64,000 bases of DNA from positions 186,001 through 250,000 of the forward strand of contig NIVC01000038.1 in assembly GCA_002269645.1 (NCBI GenBank). The letters are read 5' to 3'. The stretch is from Macrostomum lignano. Taxonomy: Eukaryota. The notes below the pieces were generated by a model. It was given only the letters and a program-made list of their open reading frames with translations. It was not told where the DNA came from and searched no databases. This document shows, piece after piece, positions 1 to 64,000 of the stretch; within the stretch, counting starts at the first letter, position 1, and the number at the start of each line of letters is the position of its first letter. The translations under genes were made by a program, and so were the position numbers.

Positions 1-125
1 ATGGGGCCTCATCATTAGAGATATTCTAACAGTAGCTATGGCCTAATTATATCCACTAAAGCGATTTTTCGCATCTATATGTCACAATTTACTTTGCTAA
101 AATCTACAACTTTTTGACAGATAAC

Positions 126-382
<257 letters not shown>

Positions 383-416
383 CTAATTACTAACAAATAA
401 TACATTGAATTTACAG

Positions 417-742
417 GAAATCTCTACCGTCGAAAGGTACGAAATGGCTCCATACGATGTGATCAGCGATGCGGAGACAAAGCCAGATGAAGTCCCGCCT
501 GAGCAGGTTTGCTACTCGCAATCTGTTTGCCTACCAGAAAGAGTTGCGCTGAGCAAACTGTGAGCAGCAATTCCTGCTTCAACCCGCTGTAGGAAGTCGA
601 AACTGCGGGCGGCTCCAATCGGTTCAACAGCGAGCTGTCATCAGCCTACGATGTGATCCCGGACCTGACGGCGAGCCAGAAGCAGCAGAACCAGAGAGCT
701 GCTCAGCAAGTCAAGAGCAATCAAAAAGAGGAGTGCCGCTGA
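417..742 (+). CDS. Gene 1, last two coding exons (cytoplasmic tail) of a Crumbs-like EGF/LamG receptor paralog
   Basis: Exons 417-506 (EISTVERYEMAPYDVISDAETKPDEVPPEQ) and 593-742 (EVETAGGSNRFNSELSSAYDVIPDL...KEECR*), AG/GT bounded and near-identical to the terminal exons of genes 2, 3 and 4. Confidence 0.82.
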
Positions 743-1140
743 CTGCTGACTGCTGACTGCTGCCTGCTGACTGCTCACTGCTGACTGCTGACTGCTGACT
801 GCTGACTGCTGACTGCTGACTGCTGACTTCTGACTGCTGACTGCTGACTGCTGACTGCTGACTGCTGACTGCTGACTGCTGACTGCTGACTGCTGACTGC
901 TGACTGCTGACTTCTGACTGCTGACTGCTGACTGGTGACTGCTGACTGCTGACTGCTGACTGCTGACTGCTGACTGCTGACTGCTGACTGCTGCCTGCTG
1001 ACTGCTGCCTGCTGACTGCTGACTGCTGACTGCTGACTGCTGACTGCTGACTGCTGCCTGCTGACTGCTGACTGCTGACTGCTGACTGCTGACTGCTGAC
1101 TGCTGACTGCTGACTGCTGACTGCTGACTGCTGACCGCTG
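740..1140. repeat. 7-bp (TGCTGAC)n repeat starting at the gene 1 stop codon
   Basis: About 57 units; homologous shorter array at 21743-21945 after gene 2. Confidence 0.95.
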
Positions 1141-1839
1141 AGCTGCTGAAGGTCAGCTGCCAAGTGTGGTGTTGCTGCGGCATGATTGTTTTATGATTGC
1201 AACCAGTTAACTTTTCACCGTTTCATTTCCTGTGGCTTCATGCTTTTTTCAAATAATGCTTTTTTGATCTAACACTAACAATTACTACGGTATCTAGAAA
1301 AACTTTTGTTTAACTTCATTCCCAGCCAGTTTACGTTACTGATATTGTACATGTAGCTCGTAGTGGCCTCTTGTGGCCTCAATAGATTATCTGCGATCCA
1401 ATTAAAATAATTTAATCGCACTGTTTATTTACCTGGTAATAAATCTTTGCACAATGTTCATTTTGAATTTGTTAAATTTCTTTTGTTAATTTGCGTCATT
1501 TCATCACTGTCTTGGGGACGCTGTTTTGGGAGCGCCATCGTTGGGCGCCAAAGTACGATCATAGTTGGTGGGGGAACTGCTAAACTTGGGAACCTGCTGC
1601 GAAAAAGACGCAAAATCTGCAGTGAATTGGGCACCATAGCTAGATCCGGCAGGTTATGGGGATTCAGTCTTCAAAGCACTCACTGGCTACTGGCTAGCCA
1701 ATAAATGGTTGGTGTGCTTTATTCTTTCAACAATAACAAATAATAATTCTTGCGGGCCCTGTTGCGGCGCAGTGACGCAGATTGTAGCTCTATTCCGTCA
1801 TCGAGGAGTCGCGGATACGACAGTCCATCCTGATAGTTA

Positions 1840-2400
1840 CCTCCATAGATTTCAAGAAGGCATTCGACTCGGTCGTCTGATCCCAAAGGTGCGAGAGCAG
1901 CTTGGCACCGCCCTCGTGGCAATGTACCCGGATAAAAAAGCTGCTGGTTCAACACCAAACGGCCTATCGGACTTTTTTGAGACATCCTCTGAAGTTGCCG
2001 TTCCTGTTTGTGCTGGTGCTTGAACGAGTGCTGTGGATTGTTCCTCGGCAAGTCGTGCAGTCCAGGCGGTGGTCGAGACCGTCCTGCTGTACGACCGTCC
2101 GTCCCAGCACGCTGGCCTGCTGCGCACCACCTTTAAGATCAGCGAGTTTTTAACGCGGCAATGCAACGCCGCGTGACGGCCTGGTCCGTCAAAGCGACCT
2201 GTGGTCCAAGCGACCTGTTGCGCCGTCGGCCTACAGCCTACAGCCGGTGCAAGAGTTGCCGCTGCTGGTGCTGCAGTCTACCTACCGGCAAGAGGACATC
2301 GCGCTCTCGGCGTTCCGCGCTCTCGGCGTTCCGTCGACTGTCTGTTGGCTGACGGCCCCCCTTATTTGGTCGGTGGCGCAGCTTTTGTTTGCGACCTGGT
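1840..2400 (+). mobile_element. Heavily deleted RTE-type non-LTR retrotransposon relic
   Basis: SIDFKKAFDSV (RT motif) at ~1841-1873, AVVETVLLY, and a C-terminal RRL...QPVQELPLLVLQ...VDCLLADG-like segment, broken by deletions and frameshifts. Confidence 0.7.
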
Positions 2401-3654
2401 CCAGAAGTGTGCTATGTGACGTTCCTTTTCTAAAGACTGCTTTGTTGTTGTTGTACAAGCAAGTGCTTTTTGATACTTCCTAATTAGAAGCAGTTAAATG
2501 TATGCTTTAGACATTCAAAGTTTTGTTTTACTGTTTGTTTCAATTACAGTGTTACATCGTTTCCGGATTCCGCTCATTTTCGTCCCGTAGCTACCCTTCA
2601 GCACGATCTTTTCCAGGTCTCTAATGCGATTAAAAGGCCTGATATAGTTGTTATTATAGTTTTAACGGCAATTGTTTTGAGGATGGGCGTTGGGTTCATT
2701 AAATGAATATGAAGGCAAACTTCCTCTCAAATGGGTAGCATGTAAATTGCATGGCTTAAGCGAATTAATACAAGCATTCAAGCAAAAATCATCTAATCTC
2801 TGTCTGTGCTTAGCAAATATTTCTGTTCTAAAAATAGCATAATTGACACAGAATTGTTTTTTTCAGTTCAAAACAGGAAGGCTCGGTGTCTAAGACTTAG
2901 TATATAAACACATACAGTCGCATGCTTCTCTATGCATGCTTTCTGTATGTCTCTCACTGCTGCATTGCAGAATAATAAGGCCATTATATTTACGAAATGG
3001 AAGCTTTAAAGAGAAAAATATTTTCTGACAAGCATTGCAGAAACGCTTATTACTTATCCTGTTTTTCGCAGATGTTTTGTTTAAATATGAGTTCTTTACA
3101 GTTTTTACGCATCCATTTCTAGTAAATATCGCATCAGGCTAGCTTTAAAATTTATGCCAAGATAAAACTATTGCTAATAAGTTTATTAGTCATTAAATCG
3201 TTATAGATAATTGGCGTCGTCTTTAACGAGAAGCCGACGGATACGCTGCAGTGTCAATTTGATTGATTGATTGTATTTAGTGCTGTGTATTTATTTGAAA
3301 ATGTGAAACTACGAGTATACTAACACAACAGAAACAGCATTGGAATAGATCATGTAAATTTGGAGGAGGGAGGGGAAGGCAAGTAAGAAGGCAATATCAA
3401 CGGAACCCCCCTTTTTTCAGGCAATCTCGATTTGGCTTTTAAAATAGAAAAACATGGGCAGCGTTGAATGGGGCCTTGGTCGGCGAATGCTGTGCAGCAG
3501 GGCCGTCACCTGCCCTGCCCTGACAACGAAATGGCGCCTGTCCCTGCCTGTCTCCTCTATCAGGATGCTGATCGCTTTGCGCAGAAACGCCACAAAGGTC
3601 TTGATGCCTCCGTACTGGCGATAGATGATCCACGATTCACGACCAGAAGCAGCA

Positions 3655-3875
3655 TGGGATAGGTTGGGGGATTGGTTGGGGATGGATTGGGGATGGGTTT
3701 GGATGGGTTGTGGGATGGGTTGGGGGATAGGTTGGGGGATGGGTTGGGGATGGGTTGGGGATGGGTTGGGGGATGTGTTAGGGATGGGTTAGGGATGGGT
3801 TGGGGGATGGGTTGGGGATGGGTTGGGGGATGGGTTGGGGATGGGTTAGGGATGGGTTGGGGGATGGGTTGGGGA
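3655..3875. repeat. G-rich (GGTTGGGGAT)-like low-complexity repeat inside a dispersed repeat
   Basis: Imperfect 10-12 bp G-run units; same context at 28138-28560 and 57820-58240. Confidence 0.85.
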
Positions 3876-4019
3876 ACGCAGCCGTACGATCGAGGATTTT
3901 CTATTAATCGCGTCATGTGGGGGCGCCATCGTGGGGCGCCACTCCAGTCCATTCCAGAGGAGCTCTTACGCAATATCCTGGTTACGCACCAGTTATGTAT
4001 TTTGATTGTTTTAGTCGGG

Positions 4020-4640
4020 AATCAAAGCTGGAACGCAGACCAATCTGCAACGCGTGAATAAGCAAAGTTTAGAGCATAGTCTCAACCCTCTACCCTGAAA
4101 CAGCCAGTGCATCAAATGCTGTTTCGAGTCTCCGCAGACTATAGCTGCTCAGGCACACAGTTTTGCAACCATTTCATTTCATGCTTAATTCTTCTGCTCA
4201 GACTTAGTGAAAAACAATAACAGAGTAGAAATTAGCAGTCTGATTAACAGCTCTCAGTGCACACGAAGTTATCCAGTTTCTGTCTTCTTAATAATTAAAG
4301 CATAAGTTGGATAACTGTGTCGCAGACAGCAATGTAAATGCATGGCTATTTATTTACTATAAATAGCAGCATCAGCATCTGCGATGCTGTGCTTTGCATT
4401 TTACCTCTCTATTGTTCTACACAACCAGTTCGAGCTGTGCACTGCAAAACCTCTGGTTATATATTATATATCGCGTTGAGCGCTGTAATAGAAGCAGTCT
4501 ACCGTTACAAAATATCTGCATACAGACTATAAGTGCTTCATCGCGAACCATATCGAACTATTTACAGATTTTCAGGAATTCACGTTTCTGTGTGTAAGTT
4601 TCATATGTACTTCTAAAAAATGCTTGCATTGCTCAGCGCA
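4020..4640. repeat. Conserved intergenic block present in all four long spacers
   Basis: Homologous copies at ~28560-29140, ~46090-46800 and ~58380-59050, sharing GATAACTGT..GCAGACAGCA and (C/T)TATAAATAG motifs. Confidence 0.7.
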
Positions 4641-4699
4641 CCCTATGGCTGCATAGTGTTGAGAGCATGGCTCTCGTTAAAGTTGTTGCTCCAGCTCAT

Positions 4700-5820
4700 C
4701 GCCGCTTCACTACCTGCCTGTCCGCAGTCTACAGCCGCCCCAGGTCACTCCATCGCTCTCTCTCTCTCTCTCTCTGTGCAGCTGCCGGTGAGTTCCTGAA
4801 CTAATTAGTATTCTAATTGCCTTTGCTTATCCGGGGTTTGCTTATTTCCCATTGCTTGACTAGAGAACTGAGCCATTTGTTTACCGTACTTTGCAGTATT
4901 TTACTTAATAGAGAAGCCGCCTAATTGCCTGATTATTTCGCCTAAGGGCCTAATTATTAACGACTACTAAACTCCTCCTTTTTCACACCTTCGCCATCAA
5001 TTCACTCATGGCTTGCTGAGCCTTTCTCCTTGGGTGGCAAAGCATAAGGAAGTTTGGGTAAGCTAATGGCCCTCCCCCGTGCAAAGCCCGCCTGTGTGTG
5101 CGTGCTGCGGGTCCGTGTGTGCGTGCAGTAGAGGGAATTAGCGAGTTTTGGCACAAAATGGCATTAGGAAGGTTGCAACACCCTGCTTATGCGTCCCTTC
5201 GCCCTGAGCAATCTAAACTATAGCTAGTACATGTTCACCTCACACTACTCTTAGTAATTGAAGCCGCAAGTCCGCCTCATTCACAGCCACAAAGGATCCC
5301 CTGCTGAGAAATCCTCCAGATTGAGCCCAGAGTTCCCGATCATGCCCCAAGCAGAGTCCCTGTACTCGGCTGCATGTGTCTCCCCTGTTAGCCTAAATCC
5401 CCTGGTAACCAATACAGGCGGGGCTCTAGCCTCGAAAGGTCTGGTCGTAAGATCCAGGTGCGCCAGGTCACATAGAGTGGTGGCAGCCATTCGGTCACAC
5501 TGTGACCGAGTGACCAATTATTGCACCTTGGCTACAGGTGGGGTCCATGTGGGTCCTTGGCCCTCTGTTGACGAAAGCGCTACCAAAGCTATCAATCATG
5601 TGGGCAGGACAGTCTGGTGCTGGAGGTCCGTCAGGTCATTGCCCGGTCATAGGCAGCCTACGGTCATTGCCCCCTATGGTCATACGCTCTCCTACCCGCG
5701 GAGCAGACGGTCATCAAGAGCGGTTGCATCAAGAGGATGTCGACGGTGTGCCGCAAAAGTACCTATTTCCCGAAAGTCGGATTGCTGTGTAGGGAACCGT
5801 ATCACTTTCGCAAATTGAAC
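4700..5820. repeat. Unclassified repeat block, possibly a degenerate retroelement
   Basis: Second copy at ~30545-31640. A weak pol-linker-like minus-strand peptide (RELW.QSGG.LSRGSFVAVNEADLR.QLL) is the only class hint. Confidence 0.35.
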
Positions 5821-5845
5821 TGTCTCCAACTATAAAAATCAAAAC

Positions 5846-5880
<35 letters not shown>

Positions 5881-6240
5881 GTGTGTACAATTTTGATCGC
5901 TATGGACTCCCAAACTGCTCAACGAAATTCCACCAAATTTTGCACCCACCCTAAACTCACTAAGGAAAATATCTTAGGCTACCTTAAAATTTCCTAAATC
6001 CATGTCTTCCTACCTAAAAGTGCTAAAAAACTGCTCAAAATGCGCGATTTTTTCGCTAACTCCTCGATAGCGCCGCTCCACTGTTACCAATCGTCTTCAA
6101 ATTTGACACAAACAATCTTCAACTATTTTGACAGAATCGTGTCTCAGATAATTTCGAGTCTCAGAGTTAATCCTGAACAGCACTGTGCACTTTTAAAGTT
6201 AGGCTGATTTTTCAGCTTTTTCAGCTCTATCTAAGTGTAA
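5790..6240. mobile_element. Possible DINE-1/Helentron-like non-autonomous element
   Basis: (CTGT)n microsatellite followed by a ctcaacgaaattccaccaaattttgcac-type segment; shorter copy at 31620-31870. Confidence 0.3.
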
Positions 6241-6411
6241 AGATTCTACTCTGTAACTCAATCAGAACAGAAGCTGTAAGCATGTGAAGCTTGTCTGCTT
6301 TTTTGTTGTTTGTGCCACTCACTCACTCATTCCCCCAGAGCCAGACAAGGGTCAGGCGATAGAGGTGAATTTACATGGCAATGTACAGTGTTTTGGAATA
6401 GCTTTATTTAC

Positions 6412-6535
6412 ACCAGGGGCTTTAGCACCAGGGGCTTTAGCACCAGGGGCTTTAGCACCAGGGGCTTTAGCACCAGGGGCGCCAGCACCAGGGGCTTTAG
6501 CACCAGGGGCGCCAGCACCAGGGGCGCCAGCACCC
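6412..6535. repeat. 15-bp minisatellite CACCAGGGGCGCCAG / CACCAGGGGCTTTAG, short allele
   Basis: About 8 units; the homologous array at 32058-33290 is about ten times longer. Confidence 0.93.
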
Positions 6536-7164
6536 AGCAGTTTATTGAACTGTGAGACAGAAGCCCGTAGAGGCCTTCCTTTTTAGCGCTTTCACAAAAC
6601 CAACATTTCACAACAAATAAAATATTTTTTGCAGTTTAACGGCGAATTCTTTCGTCGTTAATGGAAGTTAAACTTTTCATTAACAATGCCCAACACTGAC
6701 TCACTGGTTAGTGAAGTTTAGGCAATGTGAAATTTAGGTACTATGAAATTTGTGTAAGGAAGTTTAGGTCTTATAAAGTTTGGGCATAATAAAAGTGAAT
6801 TCTTGAAATAGGCAATGTAAAACCTGAAACGAACTGTTCACTGTATCATTATGCATTAGCTTTTGCTTATCAAAAGCAGTGAAGCTCTACTGAATTGACG
6901 TTTTCGATTTTTTTTTATTTTCAGGGTCAACTGCCGTGCTGCTGCAAGTCCAGGCGACCGAGTTCCCAAGTGGAATATTTTTAGTTTCTAAAATTAAAAT
7001 CCAGCCTTTTTCTTAACTAAAAATCTTTACATTTGTAAAGGTCTTACCTGACTACTCAAAATCTCTATAAGTAGTAGCCTCAGTTCAAAATTGTCTAAAA
7101 ACGATGATCGACCTTAAAATTGGAAAATGACAGTTCAAAACAGCCGGGCCGGTCTTAAATAGCG

Positions 7165-7668
7165 AAATTCAATGCTTTTTCAGTGTGCATTTTTCAGTAG
7201 TCACAAAAAAATTCAATGCTTTTTCAGTGTGCATTTTTCAGTAGTCACAAAATAATTCAATGCTTTTTCAGTGTGCATTTTTCAGTAGTCACAAAATAAT
7301 TCAATGCTTTTTCAGTGTGCATTTTTTCAGTAGTCACAAAATAATTCAATGCATTTTCAGTGTGCATTTTTCAGTAGTCACAAAATAATTCAATGCTTTT
7401 TCAGTGTGCATTTTTCAGTAGTCACAAAATAATTCAATGCTTTTTCAGTGTGCATTTTTCAGTAGTCACAAAATAATTCAATGCTTTTTCAGTGTGCATT
7501 TTTCAGTAGTCACAAAATAATTCAATGCTTTTTCAGTGTGCATTTTTCAGTAGTCACAAAATAATTCAATGCTTTTTCAGTGTGCATTTTTCAGTAGTCA
7601 CAAAATAATTCAATGCTTTTTCAGTGTGCATTTTTCAGTAGTCACAAAATAATTCAATGCTTTTTAGC
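7165..7668. repeat. 44-bp minisatellite upstream of gene 2 coding exon 1
   Basis: Unit TTCAATGCTTTTTCAGTGTGCATTTTTCAGTAGTCACAAAATAA, period 44 (e.g. 7521 to 7565), about 11 units; ~1.3 units at 33382-33440. Confidence 0.95.
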
Positions 7669-7940
7669 ATCGAAAAAGTTGTATTTTGCCTGAGCCCCAG
7701 CCAGCTGCTTGAGATAAAAATATACCTGCGACTGATTGTAATCACTTTTATTTTTTATTAACTAGTATGGCAAATATGATTCTTATTTCAATATTCATTA
7801 TCTCATAAGTAGAATATTAAGCACAGCTATACTAATTTCTTCTATTTCAATTGATTCAAATTTGCTTCAATTTGATTTTCAGCTTCTCAAAGTTGTGCGA
7901 GTTTCAAACAAGATAAGCCTCGGCTCTGAGCTCGTCCGGA

Positions 7941-10900
7941 ATGTCGTCCGAAATTCGACTGCCGACATTAATTCTAGTTCTGACGCTGGCTTGGCATCGA
8001 GCTTCGTGTGCTTCAGTTTCAGAAGACTTATCCGCAGGTGAGTTGGGGTTTTAAGGTAGCTTAAATGACTGTTAATAAGTTTTCCACTGCTTTTTAATAT
8101 GAAGGTTCTGACGAGGACGCCAACGAATTGGCGCGGACGAGGCGAGCCGCCTGCAGCGAGGGCGACTGCAAGAATGGCGGCATTTGCTGGCCGGGTGCTG
8201 TGACGTCAAGCACTCCTCCGTGTCTGTGCACTGAGGCGTACACTGGTAAATATTGCACCAATAGAATAAACTTCTGTGCTACATACTCAGGCAGTCCCTG
8301 CCAAAACGGAGGCACCTGCAGCAACACAGACGCGAGCCCCTGGTATCACTGCAGCTGCGTTCCCGGCTACACAGGTGCGTGACCCTTGCTGCAAATCAAA
8401 ATTTGAGCGAGGCGTTATGAAATTTAGGCGATATGAAATTTAGGCGATGTGAAGGAGCGTGCAGAAATTTTAGGCGTTGTGAAATTTAGGCGATGTGAAA
8501 TTAAGGCGTTGTGAAGGAGGCTGCATTTTCGATTTTAGGCGTTGTGAAATTTAGGCGTTATGAAATTTAGGTGATGTGAAGTCATGTGCTTTAGGCGTTG
8601 TGAAATTTAGGTCTTATGAAGCGCCCCCGTCCCGGGAAGCGGGTAATAGGGGGAAGGGAAGTGTTGAACACTTCTAACTGTACAAGCTTCGCAGGAGAGG
8701 GAAGGCGGAGCGCTTTAAATGACTAAGACTAGTCTATTTTTAGAACAATGTTCGGTTACAACCGCAAAGCAGGCCTTAATTATAGCCAGGCTGGCGGAGG
8801 AAAAAGTTATTCTCCTTCTCGATTTATTCTCTTGCTTATATATAAAACATAATCAATATGGCGTACGCGTTTAAACTAATAAAAACACTAGATTATACTG
8901 TAGGCTACTAATCGATACTAAGATTTACTATTAACGGTATAAAAGATTTATTTATGCAGGCACAGAGATGTTTTTAGCGATTTTGAGAAATAGTCGTATT
9001 TACTAAGGCGGTATACGTAAAATGATAGGCAAAAATAGTGACTCTTACAATCTCCAAAATCCCATCTTTGATCTCACAGATCCAATCCATCATTTCAAAG
9101 ATCCCATCCATTACCTCACAGATCCCATCCATTTTCTTACAGATCCCAGCCATCATCTCACAGAACCCATCCATCATCTCACAGATCCCATCCATCATCT
9201 CACAGAACGCATCCATCATCTCACAGATCCCATCTATCATCTCACAGATCTTATCCATCACCATCATCTCACAGATCACATCCATCATCTCACAGATTCC
9301 ATCCATCATCTCACAGAACCCATCCATCATCTCACAGATCTCATCTATCATGCCGCAGAACCCATCCATCGTCTCACAGATCCCATCCATCATCTCACAG
9401 AAAATATCCATCATCTCACAGATCCCATGCATTATCTCACAGAACCCATCCACAACCTCACAGAACCCATCCATCACCATACAGAACCCATCATTCATCT
9501 TACAGAGCCCATCCATCATCTCACAGATCCTAACCATCATCTCACAGATCTCATCCGTTACAGATCCCAACCATCATCTCACAGATTCCACCCATTATCT
9601 CACAGATCCCATCCATCATCTCACAGAACCCATCCATAATCTCACAGAACCCATCCATCATCTCACAGATCCCATCCATCATCTCACAGATCCCATCCAT
9701 CATCTCACAGATCCCATCCATCATCTCACAGATCTCATCCATCATCTCACAGATCCCATCCGTCATCTCGCAGATCCCTTTCATCATCTCACAGATCCCA
9801 TTCATCATCTCACAGATCCCATCCACCATCTCACAGATCCCATCCATCATCTCACAGATCCCATCCACCATCTCACAGCCCCTTCAAAACAGATGAGTTA
9901 TTTTCATTTTCCCTCCTCGTCATCTACATTGGTTTAAAAGTACATTTCGGCAAAGCTACGCGTAAAGCAATTCTCCGCATTGTAAAAATAAGAATTGTCA
10001 ACTGGTCAGTTGGTGTCAGGACACACGCCAGTCAGGACGGCATTCACGTAGAAATGCCTCAGCTGAGGTCTCTGATTATTTTTCTTTCCTTTCGATTTTG
10101 CAATCTGCTGCAGGCACCGACTGCAAGATCAACATTGATGACTGCGCCAGCAAGCCCTGTGCCAACGGCCTGTGCTCAGACTTGGTGAATGACTACAGCT
10201 GCAGCTGCTTCACAGGCTGGGAGGGCAGGAACTGCAACATCAACCACAACGACTGTCCGACGGGCGCCTGCCTCAATGGCGGCAGGTGCATTGATGGCAA
10301 CGGCACGTGAGTTCTTCTTGACTTGACTCAGCTGCTCAGACTTCACAGATTGGATACTGGGGGTTCGGTGCTTGAGGATGGGTTGTGGTTGGGTGCTTAA
10401 AGATGGATTGTGGTTGGGATGGTGCTTTGTTTCGCTATATACGAGTGTAGTCAATGATCGACATGACAAGTTCGAGTCTCGAGTGTTTGTACCGTGCTTA
10501 TAAGAATATTTATTTGCGTTTTTTAGTTTTCCGCCATGTTTTTGATTTTCTTTATTATTTACTTGTAAGCATCTTGAACTGACCATGCAAAATATGGTAT
10601 TGAGCCTAAATAAATGATTATCTGTTACGGGTGAAAGCATAGGGAAGCCTAATCTCCTCAGAAACTGCTGAAAGTTTTCTTAGTACTTGGAGCATATTAA
10701 GCGAAAAATTACTTGAACATGTTCCTCAAACAATTCTGATAGTCCTGCCTGAAAATTTGAGAGCAAAACACATACAGGAGACACGTATTGATTTACCCAA
10801 TGCTGGTCACATCTTCCGATGGGATTCTTCTTAGTCCGATTACAAATTCAAAACAAACACATTCTGGTAAAATGTCAATAAAAAGCAGTCTTGGCTCTCG

Positions 10901-13900
10901 GAGCTAAGAGAAGTTCTTTGCATCAGTATAACTCAAACAAGCCACTTACTTTTTTAGTAAGTGAGATTTGAAAAAGAAATTTGTTAAGAAATTCACTAAC
11001 ACTCATCAAAAGCCAAACATAGCCGAATGAAATCACCATCGTCATTTCAGATTCAGCTGCGACTGCTCTCGCGTCGACTTCCAAGGCGCCACCTGCAGCT
11101 CCAAGATCGATGACTGCGCGTCGAGCCCGTGCCAGCACGGCGGCAGGTGCATCGACGGTGTCAGGAGCTTCACGTGCGACTGCACAGACACGGGATTCGC
11201 AGGTGACAGGTGTCAAAACAACATTGATGACTGCGCCAGCAAGCCCTGCGCCAACGGCCTGTGCTCAGACCTGGTGAAAAACTACAGCTGCAGCTGCTTC
11301 ACAGGCTGGGAGGGCAGGAGCTGCTCAGTGGACACTGACTACTGCCTGTCAGGGCCCTGTCAGAACGGCGGCGTCTGCAGCGACGGAAACTCCACGTGAG
11401 TGGCTCAAAACTGATTGAGTTTTTTTCCTTGGGATAATCTTGCAGTTCTGAATCGTGCTACAGTTTTATCTGCATGGGTGTTTTTAGTTGAGTGCTTGGG
11501 GGTTTTGTTGGGTTTGTGTCGGATTGTAACTTTATTCTATCGTTATAGAGGATGTTGGGTGTTTGAGGATGGGTTGTGATTGAGTGCTTGGGTTGGATTG
11601 TAGTTGAGTGTTTGGGTTGGGTTGTGGTTGAGTGTTTGGGTTGGGTTGTGGTTGGGTGCTTGGGTTGGGTTGTGGTTGAGTGTTTGGGTTGGGTTGTGGT
11701 TGGGTTGTGGTTGAGTGCTTGGGTTGGGTTATAGTTGGGTTGTGGTTGGGATGGTGCTTTGATACGTTATATACGAGTGTAGTCAATGATCGACATGACA
11801 AGTTCGAGTCTCGAGTGTTTGTACTGTCGTATCACGTGACTCAGCGGGTGTACATTGAGTACATTCGCTGTTTTTTTTCGATTGACTGACAATGCTTTAT
11901 TGAGCGTGACTAGTGTGTGTGTTCTTTTAAAACCCTGTGCTTTTATGCATCAATTATTCTTACGTTCACTTATACCAAAAATATAAAAGTCGTCTAGTGA
12001 GCTCAGAGCTCAATACTTTTTTATTTCTCGCACTAACCACTATAGAGTTGTTTTAGTGGCGACGAGGATTGTGGCTGAGCAATGCCTAACCACGCAATCG
12101 GAGAATATGAGGACTCCGAGGAAACCTGGGATGAGTACCAGGAGCGTCTGGAGCAACATTTCCTGGCACAGGACATCACCGACGGAAGTAAAAAGAGGGC
12201 CACCCTGCTGAGCGTCTGCGGTAGGAAAACCTTCCAGTTGGCCAGAAGCCTCTGCTCTCCAGCCAAAGTCGCGGACAAATCCTATGCCGAAATATGCGAG
12301 CTGCTGAGCGCTCATTTCAACCCAAGGCCGAGCGAGATCATTCAGAGGTTCCAGTTCAATAACCGAGTTCAGCGCCCTGGAGAGTCGGTGGCAGAGTTCC
12401 TTGCGGAGCTGCGGAAGCTGGCGGAGTTCTGCAATTACGGCGGGAGCCTGTCTGACATGCTGCGCGACAGGCTGGTGTGCGGCATCGCGGACCAGCAAAT
12501 CCAGCGCCGGCTCCTGATGGAGGCCGAGCTGACCCTCGATACTGCCAAACAGATCGCGCAAGCGGGCGAGTCAGCAGCCAAAAACTGTCAATCGCTGGGC
12601 TCAGCAAAACCTGCGGCAGTGACATCGGCATCGTCAGCGACAGAGAGCGACTCCGTGCTTCGAATGGAACGACAGCGACCGCAAGACAGCCGTCAGTCTG
12701 GAACAGAAGGCCGGCGGCGCTGTTTCCGCTGCTTGTCGACTCGCCATCCGGCAGCCAAATGTCCCTTCGCGGACAAACGCTGTTTCAACTGCAGCAAAAC
12801 CGGGCACACCGCGAAGGCATGCAAGGCGGTGACACAGCAGCAGCAAATGCACCAGCTGGTTGACCAGCAGCCTTCAGACAGCAGCTCAGCTCAGGCCGCC
12901 GAGCCGCCCAGCCCAGCCGAGGTCGCTTATCCCTTCTACCATCTGGGTGCTGACCGATCGCAGGCCAGGTTTCCTCCAATCGTGACCTCTGTCTTCATCG
13001 AGGAGAAGCGATTCGAGATGGAGGTGGACACAGGGGCATCCGTATCGCTGATGTCCGAACGTACGTTCAAGGAAAACCTGGGAAGCCGGATGTCTCTGTC
13101 TGCGTCAACGGTTCAGCTCAGTACGTACACCAGTCAAACCGTCCGTGTTCTCGGTTAGCTCTTCGTACGCGTGCGAGCTTCGCAAGGTTCGGCCGAGGAA
13201 CAGCTGCCGCTGCTGGTTGTCGCCGGTTGTGGTCCGAGCCTCCTTGGTCGAGATTGGCTACACCGCCTGCGGCTGGACTGGCAATCTATCAAGCGGATGG
13301 AAGAAGCTGATGCAGCCAAGGAGTTGCTACAGGAGTTCTCAGAAGTCTTCCAAGGTCTGGGCGAGTTCAGCGGCAAGCCGGTGTCCATCAGTCTGAAGGA
13401 GAACGCCAGACCAAGGTTCTATAAGGCGCGGCCGGTGCCGTTTGCGCTGTGCGAGAAGGTTGAGCAGCAGCTGCAGAAGGAAATCGACCAAGGAATCCTG
13501 GTGCCGGTCAAAAACTCCGACTGGGCGTCCCCGATCGTGCCGGTAATGAAGTCCGACGGCAGCGTGCGCATCTGCGCTGATTTCAAGCAGTCGGTCAACG
13601 CAGCTATCCGGCCTGAGGCTTACCCGCTGCCGAACATCGACGAGCTATTTTCACGCTTGGCTGGCGGTAAGAAGTTCTCAAAACTGGATCTGAGCCAGGC
13701 ATTTTCGCAGCTTCCCCTGGATGAGGATGCTCAAGAGCTCTGTACCATCAACACCTCGCTGGGACTTCTTCGCTACACCCGTCTGCCTTTCGGCGTGTCG
13801 ATCGCCCCAGCGTGTTTCAGCGGGTGATGGACAGCTTACTGCGAGGAATTCCGCACTCTGCATCCTTCATCGATGATGTCATCATCACAGGCGAAGACGA

Positions 13901-16900
13901 CGCCAGTCACCTCCGCAACCTGAGAGCAGTTCTGAAGGTCTTCAAGGAGTCCGGGCTGACCTGCAAGCTTGAGAAGTGCACCTTTTTCAAGGACGAAGTC
14001 ACATACCTAGGCCACCGCATCGACGCCGAAGGGCTGCACCCGCTGGACGATAAGGTTCGAGCTGTGCTGGACGCGCCTGCACCGACTAACACGACTCAAC
14101 TGAGGAGCTTCTTGGGCCTCATTAACTACTACGGCAAGTTTTTGCCAAATCTCTCTAGTGTTCTGGCCCGCTGCACAGGCTCTTGGAGAAGAACACAAGG
14201 TGGCAGTGGGATCGCAGCGAGGCGGACGCGTTCAGCGCGGCAAAGCAGCTGCTCACGCACCCCAGCGTCCTAGACCACTATAACGCTGCAGAAGAGCTCT
14301 ACCTGGAGTGCGACGCATCGCAGTACGGGCTCGGTGCCGTCATATTCCACCGTCGGGACGGCATGGACAAGCCAATCGCGTACGCTTCGCGCAGCCTCAG
14401 CTTAGCAGAGAAAAATTACTGCCAGCTGGAGAAGGAGGCCTTGGCGCTGGTTTTCGGTGTGAAAAAATTCCATCACTATCTGTTTGGTCGGGAGTTCAAC
14501 CTGTTGACCGACCACCGGCCGCTTCTCGGCCTTCTAGGACAAGAGCGACCGCTTCCAGCCCTGGCTTCCGGCCGAGTCCAACGATGGGCGTTGCTGCTGA
14601 CCGCGTACCGGTACCGTCTTGTACACCGCACCGGGGTCTCCATGCTCCGAGCAGACGCCTTAAGCCGCCTTCCTGCATCAGCTGGCCCTAAGGAAGTTCC
14701 GGTGCCTCCAGAAGTCGTGCAAGTGATGGACTGCCTAGACGCCGGGCCGGTGACTTCATCAGACGTGCGCACCTGGTCCCGCCGCGACCCTACATTGTCA
14801 CGCGTAATTCTTTACTGTCTCTCGGCCTGGCCAGACCGGGATTCCTGGACTTCCGATTTGGTGCCCTTCGGAAAACGGCACCAGGAATTGTCAGTTCAAG
14901 ACGGCTGTGTTTTCTGGGGCAGTCGTGTCGTCATTCCTGAAGTCGGCCAAAGCCGCTTGCTCGACTGCCTGCATGTTGGACACCCTGGAGCATCCCGGAT
15001 GAAGTCGCTTGCCAGAAGTTACATATGGTGGCCGGGCATGGATCGTGACATTGAGGCCAAGGCAGCAAAATGCATGGACTGCCAGAAGCACCAGTGAGCC
15101 GGACCAGAAGCTCCGCTGCAGCCATGGTCGCTAACGGCAAGGCCTTGGTCGAGAATCCACGTAGATTTTGCCGGTCCCGTCCAAGGTCGGATGCTGCTGG
15201 TGGTGGTCGACTCCTTCTCAAAGTGGCTCGATGTGTACGTGACGACAGCGACGACGACCTTCGCAACAGTGGAAAAGCTGCGACAGAGCTTCAGCACTCA
15301 TGGCCTACCGGAGACCATCGTCTCGGACAATGGGCCCTGCTTTGCCAGCTTCGAGTTCGACGCCTTTTGTGCCAAGAACGGAATTCGGCACATCCGCACG
15401 CCACCCTACCACCCGGCTTCCAATGGCCAAGCTGAGCGAGCAGTGCAAACTGTTAAGAACTCCCTGAAGAAGCAGGCCAATGACGGCAGCTCCCTGGAGA
15501 CCCAGCTGGCCAGATTCCTGCTCAGCTACCGTACTACTCCGCATCCAACGACGGGAGGGGCACCGTGTGAGCTGCTGATGCACCGGACGCTGCGTAGCCT
15601 GCTCGACGTACCGAGGCCAGACATAGCCAAGCGAGTTCTCGAGAGCCAGGAAAAGCAGAAGCAGCAGCACGACTCGGGCGCACAAAGACGAGTCTTCGAG
15701 AAGGGCGAGGCGGTGTTCGTTCAAGACTTTAGCCGCGGGAACGAGCGAACCTGGACATCGGCTATGGTGGTCGGCAAGGAGGGCAGCAACTGGTACAAGT
15801 GCATTCTGCGGAACAACCGGATGGTGCGGCGGCACACAGAACAGATGCGAATCGACAAGATTTCCCAGCGGCCTGGGCCGCTGCAGACGAATCCGGAATT
15901 TAGTGGTGAGCTCAGGCCTCCACTACCGCAACCGTTGGTTCCGCCGCCACCGCCGCTGCAGCTGCCACCGCCACAGCCACCGTCGCCGCCGCCGCCGCCG
16001 CCAACGCCGCCGCCGCCGCCAACGCCGCCGCCAACGCCGCCGCCACCGTCGCAGCCTCGACCGCTGCAACTTCCAGATCAAGGACCAGCACAAGCTCTCA
16101 GAAGATCAAGCAGAGCTCGATCGATTCCCGTCCGCCTAAACTACGATGGGAGAGGTCGTATCGCGTGACTCAGCGGGTGTACATTGAGTACACTCGCTGT
16201 TTTATTTTATCGATTGACTGACAATGCTTCATTGAGCGTGACTAGTGTGTGTGTTCTTTTAAAACCCTTGTGCTTTTATGCATCAATTATTCTTACGTTC
16301 GCTTGTACCAAAAATATAAAAGTCGTCTAGTGAGCTCAGAGCTCAATACTTTTTGATTTCTCGCACTAACCACTATAGAGTTGTTTTATGTACCGTGCTT
16401 ATAAGAATTTTTATTTGCGTTTTTTAGTTTTCCGCCATGTTTTTGATTTTCTTTATTATTTACTTGTAAGCATCTTGAACTGACCATGCAAAATATGGTA
16501 TTGAGCCTAAATAAATGATTATCTGTTACGGGTGAAAGCATAGGGAAGCCTAATCTCCTCAGAAACTGCTGAAAGTTTTCTTAGTACTTGGAGCATATTA
16601 AGCGAAAAATTACTTGAACATGTTCCTCAAACAATTCTGATAGTCCTGCCTGAAAATTTGAGAGCAAACACATACAGGAGACACGTATTGATTTACCCAA
16701 TGCTGGTCACACCTTCCGATGGGATTCTTCTTAGTCCGATTACAAATTCAAAACAAACACATTCTGGTAAAATGTCAATAAAAAGCAGTCTTGGCTCTCG
16801 GAGCTAAGAGAAGTTCTTTGCATCAATTTAACTCAAACAAGCCACTTACTTTTTTAGTAAGTGAGATTTGAAAAAGACATTTTTTAAGAAATTCACTAAC

Positions 16901-19900
16901 ACTCATCAAAAGCCAAACATAGCCGAATGAAATCAACATCGTCATTTCAGATTCAGCTGCGACTGCTCTCGCGTCGACTTCCAAGGCGCCACCTGCAGCT
17001 CCAAGATCGATGACTGCGCGTCGAGCCCGTGCCAGCACGGTGGCAGGTGCACCGACGGTGTCAGGAGCTTCACCTGCGACTGCACAGACACGGGATTCAC
17101 AGGTGACAGGTGTCAAAACAACATTGACGACTGCGCCAGCAACCCTTGCAGCCACAACGCCACCTGCGTTGACGGGCTCAGAGACTTCAGCTGCAGCTGC
17201 TTCAGCGGCTACTCGGGAAAGAACTGCTCCGATGACGAGCAGGACTGCTCGCCGAATCCGTGCCAGTTCGGTGGCGCCTGTCTGGAGCGCAGCAACCAGG
17301 CTCTGTATGGAAACTCACCGCTGCCAGCGCCGTTCAACGGCAGCTTCAGCTACGCGCTGGCTGCCGGGTTCGTCTGCCTCTGCCCACATGGTGAGGAGGT
17401 CGTGTACATCCTATTGACTGTGTAGATTCTAATCTATAAGCATATTTATTTAACTGCAACAGGTACCTACGGAGACAACTGCTCCATCAACCCGAACGAC
17501 TGTCTGGATCCGGCCACCAACCGTAGCGTGTGCGCTCACGCGTCAAACTGCACGGACGGCCTGGCCTCATTCACCTGCCACTGCCTGCCTGGCTACGAGG
17601 GCCCGATCTGCTCAGTCGACATCAACGAGTGCGAGCGGTTCGGACAGCCGTGTCAGAACGGAGGCGTCTGCAAGGACCTGGTAGCGGATTATGCCTGCAC
17701 CGGCTGCCCCGCTGACTACGGAGGCAAAAACTGCAGCGTCAAACTGACTGGCTGCGACTCCAGCCCGTGCCACATTAATGCTACTTGCGAGCCTCTGCTT
17801 CTTCAGGAACTGCCGTCACTTGCTCACGGCTATCGCTGCACCTGCAAGCCTGGCTGGTCTGGACCGCAGTGCAACGAGACCACTCTGGCGTCATTGAACG
17901 GGACGTCCAGTTTCAGCGCCAATTTTAGTACAACAGCTGACTGCACCTTCGAGCTGTCATTTCGCACGAGTCTCGCTCACTTCGATCTGGTCCGGCTCTC
18001 GTCTCACTGGGGAGAAATCCGAGTCGGCGCTCACGAATCCAGTCTCGTGCTGTTTTTCATCAATGCCTCATCGTCTGTGATTGATCAAGCCGCTTGGCCA
18101 ATCAGTGCCAGCTTGGCTTCTACTGATTGGCTGACACTGTCGGTCTCGCTGACCAATGGCAGAGCGACATTGAGTCACAGTGAGTCAGGAGTGACTCAAT
18201 TGCCTGGAGAACAGCTAGTGGACGGACTGTCGGACTCATTCAAGCCGAACAGTCGACTGTCAGTTCGTGTCGGCGTCGAGAGCGGATCCGGGATCGACGG
18301 CAGCGGCGGCTTCCGTGGCTGCGTGAGAGACCTGCGGCTCGTGACGAACGACTCGACATTGGTCGCTACGGAGATCACGGCGGAGTCGAGCAACTCGACC
18401 TGGGGAGTCTGCAGTCGGTCGATGCAGTGCGGCAGCCCGTCGCCTTGTGAAGCAAAGACGAGCTCGATGTGCTCAGATATGTGGAACGACTTTGTGTGCC
18501 ACTGCGCTGCGGACTTCGGAGGCCTGCGCTGCTCCGTTGAGCTTCCATCGTTCTCACTGGGTGTGGGCGGCAGCGTGTCATCAGCGATGTTCGCGTCTGC
18601 AGCAGGTGTGTCAAGTGTGTATGGCGGAGACTCGTGGACGATTGAGCTGAGGCTGGTGACTTTGTCTCGAGGAGCGTTTCTGCTGCTGCTGGGCGACCCG
18701 AGTGACTCGGCGACCACTCCGAGACTGCTCACTACGGTCAGTGTCATTGTGGTACTCCTCTGTAGACGTTCAATGTGTTTTAATGTCAGTTTTTGCTTTT
18801 AAATCTTTTCAGATCGATCACTCTGGTCGTATGTCCGCCCAGTTACTGCACGGCAACGGCTCCCTCATCGCAGCGCTGACGTCCTCAGACTCGGTGGCCA
18901 CCGGCGACTTCGTCTCCGTGAAGATCTCCGTGTCGATATCGGGTCGCTCGCTGTCGCTGTCAGTGTCATCTTCAGTCAGGTCGGCATCGCTGAGCAGTGC
19001 GAGTCCGCTGCCGCAGCCGTCAGGCCAGCTCATCATCGGCGGCTTCAGCGGTCTTCGAGCAGCTCCGGCTCCGTCGCCCGATTCCACAGGCCTGGCCGCT
19101 TCTAGAACAAAGAAATCGGCAGATGTCTCGCTGTCCAGAGTTGCTTCAGCGGCAGGAAATGTCACCGCGTTTCGGGGCTCGCTGAGGTCAATCAAGGTGA
19201 ACGGTGACACTCCACTGATTCTGGTTGCTGGGAATGACAGCTTCGAGGGCCTCACAGGTGCCGTGGTAGCCAGCGAGTCGAAAGATATTGTCCCAGGAAT
19301 TTTCAACAATACCGTGTGCGAAGAGTTTCGACCTTGTAGAAATGGAGCGGCCTGCACTAACGGGCTCTACTATTCGTACCGGTGAGCTTATTGTCAATGT
19401 CTTTAGTTAAACATTTCTGCTGCAGTCCATGGCTAAATTGCTTTGATACCACCGGATGCCTCAATTTCAGGTGTGTTTGCCACCCGGGCTACTCGGGCGA
19501 GGACTGCTCCGTCGACCATCCCGACTGCAGCTCGAATCCGTGCGGCGCCGACTCGTTCTGTCTGGAGCGAAGCATTGAAGCTTTGTACAGCAATGCGTCC
19601 AGCCTGGCGCCATTTAACGGCTCCTTCAGCTACTCGAAGGCTGCGGGCTTTGAGTGCGTGCGCATAATGGCACCGACTGAGACTGCCGCCAGTAGTGAGG
19701 CTGCCGCCTGTAAGTAGTGAGGCTGCCGCCAGTAAGTAGTGAGGCTGCCGCCAGTAAGTAGTGAGGCTACCGCCAGTAAGTAGTGAGGCTGTCGCCAGTA
19801 AGTAGTGAGGCTGTCGCCAGTAAGTAGTGAGGCTGTCGCCAGTAAGTAGTGAGGCTGTCGCCAGTAAGTAGTGAGGCTGTCGCCAGTAAGTAGTGAGGCT

Positions 19901-21749
19901 GTCGCCAGTAAGTAGTGAGGCTGCCGCCAGTAAGTAGTGAGGCTGCTGCCAGTAAGTAGTGAGGCTGCCGCCAGTAAGTAGTGAGGCTGCCGCTAGTAAG
20001 TAGTGAGGCTGTCACTAGTAAGTGGTGAGGCTGTCACTAGTAAGTAGTGAGGCGGTCACTAGTAAGTGGTGAGGCTGTCACTAGTAAGTAGTGAGGCTGT
20101 CACCAGTAAGTAGTGAGGCTGCCGCCAGTAAGTAGTGAGGCTGTCGCCAGTAAGTAGTGAGGCTGTCGCCAGTAAGTAGTGAGGCTGTCGCCAGTAAGTA
20201 GTGAGGCTGCCGCCAGTAAGTAGTGAGGCTGCTGCCAGTAAGTAGTGAGGCTGCCGCCAGTAAGTAGTGAGGCTGCCGCTAGTAAGTAGTGAGGCTGTCA
20301 CTAGTAAGTAGTGAGGCTGTCACTAGTAAGTAGTGAGGCGGTCACTAGTAAGTGGTGAGGCTGTCACTAGTAAGTAGTGAGGCTGTCACCAGTAAGTAGT
20401 GAGGCTGCCGCTAGTAAGTAGTGAGGCTGTCACTAGTAAGTGGTGAGGCTGTCACTAGTAAGTAGTGAGGCGGTCACTAGTAAGTGGTGAGGCTGTCACT
20501 AGTAAGTAGTGAGGCTGTCACCAGTAAGTAGTGAGGCTGCGCTGTGTATCACAAATTCCCATCAGACAAGAAAGATTTATCAATTTCGTTGCGAAATCGG
20601 TTTTCATGTCTGAAAGGCCTAACTGCAGATTTGCTCGAGTTTTGTGTCAAAAACCGTGTCGGAACAATTGATCGTTTCGATGCCTCGATGCTCATACTTC
20701 AATAGTCTCATTCAATCGAACTCTTTACCTATTACAGATGACTTTCTTCCCACGTGGACAATTGCGGCCATTGCTGTGGCAATCTTCATATTTGGAGTTC
20801 TTCTGACAGTTTCCGTGTTCCTCCTGCTGCTCAACCGGCATCGAAACGTGAGTCTCTGCACGCCAGTCATTTTAATAAAACCCTACGAGTATATACAAAT
20901 GCCTAATTATCATCATAAATATAAATTTCAGGGCAAGCTGTCACTTGGATATTTCGAGAGACAGGTATTCCCTCTATTATCGTAAAACAGTCAAAATTAT
21001 TGTATATTTACTGATTGAATATTGTTTCTTCACCTTTGAGGCCCCCGTTCTGGAGAATGCGAAACGAAGAAGTGCAGCGAAGGTTTTGAGCGATCTGAGA
21101 GACCGTCTGAGCTCGCGCAGTGAGCACACCTACCTGGCATCTGACAGGCGTCCGGTGAGACCTCTGCTCACAGTCATGCTGATGGCCTCATCATGAAAAA
21201 TATTGTGACACTATAGCCTGATTGTATCTGCTTAAGCAAGTTCTTGGCATAAATTTGTTGAAATGTACTTTTGCTAAAAAGTGTAACGTTTAGAGTTTAA
21301 ATATTTTAACGAGCCAGATGGATGGACAGATTAGTAGATTTAGTATCTAGGTACGAGTGTAGATGAAGAAATGAATTATATTTTGTACACTAATAACTAC
21401 TAACTTCATGAATTTGCAGCAAATATCTACCGTCGAAAAGTACGAAATGGCTCCATACGATGTGATCAACGATGCGGAGACAAAGCCGGATGAAGTCTCT
21501 CCTGAGCAGGTTTGCTACTCGCAATTGATTTGTTTGCCTACCAGAAAGAGTTGCGCTGAGCAAACTGTGAGCAGCAATTCCTGCTTCAACCCGCTGTAGG
21601 AAGTCGAACCTGCGGCCGGCTCCAATCGGTTCAACAGCGAGCTGTCATCAGCCTACGATGTGATCCCGGACCTGACGGCGAGCCAGAAGCAGCAGAACCA
21701 GAGAGCTGCTCAGCAAGTCAAGAGCAATCAACCAGAGGAGTGCTGCTGA
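7941..21749 (+). CDS. Gene 2: Crumbs-like type-I receptor (SP, propeptide, 13 EGF, LamG, EGF, LamG, EGF, truncated EGF, TM, Tyr-motif tail), ~1307 aa
   Basis: Exons 7941-8037, 8105-8374, 10114-10306, 11051-11395, 16951-17390, 17463-18736, 18813-19381, 19471-19709, 20738-20847, 20932-20964, 21041-21154, 21420-21509, 21600-21749; phases join and sum to 3924 nt. Signal peptide MSSEIRLPTLILVLTLAW, Ca-binding EGF repeats, Crumbs-type CLERSNQALY...FSYALAAGFVCLC, TM WTIAAIAVAIFIFGVLLTVSVFLLLL. Confidence 0.85.
9075..9880. repeat. 21-bp intronic minisatellite ACAGATCCCATCCATCATCTC (gene 2 intron 2)
   Basis: Tandem units; homologous arrays at 34485-35035, 48935-49515 and 63505-63655. Confidence 0.95.
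11825..16388 (+). mobile_element. Full-length Ty3/Gypsy (Mag-like) LTR retrotransposon in gene 2 intron 4
   Basis: LTRs 11825-12055 and ~16154-16388 (~96% identical by eye), TSD TGTAC (11820-11824, 16389-16393), PBS TGGCGACGAGGAT 12057-12069, short PPT at 16148-16154. The empty-site sequence survives in the duplicated intron at ~10488-10492. Confidence 0.95.
12082..16168 (+). pseudogene. Gypsy gag-pol (two CCHC knuckles, protease VDTGA, RT FIDD, RNase H CDAS, integrase), disrupted
   Basis: In-frame TAG 13156-13158 and TGA 15095-15097; 1-nt frameshifts near 13811 and 14168; Pro-rich C-terminus. Confidence 0.92.
19710..20540 (+). repeat. 22-bp splice-donor minisatellite GTAAGTAGTGAGGCTGCCGCCA (gene 2, pre-TM intron)
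   Basis: About 38 units starting exactly at the exon 8 donor. Confidence 0.96.
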
Positions 21750-21945
21750 CTGCTCACTGCTGCCTGCTGAATGCTGACTGGTGACTGCTGACTGCTGACT
21801 GCTGACTGCTGACTGCTGACTGCTGACAGCTGACTGCTGACTGCTGACTGCTGACTGCTGACTGCTGACTGGTGACTGCTGACTGCTGACTGCTGACTGC
21901 TGACTACTGACTGCTGACTGCTGACTGCTGACTGCTGACTGCTGA
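21743..21945. repeat. 7-bp (TGCTGAC)n repeat at the gene 2 stop codon
   Basis: About 29 units overlapping TGC TGC TGA. Confidence 0.93.
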
Positions 21946-22629
21946 GCTGCTGAAGGTCAGCTGCCAAGTGTGGTGTTGCTGCGGCATGATTGTTTTATGA
22001 TTGCAACCAGTTAACTTTTCACCGTTCCATTTCCTGTGGCTTCATGCTTTTTTCAAATAATGCTTTTTTGATCTAACACTAACTATTACTACAGTATCTA
22101 GAAAAAATTTTGTTTAACTTCATTCCAAGCCAGTTTACGTTACTGATATTGTACATGTAGCTCGTAGTGGCCTCTTGTGGCCTCAATAGACTCTCTGCGA
22201 TCCAATTAAAATAATTTATTCGCACTGTTTATTTACCTGTTAAATCTTTCGCACAACGTTAATTTGAATTTGTAAAATTTCTTTTGTTAATTTGCGTCAT
22301 TTCATCACTGTCTTGGGGGCGCTGTTTTAGGAGCGCCATCGTTGGGCGCCAAAGTACGATCATAGTTGGTGAGGGGACTGCTAAACTTGGGAACCTGCTG
22401 CGAAAAAGGCGCAAAATCTGCAGTGAATTGGGCACCATAGCTAGATTGACTGGGGGATTCAGTCTCCAAAGCACCCGCTGGCTACGCCCCGGGTTAATCG
22501 ACAAGTTAGCCACTAAATAGTTGGTAATTGCTTTATTCTTTCAACAATAACAAATAATAATTCTTGCGGGCCCTATTGCGGCACAGTAACGCAGATTGTA
22601 GCTCTATTCCGTAATCTAGGAGTCGCGGA

Positions 22630-25600
22630 TACGACAGTCCATCCTGATAGTTACCTCCATAGATTTCAAGAAGGCATTCGACTCGGTCGTCTGATCCCAA
22701 AGGTGCCAGAGCAGCTTGGCACCGCCCTCGTGGCAATGTACCCGGATAAAAAAGCTGCTGGTTCAACATTCAACATCAAACGGCCTATCGGACTTTTTTG
22801 AGACATCCTCTGCAGTTGCCGTTCCTGTTTTTGCTGGTGCTTGAACGGGTGCTGTGGATTGTTCCTCGGCAAGTCGTGCAGTCCAGGCGGTGGTCGAGAC
22901 CGTCCTGCTGTACGACCGTCCGTCCCAGCACGCTGGCCTGCTGAGCACCGCCTTCAAGATCAGCGAGTTTTTGACGCGGCACTGCAACGCCGTGCGACGG
23001 CCTGGTCCGTCAAAGCGACCTGTGGTCCAAGCGACCTGTTGCGCCGTCGGCGACTCCAGCTGGGAGGCTACACCATCAGCGGCGAGTTGTACAGCCTACA
23101 GCCGGTGCAAGAGTTGCCGCTGCTGGTGCTGTTGTTGTTGTTGTTGGGGCAAAGGCGCCGAGGGAATCAGAGACTTCGCCTCGCAAGCGCCACCGACCTC
23201 GCGGGGGCGACGGACAGAATCCCGGGGTCCAGGGTGTCCTCGTCAAACAGCTCGAGGCGGAGCCTCCGGAGGGCCGGGCAACCGAGCCAGTGCTCGAGGT
23301 CTTCCGGGCCCTCCTCGCAGCTTGGGCAGATGGGGTCCGCCGTCGGGTTGACGATGCGACTGTACGCGCGGAGAAGGCTGCAGTGGCCCGCGCGGAGCCT
23401 CGCCAGGAGCACGGGATCCTGACGATTCTGAAGTTCGGCGCGGTCGCGTTGCCGGTTGAGCGCGCGGTACACGGAAATCGTGCAGGCGTGGGTCAGGGGC
23501 GGGTCGCCGATCTCGCGCCTGACCGCTGCCACCGCGCTGCTGTACGAGGTCTTGCTGACGCGCCAGCGATGGATGCGGCATTTTTGGCAGCTGCGTCCGC
23601 CATCTCGTTACCAGGGATGCCGCAGTGCGCTGGGATCCACTGGAGAGTGAGGGAGGCAACCCGGCAGTTCAAGTCTGGGAGCGAGCATCTCGGCTCGATG
23701 CTCATGAGGGCGTCGAGCAGTGCTCGACTGTCGGAGCAGATCAACACCCGGCCGGTGACTTGATGGTCGTTGAGCCAGGCCATGGCCAGTCCGAGGGCCG
23801 ACACCACAGGGTCCAGAAACAGAATAAAAAGCAGCGGGGTGATGACTGAGCCCTGCGGGAGCCCTTGGCGAAGCCGGCGGTAGCGTCCGTTGGTGCCGTT
23901 GACGCACACGCGGGCTTGGCGGTTGCTGAGAAAGGCGCGGACCCACCGGACGTAGATCCCTGGTACACCTTTCTCGATGAGAGTGAGGAGTAGGCGCTTA
24001 ATCCAGACTTTTTCATAGGCTTTACTAAAATCGAGAAACGCCATGATGGAGCGCAGCATGGGCGAGTTCTGGAAGCCGTCGCTGATGCTCTGGACAGCTG
24101 ACAGAATTTATTCCTCGCAGCTGCGGAGTCGGCGGAAGCCGGCCTGCTGTTGTGAGAGCCAGCTGCGGGACTCAGCCAAGAAGGTGAGGCGCGCGGTCAT
24201 CATGCGTTCCAGCAGCTTGACAACGCAGGAGGTGAGGCTGACCGGGCGGAAGGAAGCCAAGTCGCCGGGTGGCTTGCCCTTCTTGAGCAGCGGAATGATG
24301 GTGGCATTTCTCCACTGCTGTGCCACGATGCCCCTGGAGAAGGACTGGTTGAACAGTGCGAGGAGCTCGGCTCTGGCGATGGGGCCCAAGGCCTTGAGGA
24401 AGCGCGGCGAGACGTCGTCCGGGCCGGGGGCGCCAGTGGCTCGTTGTTGCTTGATGGCCGCGTCGAGCTCGTGTTCCAAGAATGGGGCGCACTCTTCAGC
24501 CTCCTGGTTGGTGTCGCAGGCGCGTACGGCAGACTTAGCGGAGCGGTTGGCGGCGCGGTCGGCTTTGTTGAAGTGGAGACGGTTGACCGCCGCGTAGTGC
24601 TTGATGAAGATCTCAGCCTTACTCGCGTCGTCGCAGTAGGTTTTGTCTCTGACGGACAGGGCCTCGTTATCGGCGTTGTCGCCCGGGGTACCGCTGAGGC
24701 TGCGGACGAGGCGCCAGGCCTTGGTGGCATCTTGGCATAGGTCGGTGTCGCACAGGAATTCCCGCCAGCTCTTCTCCTTGCTCTCGCGGGAGAGTGTAGC
24801 GGCGTCCGCACAGGCTTGGAGCCATTCGGCGCGGCGGTTACCGACGTCTCTGCGAAGGCGATTGCGCTTGCGAATGGCCTCGCGAGCCTCCTGGGAGAGC
24901 CAGGGCCGGGCTGGACGTTTGGAGGACTTTTTCCCGACGTGGCGGTGTGCCGATACTATGATGGCCTCCGTGAGGCGGCTGGCTCGTTCTTTGAATGAGA
25001 CGCCGGTGCTTTTGAAGGTGGCGACTTGGGAGTCGACGTCCTGGGCAAACGCCGTCCAGTCCACCCCGGTGCTTCTCCAGAAAGTCCTGGTCTGACGATG
25101 GAGATTCTCGGTGGTGCAGCGGAGGTGGATGGCGATTGCGAGGTGGTCGGAGCCGAGGTCGTCGAGGGTACTCCAAGAGGTGCGGTGATGCCAAGCGTTG
25201 CGGCAAAGCGATACGTCTGGCGTGCTCTCGCCGCCTGTACCGCGGTTAATTCTGGTTGGTGAGCCGTCGTTCACGACCGTCAAGCCATGTTCAGTGGCCC
25301 AGTCCAGCAGGGTGTCGCCACGACCATCGGCCGGTTGGGTCTTGTCCCAGATGGCCGAGTGGGCGTTGAAGTCGCCGGCAAGCAGGTCGGCGTCCGTTAG
25401 GAGGGTCGACCAGAGTACCTCGCCGTGTTCTTCGCCGCCACGGACAGGCGGGACGTACACGTTGTCCACGTCCAGGGATTTCTTGGAGCTCAGGAAGATA
25501 CGCACGCGGCAGGCTTCGATTGGCTCGCGGGTCGTCACCGGCTTGCGTTCGAATGCGAGACAGTCCCGGATGAATGTAAGCAGCCCACCTCCGCCGTCCG

Positions 25601-26910
25601 GCCGCTTGCGGTCCACCCGAACCACGGCGTAACCAAGGAGGCAGGGGGTGGGGTCCTGCTGGCGCAGTTTGGACTCCTGGATCAGAATCAGGTGCAGTTT
25701 GGTGCAGAGTTGATGCAGTTTGCCAGCTCGGCGACCCGGGTTGAGATGCCGTCCGCATTCCACTGAAGAATCAGCGGGGATTCCTGGCGGGTCGTGGTGC
25801 GGAGGCAGGCGCGCTGGGTGGTGGTCCGGGCCTGAGTCGTGGTCTGGTTAGTGACTGCCGTCTCGTGTGCCGCCTGAGTTGAGGTGCAGGCCGGGCAGGT
25901 CCAGTGACCCTGGGTGGCAGCCAGGTCGGCCGCAAGCCTGGTGAGACGGGTGCATTTCTTGTGGAACTTAGCATTACACTGACGGCAGGCGATGGGGTGG
26001 TGGTTAGAGCAGAAGAGAGAGTAGCACCCGCTGCAGCAGCCAGAGTCTTGAGTCTGCGGGCGGGGGTGACCGGCAGCCGCGGGGCGCCTATCCGCGATCG
26101 GGCGGCCGGCCAGGGACCTCACCGCAGGTGGGGTGTGGACGGGGCAGCGCCAGCGAGGGCAGCCATTGAAGCGCGGGATGCTGCTGCATTTGGTTGTACG
26201 GTGGCAGGTTGACGTGCAGCCGGCGGTTGCGCACCGTAGCGGAGTGATGCCGGAGCGGATTGGGCCCGAGCAGGCATTGCAGTTGCCGGGGGCAGCTGCC
26301 TCTGCGGTTGGCGGGTTGCGGGGGGTGCGCTCTGGTCCGCCGTGGTGTTGGCAGAGCCAGCGTTGGTTCTGTTGGTATCGGCGGATGCCGCTGCAAGATG
26401 GTTGCTTGTGGCAGCGGGTGGGGCACTGACCGGACTGGCAGGAGAGGAAGTTCGAGCCTCTTCTGATGGGGCGACCGCAGCAGTCGCAGTCGGGCCCGGG
26501 GTTTAGTTCAATGTCGCCTGCGAGCCGGGCGAGCAAACTGAGCCAGAAAAAGAGGCTGATGACGATGATGACATGTCTGGACACCGGGAAGTGATCGTGC
26601 TTGGCGATGGATCATGCCCACCTTCTGTGGTGCCAAGCTGGCAGGCGTAAGCCTGGCAAAGAGGCTCAGATCTTGGCACGGTCGTAGCTGTCCGACCATC
26701 CGGGTCGCCGGGTAGAGGCGATGCCCATGACCGCGGCCACGGTGCTGTTGTGGCCGCCTACGTCCGTTGACGTAGCGGGCTGCTGGTGCTGCAGTCTACC
26801 TACCGGCAAGAGGACATCGCGCTCTCGGCGTTCCGTTGACTGTCTGTTGGCTGACGGCGCCCCTTATTTGGTCGGTGGCGCAGCTTTTGTTTGCGACCTA
26901 GCCTAGAAGT
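22630..26910 (+). mobile_element. Second copy of the RTE relic, split by the Ingi-like insertion
   Basis: 22630-23131 plus 26779-26910 reconstitute the sequence seen uninterrupted at 1840-2400. Confidence 0.7.
23132..26778 (-). mobile_element. Ingi-like (I-group) non-LTR retrotransposon: 2A peptide, 3 PHD-like fingers, APE, partial RT, partial RNase H, C-terminal CCHC
   Basis: 13-bp TSD GCTGCTGGTGCTG (23119-23131, 26779-26791), (CAA)5 tail, GDIELNPGP, ILQWNADG/GDFNAH/SDH (APE), QAGFRR/FLDFSKAY/GLPQGS (RT), WIPAHCGIPGNEMAD (RNase H). TAA stop at 24108-24110, two frameshifts and an internal deletion. Confidence 0.9.
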
Positions 26911-28137
26911 GTGCTATGTGACGTTGCTTTTCTAAAGACTGCTTTGTTGTTGTTGTACAAGCAAGTGCTTTTTGATACTTCCTAATTAGAAGCAGTTAAA
27001 TGTATGCTTTAGACACTCAACGTTTTGTTTTACCGTTTGTTTCAATTACAGTGTTACATCGTTTCCCGATTCCGCTCATTTTCGTCCCGTAGCTACCCTT
27101 CAGCACGATCTTTTCCAGGTCTCTAATGCGATTAAAAGGCCTGATATAATTGTTATTACAGTTTTAACAGCAATTGTTTTGAGAATGGCCGTTGGGTTCA
27201 TTAAATGAATATGAAGGCAAACTTCCTCTATAATGGGTAGCATGTAAATTGCATGGCTTTAGCGAATTAATAAGAAAAAATCATCTAATCTCTGTTTGTG
27301 CTTAGCAAATATTTCTGTTCTAAAAATAGCATATAATTGACACAGAATTGTTTTTTTCAGTTCAAAACAGGAAGGCTCGGTGTCTAAGACTTAGTATATA
27401 AACACATACAGTCGCATGCTTCTCTATGCATGCTTTCTGTATGTCTCTCACTGCTGCATTGCAGAATAATAAGGCCATTATATTTACGAAACGGAAGCTT
27501 TTAAGAGAAAAATATTTTCTGACAAGCATTAACGAAACGCTTATTAATTATCCTGTTTTGTTTAAATATGAGTTCTTTAAAGTTTTTTTACGCATCCATT
27601 TCTAGTAAATATCGCATCAGGCTAGCTTTAAAATTTATGCCAAAATTAAACTATTGCTAATAAGTTTATTAGTCATTAAATCGTTATAGATAATTGGCGT
27701 CGTCTTTAACGAGAAGCCGACGGATACGCTGCAGTGTCAATTTGATTGATTGATTGTATTTAGTGCTGTGTATTTATTTGAAAATGTGAAACTACGAGTA
27801 TACTAACACAATAGAAACAGCATTGGAATAGATCATGTAAATGTGGAGGAGGGAGGGGAAGGCATGCAAGAAGGCAATATCAACGGAAACCCCTTTCTTC
27901 AGGTAATCTCGATTTGGCTTTTAAAATAGAAAAACATGGGCAGCGTTTAATGGGGCCTTGGTCGGCGAATGCTGTGCAGCAGGGCCGTCACCTGCCCTGC
28001 CCTGACAACGAAATGGCGCCTGTCCCTGCCTGTCTCCTCTATCAGGATGCTGATCGCTTTGCGCAGAAACGCCACAAAGGTCTTGATGCCTCCGTGCTGG
28101 CGGTAGACGATACACGATTCACGACCAGAAGCAGCAT

Positions 28138-28560
28138 GGGATAGGTTGGGGGATGGGTTGTGGATGGGTTGTGGATGGGTTGGGGGATGTGTTAGGGATG
28201 GGTTGGGGATGGGTTGGGGATGGGTTAGGGATGGGTTGGGGATGGGTTGGGGGATAGGTTGTGGGATTGGTTGGGGATGGGTTGGGGATGGGTTGTGGAT
28301 GGCTGGTGATGGGTTGTGGGATGGGTTATGGGATGTGTCAGAGATGGGTTAGGGATGGGTTGGGGATGGGTTGGGGGATAGGTTGTGGGATTGGTTGGGG
28401 ATGGGTTGGGGATGGGTTGTGGATGGCTGGTGATGGGTTGTGGGATGGGTTATGGGATGTGTCGGAGATGGGTTAGGGATTGGTTGGGGATGGGTTGTGG
28501 GATGGGTTATGGGATGTGTTAGGGATGGGTTAGGGATGCGTTGGGGATGGGTTGGGGAAC
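28138..28560. repeat. G-rich GGTTGGGGAT-type repeat
   Basis: Longer homolog of 3655-3875. Confidence 0.85.
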
Positions 28561-30270
28561 GCAGCCGTACGATCGAGGATTTTCTATTAAACACGTCATG
28601 TGGGGGCGCCACTCCACACAGTTTTGCAACCATTTCATTTCATGCTTAATTCTTCTGCTCAGACTTAGCGAAAAACAAAAACTCTGTAGAAATTAGCTGT
28701 CAGATTATCTACACTCAGTGCATACGAAGTTCCCCAGTTTCTGTCTTCTTAATAATTAAAGCATAGGTTGGATAACTGTGTCGCAGACAGCAATGTAAAT
28801 GCATGGCTATTTATTTACTATAAATAGAAGCATCAGCATCTGCGATGCTGTGCTTTGCATTTTACCTCTCTATTGTTCTACATAACCAGTTCGAGCTGTG
28901 CACTGCAAAACCTCTGGTTATATATTATATATCGCGTTGAGCGCTGTAACAGAAGCAGTCTACCTTTACAAAATATCTGCATACAGACTATAAGTGCTTC
29001 ATCGCGAACCATATCGAAATATTTACAGATTTTCAGGAATTGACGTTACTGTGTGTAAGTTTCATATGTGATTCTAAAAAATGCTTGCATTGCTCAGCAC
29101 ACCCTATGGCTGCATAGTGTTTAGCATGGCTCTCGTTAAACTTGCTGCGAATAGTTTTGTCGCTATTTTCCATCGAACCTCAAAATTTTGAAATAATTCA
29201 AGTCTGTATAGATTATCTCTATAGACGTGTAAAACAACAAGAATGGTTTACGTTAAAATTCATATGCAGCTTACAAAATCAGACTGGCTGTAATTCACAG
29301 ATCGCCTTGTGATGCTTCAACACATTTTAATCACAGTGCCTTGAAATCCAAGAGACTGCTCACGCAGCTAGAATCTCGACACTCCTAGAACTTTGACATC
29401 TCAGCACTTGAACATTTACGACTTCTTGATGCCCAGAACGCGTGCAACAGTTCTAAATGCACCGACTGCTTTGAGTCTTTTCACATTAGGCAGAGTGATG
29501 TAACCACGCTCTGGTCGCGGGATCTGGTGGGGGGAAATTTTCGGAATCTCCCAGATCTCCTTTGACCCACCGGGCAGAGCTGTAGAGACTGGGCCGGGTC
29601 CCTGACCAGGCCAACTGACTCCCGCTCTGTTGCATCCCCCTGCCGGCTCAGTTCCGTCTCCCACTCAGCCACACGTGCCTTTCCGGAGCCCCTTTTTGTG
29701 CACCTCGTCTGCCTTCCCCATTTTTCACGCGCCCCACCCCATGTATCATGTACTTCTCATGTTTCTCATGTTTCTCATCAGGTTTTAGCCCGTTTTTCTT
29801 GCGCTGTCCCGTTCTCATCCCGTGCTTATACTTACAGTATTGCCTGTGCTCACCATCGCCCCATCTCCTTTCATCACCCCCTCTTGCGCAACCTTTTCCT
29901 AATGCCATTGTTCTCTTCTCAAGATTTCTCATGTGACACCCACCCCTCCTTCGCTCCTATTGTTCTCGTTTCTGATTGCTTTGTTATCAATAACCTATAT
30001 ATTACCTAATTATCACTTTTTCCCAGATTTTCCCAGATTTTCTCGTTCTATTGTTCTCCTTTTCGCGTCCAATTAGCGCCTTTTCTCCAATGTTTACTTT
30101 TCTATTGTTCTCGGTTCTCCCCAATTATCCCCGATTTCCATTTACTTTGTTCTCGTTCCGGATCTCATTGTTCTCAATATTTGCTTGCGCAACACTTCCT
30201 CGACCCCTCCTCCCGATTGCGCAATTCTCTCATTTCTCATGTTGCTATGCCGATCTCATGCTTCTCATTG

Positions 30271-30308
30271 TGACTCATTCTGACGTCATTTCTCCGGCAG
30301 CCAATCAG
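30271..30308 (+). promoter_or_regulatory. Candidate promoter cluster AP-1 / CRE / CCAAT
   Basis: TGACTCA 30271-30277, TGACGTCA 30281-30288 and CCAATCAG 30301-30308, followed by a GC-rich UTR-like segment. Target gene not established. Confidence 0.35.
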
Positions 30309-32057
30309 AGAGAGGGAGTCATGGAAACGACCTTGGAGCGGCGGCTGTGAGGACTATTTGATGAAGCGATTTTCGGCGTGAGAACCTTCAACTGTTTTCC
30401 CGCTCGTCCTCTCTTTGGACTTGCCGTCAGACGCCCGTCTGACCCCCCATTCGTCTATATGGCGAACCTCTGCCGGCCCGCGGTCTGATACCGCCCAGCA
30501 TCCCCAGCATCGCCTGAGCTACATCAGCGCCTCGTCGCTTCAGCGCATCGCCGCTTCACTACCTGCCTGTCCGCAGTCTACAGCCGCCCCAGGTCACTCC
30601 ATCGCTCTCTCTCTCTGTGCAGCTGCCGGAGAGTTCCTGAACTAATTTGTACTCTAATTGCCTTTGCTTATCCGGGGTTTGCTTATTTCCATTGCTTGAC
30701 TAGAGAACTGAGCCAATTGTGTACCGTACTTTGCTGTATTTTACTCAATAGTGAAGCCGCCTAATTGCCTGATTATTTCGCCTAAGGGCCTAATTATTAA
30801 CGACTTATTAACGACGAATTATTAAAGCCATCATTTCACTCATGGCTTGCTGAGCCTTTCTCCTTGGGTGGCAAAGCATAAGGAAGTTTGGGTAAGCTAA
30901 TGGCCCTCCCCCGTGCAAAGCCCGCCTGTGTGTGCGTGCTGCGGGTCCGTGTGTGCGTGCAGTAGAGGTAATTAGCGGTTCATGGCACAGAATGGCAGCA
31001 GGAAGGTTGCAACACCCTGCTTACGCGTCCCTTTGCCCTGAGCAGTCTAAACTATATAGCTAGTGCATGTTCACCTAACACTACTCTTAGTAATTGACGC
31101 CGCAAGTCCGCCTCATTCACAGCCACAAAGGATCCCCTGCTGAGAAGTCCTCCAGATTGATCCCAGAGTTCCCGAATATGCCCCAAGCAGGGTGAGTCCT
31201 TGCACTCGGCTGCATGCGTCTCCCCTGTTAGCCTAAATCCCATGGTAACCAATCCAGGCGGGGCTCTAGCCTCGAAAGGTCTGGTCGTAAGATCCAGGTG
31301 CGCCAGGTCACATAGAGTGGTGGCAGCCATTCGGTCACCCTGTGACCGAGTGACCAATTATTGCACCTTGGCTACAGGAGGGGTCCATGTGGGTCCTTGG
31401 CCCTCTGGTCACGAAAGCGCTACCAAAACTATCAATCATGTTGGCGAGACAGTCTGGTGCTCGAGGTCCGTCAGGTCATTGTCCGGTCATAGGCAGCCTA
31501 TGGTCATGCGCTCTCCTCCCCGCGGAGCAGACGGTCATCAAGAGCGGTTATATCAAGAGGATGTCGACTGTGTGCCGCAAAAGTACCTATTTCCAGAAAT
31601 TCGGATTGCTGTGTAGGAACCGTATCACTTTCGCAATTTAACTGTCTCCAACTATAAAAATCAAAACTGTCTGTCTGTCTGTCTGTTTGTGTGTGTACAA
31701 TTTTGATCGCTATTGAATCCCAAACTGCTCAACGTTTGGGACTACAAACAATCTTCAACTTTTTTGACAGAATCGTGTCTCAGATAATTCCAAGTCTCAG
31801 AGTTAATAATCCTGAACAGCGCTGTGCACTTTTAAAGATAGGCTGCTCTTTTTCAGCTTTTTTCAGCTCTATCTAAGTGTAAAGATTCAACTCTGTAACT
31901 CAATCAGAACAGAAACTGTAAGCATGTGAAGTTTGTCTGCTTTATTGTTGTTTGTGCCACTCACTCAGTTACTCATTCCCCCTAGAGCCAGACAAAGGTC
32001 AGGCGATAGAGCTGAATGTACATGGCAATGTACAGTGTTTTGGAATAACTTTATTTA

Positions 32058-33290
32058 CACCAGTGCCTTTAGCACCAGGGGCGCCAGCACCAAGGGCGCC
32101 AGCACCAGGGGCGCCAGCACCAAAGGCGCCAGCACCAGGGGCGCCAGCACCAGGGGCGTCAGCACCAGGGGCGCCAGCACCAGGGGCGCCAGCACCAGGG
32201 GCGCCAGCACCAAGGGCGCCAGCACCAGGGGCGCCAGCACCAGGGGCGCCAGCACCAGGGGCGCCAGCACCAGGGGCGCCAGCACCAACGGCGCCAGCAC
32301 CAGGGGCGCCAGCACCAGGGGCTTTAGCACCAGGGGCTTTAGCACCAGGGGCTTTAGCACCAGGGGCTTTAGCACCAGGGGCTTTAGCACCAGGGGCGCC
32401 AGCACCAGGGGCGCCAGCACCAGGGGCGCCAGCACCAGGGGCGCCAGCACCAGGGGCGCCAGCACCAGGGGCGCCAGCACCAGGGGCGCCAGCACCAGGG
32501 GCGCCAGCACCAGGGGCGCCAGCACCAGGGGCTTTAGCACCAGGGGCGCCAGCACCAGGGGCGCCAGCACCAGGGGCGCCAGCACCAGGGGCGCCAGCAC
32601 CAGGGGCTTTAGCACCAGGGGCGCCAGCACCAGGGGCGCCAGCACCAGGGGCGCCAGCACCAGGGGCGCCAGCACCAGGGGCGCCAGCACCAGGGGCGCC
32701 AGCACCAGGGGCGCCAGCACCAGGGGCGCCAGCACCAGGGGCGCCAGCACCAGGGGCGCCAGCACCAGGGGCGCCAGCACCAGGGGCGCCAGCACCAGGG
32801 GCGCCAGCACCAGGGGCGCCAGCACCAGGGGCGCCAGCACCAGGGGCGCCAGCACCAGGGGCGCCAGCACCAGGGGCGCCAGCACCAGGGGCGCCAGCAC
32901 CAGGGCGCCAGCACCAGGGGCGCCAGCACCAGGGGCGCCAGCACCAGGGGCGCCAGCACCAGGGGCGCCAGCACCAGGGGCGCCAGCACCAAGGGCGCCG
33001 TCACCAGGGGCGCCAGCACCAGGGGCGCCAGCACCAGGGGCGCCAGCACCAGGGGCGCCAGCACCAGGGGCGCCAGCACCAGGGGCGCCAGCACCAGGGG
33101 CGCCAGCACCAGGGGCGCCAGCACCAGGGGCGCCAGCACCAGGGGCGCCAGCACCAGGGGCGCCAGCACCAGGGGCGCCAGCACCAGGGGCGCCAGCACC
33201 AGGGGCGCCAGCACCAAGGGCGCCGTCACCAGGGGCGCCAGCACCAGGGGCGCCAGCACCAGGGGCGCCAGCACTAGGGGCGCCAGCACC
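32058..33290. repeat. 15-bp GC-rich minisatellite (CACCAGGGGCGCCAG)n, ~82 units
   Basis: Near-perfect array with variant blocks; the same variant unit recurs at 32991 and 33216 (225 bp = 15 units apart). Confidence 0.97.
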
Positions 33291-34484
33291 CAGCTCAAAG
33301 TTCAAAATTGTCTAAAAATGATCGACCTTAAAATTGGAAAGTGACAGTTCAGAACCGCCGGGTCGGTCTTAAATAGCGAATTTCAATGCTTTTTCAGTGT
33401 GCATTTTTCAGTAGTCACAAAATAATTCAATGCTTTTTAGCGTCAAAAAAGTTGTGTTTTGCCTGAGCCCCAGCCAGCTGCTTGAAATGAAAATATACCT
33501 GCGACTGATTTTAATTACTTTTATTTTTTATTAACCAGTATGGCAAATCTGATTCTTATTTCAATATTCATTATCTCATAAGTAGCATATTCAGCACAGC
33601 TATACTAATTTCTTATATTTCAATTGATTCAAATTTGCTTCAATTTGATTTTCAGCTTCTCAAAGTTGCGCGAGTTTCAAACTAGATAAGCCTCAGCTCT
33701 GAGCTCGTCCGGAATGTCGTCCGAAATTCGACTGCCGACATTAATTCTAGTTCTGACGCTGGCTTGGCATCGAGCTTCGTGTGCTTCGGTTTCAGGAGAC
33801 TTATCCGCAGGTGAGTTGGGTTTTAAGGTAGCTTAAATGACTGTTAATAAGTTTTCCATTGATTTTCAATATGAAGGTTCTGAGGAGGACGCCAACGAAT
33901 TGCACGGACGAGGCGAGCCGCCTGCAGCGAGGGCGACTGCAAGAATGGCGGGATTTGCTGACCGGGTGCTGTGACGTCAGACACTCCTCCGTGTCTGTGC
34001 ACTGAGGCGTACACTGGCACTTATTGCACTGATAGGGAACAATTCTGTGCAATCCTTGCCAATCCTTGCCAAAACGGAGGCACCTGCAGCAACACAGATG
34101 CGAGCCCCTGGTATCACTGCAGCTGCGTTCCCGGCTACACAGGTGAGTGACCCTTGCTGCAAATCAAAATTTGAAACTTCAAAAAATGTTTTAGAACTAC
34201 TATTATCTCAATAAATTTGTAAAATTGTTGACTTAGGGTGAACCAGATCAATTCAATCGAACTTAAAATTTTTATTTATGTTTTTATGTTTTTAACGTGG
34301 AAGTTTTTAACAGAAAGTTTATTTTGTAAAATTTATAAAGAATAATTTAACAACATTGCATCACGATTGTAGCAAAGCTAACAATTGACTTAAAATTCCC
34401 GAAATCTTATCTCGATTTCTGTCTAGCAAACGAATACAATCATTCCATACAATAAGACACCTAACAAAACTCGTACAGCCTCTC

Positions 34485-35035
34485 AGAGATCCCGTCCATC
34501 ATCTTAAAAATCCTATCTTTATTCCCACAGAACCCATCCATCATCTCACAGATCCCATCCATCACCTCACAGATCCCATTCGTCACCTCACAGAACCCAT
34601 CCATCATTTCACAGATCCCATCCATCATCTCACAGATCCCATCCATTACCTTACACATCCCATCCATCATCTCGCAGATCCCATTCATCATCTCACAGAT
34701 CCCATCCACCATCTTACAGATCCCATCCATCATCTCACAGATCCCATCCATCATCTCACAGATCCCATCCATTACCTTACACATCCCATCCATCATCTCG
34801 CAGATCCCATTCATCATCTCACAGATCCCATCCACCATCTTACAGATCCCATCCATCATCTCACAGATCCCATTCATCATCTCACAGATCCCATCCACCA
34901 TCTCACAGATCCCATCCATCATCTCACAGATCCTATTCATCATCTCACAGATCCCATCCATCACCTCACAGAACCCATGCATCATCTCAAAGATCCCATC
35001 CATCATCTCAAAGATCCCATCCACCATCTCACAGC
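34485..35035. repeat. 21-bp intronic minisatellite (gene 3 intron 2)
   Basis: Same unit as 9075-9880. Confidence 0.93.
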
Positions 35036-35499
35036 CCCTTCAAAACAGATGAGTTATTTTCATTTTCCCTCCTCCAATGTCATCTACATTGGTTTAAAAG
35101 TACATTTCGGCAAAGCTACGCGTAAAGCAATTCTCCGCATTGTAAAAAATATGAATTGTCAACTGGTCAGTTGGTGTCAGGACACAAGCCAGTCAGGACG
35201 GCATTCACACAGAAATGCCTCAGCTGAAGTCTCTGATTATTTTTTCCTTCCTTTCGATTTTGCAATCTGCTGCAGGCACCAACTGCGAGATCAACATTGA
35301 TGACTGCGCCAGCAAGCCCTGCGCCAACGGCCTGTGCTCAGACTTGGTGAATGACTACAGCTGCAGCTGCTTCGCAGGCTGGGAGGGCAGAAACTGCAGC
35401 ATCAACCACAACGACTGTCCGACGGGCGCCTGCCTCAATGGCGGCAGGTGCATTGATGGCAACGGAACGTGAGTTCTCCTTATTGACTTGACTCAGCTG

Positions 35500-35880
35500 C
35501 AGGGGGCTCTGGGCATCCGCGGATGCTGCGGAGAGGCGTCAACGCCCATTCCGCTCACCTCTGGCGACCACGGGAAGCTGGTGCTGTGGTGTCGCGCAGG
35601 GAGATCTGCAGGATGGTAGACAATGAGATAGCGGGCGATCCGGCAAAAATTCCCAGTCCTGAAAGCATAGAAAAAATCGGGTTCTGGCCGAGGTAGGTGA
35701 GCCTGTCTTTGTAAGGCCGGCATTCACAGATGAAGTGCTCCGCATTCTCAACACCGGAGATGCATAAAGGACTTTCCTCACTGGCAAATTTTTACCTGAA
35801 GGTAGCGATGTCTGGCAAAACAGAATTGGCATGAGAGGGCCATTGTTACCACCCTGATGTCCCTGCGGTTGAGTTCTTCA
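35500..35880 (-). mobile_element. 3' fragment of an I/R1-type LINE (C-terminal CCHC region)
   Basis: Minus-strand LNRRDIRVVTMALS...PLCISGVENAEHFICEC...DRLTYLGQNP across a frameshift; absent from the homologous intron of gene 2. Confidence 0.6.
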
Positions 35881-38800
35881 ATTTTCGTTAGTAAAGTATC
35901 GAGATAGGTACTTTCCTGTTTCGATTCTAAATTTTGCTTCTGTAGTGGCTACTTAAACTAATGAATACAGTGTAATTACGACTCTGAAACTATATAACCT
36001 TACTCTGAGTTTCATAACCGGACTAGAGTGCCGAGTTTTCTGCTTACGAGCTCGTAAATCTCAGATTCACCTGCGACTGCACAGACACGGGATTCGCAGG
36101 TGACAGGTGTCAAAACAACATTGATGACTGCGCCAGCAAGCCCTGCGCCAACGGCCTGTGCTCAGACTTGGTGAAAGACTACAGCTGCAGCTGCTTCACA
36201 GGCTGGGAGGGCAGGAACTGCTCAGTGGACACTGACTACTGCCTGTCAGGGCCCTGTCAGAACGGCGGCGTCTGCAGTGACGGAAACTCCACGTGAGTGG
36301 CTCAAAACTGATTGAGTTTTCTTCATTGGGATAATCTTGCAGTTCTGAATTGTGCTGCAGTTTTGACTGCATGAATTCCAGAGAGTTTAGTTCTCCCTTT
36401 GTTGGGCTGATTTGATTCTTGGGATTATGTGCTTGGTGGGTTGTGATCTGGTGCTTGCTGTTGCTTGTTTGGGCTGGTGCATGGGAATATGTTTAGCTGA
36501 GTGCTTTGGATTGGGTCAATTGTGGTTGGGTGTGTCAGGGGTGAGTGCTTTGTTTTGTGTGATTGGGGATGGGTTTTACTTGAGTGCTTGGGATTGTGCT
36601 GGGGTTAAGTGCTTAGAGTTAGATTTTGGTTGGGTGCTGGAGGTTTCGTGCCTGGTGTTGATTTGTTCGGTTTGAGTCACTCTGGTTGCTTTGTAGTTAG
36701 GTACTTTGAGTTGGGTGCTTGGATTTGGGTTAGAATTGCGTTCTTGTTGAGTTAGATGCTTGGGGTTGGATAGTGGTTGTGTGCTTGAGGATGGGTTGTG
36801 ATTGAGGATGGGATGTTTTTGGGTGCTGGAGTTGGGTTCTGGTTCGGCGCTTGAATGTGTATGCTCTAGACAGGGTCTTCAGCGTTGGGTTCTTAGTGGC
36901 TGAGGTATATTAGGTTCGCTTCTATCATATATATAGTTATGGATAGGTATGTTTAGGAGCTGGAAGTTAGATTTTCGAGCGTTTGCACAGTGTCTTAAAG
37001 TCGTAACAAAGCGGATACAAAAAACCGAGCTGCCATACAACATGGCTATAATACCTCGCTTCCAAGCTGCAATCGCTGAAGGTGAAGATCTGCTTCTGCG
37101 CTACCTATACAAATGAAGAATATATTGTATAATATTGAGTAAGCAGGCACTTACACATTACATCTGTCGGACCCAGTGACCCACTGAACAGAGAGCAGAG
37201 TCGCTGCTGAATGCTCTAACGATTGGATGAAGAATTTTCATTCGAGTACTGATGGTTCAAGTATCGACGGATTTTTATTCAATAACCGGTTCTTGTTGAT
37301 CCTTCTCTAATCACTTTTACCTTGACCGCATCCAATTGCTCGAATTTAGATCTCTCATTTACAAGTTTCAACGCACCGATGTTGAAGCTGAAAAATGTAT
37401 GAATATCCTAAGAAACTGATGAAGGTTTCTAGTACTATTAAATCAAAATTACTGCTAAGCGTTTCTCACATAATTGCGATCGTTGAGTATGATAATATAA
37501 GAAACAACGCATTTGGGATACGTATTGATTTAAGTCATTGCTGGTCAGAATTACCAATATCGTTATCTCTCAGAGCAAGAAGTTTTTACATCAGTTTAAA
37601 CCACACATTTCTACGTATGTAAGCTTTGAAAACATATATTTGTTAAAATTAATTTCACTAACCAAGAACCAACAGCACAATTAAAGCATGTTTCCCAATT
37701 GTAGGCAATTCAAATATCAAAAGCCAAACTAGCGATATGAAATCAACGTCGCCATTTCAGGTTCACCTGCGACTGTTTTAGCGTCGACTTCCAAGGCGCA
37801 AAATGCAGCTCCAAGATCGATGATTGCAGGTTGAGCCCGTGCCAGCACGGCGGCAGGTGCATCGACGGCGTCAGGAGCTTCACCTGCGACTGCCTGCCCG
37901 GCTACGAGGGCCCGACCTGCTCAGTCGACATCAACGAGTGCGAGCGGTTCGGACAGCCGTGTCAGAACGGAGCCGTCTGCAAGGACCTGGTAGCGGATTA
38001 TGCCTGCACCGGCTGCCCCGCTGAGTTCGGAGGCAAAAACTGCTCCGTGCTGCTTCCGCTGCACTCGTTCGGCATAAGCGGAGTTGTATCGTCTGCGAGT
38101 TTCGCTTCTCTGCCAAATGCGTCAAGTGTGTCTGGCGGAGACTCGTGGACGATTGGGCTGAGGCTGGTGACTTTGTCTCGAGGAGCGTTTCTGCTGCTGC
38201 TGGGCGACCCGAGCGACTCGGCGACCACTCCGAGACTGCTCGCTACGGTCAGTGTCCATTCTGTTGCTCTTTAGTGGGTTGCATCAGGTCTTTTAAAGTC
38301 AATGTTCGTTTTAATATTTTCAGATCGATCACGACGGCCGTCTGTCCGCCCAATTGTTACACAGTAACGGCTCCCACATTGCAGCCTTGACATCCCCAGA
38401 CGCGGTGGCCACCGGCAGCTTCGTCTCCGTGAATATCTCTGTGTCGATATCGGGTCGCTCGCTGTCGCTGTCAGTGTCATCTTCAGTCATTTGGGCATCG
38501 CTGAGCAGTGCGAGTCCGCAGCCGCAGCTGTCAGGCCAGCTCATCATCGGCGGCTTCAGCGGCGCCAAGGCAGCCCCAGCTCCATCTTTTAATCCCAGCC
38601 GCCGATCAAAACGATCAATGGCGTCACTGCCAACTGACGTTGCTCATCTTCTTTCATCAAATATTTCTGCGTTTCGAGGCGTTATAGCTGCCCCCAGAAT
38701 CAATTCAGTTTGGCCGTTGATCCTCCAGCAAGACGATTCCAGTTGGACCGAGAGGCTTCCAGGAGCCATTTTTGCCAGCAAGTCAGTAGGAGTCGCTTTT

Positions 38801-39030
38801 ATCACTGAAGCTAAAACTATTTGCGAGACTTCGGAATCTTGTCAGAATGGCGCTACGTGTTGGAATGTTTTCTTTGTCACCTATAGGTAAGTTTAGGAAT
38901 AATAGTATGAAATTGTCATTTTTATCGTACCAGACTCACATGCGTTGCAGGTGTGAGTGCGCAGCTGGGTGGCGTGGTCCCACGTGTTCTGACAAGGATT
39001 CAAAGCAAGACGCGAATGAGACTGCCGCCT

Positions 39031-39440
39031 GTAAGTAGTGAGGCTGCCGCCTGTAAGTAGTGAGGCTGTCGCCAGTAAGTAGTGAGACTGTCGCCAGTAA
39101 GTAGTGAGGCTGCCGCCAGTAAGTAGTGAGGCTGTCGCCAGTAAGTAGTGAGGCTGTCGCCAGTAAGTAGTGAGGCTGCCGCCAGTAAGTAGTGAGGCTG
39201 CCGCCAGTAAGTAGTGAGGCTGTCGCCAGTAAGTAGTGAGGCTGTCGCCAGTAAGTAGTGAGGCTGTCGCCAGTAAGTAGTGAGGCTGTCGCCAGTAAGT
39301 AGTGAGGCTGCCGCCAGTAAGTAGTGAGGCTGCTGCCAGTAAGTAGTGAGGCTGCCGCCAGTAAGTAGTGAGGCTGCCGCCAGTAAGTAGTGAGGCTGCC
39401 GCCAGTAAGTAGTGAGGCTGCCGCCAGTAAGTAGTGAGGC
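39031..39440 (+). repeat. 22-bp splice-donor minisatellite (gene 3)
   Basis: About 18 units starting at the pre-TM donor. Confidence 0.95.
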
Positions 39441-41479
39441 GCCTCAGTCTTTGAGGTGTGAAATGCAGTCAATGCTATTGCAGTTGCAGTAATATCTGGT
39501 TTGTTGTATAACAGAATCTGCATTCACTTAAAGTGAATATCCGCACTTTCTTACCCGCTAGCCACTCACAAAAAAACCATTGCGCTGTGTATCCAAAACT
39601 CCCATCAGACAAAAGAGATGTTTCAAATTCGTTGCAAAAACTGCTGTAATTCGAAAATCTTTTGAAAGAAATATTTTTGCTCGATATTGAAGATCTGTTT
39701 TCATGTTTAAGAGGCCGAAAATGCAGATGGGTTCGAGTTTCGAATTTCGAAAAAAGAGTCCAGCACCATGTCACAAAGACCATGCCACGATGCTCACACT
39801 TCAAAATTCTCATTCATTTCAACCTTTTACCTATTAAAGGTGGCTTTCTTCCCACCTGGGCAACTGCAGCCATTTCTTTGGCAACCTTCATATTTGGAGT
39901 TCTTCTGTCAGTTTCCGTGTTTCTCCTGCTGCTCAACCGGCATCGGAACGTGAGTCCCTGCTCGGCCAGTTCCTTCAACAAATCCTATATACTATGTCTA
40001 ATTGTCATCATAAATATGAATTTCAGGGCAAACTGTCACTTGGATACTTCGAGAGACAGGTATTCACTCCATTACTAAAGGAATGGTGCCAATTATTTAG
40101 TGATTAAATTCCATTGCTTCACCTTTCAGGCCCCCGTTTTGGAGACTGCGAAAAGAAGAAGTGCAGCGAAAGTTTTGAGCGATCTGAAAAACCGGCTGAC
40201 TTCGCGCTGTGAGCACACCTACCTGATATCCGACAGGCATCCGGTGAGACCTCTGTTCAGATGCAGTCATGCTGATGGGGCCTCATCGCTGCTGTCTCAT
40301 GTTAGAAATATTGTAACAGTATAGGTTTCATTGGCAACGTTAATGAGGTCATTGAGGTATGAGATAAATAGGTAAATAGAGAGACTTACTATCTATACTC
40401 AGCAACATTGAAAAGTTTCCACCCTAGCGTGCGAAGGGTCAACGTGGATTTTAGAATCCTGTAAGCTGCTGCTGTCTGCTCCATGTGACTGTTTTCTTCG
40501 GCGTCTATGACCCAAGTTTTTGTCAATGGCACAAATGCGTGTTGACGAAATCATCAATCGTCTATGGCACAAGTCTGGCGACTCAAACCAGTTTTGAAAC
40601 TCTAAATATACACTTTTCACTGTTGCATTCAGTAAAAAAATACATTGAATTTTTAGCAAATCTCTACCGTCGAAAGGTACGAAATGGCTCCATACGATGT
40701 GATCAACGATGCGGAGACAAAGCCAGATGAAGTCCCGCCTGAGCAGGTTTGCTACTCGCAATCTGTTTGCTTAACTGAAAGAGTTGCGCTGAGCAAACTG
40801 TGAGCAGCAATTCCTGCTTCAACCCGCTGTAGGAAGTCGAACCTGCGGCCGGCTCCAATCGGTTTAACAGCGAGCTGTCATCAGCCTACGATGTGATCCC
40901 GGACCTGACAGCGGGCCAAAAGCAGCAGAGGCAGAAAGCTGATCAGCAGCTCAGCAATAATCAACCAGATGAGTACTGCTGATCTGCTGAGGGCGAGCTG
41001 TCAAGTATGGTGTTGTTGCAGCATGATTATTTAACTTTTAAACTGGCAAACTTTTTAGCCATTTTTAGGGTTCCATACTTTAGTAAAATAATTATTATTC
41101 TGTACAAAACACTTTGCTGATTGTCTTTTTGAGCCAGCTTATGTTACTGATACTGCAGATCTCGCTGACATGGCGGCTTCCATCCTAAATACTAAAAATG
41201 AGTTGTCTGTAAATCTATATGAGAATGTGATTGATTGCAGATAAAACGGCTCAACCGATATTATTGAAACTTATATTCTCAGCGCTTCCGTTGATGAGTT
41301 TATTGCACTGTTAATTATCCTTTTAAAGCTTTTGCACAACGTTTAATGTTCAATTTATAAATTTTATTGAGGTAACTTATGTTTAAGATGTATCGTGGTT
41401 TTCAGGTCGGTATTTGTTCGGCTCAAGGGATTTAGAGTGAAATACCGACCGTAAAAACCATGATATATCTATTTTAAAC

Positions 41480-43020
41480 ACGCCGGAAGGAGCCAAACGA
41501 GACAAAGTCAGTTGCGAAAAGCAGGCAGCGGCCGAGAAAGCGGATCCCAACCCCAATGAAGGGGAAGGGAAGGAGTAAAAGCGGGAAGGCAGTCAGGTGG
41601 ACGCAGCCTGCAGCTGCGAAGCCATGAAAGAAGCAGAGCGCTGGCGGCGTGACAGGGTAGAGCTGGCAGAAAAGTAGCGGAGAACAGCGTCCAATCTCCA
41701 GCCCCCAAGGGCCCGAACGTCCGAATCTGACAAGCCGATTTGATGGCAGAAGCTGGCACCACCAGACAGAAGAGTGGCGCCCTTGGGTCGCTGGCTGGTG
41801 ACAGGTGCAGGTGAGACCGCAGGGCGCGCACTGGGCAGAGCGGTGACTCTTGAACAGGTGGCAGAAGAACGACATGCGGCGTCGACCCGAACTGGTTGGT
41901 CTTGGACTTAGGGAGTGCCAACTTCCAGCAGCCAGATGAAGCCGATAAGCAGGCCCGTGAGACAGAGCGGCTGTTGCGAGTCGATAGGAAGTCGCCAAGG
42001 CGCAACATGCCCCACCAGCCCACCAGAAGAGCCGCCCAGAAGGCGGCCCTGAGATCTGCGCTTGAGATGGAGCGCGGGAGCTGTTGATGGATGCTCTTGA
42101 GGTGCCCGATGGTCAGCGGCTTTGCCTGTTTGCATCACAGGCCCAGATGACGTTTGGCGCCGCGGAGGGCCAGCTGCACGGTGAAGTCTTTCGCTGGGTC
42201 AGCGGCGCCGGTGGCTTGGTGCAGAAAAGAGACGGTATGGACGTAGGATCGGAGGCTGGGGAAGGACCGGAGCCGGGTGCTTACCAGGTGCGCGATGTAG
42301 CGGCAGAGCAGGTCACCGTCAGCTGGAGATGAAGGGCAACCTGTGCCAAAACAGAAGGCTTCCCAGGAGCGCAGCTAGCTGAGTTAGGATCGCCAGGAGT
42401 TCTCCGCCAGGCTGAGGTGGCACAGGTGTCCGGCGGACACAGCGCGGGGGGCGGGCGGCGTCTCCGGAGGGCGAGGGCGACCTGCAAAAGGAGGCGAGAT
42501 TGGGAAGCGGCAGAGAGCGCGTGGACGCGAACTCAAGCGGGCAGATCACGAGCGTACGGTAGTAGCGGCAGCAAAAGTTAATGAGCTCAGACTGCGAGGC
42601 AAACATGCGGGAGGCGGCATCAGCAAAAATCTGCATGCGACCAGGAAGGTGAAAGGCCTCCAAACTGATGCTGTTCCTGATGCACAGCAGAGCCAGAGTC
42701 ACAGAAATGGCTGCGGAGACAAGCCGGGCCGGGTGCAGAGGCTATAAGCTGGCCGGCGCGGCCAACACCCCACACCTCAACCCCCCGCCAAAGTACATCG
42801 ATATGTACAGCGGCACCCCCGGCCCGTCTAACACACCTTACTCAGAGAGTAACGATTGCATTAAACTACTTTTATTTCCGGAATGTTTTCGCATGAATCC
42901 CGGAACCCATACCCCCATCAAGTTTGAAGTCCATTTTCGTATATGGCTGCGATGCTCTTAGAATTCTTAATACGCTGCCAGTGAGAGGCCTTGGCTGCGC
43001 CTATGGGCCTAAAAGCCATA
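41480..43020 (-). mobile_element. DIRS/Ngaro-type tyrosine-recombinase retrotransposon fragment
   Basis: Minus-strand LEAFHLPGRMQIFADAASR (RNase H end), then YR motifs GMLRLGDFL, KSKTNQFG, CPVRAL and GDW..DAVLRYF across a deletion; stops and frameshifts present. Right boundary uncertain. Confidence 0.75.
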
Positions 43021-43929
43021 TGTGTTCCCTACTACCAAGACTTTCTTATTAATAAAGGAACAATCACTTCTAGCTACCGCTAGGCAACCCAGTAATCAAT
43101 TAAGGTTATCGCCGACCTTGAAGGCGTTGACTTCTCGTGAGTTGTTCTCCGGAACATCTTGCCTTCAGTTAGTGCAGGCGCCTGACTTCTGTAGTTCCGG
43201 TCCAAGTTGCTTTTATCTGTCTCGAATCGTCTTCGGCCGGTATCTGTATTTTGGTCCAATAGGAAGCTTAGAATCAACAATGGGGATCCCTGCGCTGCGC
43301 TTTGGTTTTAAATAAGCCTTCTTCTAGCAGTGGATTAATCCACTCTAGGTATAGCTCCGGTAATCACTGATAGTCTACTCGAAGCTATCAGGGTAGTCCT
43401 TCTGGAGACTACTACCAATGCAGTCTCAAATAGACTCAGTCAAAATGTCACTCTTGAGTCCACAAAACAACTGGCGCAAATGAGTAAGGCTTACCGCATA
43501 TAACTCAACCGAGTCTTGGTCAACTTGGTCTGAAGGAAGCCTCTTGACGGCTTCCTCTTCGGAGCTCTTCTTCTCTCTGGAAGGATTTCTTGTGGCTCCG
43601 GTCCGCTTCGGACCACTTGGGCAATTTTTGTGAAATATAAAAAGCAACATGATGAATCATCTTTTCGGTATAAATAGTAACATGACTCTTCTTTGCGTTA
43701 TAAATAGTAACATGCTTCATAGTTTTTGTTAAAAATAGTGACTTGATTCACAGTTTAAGTTTTGCTGCGCATGTTTGCATTAGTCTACTGACAGTAGCAT
43801 TTTATGGATAATGATACTCTACGTATAGACTATGGGCCATCGCTAAAAAGTGATAAAAAGCGTTCCAACCTCATTCCAAACTCATCCTAACAGACTCAAA
43901 ATAGTTCTCTGACTCGATTGCTCAGTTGG

Positions 43930-44157
43930 AGCAACATTTCATTCTGAACCCGCTGGTAGACTATAGCATCGATTATGGAAAGAACTGACCACCACAGTCT
44001 CAGTGCCCTGCGTAACTACAAGAGGACCTCGGACATCCAAATCGCAAACTGCAGTGCCATCATCGATGGCAAGGAGGTTGCAAACATCATGGAGCGGACA
44101 GGCCAGACTACCGTGAACTTTAACTTCAAGGACTGCACTGTCACCATCAATAATTAG
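43930..44157 (+). mobile_element. Crypton-like tyrosine recombinase C-terminal fragment
   Basis: MERTDHHSLSALRNYKRTSDIQ...NFNFKDCTVTINN* resembles the IMERTGHRS...YKR box and C-terminus of Crypton/DUF3504 proteins. Confidence 0.6.
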
Positions 44158-44534
44158 CAGACAAGCCTCCTACGCAACTTCGCTCGCTGACACTTTTACA
44201 CCCCAGACTGAAACTTAATTTATTGCTGACTCCCATCCCCAGTCCTGTTGACTCCAGTCCTCTATAACCCTAAGCTGACGCTTGCTTTGTTTTATCGCTT
44301 TGTCTATGATTCAGACTTGTTTGGCATTGACTTAACCAATAAATCCCGAAAATGCTATACGATTGAAAATAATAACGTCCCGCAAAGTGACTTGCGGTTT
44401 CAATACCTACCAGAAAAAGACCTTGAAAGTGGTTTAAGTAATTTAACTTCTTATAACTAAATTTAGCAAAGACTCCAAAACTATAAATTTATTCTGCTTT
44501 CAAACATAGTTTAAATATTACTCATAGGCGTGGC

Positions 44535-45975
44535 GTTTTTTGGGGGGTTATTGGCGCCAAAACTGTAGTGAGAGGGGCGCCAAACCTTCAGTGAGAGTGG
44601 CGCCAAACCTGTAGTGAGAGGGGCGCCAAACCTCCTGTGAGAGTGGCGCCAAACCTTCTGTAAGTGGGGCGCCAAACCTGCAGTGAGAGGGGCGCCAAAT
44701 CTGCAGTGAGAGGGGCGCCAAACCTGCCGTGAGAGGGGCGCGAAACCTGCTGTGAGAGGGGCGCCAAACCTTCTGTAAGTGGGGCGCCAAACCTGCTGTG
44801 AGAGGGGCGCCAAACCTGTAGTGAGAGGGGCGCCAAACCTGCTGTGAGAGTGGCGCCAAACCTGCTGTGACAGGGGCGCCAAACCTCCTGTGAGAGGGGC
44901 GCCAAACCTTCTGTAAGTGGGGCGCCAAACCTGCTGTGAGAGGGGCGCCAAACCTGCCGTGAGAGGGGCTCCAAACCTGCCGTGAGAGGGGCGCGAAACC
45001 TGCTGTGACAGGGGCGCCAAACCTGCTGTGAGAGGGGCGCAAAACCTGCTGTGAGAGGGACGCCAAACCTGCAGTGAGAGGGGCGCCAAACCTGCAGTGA
45101 GGGGCGCCAAACCTGCCGTGACAGGGGCGCCAAACCTGCCGTGAGGGGCGCCAAACCTACAGTGAGTGAGGCGTCAAAACTGTAGTGAGAGGGCGCCAAA
45201 ACTGTAGTGAGAGGGGCGCCAAACCTGTAGTGAGAGGGGCGCCAAACCTGTAGTGGGAGGGGCGCCAAACCTGTAGTGAGAGGGGCGCCAAAACTGTAGT
45301 GAGAGGGGCGCCAAAACTGTAGTGAGAGGGGCGCCAAACCTGCTGTGAGAGGGGCGCCAAACCTGTAGTGAGAGGGGCGCCAAACCTGCTGTGAGAGGGG
45401 CGCCAAACCTGTAGTGAGAGGGGCACCAAACCTACAGTGAGAGGGGCGCCAAACCTGCAGTGAGAGGGGCGCCAAACCTGGAGTATGAGCGGCGCCAAAA
45501 CTTTAGTGACGGGGGGCGCCAAACCTGCTGTGAGAGGGATGCGAAACCTACAGTGAGTGAGGCGCCAAAAATGTAGTTAGAGGGGCGCCAAAACTGTAGT
45601 GAGAGGGGCGCCAAACCTGCAGTGAGAGGGGCGCCAAACCTGTAGTGAGAGGGGCGCCAAACCTGTAGTGAGAGGGGCACCAAACCTACAGTGAGAGGGG
45701 CGCCAAACCTGCAGTGAGAGGGGCGCCAAACCTGGAGTATGAGCGGCGCCAAAACTTTAGTGACGGGGGGCGCCAAACCTGCTGTGAGAGGGGTGCGAAA
45801 CCTACAGTGAGAGGGGTGCCAAAGCTGTAGTGAGAGGGGCGCCAAACCTGCAGTGAGAGGGGCGCCAAATCTGCAGTGAGAGGGGCGCTAAATCTGCAGT
45901 GAGAGGGGCGCCAAATCTGCAGTGAGAGGGGCGCCAAATCTGCAGTGAGAGGGGCGCCAAATCTGCAGTGAGAGA
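44535..45975. repeat. 23-bp minisatellite GGGGCGCCAAACCTGCAGTGAGA
   Basis: About 60 imperfect units, period 23. Confidence 0.95.
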
Positions 45976-45976
45976 G

Positions 45977-46040
45977 TTGCCATAGTGGAGTTGCCATAGT
46001 GGGGTTGCCATAGTGGGGTTGCCATAGTGGGGTTGCCATC
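45977..46040. repeat. 14-bp repeat GTTGCCATAGTGGG x ~4.5
   Basis: Direct tandem units abutting the 23-bp array. Confidence 0.9.
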
Positions 46041-47052
46041 GTGAAGGCACCATTCCAACCCATTCGATAAGTTAAGATTAAATGGCCTTGGTTACGCACC
46101 AGTTATGCACTAGCATTGGAAATAGTTGCATTAGTCACGGATCATAGCTAGAATGCAAGGCCGATTTGCATCACCTGAATATGCAAAGTTTAGAAAAGTA
46201 CAGCTTAAATAATCTACCCCAAAACAGCTGCAGTGTACCAAATGCTTGAGTCTCGTTTTGGTAGACAATGCAGCCACTTCGTCTCATTTCTTAATTCTTC
46301 TGCTCAGCCTTGCCACAAAAACTGTTTAGCTGGGTGGAAATTAGCTGTCAGATTGTCAAAATTCAGTACATACGAAGTTCTCCATTTTCTGTCTTTTTGA
46401 ATATATGTATTAAGAGCAGAATTTGGATAACTGTACGTGTCGCAGACAGCACTAAACTTCTCAGCTATTTATTTACTATAAATAGAAACACATCAGCGAC
46501 TGCGATGCTGTGCTCTGCATTCTAATTCTCTAATAAAGCTTACCGAGAGTTCGAGCTGTGTACTACGAAAGCCCTAGTTAACTGCTGGAGGGGAAGCAGT
46601 CTACCGTTACTAATACCTGCATACAAAGTGCTGCTTCATCGCCAACGGTATCAACACTATTTATTAGAAAATTTCCGGGATTGACGTTACTGCGTGTAAG
46701 TGGCACCTGTGATTGTACAAGATGCATGCAATGCTAACTGGACCTTATGGCTGCATATTTTTGAGAGCATGGCTTAGCATATAACTTTTCAATAGTTTTA
46801 TCGCTATTTTCTATGGAACAATTTTTTTCATCGAAAATTGCTCATAAACCTTCGGATTGTAATAACAGCAGCAGCTTGAAATCCAAGAGCTTGCACACCC
46901 CACTACACACTCACTGCTCAAACCACATGAACACTCAAGAACAATTGATATCTCAGAACTTGAACAATATAACAAGGTTAACATCTTAACTTGCAACTGA
47001 ACAAATTGTTTATTTTTTAAATTTTCAGTTGACGAATCATCTTTAACTGCCA

Positions 47053-48255
47053 ATGCCAATGTTGTCTTGGCGATTTTTGCAGCACCTGCTATTGCTGACT
47101 GTTGCATATCAGTCTGGTGCTGTATCAGTCTCGAGTGAGTTGTCAGATGGTGAGCACTTTCCAAATTATGAACTCGTGTGAAAGTAAAAAAGTAAAAAAG
47201 GAAGCTTTTCGGAGCCTTCGATAAAGTAGGGGCGGGGGGCCGTGGCCCCAGTCGTCCCCAGTAATAATGGAGCTTATCCAAAAGCAAAACATCAGCTCAT
47301 CTTTTGCTACCAGTATTTCTCAGACGTGGCATTCTAGGAGACAGCGACAGGGGTAGAGGCGCCCAAAAAGAGACAGGGGCGCCCGACAAGAGACAGGGGC
47401 GCCCGACAAGAGACAGGGGCGCCCGACAAGAGACAGGGGCGCCCGACAAGAGACAGGGGCGCCCGACAAGAGACAGGGGCGCCCGACAAGAGAAAGGGGC
47501 GCCCAACAAGAGACAGGGGCGCCCGACAAGAGACAGGGGCGCCCAACAAGAGACAGGGGCGCCCAACAAGAGACAGGGGCGCCCAACAAGAGACAGGGGC
47601 GCCCAACAAGAGACAGGGGCGCCCAACAAGAGACAGGGGCGCCCAACAAGAGACAGGGGCGCCCAACAAGAGACAGGGGCGCCCAACAAGAGACAGGGGC
47701 GCCCAACAAGAGACAGGGGCTCCCAACAAGAGACAAGGGTGCCGGAGAAGAGACAGGGGCGCCCAACAAGAGACAGGGGCGCCCGACAAGAGACAGGGGC
47801 GCCAGCCAAGTCCGCAATGCAAATATTGGCGTCCCTTGGGCTTGCTTTCATCTATATCTCGAGCGAATAAATGTGCAAAAACTTTAATAGACTCCAATTT
47901 CATCAAAAAGTTCGAATTGACAGAAACTTGTTTTAGACTAAGGTAATGATTCAGGAAATTGTAAATGTTAGACTGACTTGAGTGAGTGGGTGACTGACTG
48001 ACTGACTGACTGACTGACTGACTGACTGACTGACTGACTGACTGACTGACTGACTGACTGACTGACTGACTGACTGACTGACTGACTGACTGACTGAATG
48101 ACTGACTGACTGACTGACTGACTGACTGACTGACTGACTGACTGACTGACTGACTGACTGACTGACTGACTGACTGACTGACTGACTGACTGACTGACTG
48201 ACTGACTGACTGACTGACTGACTGACTGACTGACTGACTGACTGACTGACTGACT

Positions 48256-48306
<51 letters not shown>

Positions 48307-51300
48307 TGACTGACTGACTGACTGACTGACTGACTGACTGACTGACTGACTGACTGACTGACTGACTGACTGACTTACTTACTGACATGTCAAAACCTGA
48401 TTATTGACTTGCAGGGCTCAGCGATGGCGCGGATTCGTTGGCGCGGTCGAGGCGAGCCGCCTGCAGCGAGGGCGACTGCAAAAATGGCGGGGTTTGCTGG
48501 CCGGGTCCTGTGTCGGAAAGCACCCCTCCGTGTATGTGTCCTGATGCGTACACTGGTACTTATTGCACTAACAGAATAGACGTCTGTGCTTCAACTCCCT
48601 GCCAAAACGGAGGCACCTGCAGCAACACAGACGCGAGCCCCTGGTATCGCTGCAGCTGCGTTCCCGGCTACACAGGTGGGTGACCTGCTGCAAATCGTAA
48701 TTGAAATTCAAATCATTCTGAATTTATCCCGAATACGAAAATCTCCGCCAAATATTTCTTTGACAGAGATTCTTTAGTAGTGATATTTTCAAGCAAAAGT
48801 AATTGATAATAACATTCGTGAAAATAAAACACCAAATAAAATATTAAGTTGCTTGCACCCCTATCTCTCCATTGTCTACCTCTAAAACAATATACACAAT
48901 CTACCATTGTGTCACTCAGTGTTGATCTCTACTCACAGAACCCGGCTACCATCTCACAGATCCCAGCCATCTCACAGATCCCAGCCATCTCACAGATCCC
49001 AGCCATCTCACAGATCCCAGCCATCTCACAGATCCCAGCCATCTCACAGATCCCAGCCATCTCACAGATCCCAGCCATCTCACAGATCCCAGCCATCTCA
49101 CAGATCCCAGCCATCTCACAGATCCCAGCCATCTCACAGATCCCAGCCATCTCACAGATCCCAGCCATCTCACAGATCCCAGCCGTCTCACAGATCCCAG
49201 CCATCTCACAGATCCCAGCCATCTCACAGATCCCAGCCATCTCACAGATCCCAGCCATCTCACAGATCCCAGCCATCTCACAGATCCCAGCCATCTCACA
49301 GATCCCAGCCATCTCACAGATCCCAGCCGTCTCACAGATCCCAGCCATCTCACAGATCCCAGCCATCTCACAGATCCCAGCCATCTCACAGATCCCAGCC
49401 ATCATCTCACAGATCCCAGTCATCTCACAGATCCCAGCCATCTCACAGATTCCAGCCATCTCACAGATTCCAGCCATCTCACAGATCCCAGCCATCATCT
49501 CACAGAACCCAACCAAACATCTTAGCAGCTCTTTCAATCTTTCAGTCTCTTATATCTACCTCGTTTTTTAGTATGAAAAGCAGTTGCTACCATTGTAAGA
49601 AGACATCAGTTGTTAACAAGAAATACAAGCCAGTCAAGCCAGAACTGCACTCCCACAGAGACAGATATACTAAAATCTCAAATTATTTTACCATATTTTC
49701 TATTCCGTAATTTTCATTTATTCAGGCACTCACTGCGAGATCAACATTGATGACTGCGCCAGCAAGCCCTGCGCCAACGGCCTGTGCACGGACCTGGTGC
49801 AAAACTACAGCTGCAGCTGCTTCACAGGCTGGGAGGGCAGGAACTGCTCAGTGGACACTGACTACTGCCTGTCAGGGCCCTGTCAGAACGGCGGCGTCTG
49901 CAGTGACGGAAACTCCACGTGAGTGACTCAGGGATAAGTCCGCGTTTTTTTTCTTTTCTTTGAATGATGTTGGCTTTCTGATTTGTATTTTATCAGCATG
50001 CGTGTTTGTGCTCGTAGCTGAGTGTTTGCGGTCCCTTTATAAACAAATAATTAATGAAGGAACATTCATTTTCGAGCGCTTCTATCGCAGTTTTAAGCGC
50101 TATCGGGCTCAGAGGGTGATTGGGAGGGCGGTGTTGGCCTCCGGCAGACTCAGAGTCTGGGTTTGAGACTGGCTGAGAGAAAATAGAGAAAAACTAAACT
50201 CCTTGACGGAGAGTCGCTTTCACAAGACCAAAATTTCGCAACGCCGAAAGGCGCCGAAAACTATTGTAAGGTCCTTTATAAGACCGAAACTTCTTAAAAC
50301 CGAAATTTCACATCATAGAAAACTCAATATAAAAAGGATCATGCAGAATATTCGGTGTAATGAAATTTCGGCTTTATGAAGTTTCGGTCTTGTGAAGTAA
50401 AATGGATGAGAGGCGAATCACGTGAGACTTACTTCAAGCAACTGACGTCAACTCCTTGTCTAAAAAGGATCAGATGCCGTAGCACGTGACCTCAACCATA
50501 AAAACGGGCCAAACAGTGCAGTAAGACTTGTCATGGGACGAAGTTAGATGGCAAGGGAAAGGCGAGCCACAAGTGAAACCACGAGTGAGCGCCTGAAAGG
50601 AGCGAACAAAAAGCAGGCCACGGCAACGAAGACCAGTGGCTGCAAACAGAGAGCAATGAACAATCGGGGCGGGCAGGGAGCAGACAGCACGACGCTGGGG
50701 AGGAGGGGCAAGACTGCACACAAGCGCCACATGGCGGGCAAACCAAAATGGGAGCTGTGCGCTGCCCACTAAACTGCAAAACCTAACAGTTAATCTAGTG
50801 GCTCACTACAAAATAAACTTCGATTCTTCACTTTACGAGTAAATAATGATATATATTTTTCATGCAAAAAACACAGGTTCACCTGCGACTGCTCTCGCGT
50901 CGACTTCCAAGGCGACACCTGCAGCTCCAAGATCGATGACTGCGCATCAAGTCCGTGCCAGCACGGCGGCAGGTGCATCGACGGTGTCAGGGGCTTCACC
51001 TGCGACTGCTCTGCCACCGACTTCTACGGACCGAACTGCCAAAGCCGCATTGACGACTGCGCCAGCAACCCGTGCAGCCACAACGCCACCTGCACTGACG
51101 GGCACAGAGACTTCAGCTGCAGCTGCTTCAGCGGCTACTCGGGAAAGACCTGCTCCGATGACGAGCCGGACTGCTCGCCGAATCCGTGCCAGTTCGGTGG
51201 CGCCTGTCTGGAGCGCAGCAACCCGGCTCTGTATGGAAAGTCACCGCTGCCAGCGCCGTTCAACGGCAGCTTCAGCAACGCGCTGGCTGCCGGATTCGTC

Positions 51301-54300
51301 TGCCTCTGCCCACATGGTGAGGAGGTCCGGTATCATATTTACTGTGCAGATTCCAATCTACAATAATTTTTATCTGACTGCTACAGGTACCTACGGAGAA
51401 AACTGCTCCATCAATCCGAACGACTGTCTGGACCCGGCCACCAACCGCAGCGTGTGCGCTCACGCGTCAAACTGCACGGACGGCCTGGCCTCATTCACCT
51501 GCCACTGCCTGCCCGGCTACGAGGGCCCGACCTGCTCAGCCGACATCAACGAGTGCGAGCGGTTCGGACAGCCGTGTAGGAACGGAGCCGTCTGTAAGGA
51601 CCTGGTAGCGGATTATGCCTGCACCGGCTGCCCCGCTGACTACGGAGGCAAAAACTGCAACGTCAGACTGACTGGCTGCGACTCCAGCCCGTGCCACATT
51701 AATGCTACTTGCGAGCCTCTGCTTCTTCAGGAAGTTCCATCACTTGCTCACGGCTACCGCTGCACCTGCAAGCCTGGCTGGTCTGGACCGCAGTGCAACG
51801 AGACCACTCTGGCGTCATTCAACGGGACGTCCAGTTTCAGCGTCAATTTTAACACAACAGCTGACTGCACCTTCGAGCTGTCGTTCCGCACGACTCTCGC
51901 CCACTTCGATCTGGTCCGGCTCTCGTCTCACTGGGGAGCCATCCAAGTCGGCGCTCACAACTCCAGTCTCGTGCTGTTGTTCGTCAATGCCTCATCGTCT
52001 GTGATTGGTCGAATCGCTTGGCCAATCAGTGACAGCTTAGCCTCTACTGATTGGCTGACGCTGTCGATCTCGCTGACCAATGGCAGAGCGACATTGAGTC
52101 GCAGTGAGTCAGGAGTGAGTCAGATGCCTGGAGCACAGCTGGTCGACGGACTGTCGGACTCATTCAAGCCGAACAGTCGAATGTCGGTTCGTGTCGGCGG
52201 CGAGAGCGGATCCGACATCGACGGCGGCGGCTTCCGCGGCTGCGTGAGAGACCTGCGGCTCGTGACGGACGATTCGATGATCGTCGCTACGGAGACCACG
52301 ACAGAGTCGAGCAACGCGACCTGGGGAGTCTGCAGTCGGTCGGTGCAGTGCGGCAGTCCGTCGCCTTGTGAAGCAAAGACGAGCTCGATGTGCTCAGATG
52401 TGTGGAACGACTTTGTGTGCCACTGCGCTGCGGACTTCGGAGGCCGGCGCTGCTCCGTTGAGCTTCCATCGTTCTCACTGGGTGTGGGCGGCAGCGTGTC
52501 ATCAGCGATCTTCGCGTCTGCAGCAGGTGTGTCAAGTGTGTATGGCGGAGACTCGTGGACGATTGAGCTGAGGCTGGTGACTTTGTCTCGAGGAGCGTTT
52601 CTGCTGCTGCTGGGCGACCCGAGCGACTCGGCGACCACTCCGAGACTGCTCGCTACGGTCAGTGTCATTGTGGTACTCCTCTGTAGACGTTCAAGGTGTT
52701 TAACGTCAGTTTTTGCTTTATATCTTTTCAGATCGATCACTCTGGCCGTATGTCCGCCCAGTTACTGTACGGCAACGGCTCCCTCATCGCAGCGCTGACG
52801 TCCTCAGACTCGGTGGCCACCGGCAGCTTCGTCTCCGTGAAGATCTCCGTGTCGATATCGGGTCGCTCGCTGTCGCTGTCAGTGTCATCTTCAGTCAGGT
52901 CGGCATCGCTGAGCAATGCGAGTCCGCTGCCGCAGCTGTCAGGCCAGCTCATCATCGGCGGCTTCAGCGGTCTTCGAGCAGCTCCGGCTCCGTCGCCCGA
53001 TTCCACAGGCCGGGGCGCTTCGAGAACAAAGAGATCGGCAGATGTCTCGCTGTCTAGAGTTGCTTCAGCGGCAGGAAATGTCACCGCGTTTCGGGGCTTG
53101 CTGAGGTCAATCAAGGTGAACGGTGACACTCCACTGATTCTGGTTGCTGGGATTGACGGCTTCGAGGGCCTCACAGGTGCCGTGGTAGCCAGCGAGTCGA
53201 CAGAGATTGTCCGAGGCATTTTCAACAATACCGTGTGCGAAGAGTTTCGACCTTGTAGAAATGGAGCGACCTGCACTAACGGGCTCTACTATTCGTACCG
53301 GTGAGTTTATTGTCATGTCATCAGTTAAGCAACTGCTGCAGTCCATGGCTAATCTGCTTCGATACCACTGAATGCCTCAATTTCAGCTGCGTTTGCCACC
53401 CGGGCTACTCGGGCGAGGACTGCTCCGTCGACCATCCCGACTGCAGCTCGAATCCGTGCGGCGCCGACTCGTTTTGTCTGGAGCGAAGCATTGAAGATTT
53501 GTACAGCAATGCGTCCAGCCTGGCGCCGTTCAACGGCTCCTTCAGCTACTCGAAGGCTGCAGGCTTTGAGTGCGTGCGCATAATGGCACCGAATGAGACT
53601 GCCACCAGTAGTGAGGCTGCCGCCAGTAAGTAGTGAGGCTGCCGCCAGTAAGTAGTGAGGCTGCTGCCAGTAAGTAGTGAGACTGCCGCCAGTAAGTAGT
53701 GAGGCTGCCGCCAGTAAGTAGTGAGGCTGCCGCCAGTAAGTAGTGAGGCTGCTGCCAGTAAGTAGTGAGGCTGCCGCCATTAAGTAGTGAGGCTGCCGCC
53801 AGTAAGTAGTGAGGCTGCCTCTGTCTTTGAGGAGTGAAGTACAGTCAGAGCAATCGAATTTCAGTAACATCTGCTCGATTTGGTCAACAAAATAGTCATT
53901 CACTTAAAGTGAATATCCGCAGTTTATTGCCCGCTAGCCACTGACAAAAAACCATTGCGCTTTGTATCCTAAACTTTCATCAGACAATGAAAGATGTTTC
54001 AAAAACTATTGTAATCTGAAAAAACTTAGCTATATTTTTGGCTCGATGTTAAAGATCCGTTTCAATGTTTAAGAGGCCTAGTAAAGAGGTCTCGTAAATG
54101 CAGATTTGTTCGAGTTTCGAATTTCGAATTAGAAAAAAGGGCCAAGCACCATGGCAAAAACACCTTGCAACGTTGCTCGTACTTCAAAAGTCTCATTCAA
54201 TTGAACCCATTACCTATTAAAGGTGGCTTTTTTCCCACCTGGGCCATTTCTTTGGCAACCTTCATATTTGGAGTTCTTCTGTCAGTTTCCGTGTTTCTCC

Positions 54301-55303
54301 TGCTGCTCAACCGGCATCGGAACGTGAGTCCCTGCTCGGCCAGTTCCTTCAACAAATCCTATATACTATATGTCTAATTGTCATCATAAATATAAATTTC
54401 AGGGCAAACTGTCACTTGGATATTTCGAGAGACAGGTAATCCGTCAATTATTAAAGGAACGGTGCCAATTGTTGTATATTTACTGATTAAATCCTGTTGC
54501 TTCACCATTAAGGCCCCTGTTATGGAAAATGTGAAACGAAGAAGTGCAGCGAAGGTTTTGAGCGATCTGAAAAACCGACTGAGTTCGCGAAATGAGCACA
54601 ACTACCTGACATCTGACAAGCATTCGGTAAGGCCTCTGTTCACATGCAGTCATGCTGATAGGGCCTCATCTCTGCTGTCTCATAGAAAGAGCTTTTGTAT
54701 TAGAAAAGGTTTTATTTGCAAACTCTATTTTAACTCGTAGAATTTAAAACTAATCTAGCAAAAAAATAACTCCAAACAGTTGTAATGCTGTTGGTTTTGA
54801 AACGGAAAGCGAAATTAACAAACTAGGTGAACTTTTGATAGATACTGCATAGATGGCTAGAAAGTTAGATAGATACATACTCATGGATAGATACGTTTGC
54901 TATAAATAGACAATGTATTGATATTATGTTTTCTTAACTCTAATTAGTAATAAATGCTGTAATAAATTTTCAGCAAATCTCTACCGTCGAAAGATACGAA
55001 ATGGCTCCATACGATGTGATCAACGATGCGGAGACAAAGCCAGATGAAGTCTCTCCTGAGCAGGTTTGCTTCTAGCAATTGATTTGTTTGCCTACCAGAA
55101 AGAGTTGCGCTGAGCAAACTGTGAGCAGCAATTCCTGCTTCAACCCGCTGTAGGAAGTCGAACCTGCGGCCGGCTCCAATCGGTTCAACAGCGAGCTGTC
55201 ATCAGCCTACGATGTTATCCCGGACCTGACAGCGGGCCAGAAGCAGCAGAGGCAGAAAGCTGATCAGCAGCTCAACAATTATCAACCGGATGAATACTGC
55301 TGA
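47053..55303 (+). CDS. Gene 4: Crumbs-like type-I receptor (SP, propeptide, 10 EGF, LamG, EGF, LamG, EGF, truncated EGF, TM, Tyr-motif tail), ~1185 aa
   Basis: Exons 47053-47149 (MPMLSWRFLQHLLLLTVAYQSGAVSVSSELSD), 48415-48675, 49726-49918, 50877-51316, 51387-52657, 52732-53300, 53387-53625, 54223-54323, 54403-54435, 54513-54626, 54974-55063, 55154-55303; phases join, total 3558 nt, no internal stop seen. Confidence 0.85.
47355..47800. repeat. 20-bp minisatellite AGACAGGGGCGCCC(A/G)ACAAG (gene 4 intron 1)
   Basis: About 22 units; degenerate homolog at 60270-60610. Confidence 0.95.
47991..48386. repeat. (TGAC)n microsatellite (gene 4 intron 1)
   Basis: About 100 units; shorter homolog at 60825-60932. 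Confidence 0.97.
48935..49515. repeat. 18-bp derivative (ACAGATCCCAGCCATCTC) of the 21-bp intron-2 minisatellite
   Basis: Highly homogeneous 18-bp units with occasional 21-bp units. Confidence 0.95.
50211..50419. mobile_element. Possible MITE-like inverted-repeat element in gene 4 intron 3
   Basis: TTCACAAGACC(A/G)AAA near the left end is inverted as TTTCGGTCTTGTGAA near the right; outer GAGTCGC/GCGAATC; no clear TSD. Confidence 0.35.
53626..53818 (+). repeat. 22-bp splice-donor minisatellite (gene 4)
   Basis: About 9 units starting at the pre-TM donor. Confidence 0.95.
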
Positions 55304-56474
55304 CTGTTGAGCAGCTGAGCTGCTGAGAGTCATCTGCCAAGTGTGGTGTTGTTGCGGCATTACTGTTATATGTTTGCAACCAGTTAACTTTTCACCATTT
55401 TCTATGGCTTCATGTTTTGGTAAAGTTGTTTGGTAACAACGTACGAGCCAACACTTACTACGGTTGCTAGCAAAAAACTTTGTTTATTCTCATTCCAAGC
55501 TAGTGTTGTTACTGATATTGTACATGTAGCCCGTAGTGGCCTCTTCCGTGGCCTCAATACTCTTTGCGATCCCTTTATTTTATTTAATCGCACTGTTTCG
55601 CTTCCGTTGCTGCCTTATTTTCGCCCTCCTGTCCTGCTCACCTCTCCAAATATTTATTGAAACTTTAACCCTTAAGCACGATCGTATTTTGGGTCTCTAA
55701 TGCAGATAAAAGGCCAAATATAATTGTTCATTTTAGTTTAAATGGCAATTCTGCATAGGATGGGTCTTGGGCCTTGTGTATGCAGAGCATAGCATATTTA
55801 AACACATATATAAAATAATCTCTGTCTGTGCACGGCATGCTGTGAGAGTGTAAATATTTTTGTTCTATAAATAGCATACTTGACAGAAAATTGTTTTCTG
55901 AGTGCAAAACAGGAAGGCTCGGTGACTAAGACTTGGTATAAACACAGTCGCATGCTTCTCAATGCATGCTTTCGGTATGTCTCTCACTGCTGCCCAAAAA
56001 TGGGCCTACTGTATTTACGAAATTGAAGCTTCAAAGAGGAAAATATTTCAATTTTGTGACAAGCATTGTAGATTTTCAGAAGGAAATGCCGCTGTAATTT
56101 ATAAACATTTTATGTGTAGCTTTTTTTTATCCTGTGTATCCTGTTTCAATACGAGTTCTTTGAAGTTTATTGTAGTTTGCTTCAATTTCTAGTAAATATC
56201 GCATCAGTCTACGAGCGTAGCTTTAAAAGTGTTAAGGCCAGAATTGAAACTATTGGTGAAAATAATACAAGTCTTTATATGCTTGTATAAATATCGCGGT
56301 TAGTTTTGGGTCGTCATTGCAACAAGGGCAACGAGAAGCCGACTGATGTGCTGCACTGCTGGTTTCGACGGCTGCGTCACAAAATGACACACACTGCTGT
56401 ATTTGAAAACAGTACTAATGCAACAGAAACAGCATTGGAACAGATACACGTGGATGAGGGACGGGAAAGGCTAG

Positions 56475-57525
56475 TGAAGTAGTTTGGGGTTTCTCGGGGT
56501 GGCCTGGTAGGTCTTTGAATCCCACCGCTTCCACCAGTGTTGTACTAGACTGTTTGCTTCCCGGTTAGGCGCTTAAGATTACCTTAAGACTCGAGCCTCT
56601 TCAGTGGGAAGTTCTCTCAACTCTCAGTAGCGTAGGTAGTGCTGCCACCAGTTCCTTCAGGTCTCGGCCTTCGATGAGGTGAGCTTCCCGTCGGAACGAA
56701 ATAAACAAGTCAACGAACTCAGCACAGCTGAGAACGGGAACGAACAAGGCGTCCTGATCAGCAGATCCCCGCCGGGCTCAGGGGTGGCTGGGAAGGCAGT
56801 GTTAGCCTCCCTTAGGCTTGGGCTTTAGTGGGGTCTCAGTCAGACCAGTACAAACGGATTCAGTACGCAAAGGGCACTTAGTTAGACACTGACGCACACG
56901 GGATCTTAGTGAATTCTTCGCAGATAAGAAGCCAATCTTTGACGGAAACAAGGGGAGAGGGGTCCTATTTATAGCCGGGAAACACCCACGCACAAGACCT
57001 CGTGACTTGTTCTATTTTTAGAACTGACGTCACTTGAGATCTCGAGGCAGGGTCTCAGTGCGCGCAAGACCTCGTGACTCGTTCTATTTTTAGAACTGAC
57101 GTCACTTGAGGTCTCCGGCCAGAGTACACGCGGCTGTGACTCAGTTGCTATTTTTAGCAACATGAGTCACTCCTCTCCTTAGAGAAGGGAGGGGTCCGAA
57201 AGCACGTGATTCTCCCGGTAAACAGGGCCAACGAGTGCAGTAAACATGTTTACTGCACTTTAGGACTCGAAGAACGCAGAGTCTGTCATGTGACTTGCTC
57301 ACATGACAGAGGAAAACGAGACGGGAACGAAACAGAGACAGCCCACAGCAGAGAAGCTGAGGGCTGAGAACAGAGGCGCAGAAGGGCAGAACAGGCCAAG
57401 GGCAGCAACAGACGGGCCAGGGGGGGGGGTGGGAAGCTGACCAGCGGCAGACAGCAACCCAGGGCGAGGGCGAGGGAGACTGCTGACAAAGTGGGATGCC
57501 TACCATCAACTAGCGGATCACTACA
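56475..57525 (-). mobile_element. Single LTR (~988 bp, 56538-57525) with adjacent PBS and ~40 bp of internal sequence
   Basis: Minus-strand termini TGTAG...ACAACA; PBS TGGTGGAAGCGGTGGGATTC (56517-56536) resembles the complement of a tRNA-Leu 3' end; TATA on the minus strand; CTAG at 56471-56474 and 57526-57529; absent at the homologous position near 3385. Confidence 0.75.
56965..57169 (-). promoter_or_regulatory. LTR U3 promoter/enhancer: TATA plus three MEF2-consensus, two CRE and two AP-1 sites
   Basis: CTATTTATAG 56965-56974; CTATTTTTAG 57012-57021, 57084-57093, 57148-57157; TGACGTCA 57025-57032, 57097-57104; TGACTCA 57137-57143, TGAGTCA 57163-57169. Confidence 0.6.
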
Positions 57526-57819
57526 CTAGCAAGGGGGCACCATATCAACGTCGCAAATCCCCTTTTTTCAGGTATTCTCGATTTGGCCTTTAAAACAGGG
57601 AAACATGAGCAGCGTTCATTGGAGCTTTGGTTGGCGAATGCTGTGCAGCAGGGCCATAACCTGCCGCTCCGACTACTGCATGACGGCCTGCTCTGACTGA
57701 AATGGCGTCTATCCCTGCCAGTCTCCTCCGCGCCAGGATGCTGATCGCTTTGCACAGAAACGTCACAAAGGTGCCTCCACGCTGGCGGTAGACGATCCAA
57801 GGGTTCCAGACCCAGAAGC

Positions 57820-58240
57820 AGCATGGGATGGCTTGGGGGATGGGTTGAGGGATGGCTTGGGGGATGGGTTGAGGGTTGGCTTGGGGGATGGGTTGAGGGG
57901 TGGCTTGGGGGATGGGTTGGGAGATGGGTTGAGGGATGGGTTGAGGGATGGGTTGAGGGATGGGTTGAGGGGTGGCTTGGGGGATGGGTTGGGGGATGGG
58001 TTGAGGGATGGGTTGAGGGATGGGTTGAGGGATGGGTTGAGGGATGGGTTGAGGGATGGGTTGAGGGGTGGCTTGGGGGATGGGTTGGGGGATGGGTTGA
58101 GGGATGGGTTGAGGGATGGGTTGAGGGATGGGTTGAGGGATGGGTTGGGGGATGAGTTGAGGGATGGGTTCGTGGGGTTGGGGGACGGGTTGGGGGATGG
58201 CTTGTAGTATAGGTTGTGGGATGTGTTGGGGGATGGTTTG
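57820..58240. repeat. G-rich 12-bp repeat (GGGATGGGTTGA)n
   Basis: Homolog of the arrays at 3655 and 28138 within the same dispersed repeat. Confidence 0.88.
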
Positions 58241-59194
58241 GGGCACGCCGCGTAACGAGCGTACATGTATGTGGCCAGGATTTTTTATTACACACGTCAA
58301 GTGGAGGCACCATCGTAGGGCGCCTCTTCAGTCCATTCCAGGGGTGCTCAGGTTAAAATATAATTGTTAAGCACCAGTTATACCGGTATATTTCGGTTGT
58401 TTTAGTCAAGGATCAAGGCTGGAACGCAAAGCCAATATGCATTACCTGAATAAGAAATGTTCAGAGCATAGTCTCAATTCTCTGCCCTGAAACAGCCAGT
58501 GCATCAAATGCTGTTTTGAGTCTCGGTAGACTAATCTGCCCAGGCACAGTTTTGCATCCATTTAATTTCGTGCTTATTTTTTCTGCTCGGCCCTATCACA
58601 AAAAACAATGACAGGGTAGAAATTAGCTGCAAGATTATCAACACTCAGTGCACACGAAGTTCTCCAGTTTCTGTCTTCTTAATTATTAAGAGCATAAGTT
58701 GGATAACTGTGTCGCAGACAGCACTATAAATGCATGCCTATTTATTTGTTATAAATAGAAACATCAGCATCTGCGATGCTGTGCTTTGCCTTCTAATTCT
58801 CTATTGTTCTAAATAACGAGGTCGAGCTGTGTACATCGAAACTTCTTTTTTATACATACGTCTTGTTAACTTCTGGAACGAAAGTGGTCTGTCGTTACTA
58901 ATACCCTGCATAAAATCTAGAGCTTCATCGCCATTGACATTGCTGTCTGTAAGTTGCACCTGTAATCCTGCAGAATGCATGCATGCTTGTTGCTTGTTTA
59001 CAGTTTTATCGATATTTTTCCATCGAAAATATCCTTTGAAAGTTGAACAGCTTGAAATGCAAGAGCCTTCACACCCACACACTCCCAGCTTAAACCTAAA
59101 CACTCTTAGAACATGGGTCGGCGAACTGTATCCGGCCCTCGGGTCCTTTTAAACTTCACAATAGCAATCCGGCCCACTCAATGTCTGTCTCTTA

Positions 59195-59465
59195 TCAGCT
59201 CTCTTCGCTCTAGTCTCCTCTCTCCTCTCTCTCGTCTCCTTCTATCATCTCCTCTGTCCTCTCCTTTCCCAATTCTCTCCTCTCTTCCCTCCTATTACTT
59301 CTCTTTTTTTCTCCTCTTTTCTCCTTCTCCTCTCCCTTTTCTCTCATTCTCTCCTCTTTGATTCCATCCCTCTTCTGCTCTCATCTCCTCTCTTCTTATT
59401 TATTACCTCACCCCCTTTCTCCTATCTTTCTTCTCTCTTCCCTCTCCTCTGTACCCTCCTCTGGC
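59195..59465. repeat. Polypyrimidine (CT-rich) low-complexity tract
   Basis: About 270 bp almost entirely C/T on the + strand. Confidence 0.85.
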
Positions 59466-59940
59466 CCGCAGCCATGCGCTAGATTCTCCAACTGGCCCTC
59501 GAGTTACAAAAGTTTGCCAAAGCCCGCTCAAGAAGATGCACATCTCAGCACTTTAACAATCTAACCAAGTTTTCATCAACAATTTCTTGATGCCCAGAAC
59601 CCATGAAGCAGCTGGAAACTTTCGACGTCGGAGTACTTGACGTCGATAGACATCGCTAGCAGATTTAGTATTTTTACATTTAGGTCGAAGGATGTCGACA
59701 GTGAAACGTAAGAGTACCGCCGCCACCATTTTCCAGCGAGGTTGACGGACCTCGGAAACTTGGGATTGCTGGACGGTCAACCGTATCACCTTCGTATATT
59801 GAACTGTCTTGCATATTAAATTCGTACTCAGTGTACGGCATTACGAATCGTTCGTTACGCAAACTTGCAACTAGCTAAACATATTGTTTTTTAAAATAAT
59901 TTTCAGCTGACGCATCATCATAAATTCAATATCGCTTTCA

Positions 59941-61690
59941 ATGCTGTCTTGGCGCTTTTTGCAGTACCTGCTATTGCTGACAGTTGCATATCAGTCTGGT
60001 GCTGCATCAGTCTCGAATGGATTGTCTGATGGTGAGCAATTTGCAAATTATGAGCTTGTGCGTTAGTAAAACGAAAAAAGGAAGTTTAGTGGAGGCTTGG
60101 ATAAAGTCAGGGGGAGGCAGGAGGGCCGTGGCTTTCAGGCTCCTCCAGTAATAATGGAGCTTATGCAAAACCTAAACATGAGCTCAACTTTTGCTACGAG
60201 TGTTTTTCAGACGTGGCATTCTAGGAGACAGGGACAGGGGTAGGGGCGCCAAAAAAGAGTCAGTGGCGCCCAACAAGAGACAGGGCGCCAACAAGAAATA
60301 GGGGCGTCAACGAGACAGGGGTGCCCAACAAGAGACAGTAGCGCCCAACAAGAGATAGTGGCGCCCGACAAGAGACAGGGGTGCCCAACAAGAGACAGTA
60401 GCGCCCGACAAGAGACAGTAGCGCCCGACAAGAGATAGTGGCGCCCGACAAGAGACAGGGGTGCCCAACAAGAGACAGTGGCGCCCAACAAGAGACAAGG
60501 GCGCCCAACAAGAGACAGTAGCGCCCGACAAGAGATAGTGGCGCCCGACAAGAGACAGGGGCGCCCAACAAGAGACAGTGGCGCACAACAAGAGACAGGG
60601 GGCGCCCACCAAGTCACCAAATGTTGGCGTCCCTTAAGGTTGCTTCCATGAAGATCTCAAACGAAATTAATGTGCGAGAGACTTTCAAAAACTCGAATTT
60701 CATTAGAGGTCAAATTTAACTAGTAAGTACAAAAACTAGTTTCTGTGAATTAGAGATAAAACTAGACGATTTAACTGCGTTACGCGAAGCGAAAAGACTA
60801 AAATCCTAGCAGTAGAATCCCAAAGTGACTGACTTGAGTGAGTGAGTGACTGACTGACTGACTGACTGACTGACTGACTAACTGACTGACTGACTGACTG
60901 ACTGACTGACTGAGTGACTGACTGACTGACTGAGATCTCTAAGGGCCTCCATTTTTCAGTACCTCTGCCACAGCAATCGGTTTTTGGCTCTCCAGTCGAA
61001 TTCCTGTCGAAGCGGAACTTTAATTACGTGCTATTTTTATTTACATCAATAAAAAAACCTTTTCACAGCTCGCAAGTGTGAAAACGGGGCCTGTGTCCCA
61101 CTCCTAACGCATTAAAATGCAACAGTCAGGCTGGTTACTATGGTAACATATTAAATAATCGCACCTTTTTCAAATAATACAATTTCAATCTATTTTAAAT
61201 ATTCAGGCCAACGTTGCGAATCGAATGTTGCCGATTGCTCGTCCAATCCTTGCACCAAAGGAGGCCAAGGAAAGATCTGCCTGGAGCGCAGCAACCGGGC
61301 TCTGTACGGCATGTCGGATCTGCCATGACCTTTCAATGAAGTTTCAGCTTTTCGGTGGCTCTCGGCTTTATATTCGGTGTCAATTAGATGTCAGAATGTC
61401 AAATCGGATGTCAAAGGTTATTTATTTAGTATTTTTCACCGTGAATGTCACTGACTGGACACGTTGTTCATATCCAGCAGCTACAAGGAGCTCTCGATTT
61501 TACAAATCCAACTTCACTTGTCAGACATGCGCCGGCACCACGAGATCAAGCTGCCAGTGTGACATGGGTATCTCTAGCTCTGTCACCATCGTGCTTGGAG
61601 TTGCCTTCGGAGCACTGGGCATCGTGGTGCTGTCGGTTATTGCACCTGCCGTCTTTACTGCAGCGTATCGAACTGTGAGACAGAAGCACG
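59941..61690 (+). pseudogene. Gene 5: compact LamG-less EGF-TM paralog, disrupted
   Basis: Signal exon 59941-60031 (MLSWRFLQYLLLLTVAYQSGAASVSNGLSD, paralog of gene 4 exon 1); EGF exon 61069-61142 (frameshifted); exon from 61207 GQRCESNVADCSSNPC...CLERSNRALYGMSDLP* (TGA 61326-61328); TM VTIVLGVAFGALGIVVLSVIAPAVFTAAY at ~61580-61670. No tail exons found. Confidence 0.55.
60270..60610. repeat. 20-bp minisatellite homolog (gene 5 intron 1)
   Basis: GCGCCC(A/G)ACAAGAGA(C/T)AG units. Confidence 0.9.
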
Positions 61691-61871
61691 GAGATGCCTG
61701 CTTTTCCCATCGCTTTTGCAAGAATCATATTTCACAACGTTGATTTTTTTCATTTTTAAGCCAACCTTTAACAGAAGTTTGGATTTAAAACACTGGTGAA
61801 GTTTGCGCCTTGTGAAATTTTGCTGTTATAAAATTTAGATGTTACGTAATGAAATGAAGTTTACATGAGCA

Positions 61872-62250
61872 GTTTAGGTGTTATGCAGTTTTGATGTTAT
61901 GCAGTTTAGGTGTTATGCAGTTTAGGTGTTATGCAGTTTAGATGTTATACAGTTTAGGCGTTATGCAGTTTAGGTGTTATGCAGTTTAGATGTTATACAG
62001 TTTAGGCGTTATGCAGTTTAGATGTTATGCAGTTTAGGCGTTATGCAGTTTAGGTGTTATACAGTTTAGGTGTTATGCAGTTTAGGTGTTATGCAGTTTA
62101 GGTGTTATGCAGTTTAGGTGTTATGCAGTTTAGGTGTTATACAGTTTAGGTGTTATGCAGTTTAGGTGTTATACAGTTTAGGTGTTATGCAGTTTAGGTG
62201 TTATGCAGTTTAGGTGTTATGCAGTTTAGGTGTTATTCAGTTTAGGTGTT
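61872..62250. repeat. 16-bp minisatellite TTTAGGTGTTATGCAG
   Basis: About 23 units; related TTTAGGC..TGAAA units at 6715-6810 and 8415-8620. Confidence 0.92.
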
Positions 62251-62719
62251 GTAAAGTTTAAGCACCAGCTTTTTTCTTCACCTAAAACAACTTTATTATT
62301 GCAAAATTTTTACCTGACTACTCAAAAGTTCTGTAAGTAGTAAGCTTAGATTAATTATAGTCTAAAGCAGACAACATCAGTGCTGTTTCACTGTGCATTT
62401 TTATCTGCAGTTGTCAAAAATTATTCGATGCTTTTAGCGTCAAAACATTTCTGTTTTGCTTGAGCCCTAGTCAGCTGCTTGAAAATTTCGAATTGTGTGT
62501 TATATATGTGTGTGACTGTTTTTAATTACTTGATTTTTTATTAACTGGCATGGCCAATCCGTTTCTCATTTCCATATTGATTCTTTCATATGCAGAAATA
62601 ATATCAGTCCGCATATTCTAATATTTCAATTGATTAAAATTCGCTTTAATTTGCTTTTCAGCTTCTCAAATTTGTGCAAATCTTAAACCAGATTAAGCCT
62701 CAGCCTGAGCTCGTCCCGA

Positions 62720-64000
62720 ATGTCGTCGAAAACTTGATCGCCGATTTTAATTCTACTTCTGGCGCTGACTTGTCATCGAGCCTCGTCTTTTTCGGTTTCG
62801 GAAGGTTTATCCGCAGGTGAAGTGGGGGTTTTGTCGTAGCTAAATTTGACAGTTAATAGTTGTAGCCTTATTGAGTATAAATTTCCGGCTGATTTCTAAT
62901 CTGAAGGTTCTGAGGAGGACGCCAACGAATTGGCGCGGTCGAGGCGAGCCTACTGCAGCGAGGGCGACTGCAAGAATGGCGGGACTTGCTGGCCGGGTCC
63001 TGTGACGTCAAGCACTCCTCCGTGTCTGTGTCCTGAGGCGTACACTGGTACTCATTGCAATATTAGAATAGACTACTGTTCGACCTCAATTTGGTACAGT
63101 GGCACATCAAGAAGTCCGTGCAAAAACGGAGGCACCTGCAGCAACACAGACGCGAGCCCCTGGTATAACTGCAGCTGCGTTCCCGGCTACAATGGTGGGT
63201 GACCCTTGCTGCAAATAGAGAAACTTCAAACTTTAAAAATGTTTCTTTAATTCCTATCACAGAATCCCATTATCAACTTTATTCAGCTTAACTAATTTGA
63301 TCAGAAAAGGCTGCCTTTAAGGCAGAAGTATGTAACAAAACACTATTTTTTTCTGAGAAGTTATAGACATTAAAATTAAATTAAAATTAGACTTGTACGA
63401 GAGTAGCAAAAGTAAAGTTTAATTTTGAAGAAAATTGGCAAAATCTTTACTCGATATCTGTCTGCCTCAAAAACAAAGATCAATTTCATCGTATCAGCCA
63501 CCTCGCATAACCCAACCCATCCATTATCTCATATAATCAATCCACCATCTTACAGAACCCATCCACCATCTCACAGAACCCATCCACTATCTTACAGAAC
63601 CCATCCAACGTCCCACAGAACCCATTAACCATTTCACAGATTCCATCCATCATCTCGCTCAAAGGCTCCAGAACTGATGAATGTTTTTCATTTTTCTAAG
63701 CCATCGGTTTAAAGGTAAAATCCTGAAAAGCTACAAGTAAAAAGTCAACCCTCATCACAAGGACCACCGTATATAGCTATATACAGTAGTCCTTGCCTCA
63801 TCATTGCAAAATACATTGATTGTTAACTGGCCGGTTGGAGGCAGCACAAAAGACAGCCCGGACGGCATTCGCACAGCAAAGGCTAAACTGAAGTTTCTGA
63901 TTTTTCCTTCCTTCGATTTTGCAATCTGCATGCAGGCACCGACTGCGAGATCGACATTGATGACTGCGCCAGCAATCCATGCGCCAACGGCCTGTGCTCA
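62720..64000 (+). pseudogene. Gene 6: 5' part of another Crumbs-like receptor paralog, nonsense at codon 6
   Basis: Exons 62720-62816 (97 nt, MSSKT*SPILILLLALTCHRASSFSVSEGLSA; TGA 62735-62737 where genes 2/3 have CGA), 62907-63194 (RSRR plus two EGF), and 63936 to the window end. Confidence 0.7.

Follow-up and report, generated by a model that had tools for sequence, protein, structure and literature searches.

The window, the whole 64,000-nucleotide stretch analysed here, comes from the flatworm Macrostomum lignano (Mlig_3_7 contig NIVC01000038.1:186001-250000) and contains copies of one gene family lying head to tail: the tail exons of copy A, copies B, C and D, remnant F and the start of copy E. 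An earlier note on this DNA had described an array of six paralogs. All six units were located in the window, but the array is larger: Y and Z, both intact, lie within 54 kb upstream of the window. It comprises at least seven genes and one remnant, spans at least 108 kb and is ordered Y-Z-A-B-C-D-F-E. Four copies are intact (Y, Z, B and D), with open models and GT-AG junctions; three (A, C and E) are disabled by frameshifts or nonsense codons, and F is a fragment. The copies are 92-97% identical, the Y/B and Z/D pairs ~97%. Both 1-LamG and 2-LamG gene types are present, and the units differ in their signal-peptide exons and minisatellite copy numbers. The features of the window are as follows.

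417-506 and 593-742 (stop included), + strand: last two tail exons of copy A, matching PAA92815.1/P0007 residues 515-593 at 100% identity
7941-21749, + strand: copy B, intact, 13 exons, 1307 aa, ORF open, GT-AG at all junctions
7941-8037 (signal peptide), 8105-8374, 10114-10306 and 11051-11395, + strand: copy B exons 1-4
16951-17390 and 17463-18736, + strand: copy B exons 5-6 (EGFs, LamG1, EGF, start of LamG2)
18813-19381 (rest of LamG2, EGF) and 19471-19709 (last EGF and stalk), + strand: copy B exons 7-8
20738-20847 (TM) and 20932-20964 (33-nt microexon), + strand: copy B exons 9-10
21041-21154, 21420-21509 and 21600-21749 (stop), + strand: copy B exons 11-13
20932-21749, + strand: tail module of copy B, four small exons, plus NRHRN from the end of the TM exon
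11825-16388, + strand, sense to the gene: Ty3/gypsy LTR retrotransposon, 4.6 kb, in intron 4 of copy B
23051-26779, - strand: non-LTR (LINE) retrotransposon in the spacer between B and C (Pfam: endonuclease, RT, RNase H)
33714-40982, + strand: copy C, young pseudogene, single-LamG type, tail as in the other copies
33714-33810, 33877-34142, 35276-35468, 36065-36292, 37761-38247 and 38324-38886, + strand: copy C exons 1-6
38951-39030, 39840-39949, 40027-40059, 40130-40243, 40657-40746 and 40833-40982, + strand: copy C exons 7-12
47053-55303, + strand: copy D, intact, 12 exons, 1185 aa, ORF open, GT-AG junctions
47053-47149 (different signal-peptide exon), 48415-48675, 49726-49918, 50877-51316, 51387-52657 and 52732-53300, + strand: copy D exons 1-6
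53387-53625, 54223-54323 (TM), 54403-54435, 54513-54626, 54974-55063 and 55154-55303, + strand: copy D exons 7-12
59941-61750, + strand: remnant F, from tblastn matches and translations
62720-64000, + strand: copy E, cut at the window end (exons 62720-62816, 62907-63194 and 63936 onward)

The two copies that had been called intact, B and D, translate without interruption across GT-AG introns. Both have the predicted layout of signal peptide, EGF array, LamG, EGF, LamG, EGF and transmembrane helix, followed by a 133-aa tail. The C-terminal 1005 aa of the GenBank protein PAA92814.1/P0128 are identical to copy B exons 5-13, and Pfam finds EGF and Laminin_G_2 domains in copy B. B and D share 94% nucleotide identity over 16948-19901 (B) and 50874-53817 (D), and their first exons are unrelated. 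We conclude that the product of every functional copy is a type I membrane protein. In copy A, whose body lies upstream of the window, the large LamG1 exon is frameshifted by a 7-bp deletion. Copy C, with an ectodomain 85-90% identical to that of the paralogue P0013, has a 1-bp deletion at ~33902 and a TGG>TGA change at ~33959, both in exon 2; with the deletion repaired, that TGA is its sole internal stop. Copy E has a TGA at codon 6 of exon 1, where copy A reads CGA. Remnant F retains a D-type signal-peptide exon (59941-60031) and, from 61207, a decayed last-EGF/stalk/TM exon with an in-frame stop and a frameshift.

Two retrotransposons further distinguish the units. The Ty3/gypsy element, found in B only, encodes gag, RT, RNase H and integrase by Pfam; its LTRs (~11826-12055 and 16155-16388) are 95.7% identical, its target-site duplication is TGTAC, and an uninterrupted paralogous site lies at 10480-10495. 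Being in sense orientation in an intron, it could truncate B transcripts. The LINE is found only in the B-C spacer and is absent at the paralogous site 2230/2261; it lies outside the gene family, yet dates the units apart.

Could most of the array be an artefact of assembly, or a collection of decaying duplicates with no role of their own, in a genome that is repeat-rich and recently polyploid? In Mlig_3_7, blocks sharing at least 95% identity add up to ~180 Mb (PMC5730564). Given this redundancy, the ~97% similarity of Y/Z to B/D could stem in part from assembly of homeologous copies. Damage is seen in half of the units, and among the deposited models PAA92814.1 is chimeric, combining copies Y and B. 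However, the units are structurally distinct in their mobile elements, minisatellites, signal-peptide exons and LamG number, and all lie on one PacBio-assembled contig. Purifying selection, moreover, is significant in all pairs of intact copies; overall dN/dS among copies is 0.33-0.57, significantly below 1 (p<1e-4). We give artefact or decay little credence as an account of the array. At least some transcription of the array is probable: the GenBank models on Mlig_3_7 with exactly the tail exons of the array copies derive from genome-guided RNA-seq assembly (PMC5730564). Hence, a lack of transcripts from every copy is unlikely, though RNA-seq reads multi-map among copies this similar.

Intact genes, pseudogenes and a fragment stand side by side (four intact copies, three with fresh lesions, one fragment), as expected of the birth-and-death evolution that had been proposed. 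Synonymous divergence is 0.02-0.05 in LamG2 against ~0.2 in the flanking parts. We take it as shown that copies arise, become homogenised and are lost through unequal crossing-over and gene conversion. Selection maintains both ectodomain and tail as coding sequence.

What is the ectodomain? The strings by which the earlier note recognised Crumbs (CLERSNQALYG...FSYALAAGFVCLC, YGGKNCSVKLTGC, HGYRCTC and CNETTLASLNG) are all present in copy B. BLASTP against lizard CRB2 returned a single colinear HSP of 1080 residues (32% identity, E 7e-135). All non-Macrostomum matches with at least 75% query coverage (75-95%) look like Crumbs, either by name (Crumbs/CRB1/CRB2) or by an ERLI end, and 84 of the 125 database proteins retrieved end in ERLI. 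Since the ectodomain is colinear with CRB2 and its best full-length matches are Crumbs proteins, it is, judged by sequence, Crumbs-derived, as had been claimed. Pfam misses the first LamG (E 0.12), but Foldseek matched an AlphaFold2 model of it to laminin alpha2 LG5 (TM-score 0.70) and to neurexin and agrin LG domains, and the predicted structure thus confirms a laminin-G fold.

Like Crumbs/CRB1/CRB2, the array proteins have a signal peptide, an EGF array, LamG1, EGF, LamG2, EGF and a single TM helix. They share with them an EGF carrying a long ERSN...FSY insert (C-x-ERSN-x-x-YG...FSY-x-x-A-x-GF-x-C-x-C) and the linker GGKNCSV-x-LTGC. Of the Crumbs ectodomain, the N-terminal two thirds have been retained, from the EGF array through the insert-bearing EGF, linker, LamG1 and EGF to LamG2. 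Crumbs proteins have three LamG domains (vertebrates, as in CRB1/CRB2) or more, with further EGF repeats ahead of the membrane, whereas the array proteins have two and no C-terminal EGF block. LamG3, the C-terminal EGFs and the 37-residue tail with its GTY-x-P-x-x-E FERM motif and ERLI end are all gone, replaced by a duplicated insert-bearing EGF, a new TM helix and the 133-residue tail. A search of the window for exons of LamG3-like, EVFF-type or other tail classes found none.

The tail bears out the claim of a replacement of ~130 aa with five Tyr: it has 133 aa, 3.6x the Crumbs length, and five Tyr (5/133, an ordinary content). In copy B a predicted helix, APVLENAKRRSAAKVLSDLRDRLSS, is followed by a stretch that AlphaFold2 predicts to be disordered (pLDDT ~45-52) and that holds APYDVI and SAYDVI at a spacing of 36 residues. 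A search of 1.84 billion representative proteins gave true matches to the tail in M. lignano proteins only, with no homologue outside the species; on present data the family is lineage-specific, as the earlier note supposed. Tail dN/dS among A-D is 0.22-0.58, significant in four of six pairs, and the tail is under purifying selection. Because the copies diverged only recently (dS 0.05-0.2), little weight attaches to the conservation of single motifs.

We wondered if these might be ordinary Crumbs polarity proteins with drifted tails, organising the apical membrane via FERM/PDZ partners through LGY and basic residues next to the membrane. In Crumbs, which is apical, these partners are the PDZ domain of Pals1/Stardust and the FERM domains of Moesin/Yurt. 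The ectodomain clearly belongs to Crumbs, and the juxtamembrane stretch NRHRNGKLSLGYF combines a basic cluster with a Tyr at roughly the GTY position. In addition, none of the M. lignano family members recovered with the ectodomain as query ends in ERLI, so some member presumably performs the polarity function. However, a profile of 36 distinct Crumbs tails scored the new tail below zero (-1.5 bits), no ERLI-type terminus of any copy exists in any frame of the window, and the canonical tail is therefore absent, as had been reported. The C-termini (...QPEECC in B, ...QPDEYC in D; EECC, EECR and DEYC across copies) are unlike the hydrophobic PDZ ligand ERLI. The tail far exceeds the Crumbs length and lacks the FERM-binding motif GTY-x-P-S...E; it has just LGY, in the 33-nt microexon, which is missing from several deposited models. 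ERLI function could also be provided by a CRB3-like short protein, which an ectodomain query would not see. We consider drifted polarity proteins unlikely.

Can the tail motifs instead be read as signalling motifs? SAYDVI fits the ITIM consensus [S/I/V/L]-x-Y-x-x-[I/V/L], but 18% of shuffled tails also have at least one ITIM-like match, and 20% have at least two YxxPhi matches; both kinds of match are within chance. The exact repetition of YDVI, seen in 0.3% of shuffles (p about 0.003), is the sole unusual motif feature. The 36-residue spacing does not make an ITAM, which has two YxxL/I 6-12 residues apart. The description of the tail as rewired for phosphotyrosine signalling is purely a reading of motifs.

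Tails in the wider M. lignano Crumbs-like family fall into at least five unrelated classes, and several besides that of the array contain Tyr. Paralogues on other contigs (P0003, P0005 and P0013, with ...PQEVFF ends; P0004/P0010; P0012; P0008/P0009) share 74-91% identity with the array over the EGFs, LamG1 and the greater part of LamG2. Like the array, they form tandem clusters; unlike it, they have unrelated tails and one, two or three LamG domains. Their tail exons do not occur in the window. Paralogues differ by just 3-20% over most of the ectodomain, and divergence begins at the C-terminal third of LamG2 and runs into the unrelated tails. This pattern is more consistent with module swapping than with a variable binding site.

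The earlier note had proposed a diversified recognition system akin to immune and allorecognition clusters. Such a system would offer a repertoire of binding specificities for self/non-self, mates or pathogens, with ITIM- or ITAM-like tyrosine signalling. Gene birth and death in a tandem array, the ITIM-matching SAYDVI with its repeated YDVI, and the other Tyr-containing tails count in its favour. Yet the overall dN/dS is significantly below 1, and in the LamG domains (0.25-1.3) it was never significantly above 1 in LamG1 or LamG2, with power limited by low divergence. No hypervariable ectodomain patch differing between array copies was found; the limited divergence across paralogues, the spacing unlike an ITAM and the frequency of ITIM-like matches in shuffles also speak against it. 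We found nothing that shows an immune-type recognition role for the array, and a recognition repertoire seems to us improbable.

Known systems offer partial parallels. Some Crumbs isoforms carry a C-terminus other than ERLI and thereby acquire different partners and a different localisation. CRB1-B is one of them. Another is mammalian CRB3-CLPI (PMC2064851). Each is a splice variant of a single gene, and its alternative end is short; in the array, the replacement is fixed in separate genes, spans 133 residues and is of unrelated sequence. The engulfment receptors Draper/CED-1/MEGF10 are single-pass proteins whose ectodomain has EGF repeats and whose disordered tail works through tyrosine motifs. 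They may be a functional analogue, resembling the array proteins in possible working only: homology is confined to generic EGF repeats, and the array proteins have no NPxY, ITAM spacing or EMI domain.

The reading we favour, and think fairly probable, is that the array is a Macrostomum-restricted tandem subfamily of crumbs paralogues encoding surface proteins with a Crumbs-type ectodomain and a tail that acts via short linear motifs. The protein would sit at the cell surface, use its ectodomain for adhesion or ligand binding, and be uncoupled from the Crumbs partners Pals1/PATJ and FERM. In the disordered tail, the two YDVIxD motifs may let SH2 proteins dock on phosphotyrosine, serve AP-2 as YxxPhi sorting signals, or do both. 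A bolder idea, which we regard as a long shot, is that the Crumbs ectodomain serves as a modular receptor toolkit, with multi-locus tandem arrays, a conserved EGF-LamG core and at least five tails, the YDVI array being its tyrosine-motif branch for cell-cell, mate or self/non-self recognition. Other animals typically have one to three crumbs genes, against many tandem copies here. We conclude that crumbs, normally low-copy, has multiplied in M. lignano into a tandem array of shortened copies with a longer, species-restricted tail, an unusual gene-family expansion.

An earlier note had proposed that the predicted ectodomain is colinear with Crumbs. By BLASTP, the product of copy B, an intact gene of the array, gave a single colinear alignment with lizard CRB2 (1080 residues, 32% identity, E 7e-135) that ran through the first EGFs, the insert-bearing EGF, the GGKNCSV-LTGC junction, LamG1, an EGF, LamG2 and the next EGF. 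In the database search, nearly all matches that spanned roughly three quarters of the query or more were named Crumbs, CRB1 or CRB2, or ended in ERLI under another name; Notch, Jagged and fibropellin matched the EGF part only. Hence, the proposed colinearity is correct. An ERLI terminus was present in 84 of the 125 proteins retrieved and in none of the Macrostomum lignano paralogues among them, the ectodomain query being blind to a short CRB3-like protein. A PDB sequence search returned no Crumbs ectodomain structure for comparison.

We built gene models by hand from tblastn matches and splice sites. Self-comparison of the window gave a repeating unit of about 13-19 kb and the following copies:

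417-742: copy A, last two exons only within the window; its body lies upstream and carries a 7-bp frameshifting deletion
7941-21749: copy B, 13 exons, 1307 aa, uninterrupted, GT-AG at every junction
33714-40982: copy C, single-LamG type; exon 2 has a 1-bp deletion and a TGG>TGA change, open elsewhere
47053-55303: copy D, 12 exons, 1185 aa, uninterrupted, GT-AG at every junction
between D and E: remnant F, with one signal-peptide exon and a disrupted EGF/TM exon
62720 onward: copy E, CGA>TGA in codon 6 of the signal peptide

These models agree with the six units, two of them intact, that had been proposed from the sequence. Two further intact copies, Y and Z, lie in the 54 kb upstream of the window, and the 10 kb before Y is without any family exon. 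The array therefore runs Y-Z-A-B-C-D-F-E at a minimum and spans 108 kb or more; wherever the 3' end of a copy is available (all except E and fragment F), the same tail follows the transmembrane helix. The tandem Crumbs-derived array with its new tail is thus confirmed, and extends beyond the window. Intact B, D, Y and Z standing beside lesioned A, C and E and fragment F also bear out the suggestion of birth-and-death evolution.

Could recent segmental duplication or, less probably, an assembly join account for part of the array? The Mlig_3_7 assembly is redundant because of recent polyploidy, and the closeness of the pairs (Y and B, like Z and D, are about 97% identical) would suit either origin. 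However, transposon insertions, minisatellite lengths, first exons and lesions distinguish the units from one another. The DNA is typical of the M. lignano genome: introns are short, mini- and microsatellites are abundant, and both a Ty3/gypsy LTR element and a LINE are present. The best protein matches of the window are M. lignano proteins (74-93% identity).

Pfam detected many EGF repeats and the second LamG; the first LamG was marginal (E 0.12). In an AlphaFold2 model of the 403-residue exon product that contains it (18 homologous rows, mean pLDDT 74.5), the central beta-sandwich matched laminin alpha2 LG5 (TM-score 0.70) and the neurexin LNS, agrin and perlecan LG domains. About 13 EGFs precede LamG1 in B and about 10 in D; the difference is due to an internal tandem duplication in B and Y of an EGF exon and part of its preceding intron, giving these two copies three EGF repeats more than D and Z. 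The last, membrane-proximal EGF is a paralogue of the insert-bearing EGF preceding LamG1; a hydrophobic helix of 24-27 residues and the 133-residue tail follow. Two unrelated signal-peptide first exons occur in the array: MPMLSWRF... in D, Z and F (47053-47149, 59941-60031) and MSSEIRLP... in Y, A, B, C and E (7941-8037, 33714-33810, 62720-62816). A and E each have the other type upstream, as a remnant or a copy.

Repeats and mobile elements in the array:

10372-11395 versus 11695-11825 plus 16389-17390: the EGF duplication (96% identity, 10488-11301 versus 16389-17204)
11825-16388, sense: Ty3/gypsy LTR retrotransposon in intron 4 of otherwise intact B; target-site duplication TGTAC, LTRs 95.7% identical
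23051-26779, minus: LINE with endonuclease, reverse transcriptase and RNase H domains, in the B-C spacer

Recombination between LTRs of paralogues, as the source of the duplication flanking the LTR element in B, was excluded by the intact TGTAC duplication and the uninterrupted paralogous site; the element is a simple insertion into one copy of the exon-plus-intron duplication. Its gag, reverse transcriptase, RNase H and integrase reading frames are split among several frames. With this sense-oriented element in intron 4, the full-length transcript of B is a prediction. The LINE is absent from the paralogous spacer following A (2230/2261).

In every copy, a 22-bp minisatellite (unit CAGTAAGTAGTGAGGCTGCCGC; 19691-20539, 39017-39440, 53607-53819) starts precisely at the donor site of the intron that follows the final ectodomain exon. 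Its units number about 39 (B), 19 (C) and 10 (D), and every unit contains a GTAAGT consensus donor; the frame is open from the first only. The longest open reading frames on either strand of the window come from long minisatellites (32071-33290, 44553-45974 and 9059-9878/34481-35034; a 15-mer x81, a 23-mer x62 and a 21-mer x39), and we rejected them as genes, being repeat artefacts.

Are the tail exons real? The GenBank protein PAA92814.1 is identical to our model of B from exon 5 through the stop, which confirms the small tail exons, including a microexon of 33 nt. As a whole, PAA92814.1 (BOX15_Mlig000024g2, 1313 aa) consists of Y exons 1-4 and B exons 5-13; it spans 66 kb (NIVC01000038.1:141560-207749, positions 10001-76190 of the upstream stretch L004, reaching 21749 in the window) and skips Z and A. 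It is most likely a chimeric transcript model, a product of near-identical paralogues. The GenBank models that use the tail exons derive from genome-guided RNA-seq assembly (PMC5730564), indirect evidence that these exons are transcribed, from reads that multi-map among copies. Look-ups found no intronless transcript contigs for the models P0121 and P0124. The in-frame microexon (20932-20964, 40027-40059, 54403-54435) encodes GKLSLGYFERQ, with the membrane-proximal Tyr; it is present in GenBank models and absent from the UniProt models P0121, P0123 and P0126, through either a prediction miss or alternative splicing.

The tail exons also bear the mark of coding constraint. Pairwise dN/dS among A, B, C and D was 0.22-0.58, with non-synonymous changes significantly below expectation for four of the six pairs; comparisons that included Y and Z were concordant. 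A (GCTGACT)n microsatellite starts at or overlaps the stop codons (738-1149, 21750-21950, and downstream of the stop codons at 40982 and 55303), and the C-terminal residues vary by copy (EECC, EECR, DEYC), as if its boundary had shaped the C-terminus.

The canonical Crumbs tail had been said to be missing, and it is: no copy has an ERLI-type terminus in the window, and the new tail scored -1.5 bits against a profile of 36 distinct canonical 37-residue tails. The window likewise held no LamG3-like exon and no exon of another tail class. With the tail as query, phmmer against 1.84 billion representative proteins found one true relative, an M. lignano fragment, and a spurious TPR protein; three M. 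lignano fragments turned up in a word-index search. Lineage restriction thus stands for the libraries searched, and on present data the tail is an orphan, in libraries that may lack transcriptomes of other Macrostomum species. Neither Pfam nor a PDB sequence search nor Rfam contributed anything about the tail or about RNA genes. In mammals, Crumbs isoforms without ERLI have been described (CRB3-CLPI; PMC2064851). Literature searches by gene identifiers, by Macrostomum with Crumbs and by Crumbs with flatworm or ERLI found no report of this family.

What might such a tail do? In the AlphaFold2 model, the transmembrane helix was confident and a single low-confidence helix (APVLENAKRRSAAKVLSDLRDRLSS) followed; the remainder, including both YDVI motifs, had pLDDT of about 45-52, as one expects of a disordered tail that would act via short motifs. 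The five Tyr are all kept in six copies, which are too alike for this to carry weight. When the tail was shuffled 200,000 times, 18% of the shuffled sequences contained an ITIM-like match and 20% at least two YxxPhi matches; an identical Y-x-x-x tetrapeptide recurred in only 0.27%. The two YDVI motifs are 36 residues apart, a spacing that rules out a classical ITAM. The phosphotyrosine reading is therefore plausible, with the duplicated YDVIxD motif as its basis. An AP-2 sorting signal would fit equally well. Tyrosine signalling is a candidate function.

Every pair of intact copies had an overall dN/dS significantly below 1 (0.33-0.57). In the LamG domains it ranged from 0.25 to 1.3 and was never significantly above 1, in a comparison of low power; diversifying selection, and with it the proposed immune-like diversified system, is not supported. 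Between B-type and D-type copies, dS was about 0.2 in the N-terminal EGFs and the tail and 0.02-0.05 in LamG2. Such unevenness along the gene indicates gene conversion among copies.

Among the M. lignano proteins from the same database search, LamG domains number one to three per protein, and the tails fall into at least five classes unrelated to each other. The genes of these proteins also form tandem clusters on two more contigs. Stretches of these contigs, L002 (NIVC01000114.1:876662-911915) and L003 (NIVC01001300.1:244029-296378), contain tandem Crumbs-like paralogues with different tails: in L002 a LamG3 exon, P0009-type tail exons, the P0012 gene and a second P0012-type tail-exon set; in L003 an EGF gene, then P0003 (32 kb) downstream of it and the first part of a further copy. 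The ...KPVPQEVFF tails of the paralogues P0003, P0005 and P0013, compared with KPPPEERLI, were rejected as diverged Crumbs tails on negative canonical-profile scores. Across this wider family, ectodomains diverge by 3-20% until the last third of LamG2, then by 40-55%, and unrelated transmembrane and tail sequences follow. The pattern fits 3' module exchange on a homogenised 5' core, rather than a hypervariable binding site.

The locus is a clean case of module exchange in tandem arrays: the 5' two thirds undergo gene conversion, and the 3' modules are distinct. Should the tail turn out to be a mere sorting signal, or the copies redundant, this would be an ordinary expansion within one lineage, in a genome rich in duplications and repeats. 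Crumbs is among the most conserved animal polarity determinants; its function is usually credited to the 37-residue tail, and little is understood of what the large ectodomain does. In M. lignano that ectodomain has been kept under selection, multiplied and joined to quite different tails, so that the array is a natural experiment in what the Crumbs ectodomain does alone. RNAi and transgenesis are available in M. lignano, a laboratory model, so the question is directly testable.

Follow-up and report, generated by a model that had tools for sequence, protein, structure and literature searches.

The interval 20932-21749 of the analysed window, a 64,000-nt stretch of Macrostomum lignano contig NIVC01000038.1, comprises the final four coding exons of gene 2. 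Gene 2 belongs to a head-to-tail array of at least five gene copies for an M. lignano type I membrane protein whose EGF/laminin-G ectodomain resembles that of Crumbs. The features discussed below are as follows.

417-742, plus strand: gene 1 (PAA92815.1), with its 90-nt exon at 417-506 and its last exon at 593-742
8100-20736, plus strand: ectodomain exons of gene 2 (EGF repeats and two laminin-G domains)
20738-20847, plus strand: transmembrane (TM) exon of gene 2 (…FLPTWTIAAIAVAIFIFGVLLTVSVFLLLLNRHRN), phase 1 in and phase 0 out, AF2 helix
20932-20964, plus strand: tail exon 1, 33 nt, GKLSLGYFERQ, with Tyr 7; included in P0009
21041-21154, plus strand: tail exon 2, 114 nt, basic stretch APVLENAKRRSAAKVLSDLRDRLSS followed by SEHTYL (Tyr 42)
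21420-21509, plus strand: tail exon 3, 90 nt, QISTVEKYEMAPYDVINDAETKPDEVSPEQ, with Tyr 57 and Tyr 62; first YDVIxD at 21456-21473
21548-21599, plus strand: 3'-terminal 52-nt block of the 90-nt intron, invariant across the four gene copies
21600-21749, plus strand: tail exon 4, 150 nt with the stop, …NSELSSAYDVIPDLTA…, with Tyr 98; second YDVIxD at 21654-21671
21743-21953, plus strand: (CTGCTGA)x30 microsatellite, which gives the final Cys codon and the stop and opens the 3' UTR
39840-40982, plus strand: TM and tail of gene 3 (TM exon 39840-39949; tail exons 40027-40059, 40130-40243, 40657-40746 and 40833-40982)
54223-55303, plus strand: TM and tail of gene 4 (TM exon 54223-54323; tail exons 54403-54435, 54513-54626, 54974-55063 and 55154-55303)

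The ectodomain exons of gene 2 are split by an LTR retrotransposon at 11826-16388, and the 33- and 114-nt exons of gene 1 lie intact directly upstream of the window start. The minus strand of the interval held short ORFs only, none of which was supported, and an Rfam scan of the whole window gave zero matches.

The preliminary description of this locus had proposed four phase-0 tail exons of 33, 114, 90 and 150 nt, and this was confirmed. The exons are bounded by AG acceptors and GT donors, the length of the last one counts the TGA stop, all four introns within the tail are in phase 0, and the intron preceding the TM exon is in phase 1. The gene 2 tail comprises 128 residues, including five tyrosines (Tyr 7, 42, 57, 62 and 98), at least one of which is found in each of the four exons. 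The tail exons are real and transcribed, as is apparent from their sequence and from the RNA-seq-derived coding sequence of gene 1. The latter (P0009 = PAA92815.1, BOX15_Mlig022007g1) is spliced TM/33/114/90/147 in GenBank, whose annotation, including PAA92815.1, was built from RNA-seq (PMC5730564).

The 33-nt exon is present in the RNA-seq-based P0009 and missing from three to four UniProt/WormBase models (P0001, P0002, P0026 and P0027). We take the models lacking it to be of the prediction type by origin, and micro-exons are commonly missed by such models. As every intron of the tail is in phase 0, any tail exon could be dropped in frame, as the preliminary description had stated. The gene models hint only weakly that skipping takes place, and the tail may exist in isoforms that differ in their motifs. 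We rejected the idea that the 90-nt intron is retained to encode an alternative C-terminus, given the in-frame stop near its start in gene 4. The 52-nt block at the 3' end of this intron is non-coding, and its RNA-fold signal is weak.

With regard to the ectodomain, Pfam identified EGF and Laminin_G (Laminin_G_2) domains, and a single TM helix is present. The best full-length match outside Macrostomum was CRB1, with 23-26% identity over 94-95% of the 681-residue ectodomain query and E-values down to 9e-68. The likeness to Crumbs and CRB1-CRB2 extends to the overall architecture, since both are type I membrane proteins in which EGF repeats alternate with laminin-G domains. The two differ in their tails: that of Crumbs is short and is characterised by a FERM-binding motif (GTY) and by ERLI at the C-terminus, which binds PDZ domains (PMC3564977), whereas that of M. 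lignano comprises 128 residues encoded by four exons and carries no GTY, ERLI or conserved C-terminus (ECC, EYC, ECR). The claim that GTY and ERLI are absent proved correct for every tail of the four types described below. The M. lignano genes differ further from Crumbs in forming a large, apparently lineage-specific tandem family.

No homolog of the tail was detected outside M. lignano, including by an exhaustive phmmer search. The lone phmmer match outside Macrostomum, a bacterial repeat protein (P0024), was spurious, having aligned to the N-terminus of query model P0003, which is out of frame. A Pfam match of the tail to DUF5089 scored 17.5 bits (E = 0.0039), short of the cutoff of 36.1, and was disregarded. 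A sequence search of the PDB with P0009 returned matches to the EGF and LamG domains and none in the tail. A literature search found nothing relevant on Mlig022007, YDVI-SH2 interactions, M. lignano crumbs or an invertebrate ITIM combined with EGF/laminin-G domains.

Four tail types were distinguished in the family: A (genes 1-4), B (P0008/P0006), C (P0010) and D (P0007/P0011/P0013). N-terminal to the sequence IIGGFSG, located in the second laminin-G domain, the ectodomains of these types are 76-96% identical; C-terminal to this breakpoint, identity falls to 30-48% and the tails are unalignable. No statistically supported similarity was found between the tails of types A, B and C (BLASTP E = 2-16), so that no positional conservation of tyrosines can be claimed among them. 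Positional homology of single tyrosines was accordingly rejected, since MAFFT, BLASTP and by-eye pairings contradict one another. For instance, YTFADYDRI of type B pairs either with YEMAPYDVI or with EHTYLASDR of type A.

The exon layout of gene 2 recurs in two of these otherwise unalignable types. The TM exon of types B and C likewise ends in phase 0, with three short phase-0 exons behind it, and their tails contain five to six tyrosines in 94-99 residues, the first tail exon of type B being devoid of tyrosine. In P0006, a stop codon lies within the middle tail exon and the last exon is intact. The motifs are YDRI, YAGV and YDNL in type B and YAEP, YANE and YANQ in type C. Across the two types, YxN occurs three times (shuffle P = 0.009, in a post hoc test), together with one YAEP. 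Judging from their sequence, these motifs appear closer to SH2 sites than to YxxΦ signals, since the residue at +3 is Glu in YANE and Gln in YANQ. The tail of type D is a single exon (…GPTGVRVGHLR…PQEVFF) without such motifs. The idea that more distant paralogs would share the tyrosines was therefore borne out in part: types B and C are rich in tyrosine, but lack the YDVI/ITIM motifs, and the tail of type D is different.

In an AF2 model, which has low confidence overall and was built on an alignment of three sequences, the TM helix extends to about residue 61, the basic stretch of tail exon 2 is predicted as a helix with low confidence, and pLDDT is below 50 over the three C-terminal tyrosine motifs. 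The tyrosine motifs sit in predicted disorder, like short linear motifs. The two tyrosines of the YDVI motifs are 36 residues apart, and the surrounding YDVI(x)D repeat exceeds chance: two identical Yxxx 4-mers, as in the doubled YDVI, were found in 0.25% of shuffled tails. The 12-mer TACGATGTGATC, said to be common to both YDVI copies, occurs seven times rather than eight, because SAYDVI of gene 4 uses GTT. An origin of the 90-nt exon as a duplicate of the last exon was unsupported, as their likeness stops at YDVIxD; a nucleotide local alignment recovered the 12-mer only (codon-shuffle P = 0.012), and the protein shuffle gave P = 0.12.

We tentatively favour the view that this lineage-only tail is a platform of short tyrosine-based linear motifs, with the YDVI tyrosines as its functional core and SH2 docking as their most probable role. 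The tail would consist of a juxtamembrane micro-exon, a basic and probably helical segment (KRRSAAKVLSDL…), and an acidic, disordered segment with the two copies of YDVIxD. Once phosphorylated, the two YDVI tyrosines would serve as docking sites for SH2 proteins of the Src-family or Nck/Dock type, which take a hydrophobic residue at +3. When unphosphorylated, they may double as YxxΦ sorting signals. Against this view, the YDVI core fits the YxxΦ pattern of AP mu subunits and the [WFY]xx[LIV] Atg8-interaction pattern equally well.

It is possible, though we consider it somewhat unlikely, that sorting is their only role. Both YDVI motifs would then act unphosphorylated: mu subunits of AP-1 or AP-2 would bind them and govern the endocytosis of the receptor or its polarised delivery, in place of the apical retention that true Crumbs proteins achieve through FERM and PDZ binding. 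Both copies do match Y-x-x-[LIMFV], they lie in accessible predicted disorder far from the membrane, and the retention motifs of Crumbs are missing. However, 20% of shuffled tails carry two or more YxxΦ matches. The sister tails also bear tyrosines that often have no hydrophobic residue at +3 (YANE, YANQ, YAEP, YETS), and the invariant Asp at +1 and +5 of YDVI would be unaccounted for by mu-subunit binding.

The motifs LGYFER, EH(T/N)YL, YEMAPYDVI and SAYDVI were all found where they had been claimed, that is, in genes 2-4, and the last two also in gene 1. Their conservation among these genes carries little weight, since the copies are recent and/or homogenised. Synonymous divergence between the paralogous tails is low (dS ~0.2), their introns are still alignable, with 71-99% identity, and 98 of the 128 columns of the tail alignment are invariant, which gives a probability of about 0.26 that all five tyrosines would be invariant; the conservation of the tyrosines in genes 1-4 is therefore uninformative. 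Likewise, the retention of SAYDVI in all the tail copies, which are 84-93% identical, is expected by descent.

These observations are what would be expected if the tyrosines had no motif-specific role and the tail were a fast-evolving, lineage-specific spacer, whose copies look conserved because they were duplicated in tandem not long ago and underwent gene conversion. The intron that separates the final two exons, which is conserved as much as the exons or more, is in line with such an origin, as are the absence of detected homologs outside M. lignano, the unrelated sequences of the other tails of the family, and the frequency of chance ITIM matches given below. Nevertheless, we regard a mere spacer as unlikely. 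Purifying selection of moderate strength acts on the tail, with dN/dS values of 0.22-0.39, well below 1, and dN is lowest in the 33-nt and 90-nt exons. The former shows no nonsynonymous and one to two synonymous changes in genes 2-4, and in the latter dN is 0.014-0.058 against a dS of 0-0.18. Tail exon 2 is the most variable (85-88% nucleotide identity). In the last exon, the protein encoded by the 5' half is nearly invariant among copies, and the 3' part encodes a Q-rich, variable C-terminus after the second YDVIxD. The YDVIxD copies are located in the best-conserved, predicted-disordered blocks of the tail, and their identical repetition is, as noted above, rare by chance. A further argument against a spacer is that tyrosine makes up 4-6% of the predicted-disordered segment in three independent tail types. 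Disordered regions tend to be poor in aromatic residues.

The preliminary description had also called SAYDVI ITIM-like. It does fit the consensus [S/I/V/L]xYxx[I/V/L] in all four genes, but this is one match to a pattern of low specificity, which was also found in 17.6% of composition-matched shuffled tails. We consider it improbable that SAYDVI is a true ITIM which, when phosphorylated, possibly together with APYDVI, recruits a tandem SH2 phosphatase of the SHP-2/Corkscrew type and thereby sends an inhibitory signal. The presence of APYDVI 36 residues upstream would agree with such a role, this spacing being near the range known for paired ITIMs, and the last exon of type B also contains one match to the pattern, SPYAGV, with Ser at -2, which is kept in B'. 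On the other hand, APYDVI breaks the rule at -2, where it has Ala and not Thr, and by consensus qualifies as neither ITIM nor ITSM; Asp at +1 is atypical among known SHP-binding ITIMs; and positions -2 and +3 are untraceable in the diverged relatives, whose tails are unalignable. The ITAM pattern Yxx[LI]-x(6-12)-Yxx[LI] does not apply either, as the two YDVI are 36 residues apart, and YEMA, whose tyrosine is located five residues ahead of the first YDVI tyrosine, has no Leu or Ile at +3. An inhibitory, SHP-recruiting function is possible, with nothing specific pointing to it. A lone match to the ITIM pattern and conservation among tandem paralogs are weak evidence.

The closest analogy to the layout of the tail is found in PECAM-1/CD31, where numerous short exons (9-16) make up the tail, tyrosines lie on exons 9 and 12-15, and alternative splicing drops single exons, such as the 19-residue exon 14, the tyrosine of which controls function (PMC2132561). 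Both tails have one motif per exon and exons removable in frame, which is a functional analogy and not homology. The ectodomain consists of EGF and LamG domains here and belongs to the Ig superfamily in PECAM-1, and there is zero sequence similarity. Moreover, binding of SHP-2 by the PECAM-1 ITIMs has been demonstrated and PECAM-1 isoforms are known, whereas alternative splicing of the M. lignano tail is hypothetical. It seems most improbable that the family is the flatworm equivalent of paired or diversified receptors of the immune type, with near-identical N-terminal ectodomains on at least four old, divergent membrane-proximal/TM/tail cassettes. In such a system, the sharp joint inside the second laminin-G domain, up to which the ectodomains are near-identical, would wire a single ligand-binding module to opposing or alternative outputs, through cassettes with YDVI/ITIM-like motifs, with YxN/YxxP motifs of the Grb2- or Crk-like kind, or, in one tail, without such motifs; in-frame skipping would add isoforms, and whether the SAYDVI exon is included would be controlled by the invariant 52-nt block of the intron.

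The SH2-docking reading that we favour is testable, as M. lignano is amenable to transgenesis and RNAi. If the motifs were only sorting signals or neutral, the locus would represent an ordinary lineage-specific expansion of a gene family. If the YDVI tyrosines truly dock SH2 proteins, a Crumbs-type adhesion/polarity ectodomain would have been rewired to tyrosine-kinase/SH2 signalling in a flatworm. The rewired receptor would then have been amplified as a tandem family with interchangeable tails, which would make it a clear case of tail-cassette swapping.

Our analysis confirmed the exon structure that the preliminary description had given for the cytoplasmic tail of gene 2, the second of the tandem Crumbs-like copies in the window. 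The four tail exons have AG/GT borders and the claimed lengths and translations, and each of the four tail introns is in phase 0.

20738-20847, + strand: TM exon of gene 2, entered in phase 1
20932-20964, + strand: tail exon 1, AG/GT borders, GKLSLGYFERQ
21041-21154, + strand: tail exon 2, AG/GT borders, APVLENAK…SEHTYLASDRRP
21420-21509, + strand: tail exon 3, AG/GT borders, QISTVEKYEMAPYDVINDAETKPDEVSPEQ
21600-21749, + strand: tail exon 4, AG/GT borders, EVEPAAGSNRFNSELSSAYDVIPDL…EECC, then stop

The GenBank CDS of gene 1 (PAA92815.1, BOX15_Mlig022007g1; our protein model P0009) is spliced exactly as TM/33/114/90/147. Because this annotation was built on a genome-guided RNA-seq assembly (PMC5730564), it confirms the exon model independently and shows that the gene is transcribed. 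The tail exons and the five tyrosines were also found, as described, in genes 3 and 4, while the exons of gene 1 lie partly upstream of the window. The 12-mer TACGATGTGATC, reported as common to the two YDVI motifs, occurs seven times, the second motif of gene 4 using GTT instead. Within the last codons starts a (CTGCTGA)n microsatellite with 30 copies (21743-21953), which provides both the TGA stop and the Cys codon before it. It is also present in gene 1 (738-1150) and may be the reason why the C-termini vary (ECC, EYC, ECR).

Over its first 10.7 kb, the window is identical to contig NIVC01000038.1 of GCA_002269645.1; it starts at position 13127 of our genomic locus L002. The + strand carries an array of head-to-tail gene copies.

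up to 742, + strand: gene 1, end only
about 8100-21749, + strand: gene 2
about 33900-40982, + strand: gene 3
about 48400-55303, + strand: gene 4
from about 62900, + strand: fifth gene, start only

The gene copies are young or have been homogenised. In genes 2-4, pairwise dS of the tail is about 0.2 and dN/dS 0.22-0.39. Introns align between copies at 71-99% identity. All four copies share, with 100% identity, the 52 nt that end the 86-90-nt intron preceding the SAYDVI exon; the flanking exons are less conserved, and flanking synonymous sites differ between copies.

21548-21599 (equivalent to 541-592, 40781-40832 and 55102-55153): identical 52-nt intron block

A coding role was rejected (there is a stop in gene 4), an Rfam search gave no match, and RNA folding pairs the block with the 5' splice-site region at a marginal signal (z = -2.0). 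The block may represent a short tract of gene conversion or an element that controls splicing.

Gene 2 also contains an LTR retrotransposon (11826-16388) with gag-pol-like ORFs; its two LTRs (11826-12055 and 16155-16388) share 95.7% identity, and the 3' one directly adjoins a 0.8-kb duplication that includes an EGF exon (10488-11301 and 16389-17204, 96% identical). Introns at equivalent positions in the paralogs hold large tandem arrays, both before the TM exon (22-nt unit, 38.6 copies at 19691-20539 in gene 2; also 39017-39443 and 53607-53819) and further upstream (unit of about 21 nt; 9050-9880, 34526-35034 and 48932-49539). Between genes 4 and 5, a small ORF set (61155-61740) codes for a single EGF-like module, for a 'CLERSNRALYG' module and for a TM-like segment whose tail is short and basic. 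A similar piece lies in the other family cluster, on NIVC01000114.1 (L003:19939-20028). The set may be either a family member that has been truncated or a mini-gene in its own right.

With regard to protein identity, the exons upstream of the tail encode EGF repeats and two laminin-G domains, and vertebrate CRB1 gave the best whole-query matches outside Macrostomum to a 681-residue ectodomain query (23-26% identity, 94-95% coverage). By definition, the cytoplasmic domain of a Crumbs protein is short, carries a FERM-binding motif and ends in ERLI (PMC3564977). The ectodomain is Crumbs-like, whereas the tail is not: GTY and ERLI are absent, as had been noted, and the C-terminus varies. Matches to the tail peptide were confined to M. 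lignano proteins (87-91% identity); the tail hit no Pfam family and no relative in the PDB, and when 1.84 billion representative proteins were searched exhaustively with phmmer, nothing related came up beyond the tail itself, the single other match being spurious. The UniProt names of models P0001-P0005 and P0026 (Calsyntenin-1, LAMTOR1, Cubilin, Notch, Secreted protein) are unsupported by domain content.

The ectodomain search revealed four kinds of C-terminus among M. lignano paralogs, which were placed on five genomic loci (L001-L005).

Type A, this window, TM/33/114/90/150: LGYFER, EHTYL, YEMAPYDVI, SAYDVI
Type B, P0008, TM/72/78/135: PYTFADYDRI, SPYAGVYETS, TYDNL
Type C, P0010, TM/72/75/126: GYLS, KYAEP, QYASA, EYANE, IYANQ
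Type D, P0007, P0011 and P0013, tail and end of the TM segment both encoded by the last exon: …GPTGVRVGHLR.DG..P.PQEVFF

Every tail intron of types A, B and C is in phase 0, and these tails carry 5-6 tyrosines per 94-133 residues; short phase-0 exons and high tyrosine content are therefore traits of these three types. The tails cannot be aligned with one another (BLASTP E = 2-16; pairings by MAFFT and by eye contradict), so that no single tyrosine and no ITIM -2 or +3 position is traceable. The refuting condition proposed for distant paralogs, tyrosines that are not conserved, gave a mixed outcome: types B and C have tyrosine-rich tails but do not retain the YDVI/ITIM motifs, and the type D tail differs. 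Among P0006-P0011, the identity between paralogs that carry different tails is 76-96% on the N-terminal side of IIGGFSG, a sequence in the second laminin-G domain, and 30-48% on its C-terminal side. This mosaic suggests that the 5' part was homogenised or that 3' cassettes were swapped.

19032-19052 (gene 2), 38543-38563 (gene 3), 52951-52971 (gene 4): IIGGFSG

The 33-nt exon is present in P0003 and P0009; P0003 reads it and the TM exon out of frame. It is omitted from P0001, P0002, P0027 and the chimera P0026 (3471 aa, a run-on fusion of several tandem copies), UniProt/WormBase models in which NRHRN is joined directly to (A/T)PVLENAK. These presumably belong to an earlier, predicted annotation made on a different assembly, and they hint only weakly at skipping because such models easily miss 33-nt exons. 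At the P0006 locus on NIVC01000114.1 (type B'), the middle tail exon (L003:15349-15414) contains an in-frame TAG (15406-15408) that truncates the annotated protein at …YATADRI. The last exon (L003:15514-15648) is intact, 75% identical to that of P0008, and keeps its tyrosines (SPYAGVY, TYENL); this would fit skipping, but also a nonsense change that arose recently.

Of the readings considered, we tentatively favour a disordered docking tail, in which the repeated acidic YDVIxD would be a tyrosine-based short linear motif that is phosphorylated and then bound by SH2 domains favouring a hydrophobic +3 residue. An AlphaFold2 prediction with a shallow alignment and low overall confidence extends the TM helix across the basic portion of the 114-nt exon and gives pLDDT below 50 over EHTYL, YEMAPYDVI and SAYDVI, as would be expected for short linear motifs. 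That YDVI serves instead as an unphosphorylated YxxΦ sorting signal is rather unlikely; at least two YxxΦ matches occur in 20% of shuffled tails. YxN and YxxP are classical SH2-type patterns (Grb2-type and Crk/Abl-type, respectively). Between them, types B and C have three YxN motifs (shuffle P = 0.009, tested post hoc) and a single YxxP, several of them lacking a hydrophobic +3 residue, and on these grounds the family-level reading tilts, only mildly, toward phosphotyrosine docking and away from YxxΦ sorting.

It is unlikely that the tail is a fast-evolving spacer without motif-specific function. In favour of that reading, five invariant tyrosines have a P of about 0.26, since 98 of the 128 tail residues are invariant in genes 1-4. 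The YDVI repeat is the unusual feature: identical Yxxx at two tyrosines (YDVI, then x-D) arises in 0.25% of shuffles. Amino-acid changes are fewest in the blocks that hold the two copies (dN 0.014-0.058 in the 90-nt exon; over residues 1-27 of the last exon, changes in gene 1 only), and no duplication between exons 3 and 4 was detectable beyond the shared motif. SAYDVI does fit the ITIM pattern, as proposed, but a specific ITIM or SHP-2 site is improbable: the single match is of low specificity (17.6% of shuffled tails have one), its partner motif does not conform to the consensus, and an Asp is not typical at +1. The Y-x-x-I core matches the Atg8-interaction pattern as well, to which we give little weight. 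The original observation is confirmed and its interpretation partly supported.

In gene architecture, the closest analogue, by analogy and not homology, is PECAM-1's cytoplasmic domain, encoded by exons 9-16 with tyrosines in separate exons and with isoforms lacking single exons, such as the tyrosine-bearing exon 14 (PMC2132561). The product of gene 2 is a variant of a Crumbs-like receptor that is restricted to this lineage and has a new tail, modular and built of tyrosine motifs.
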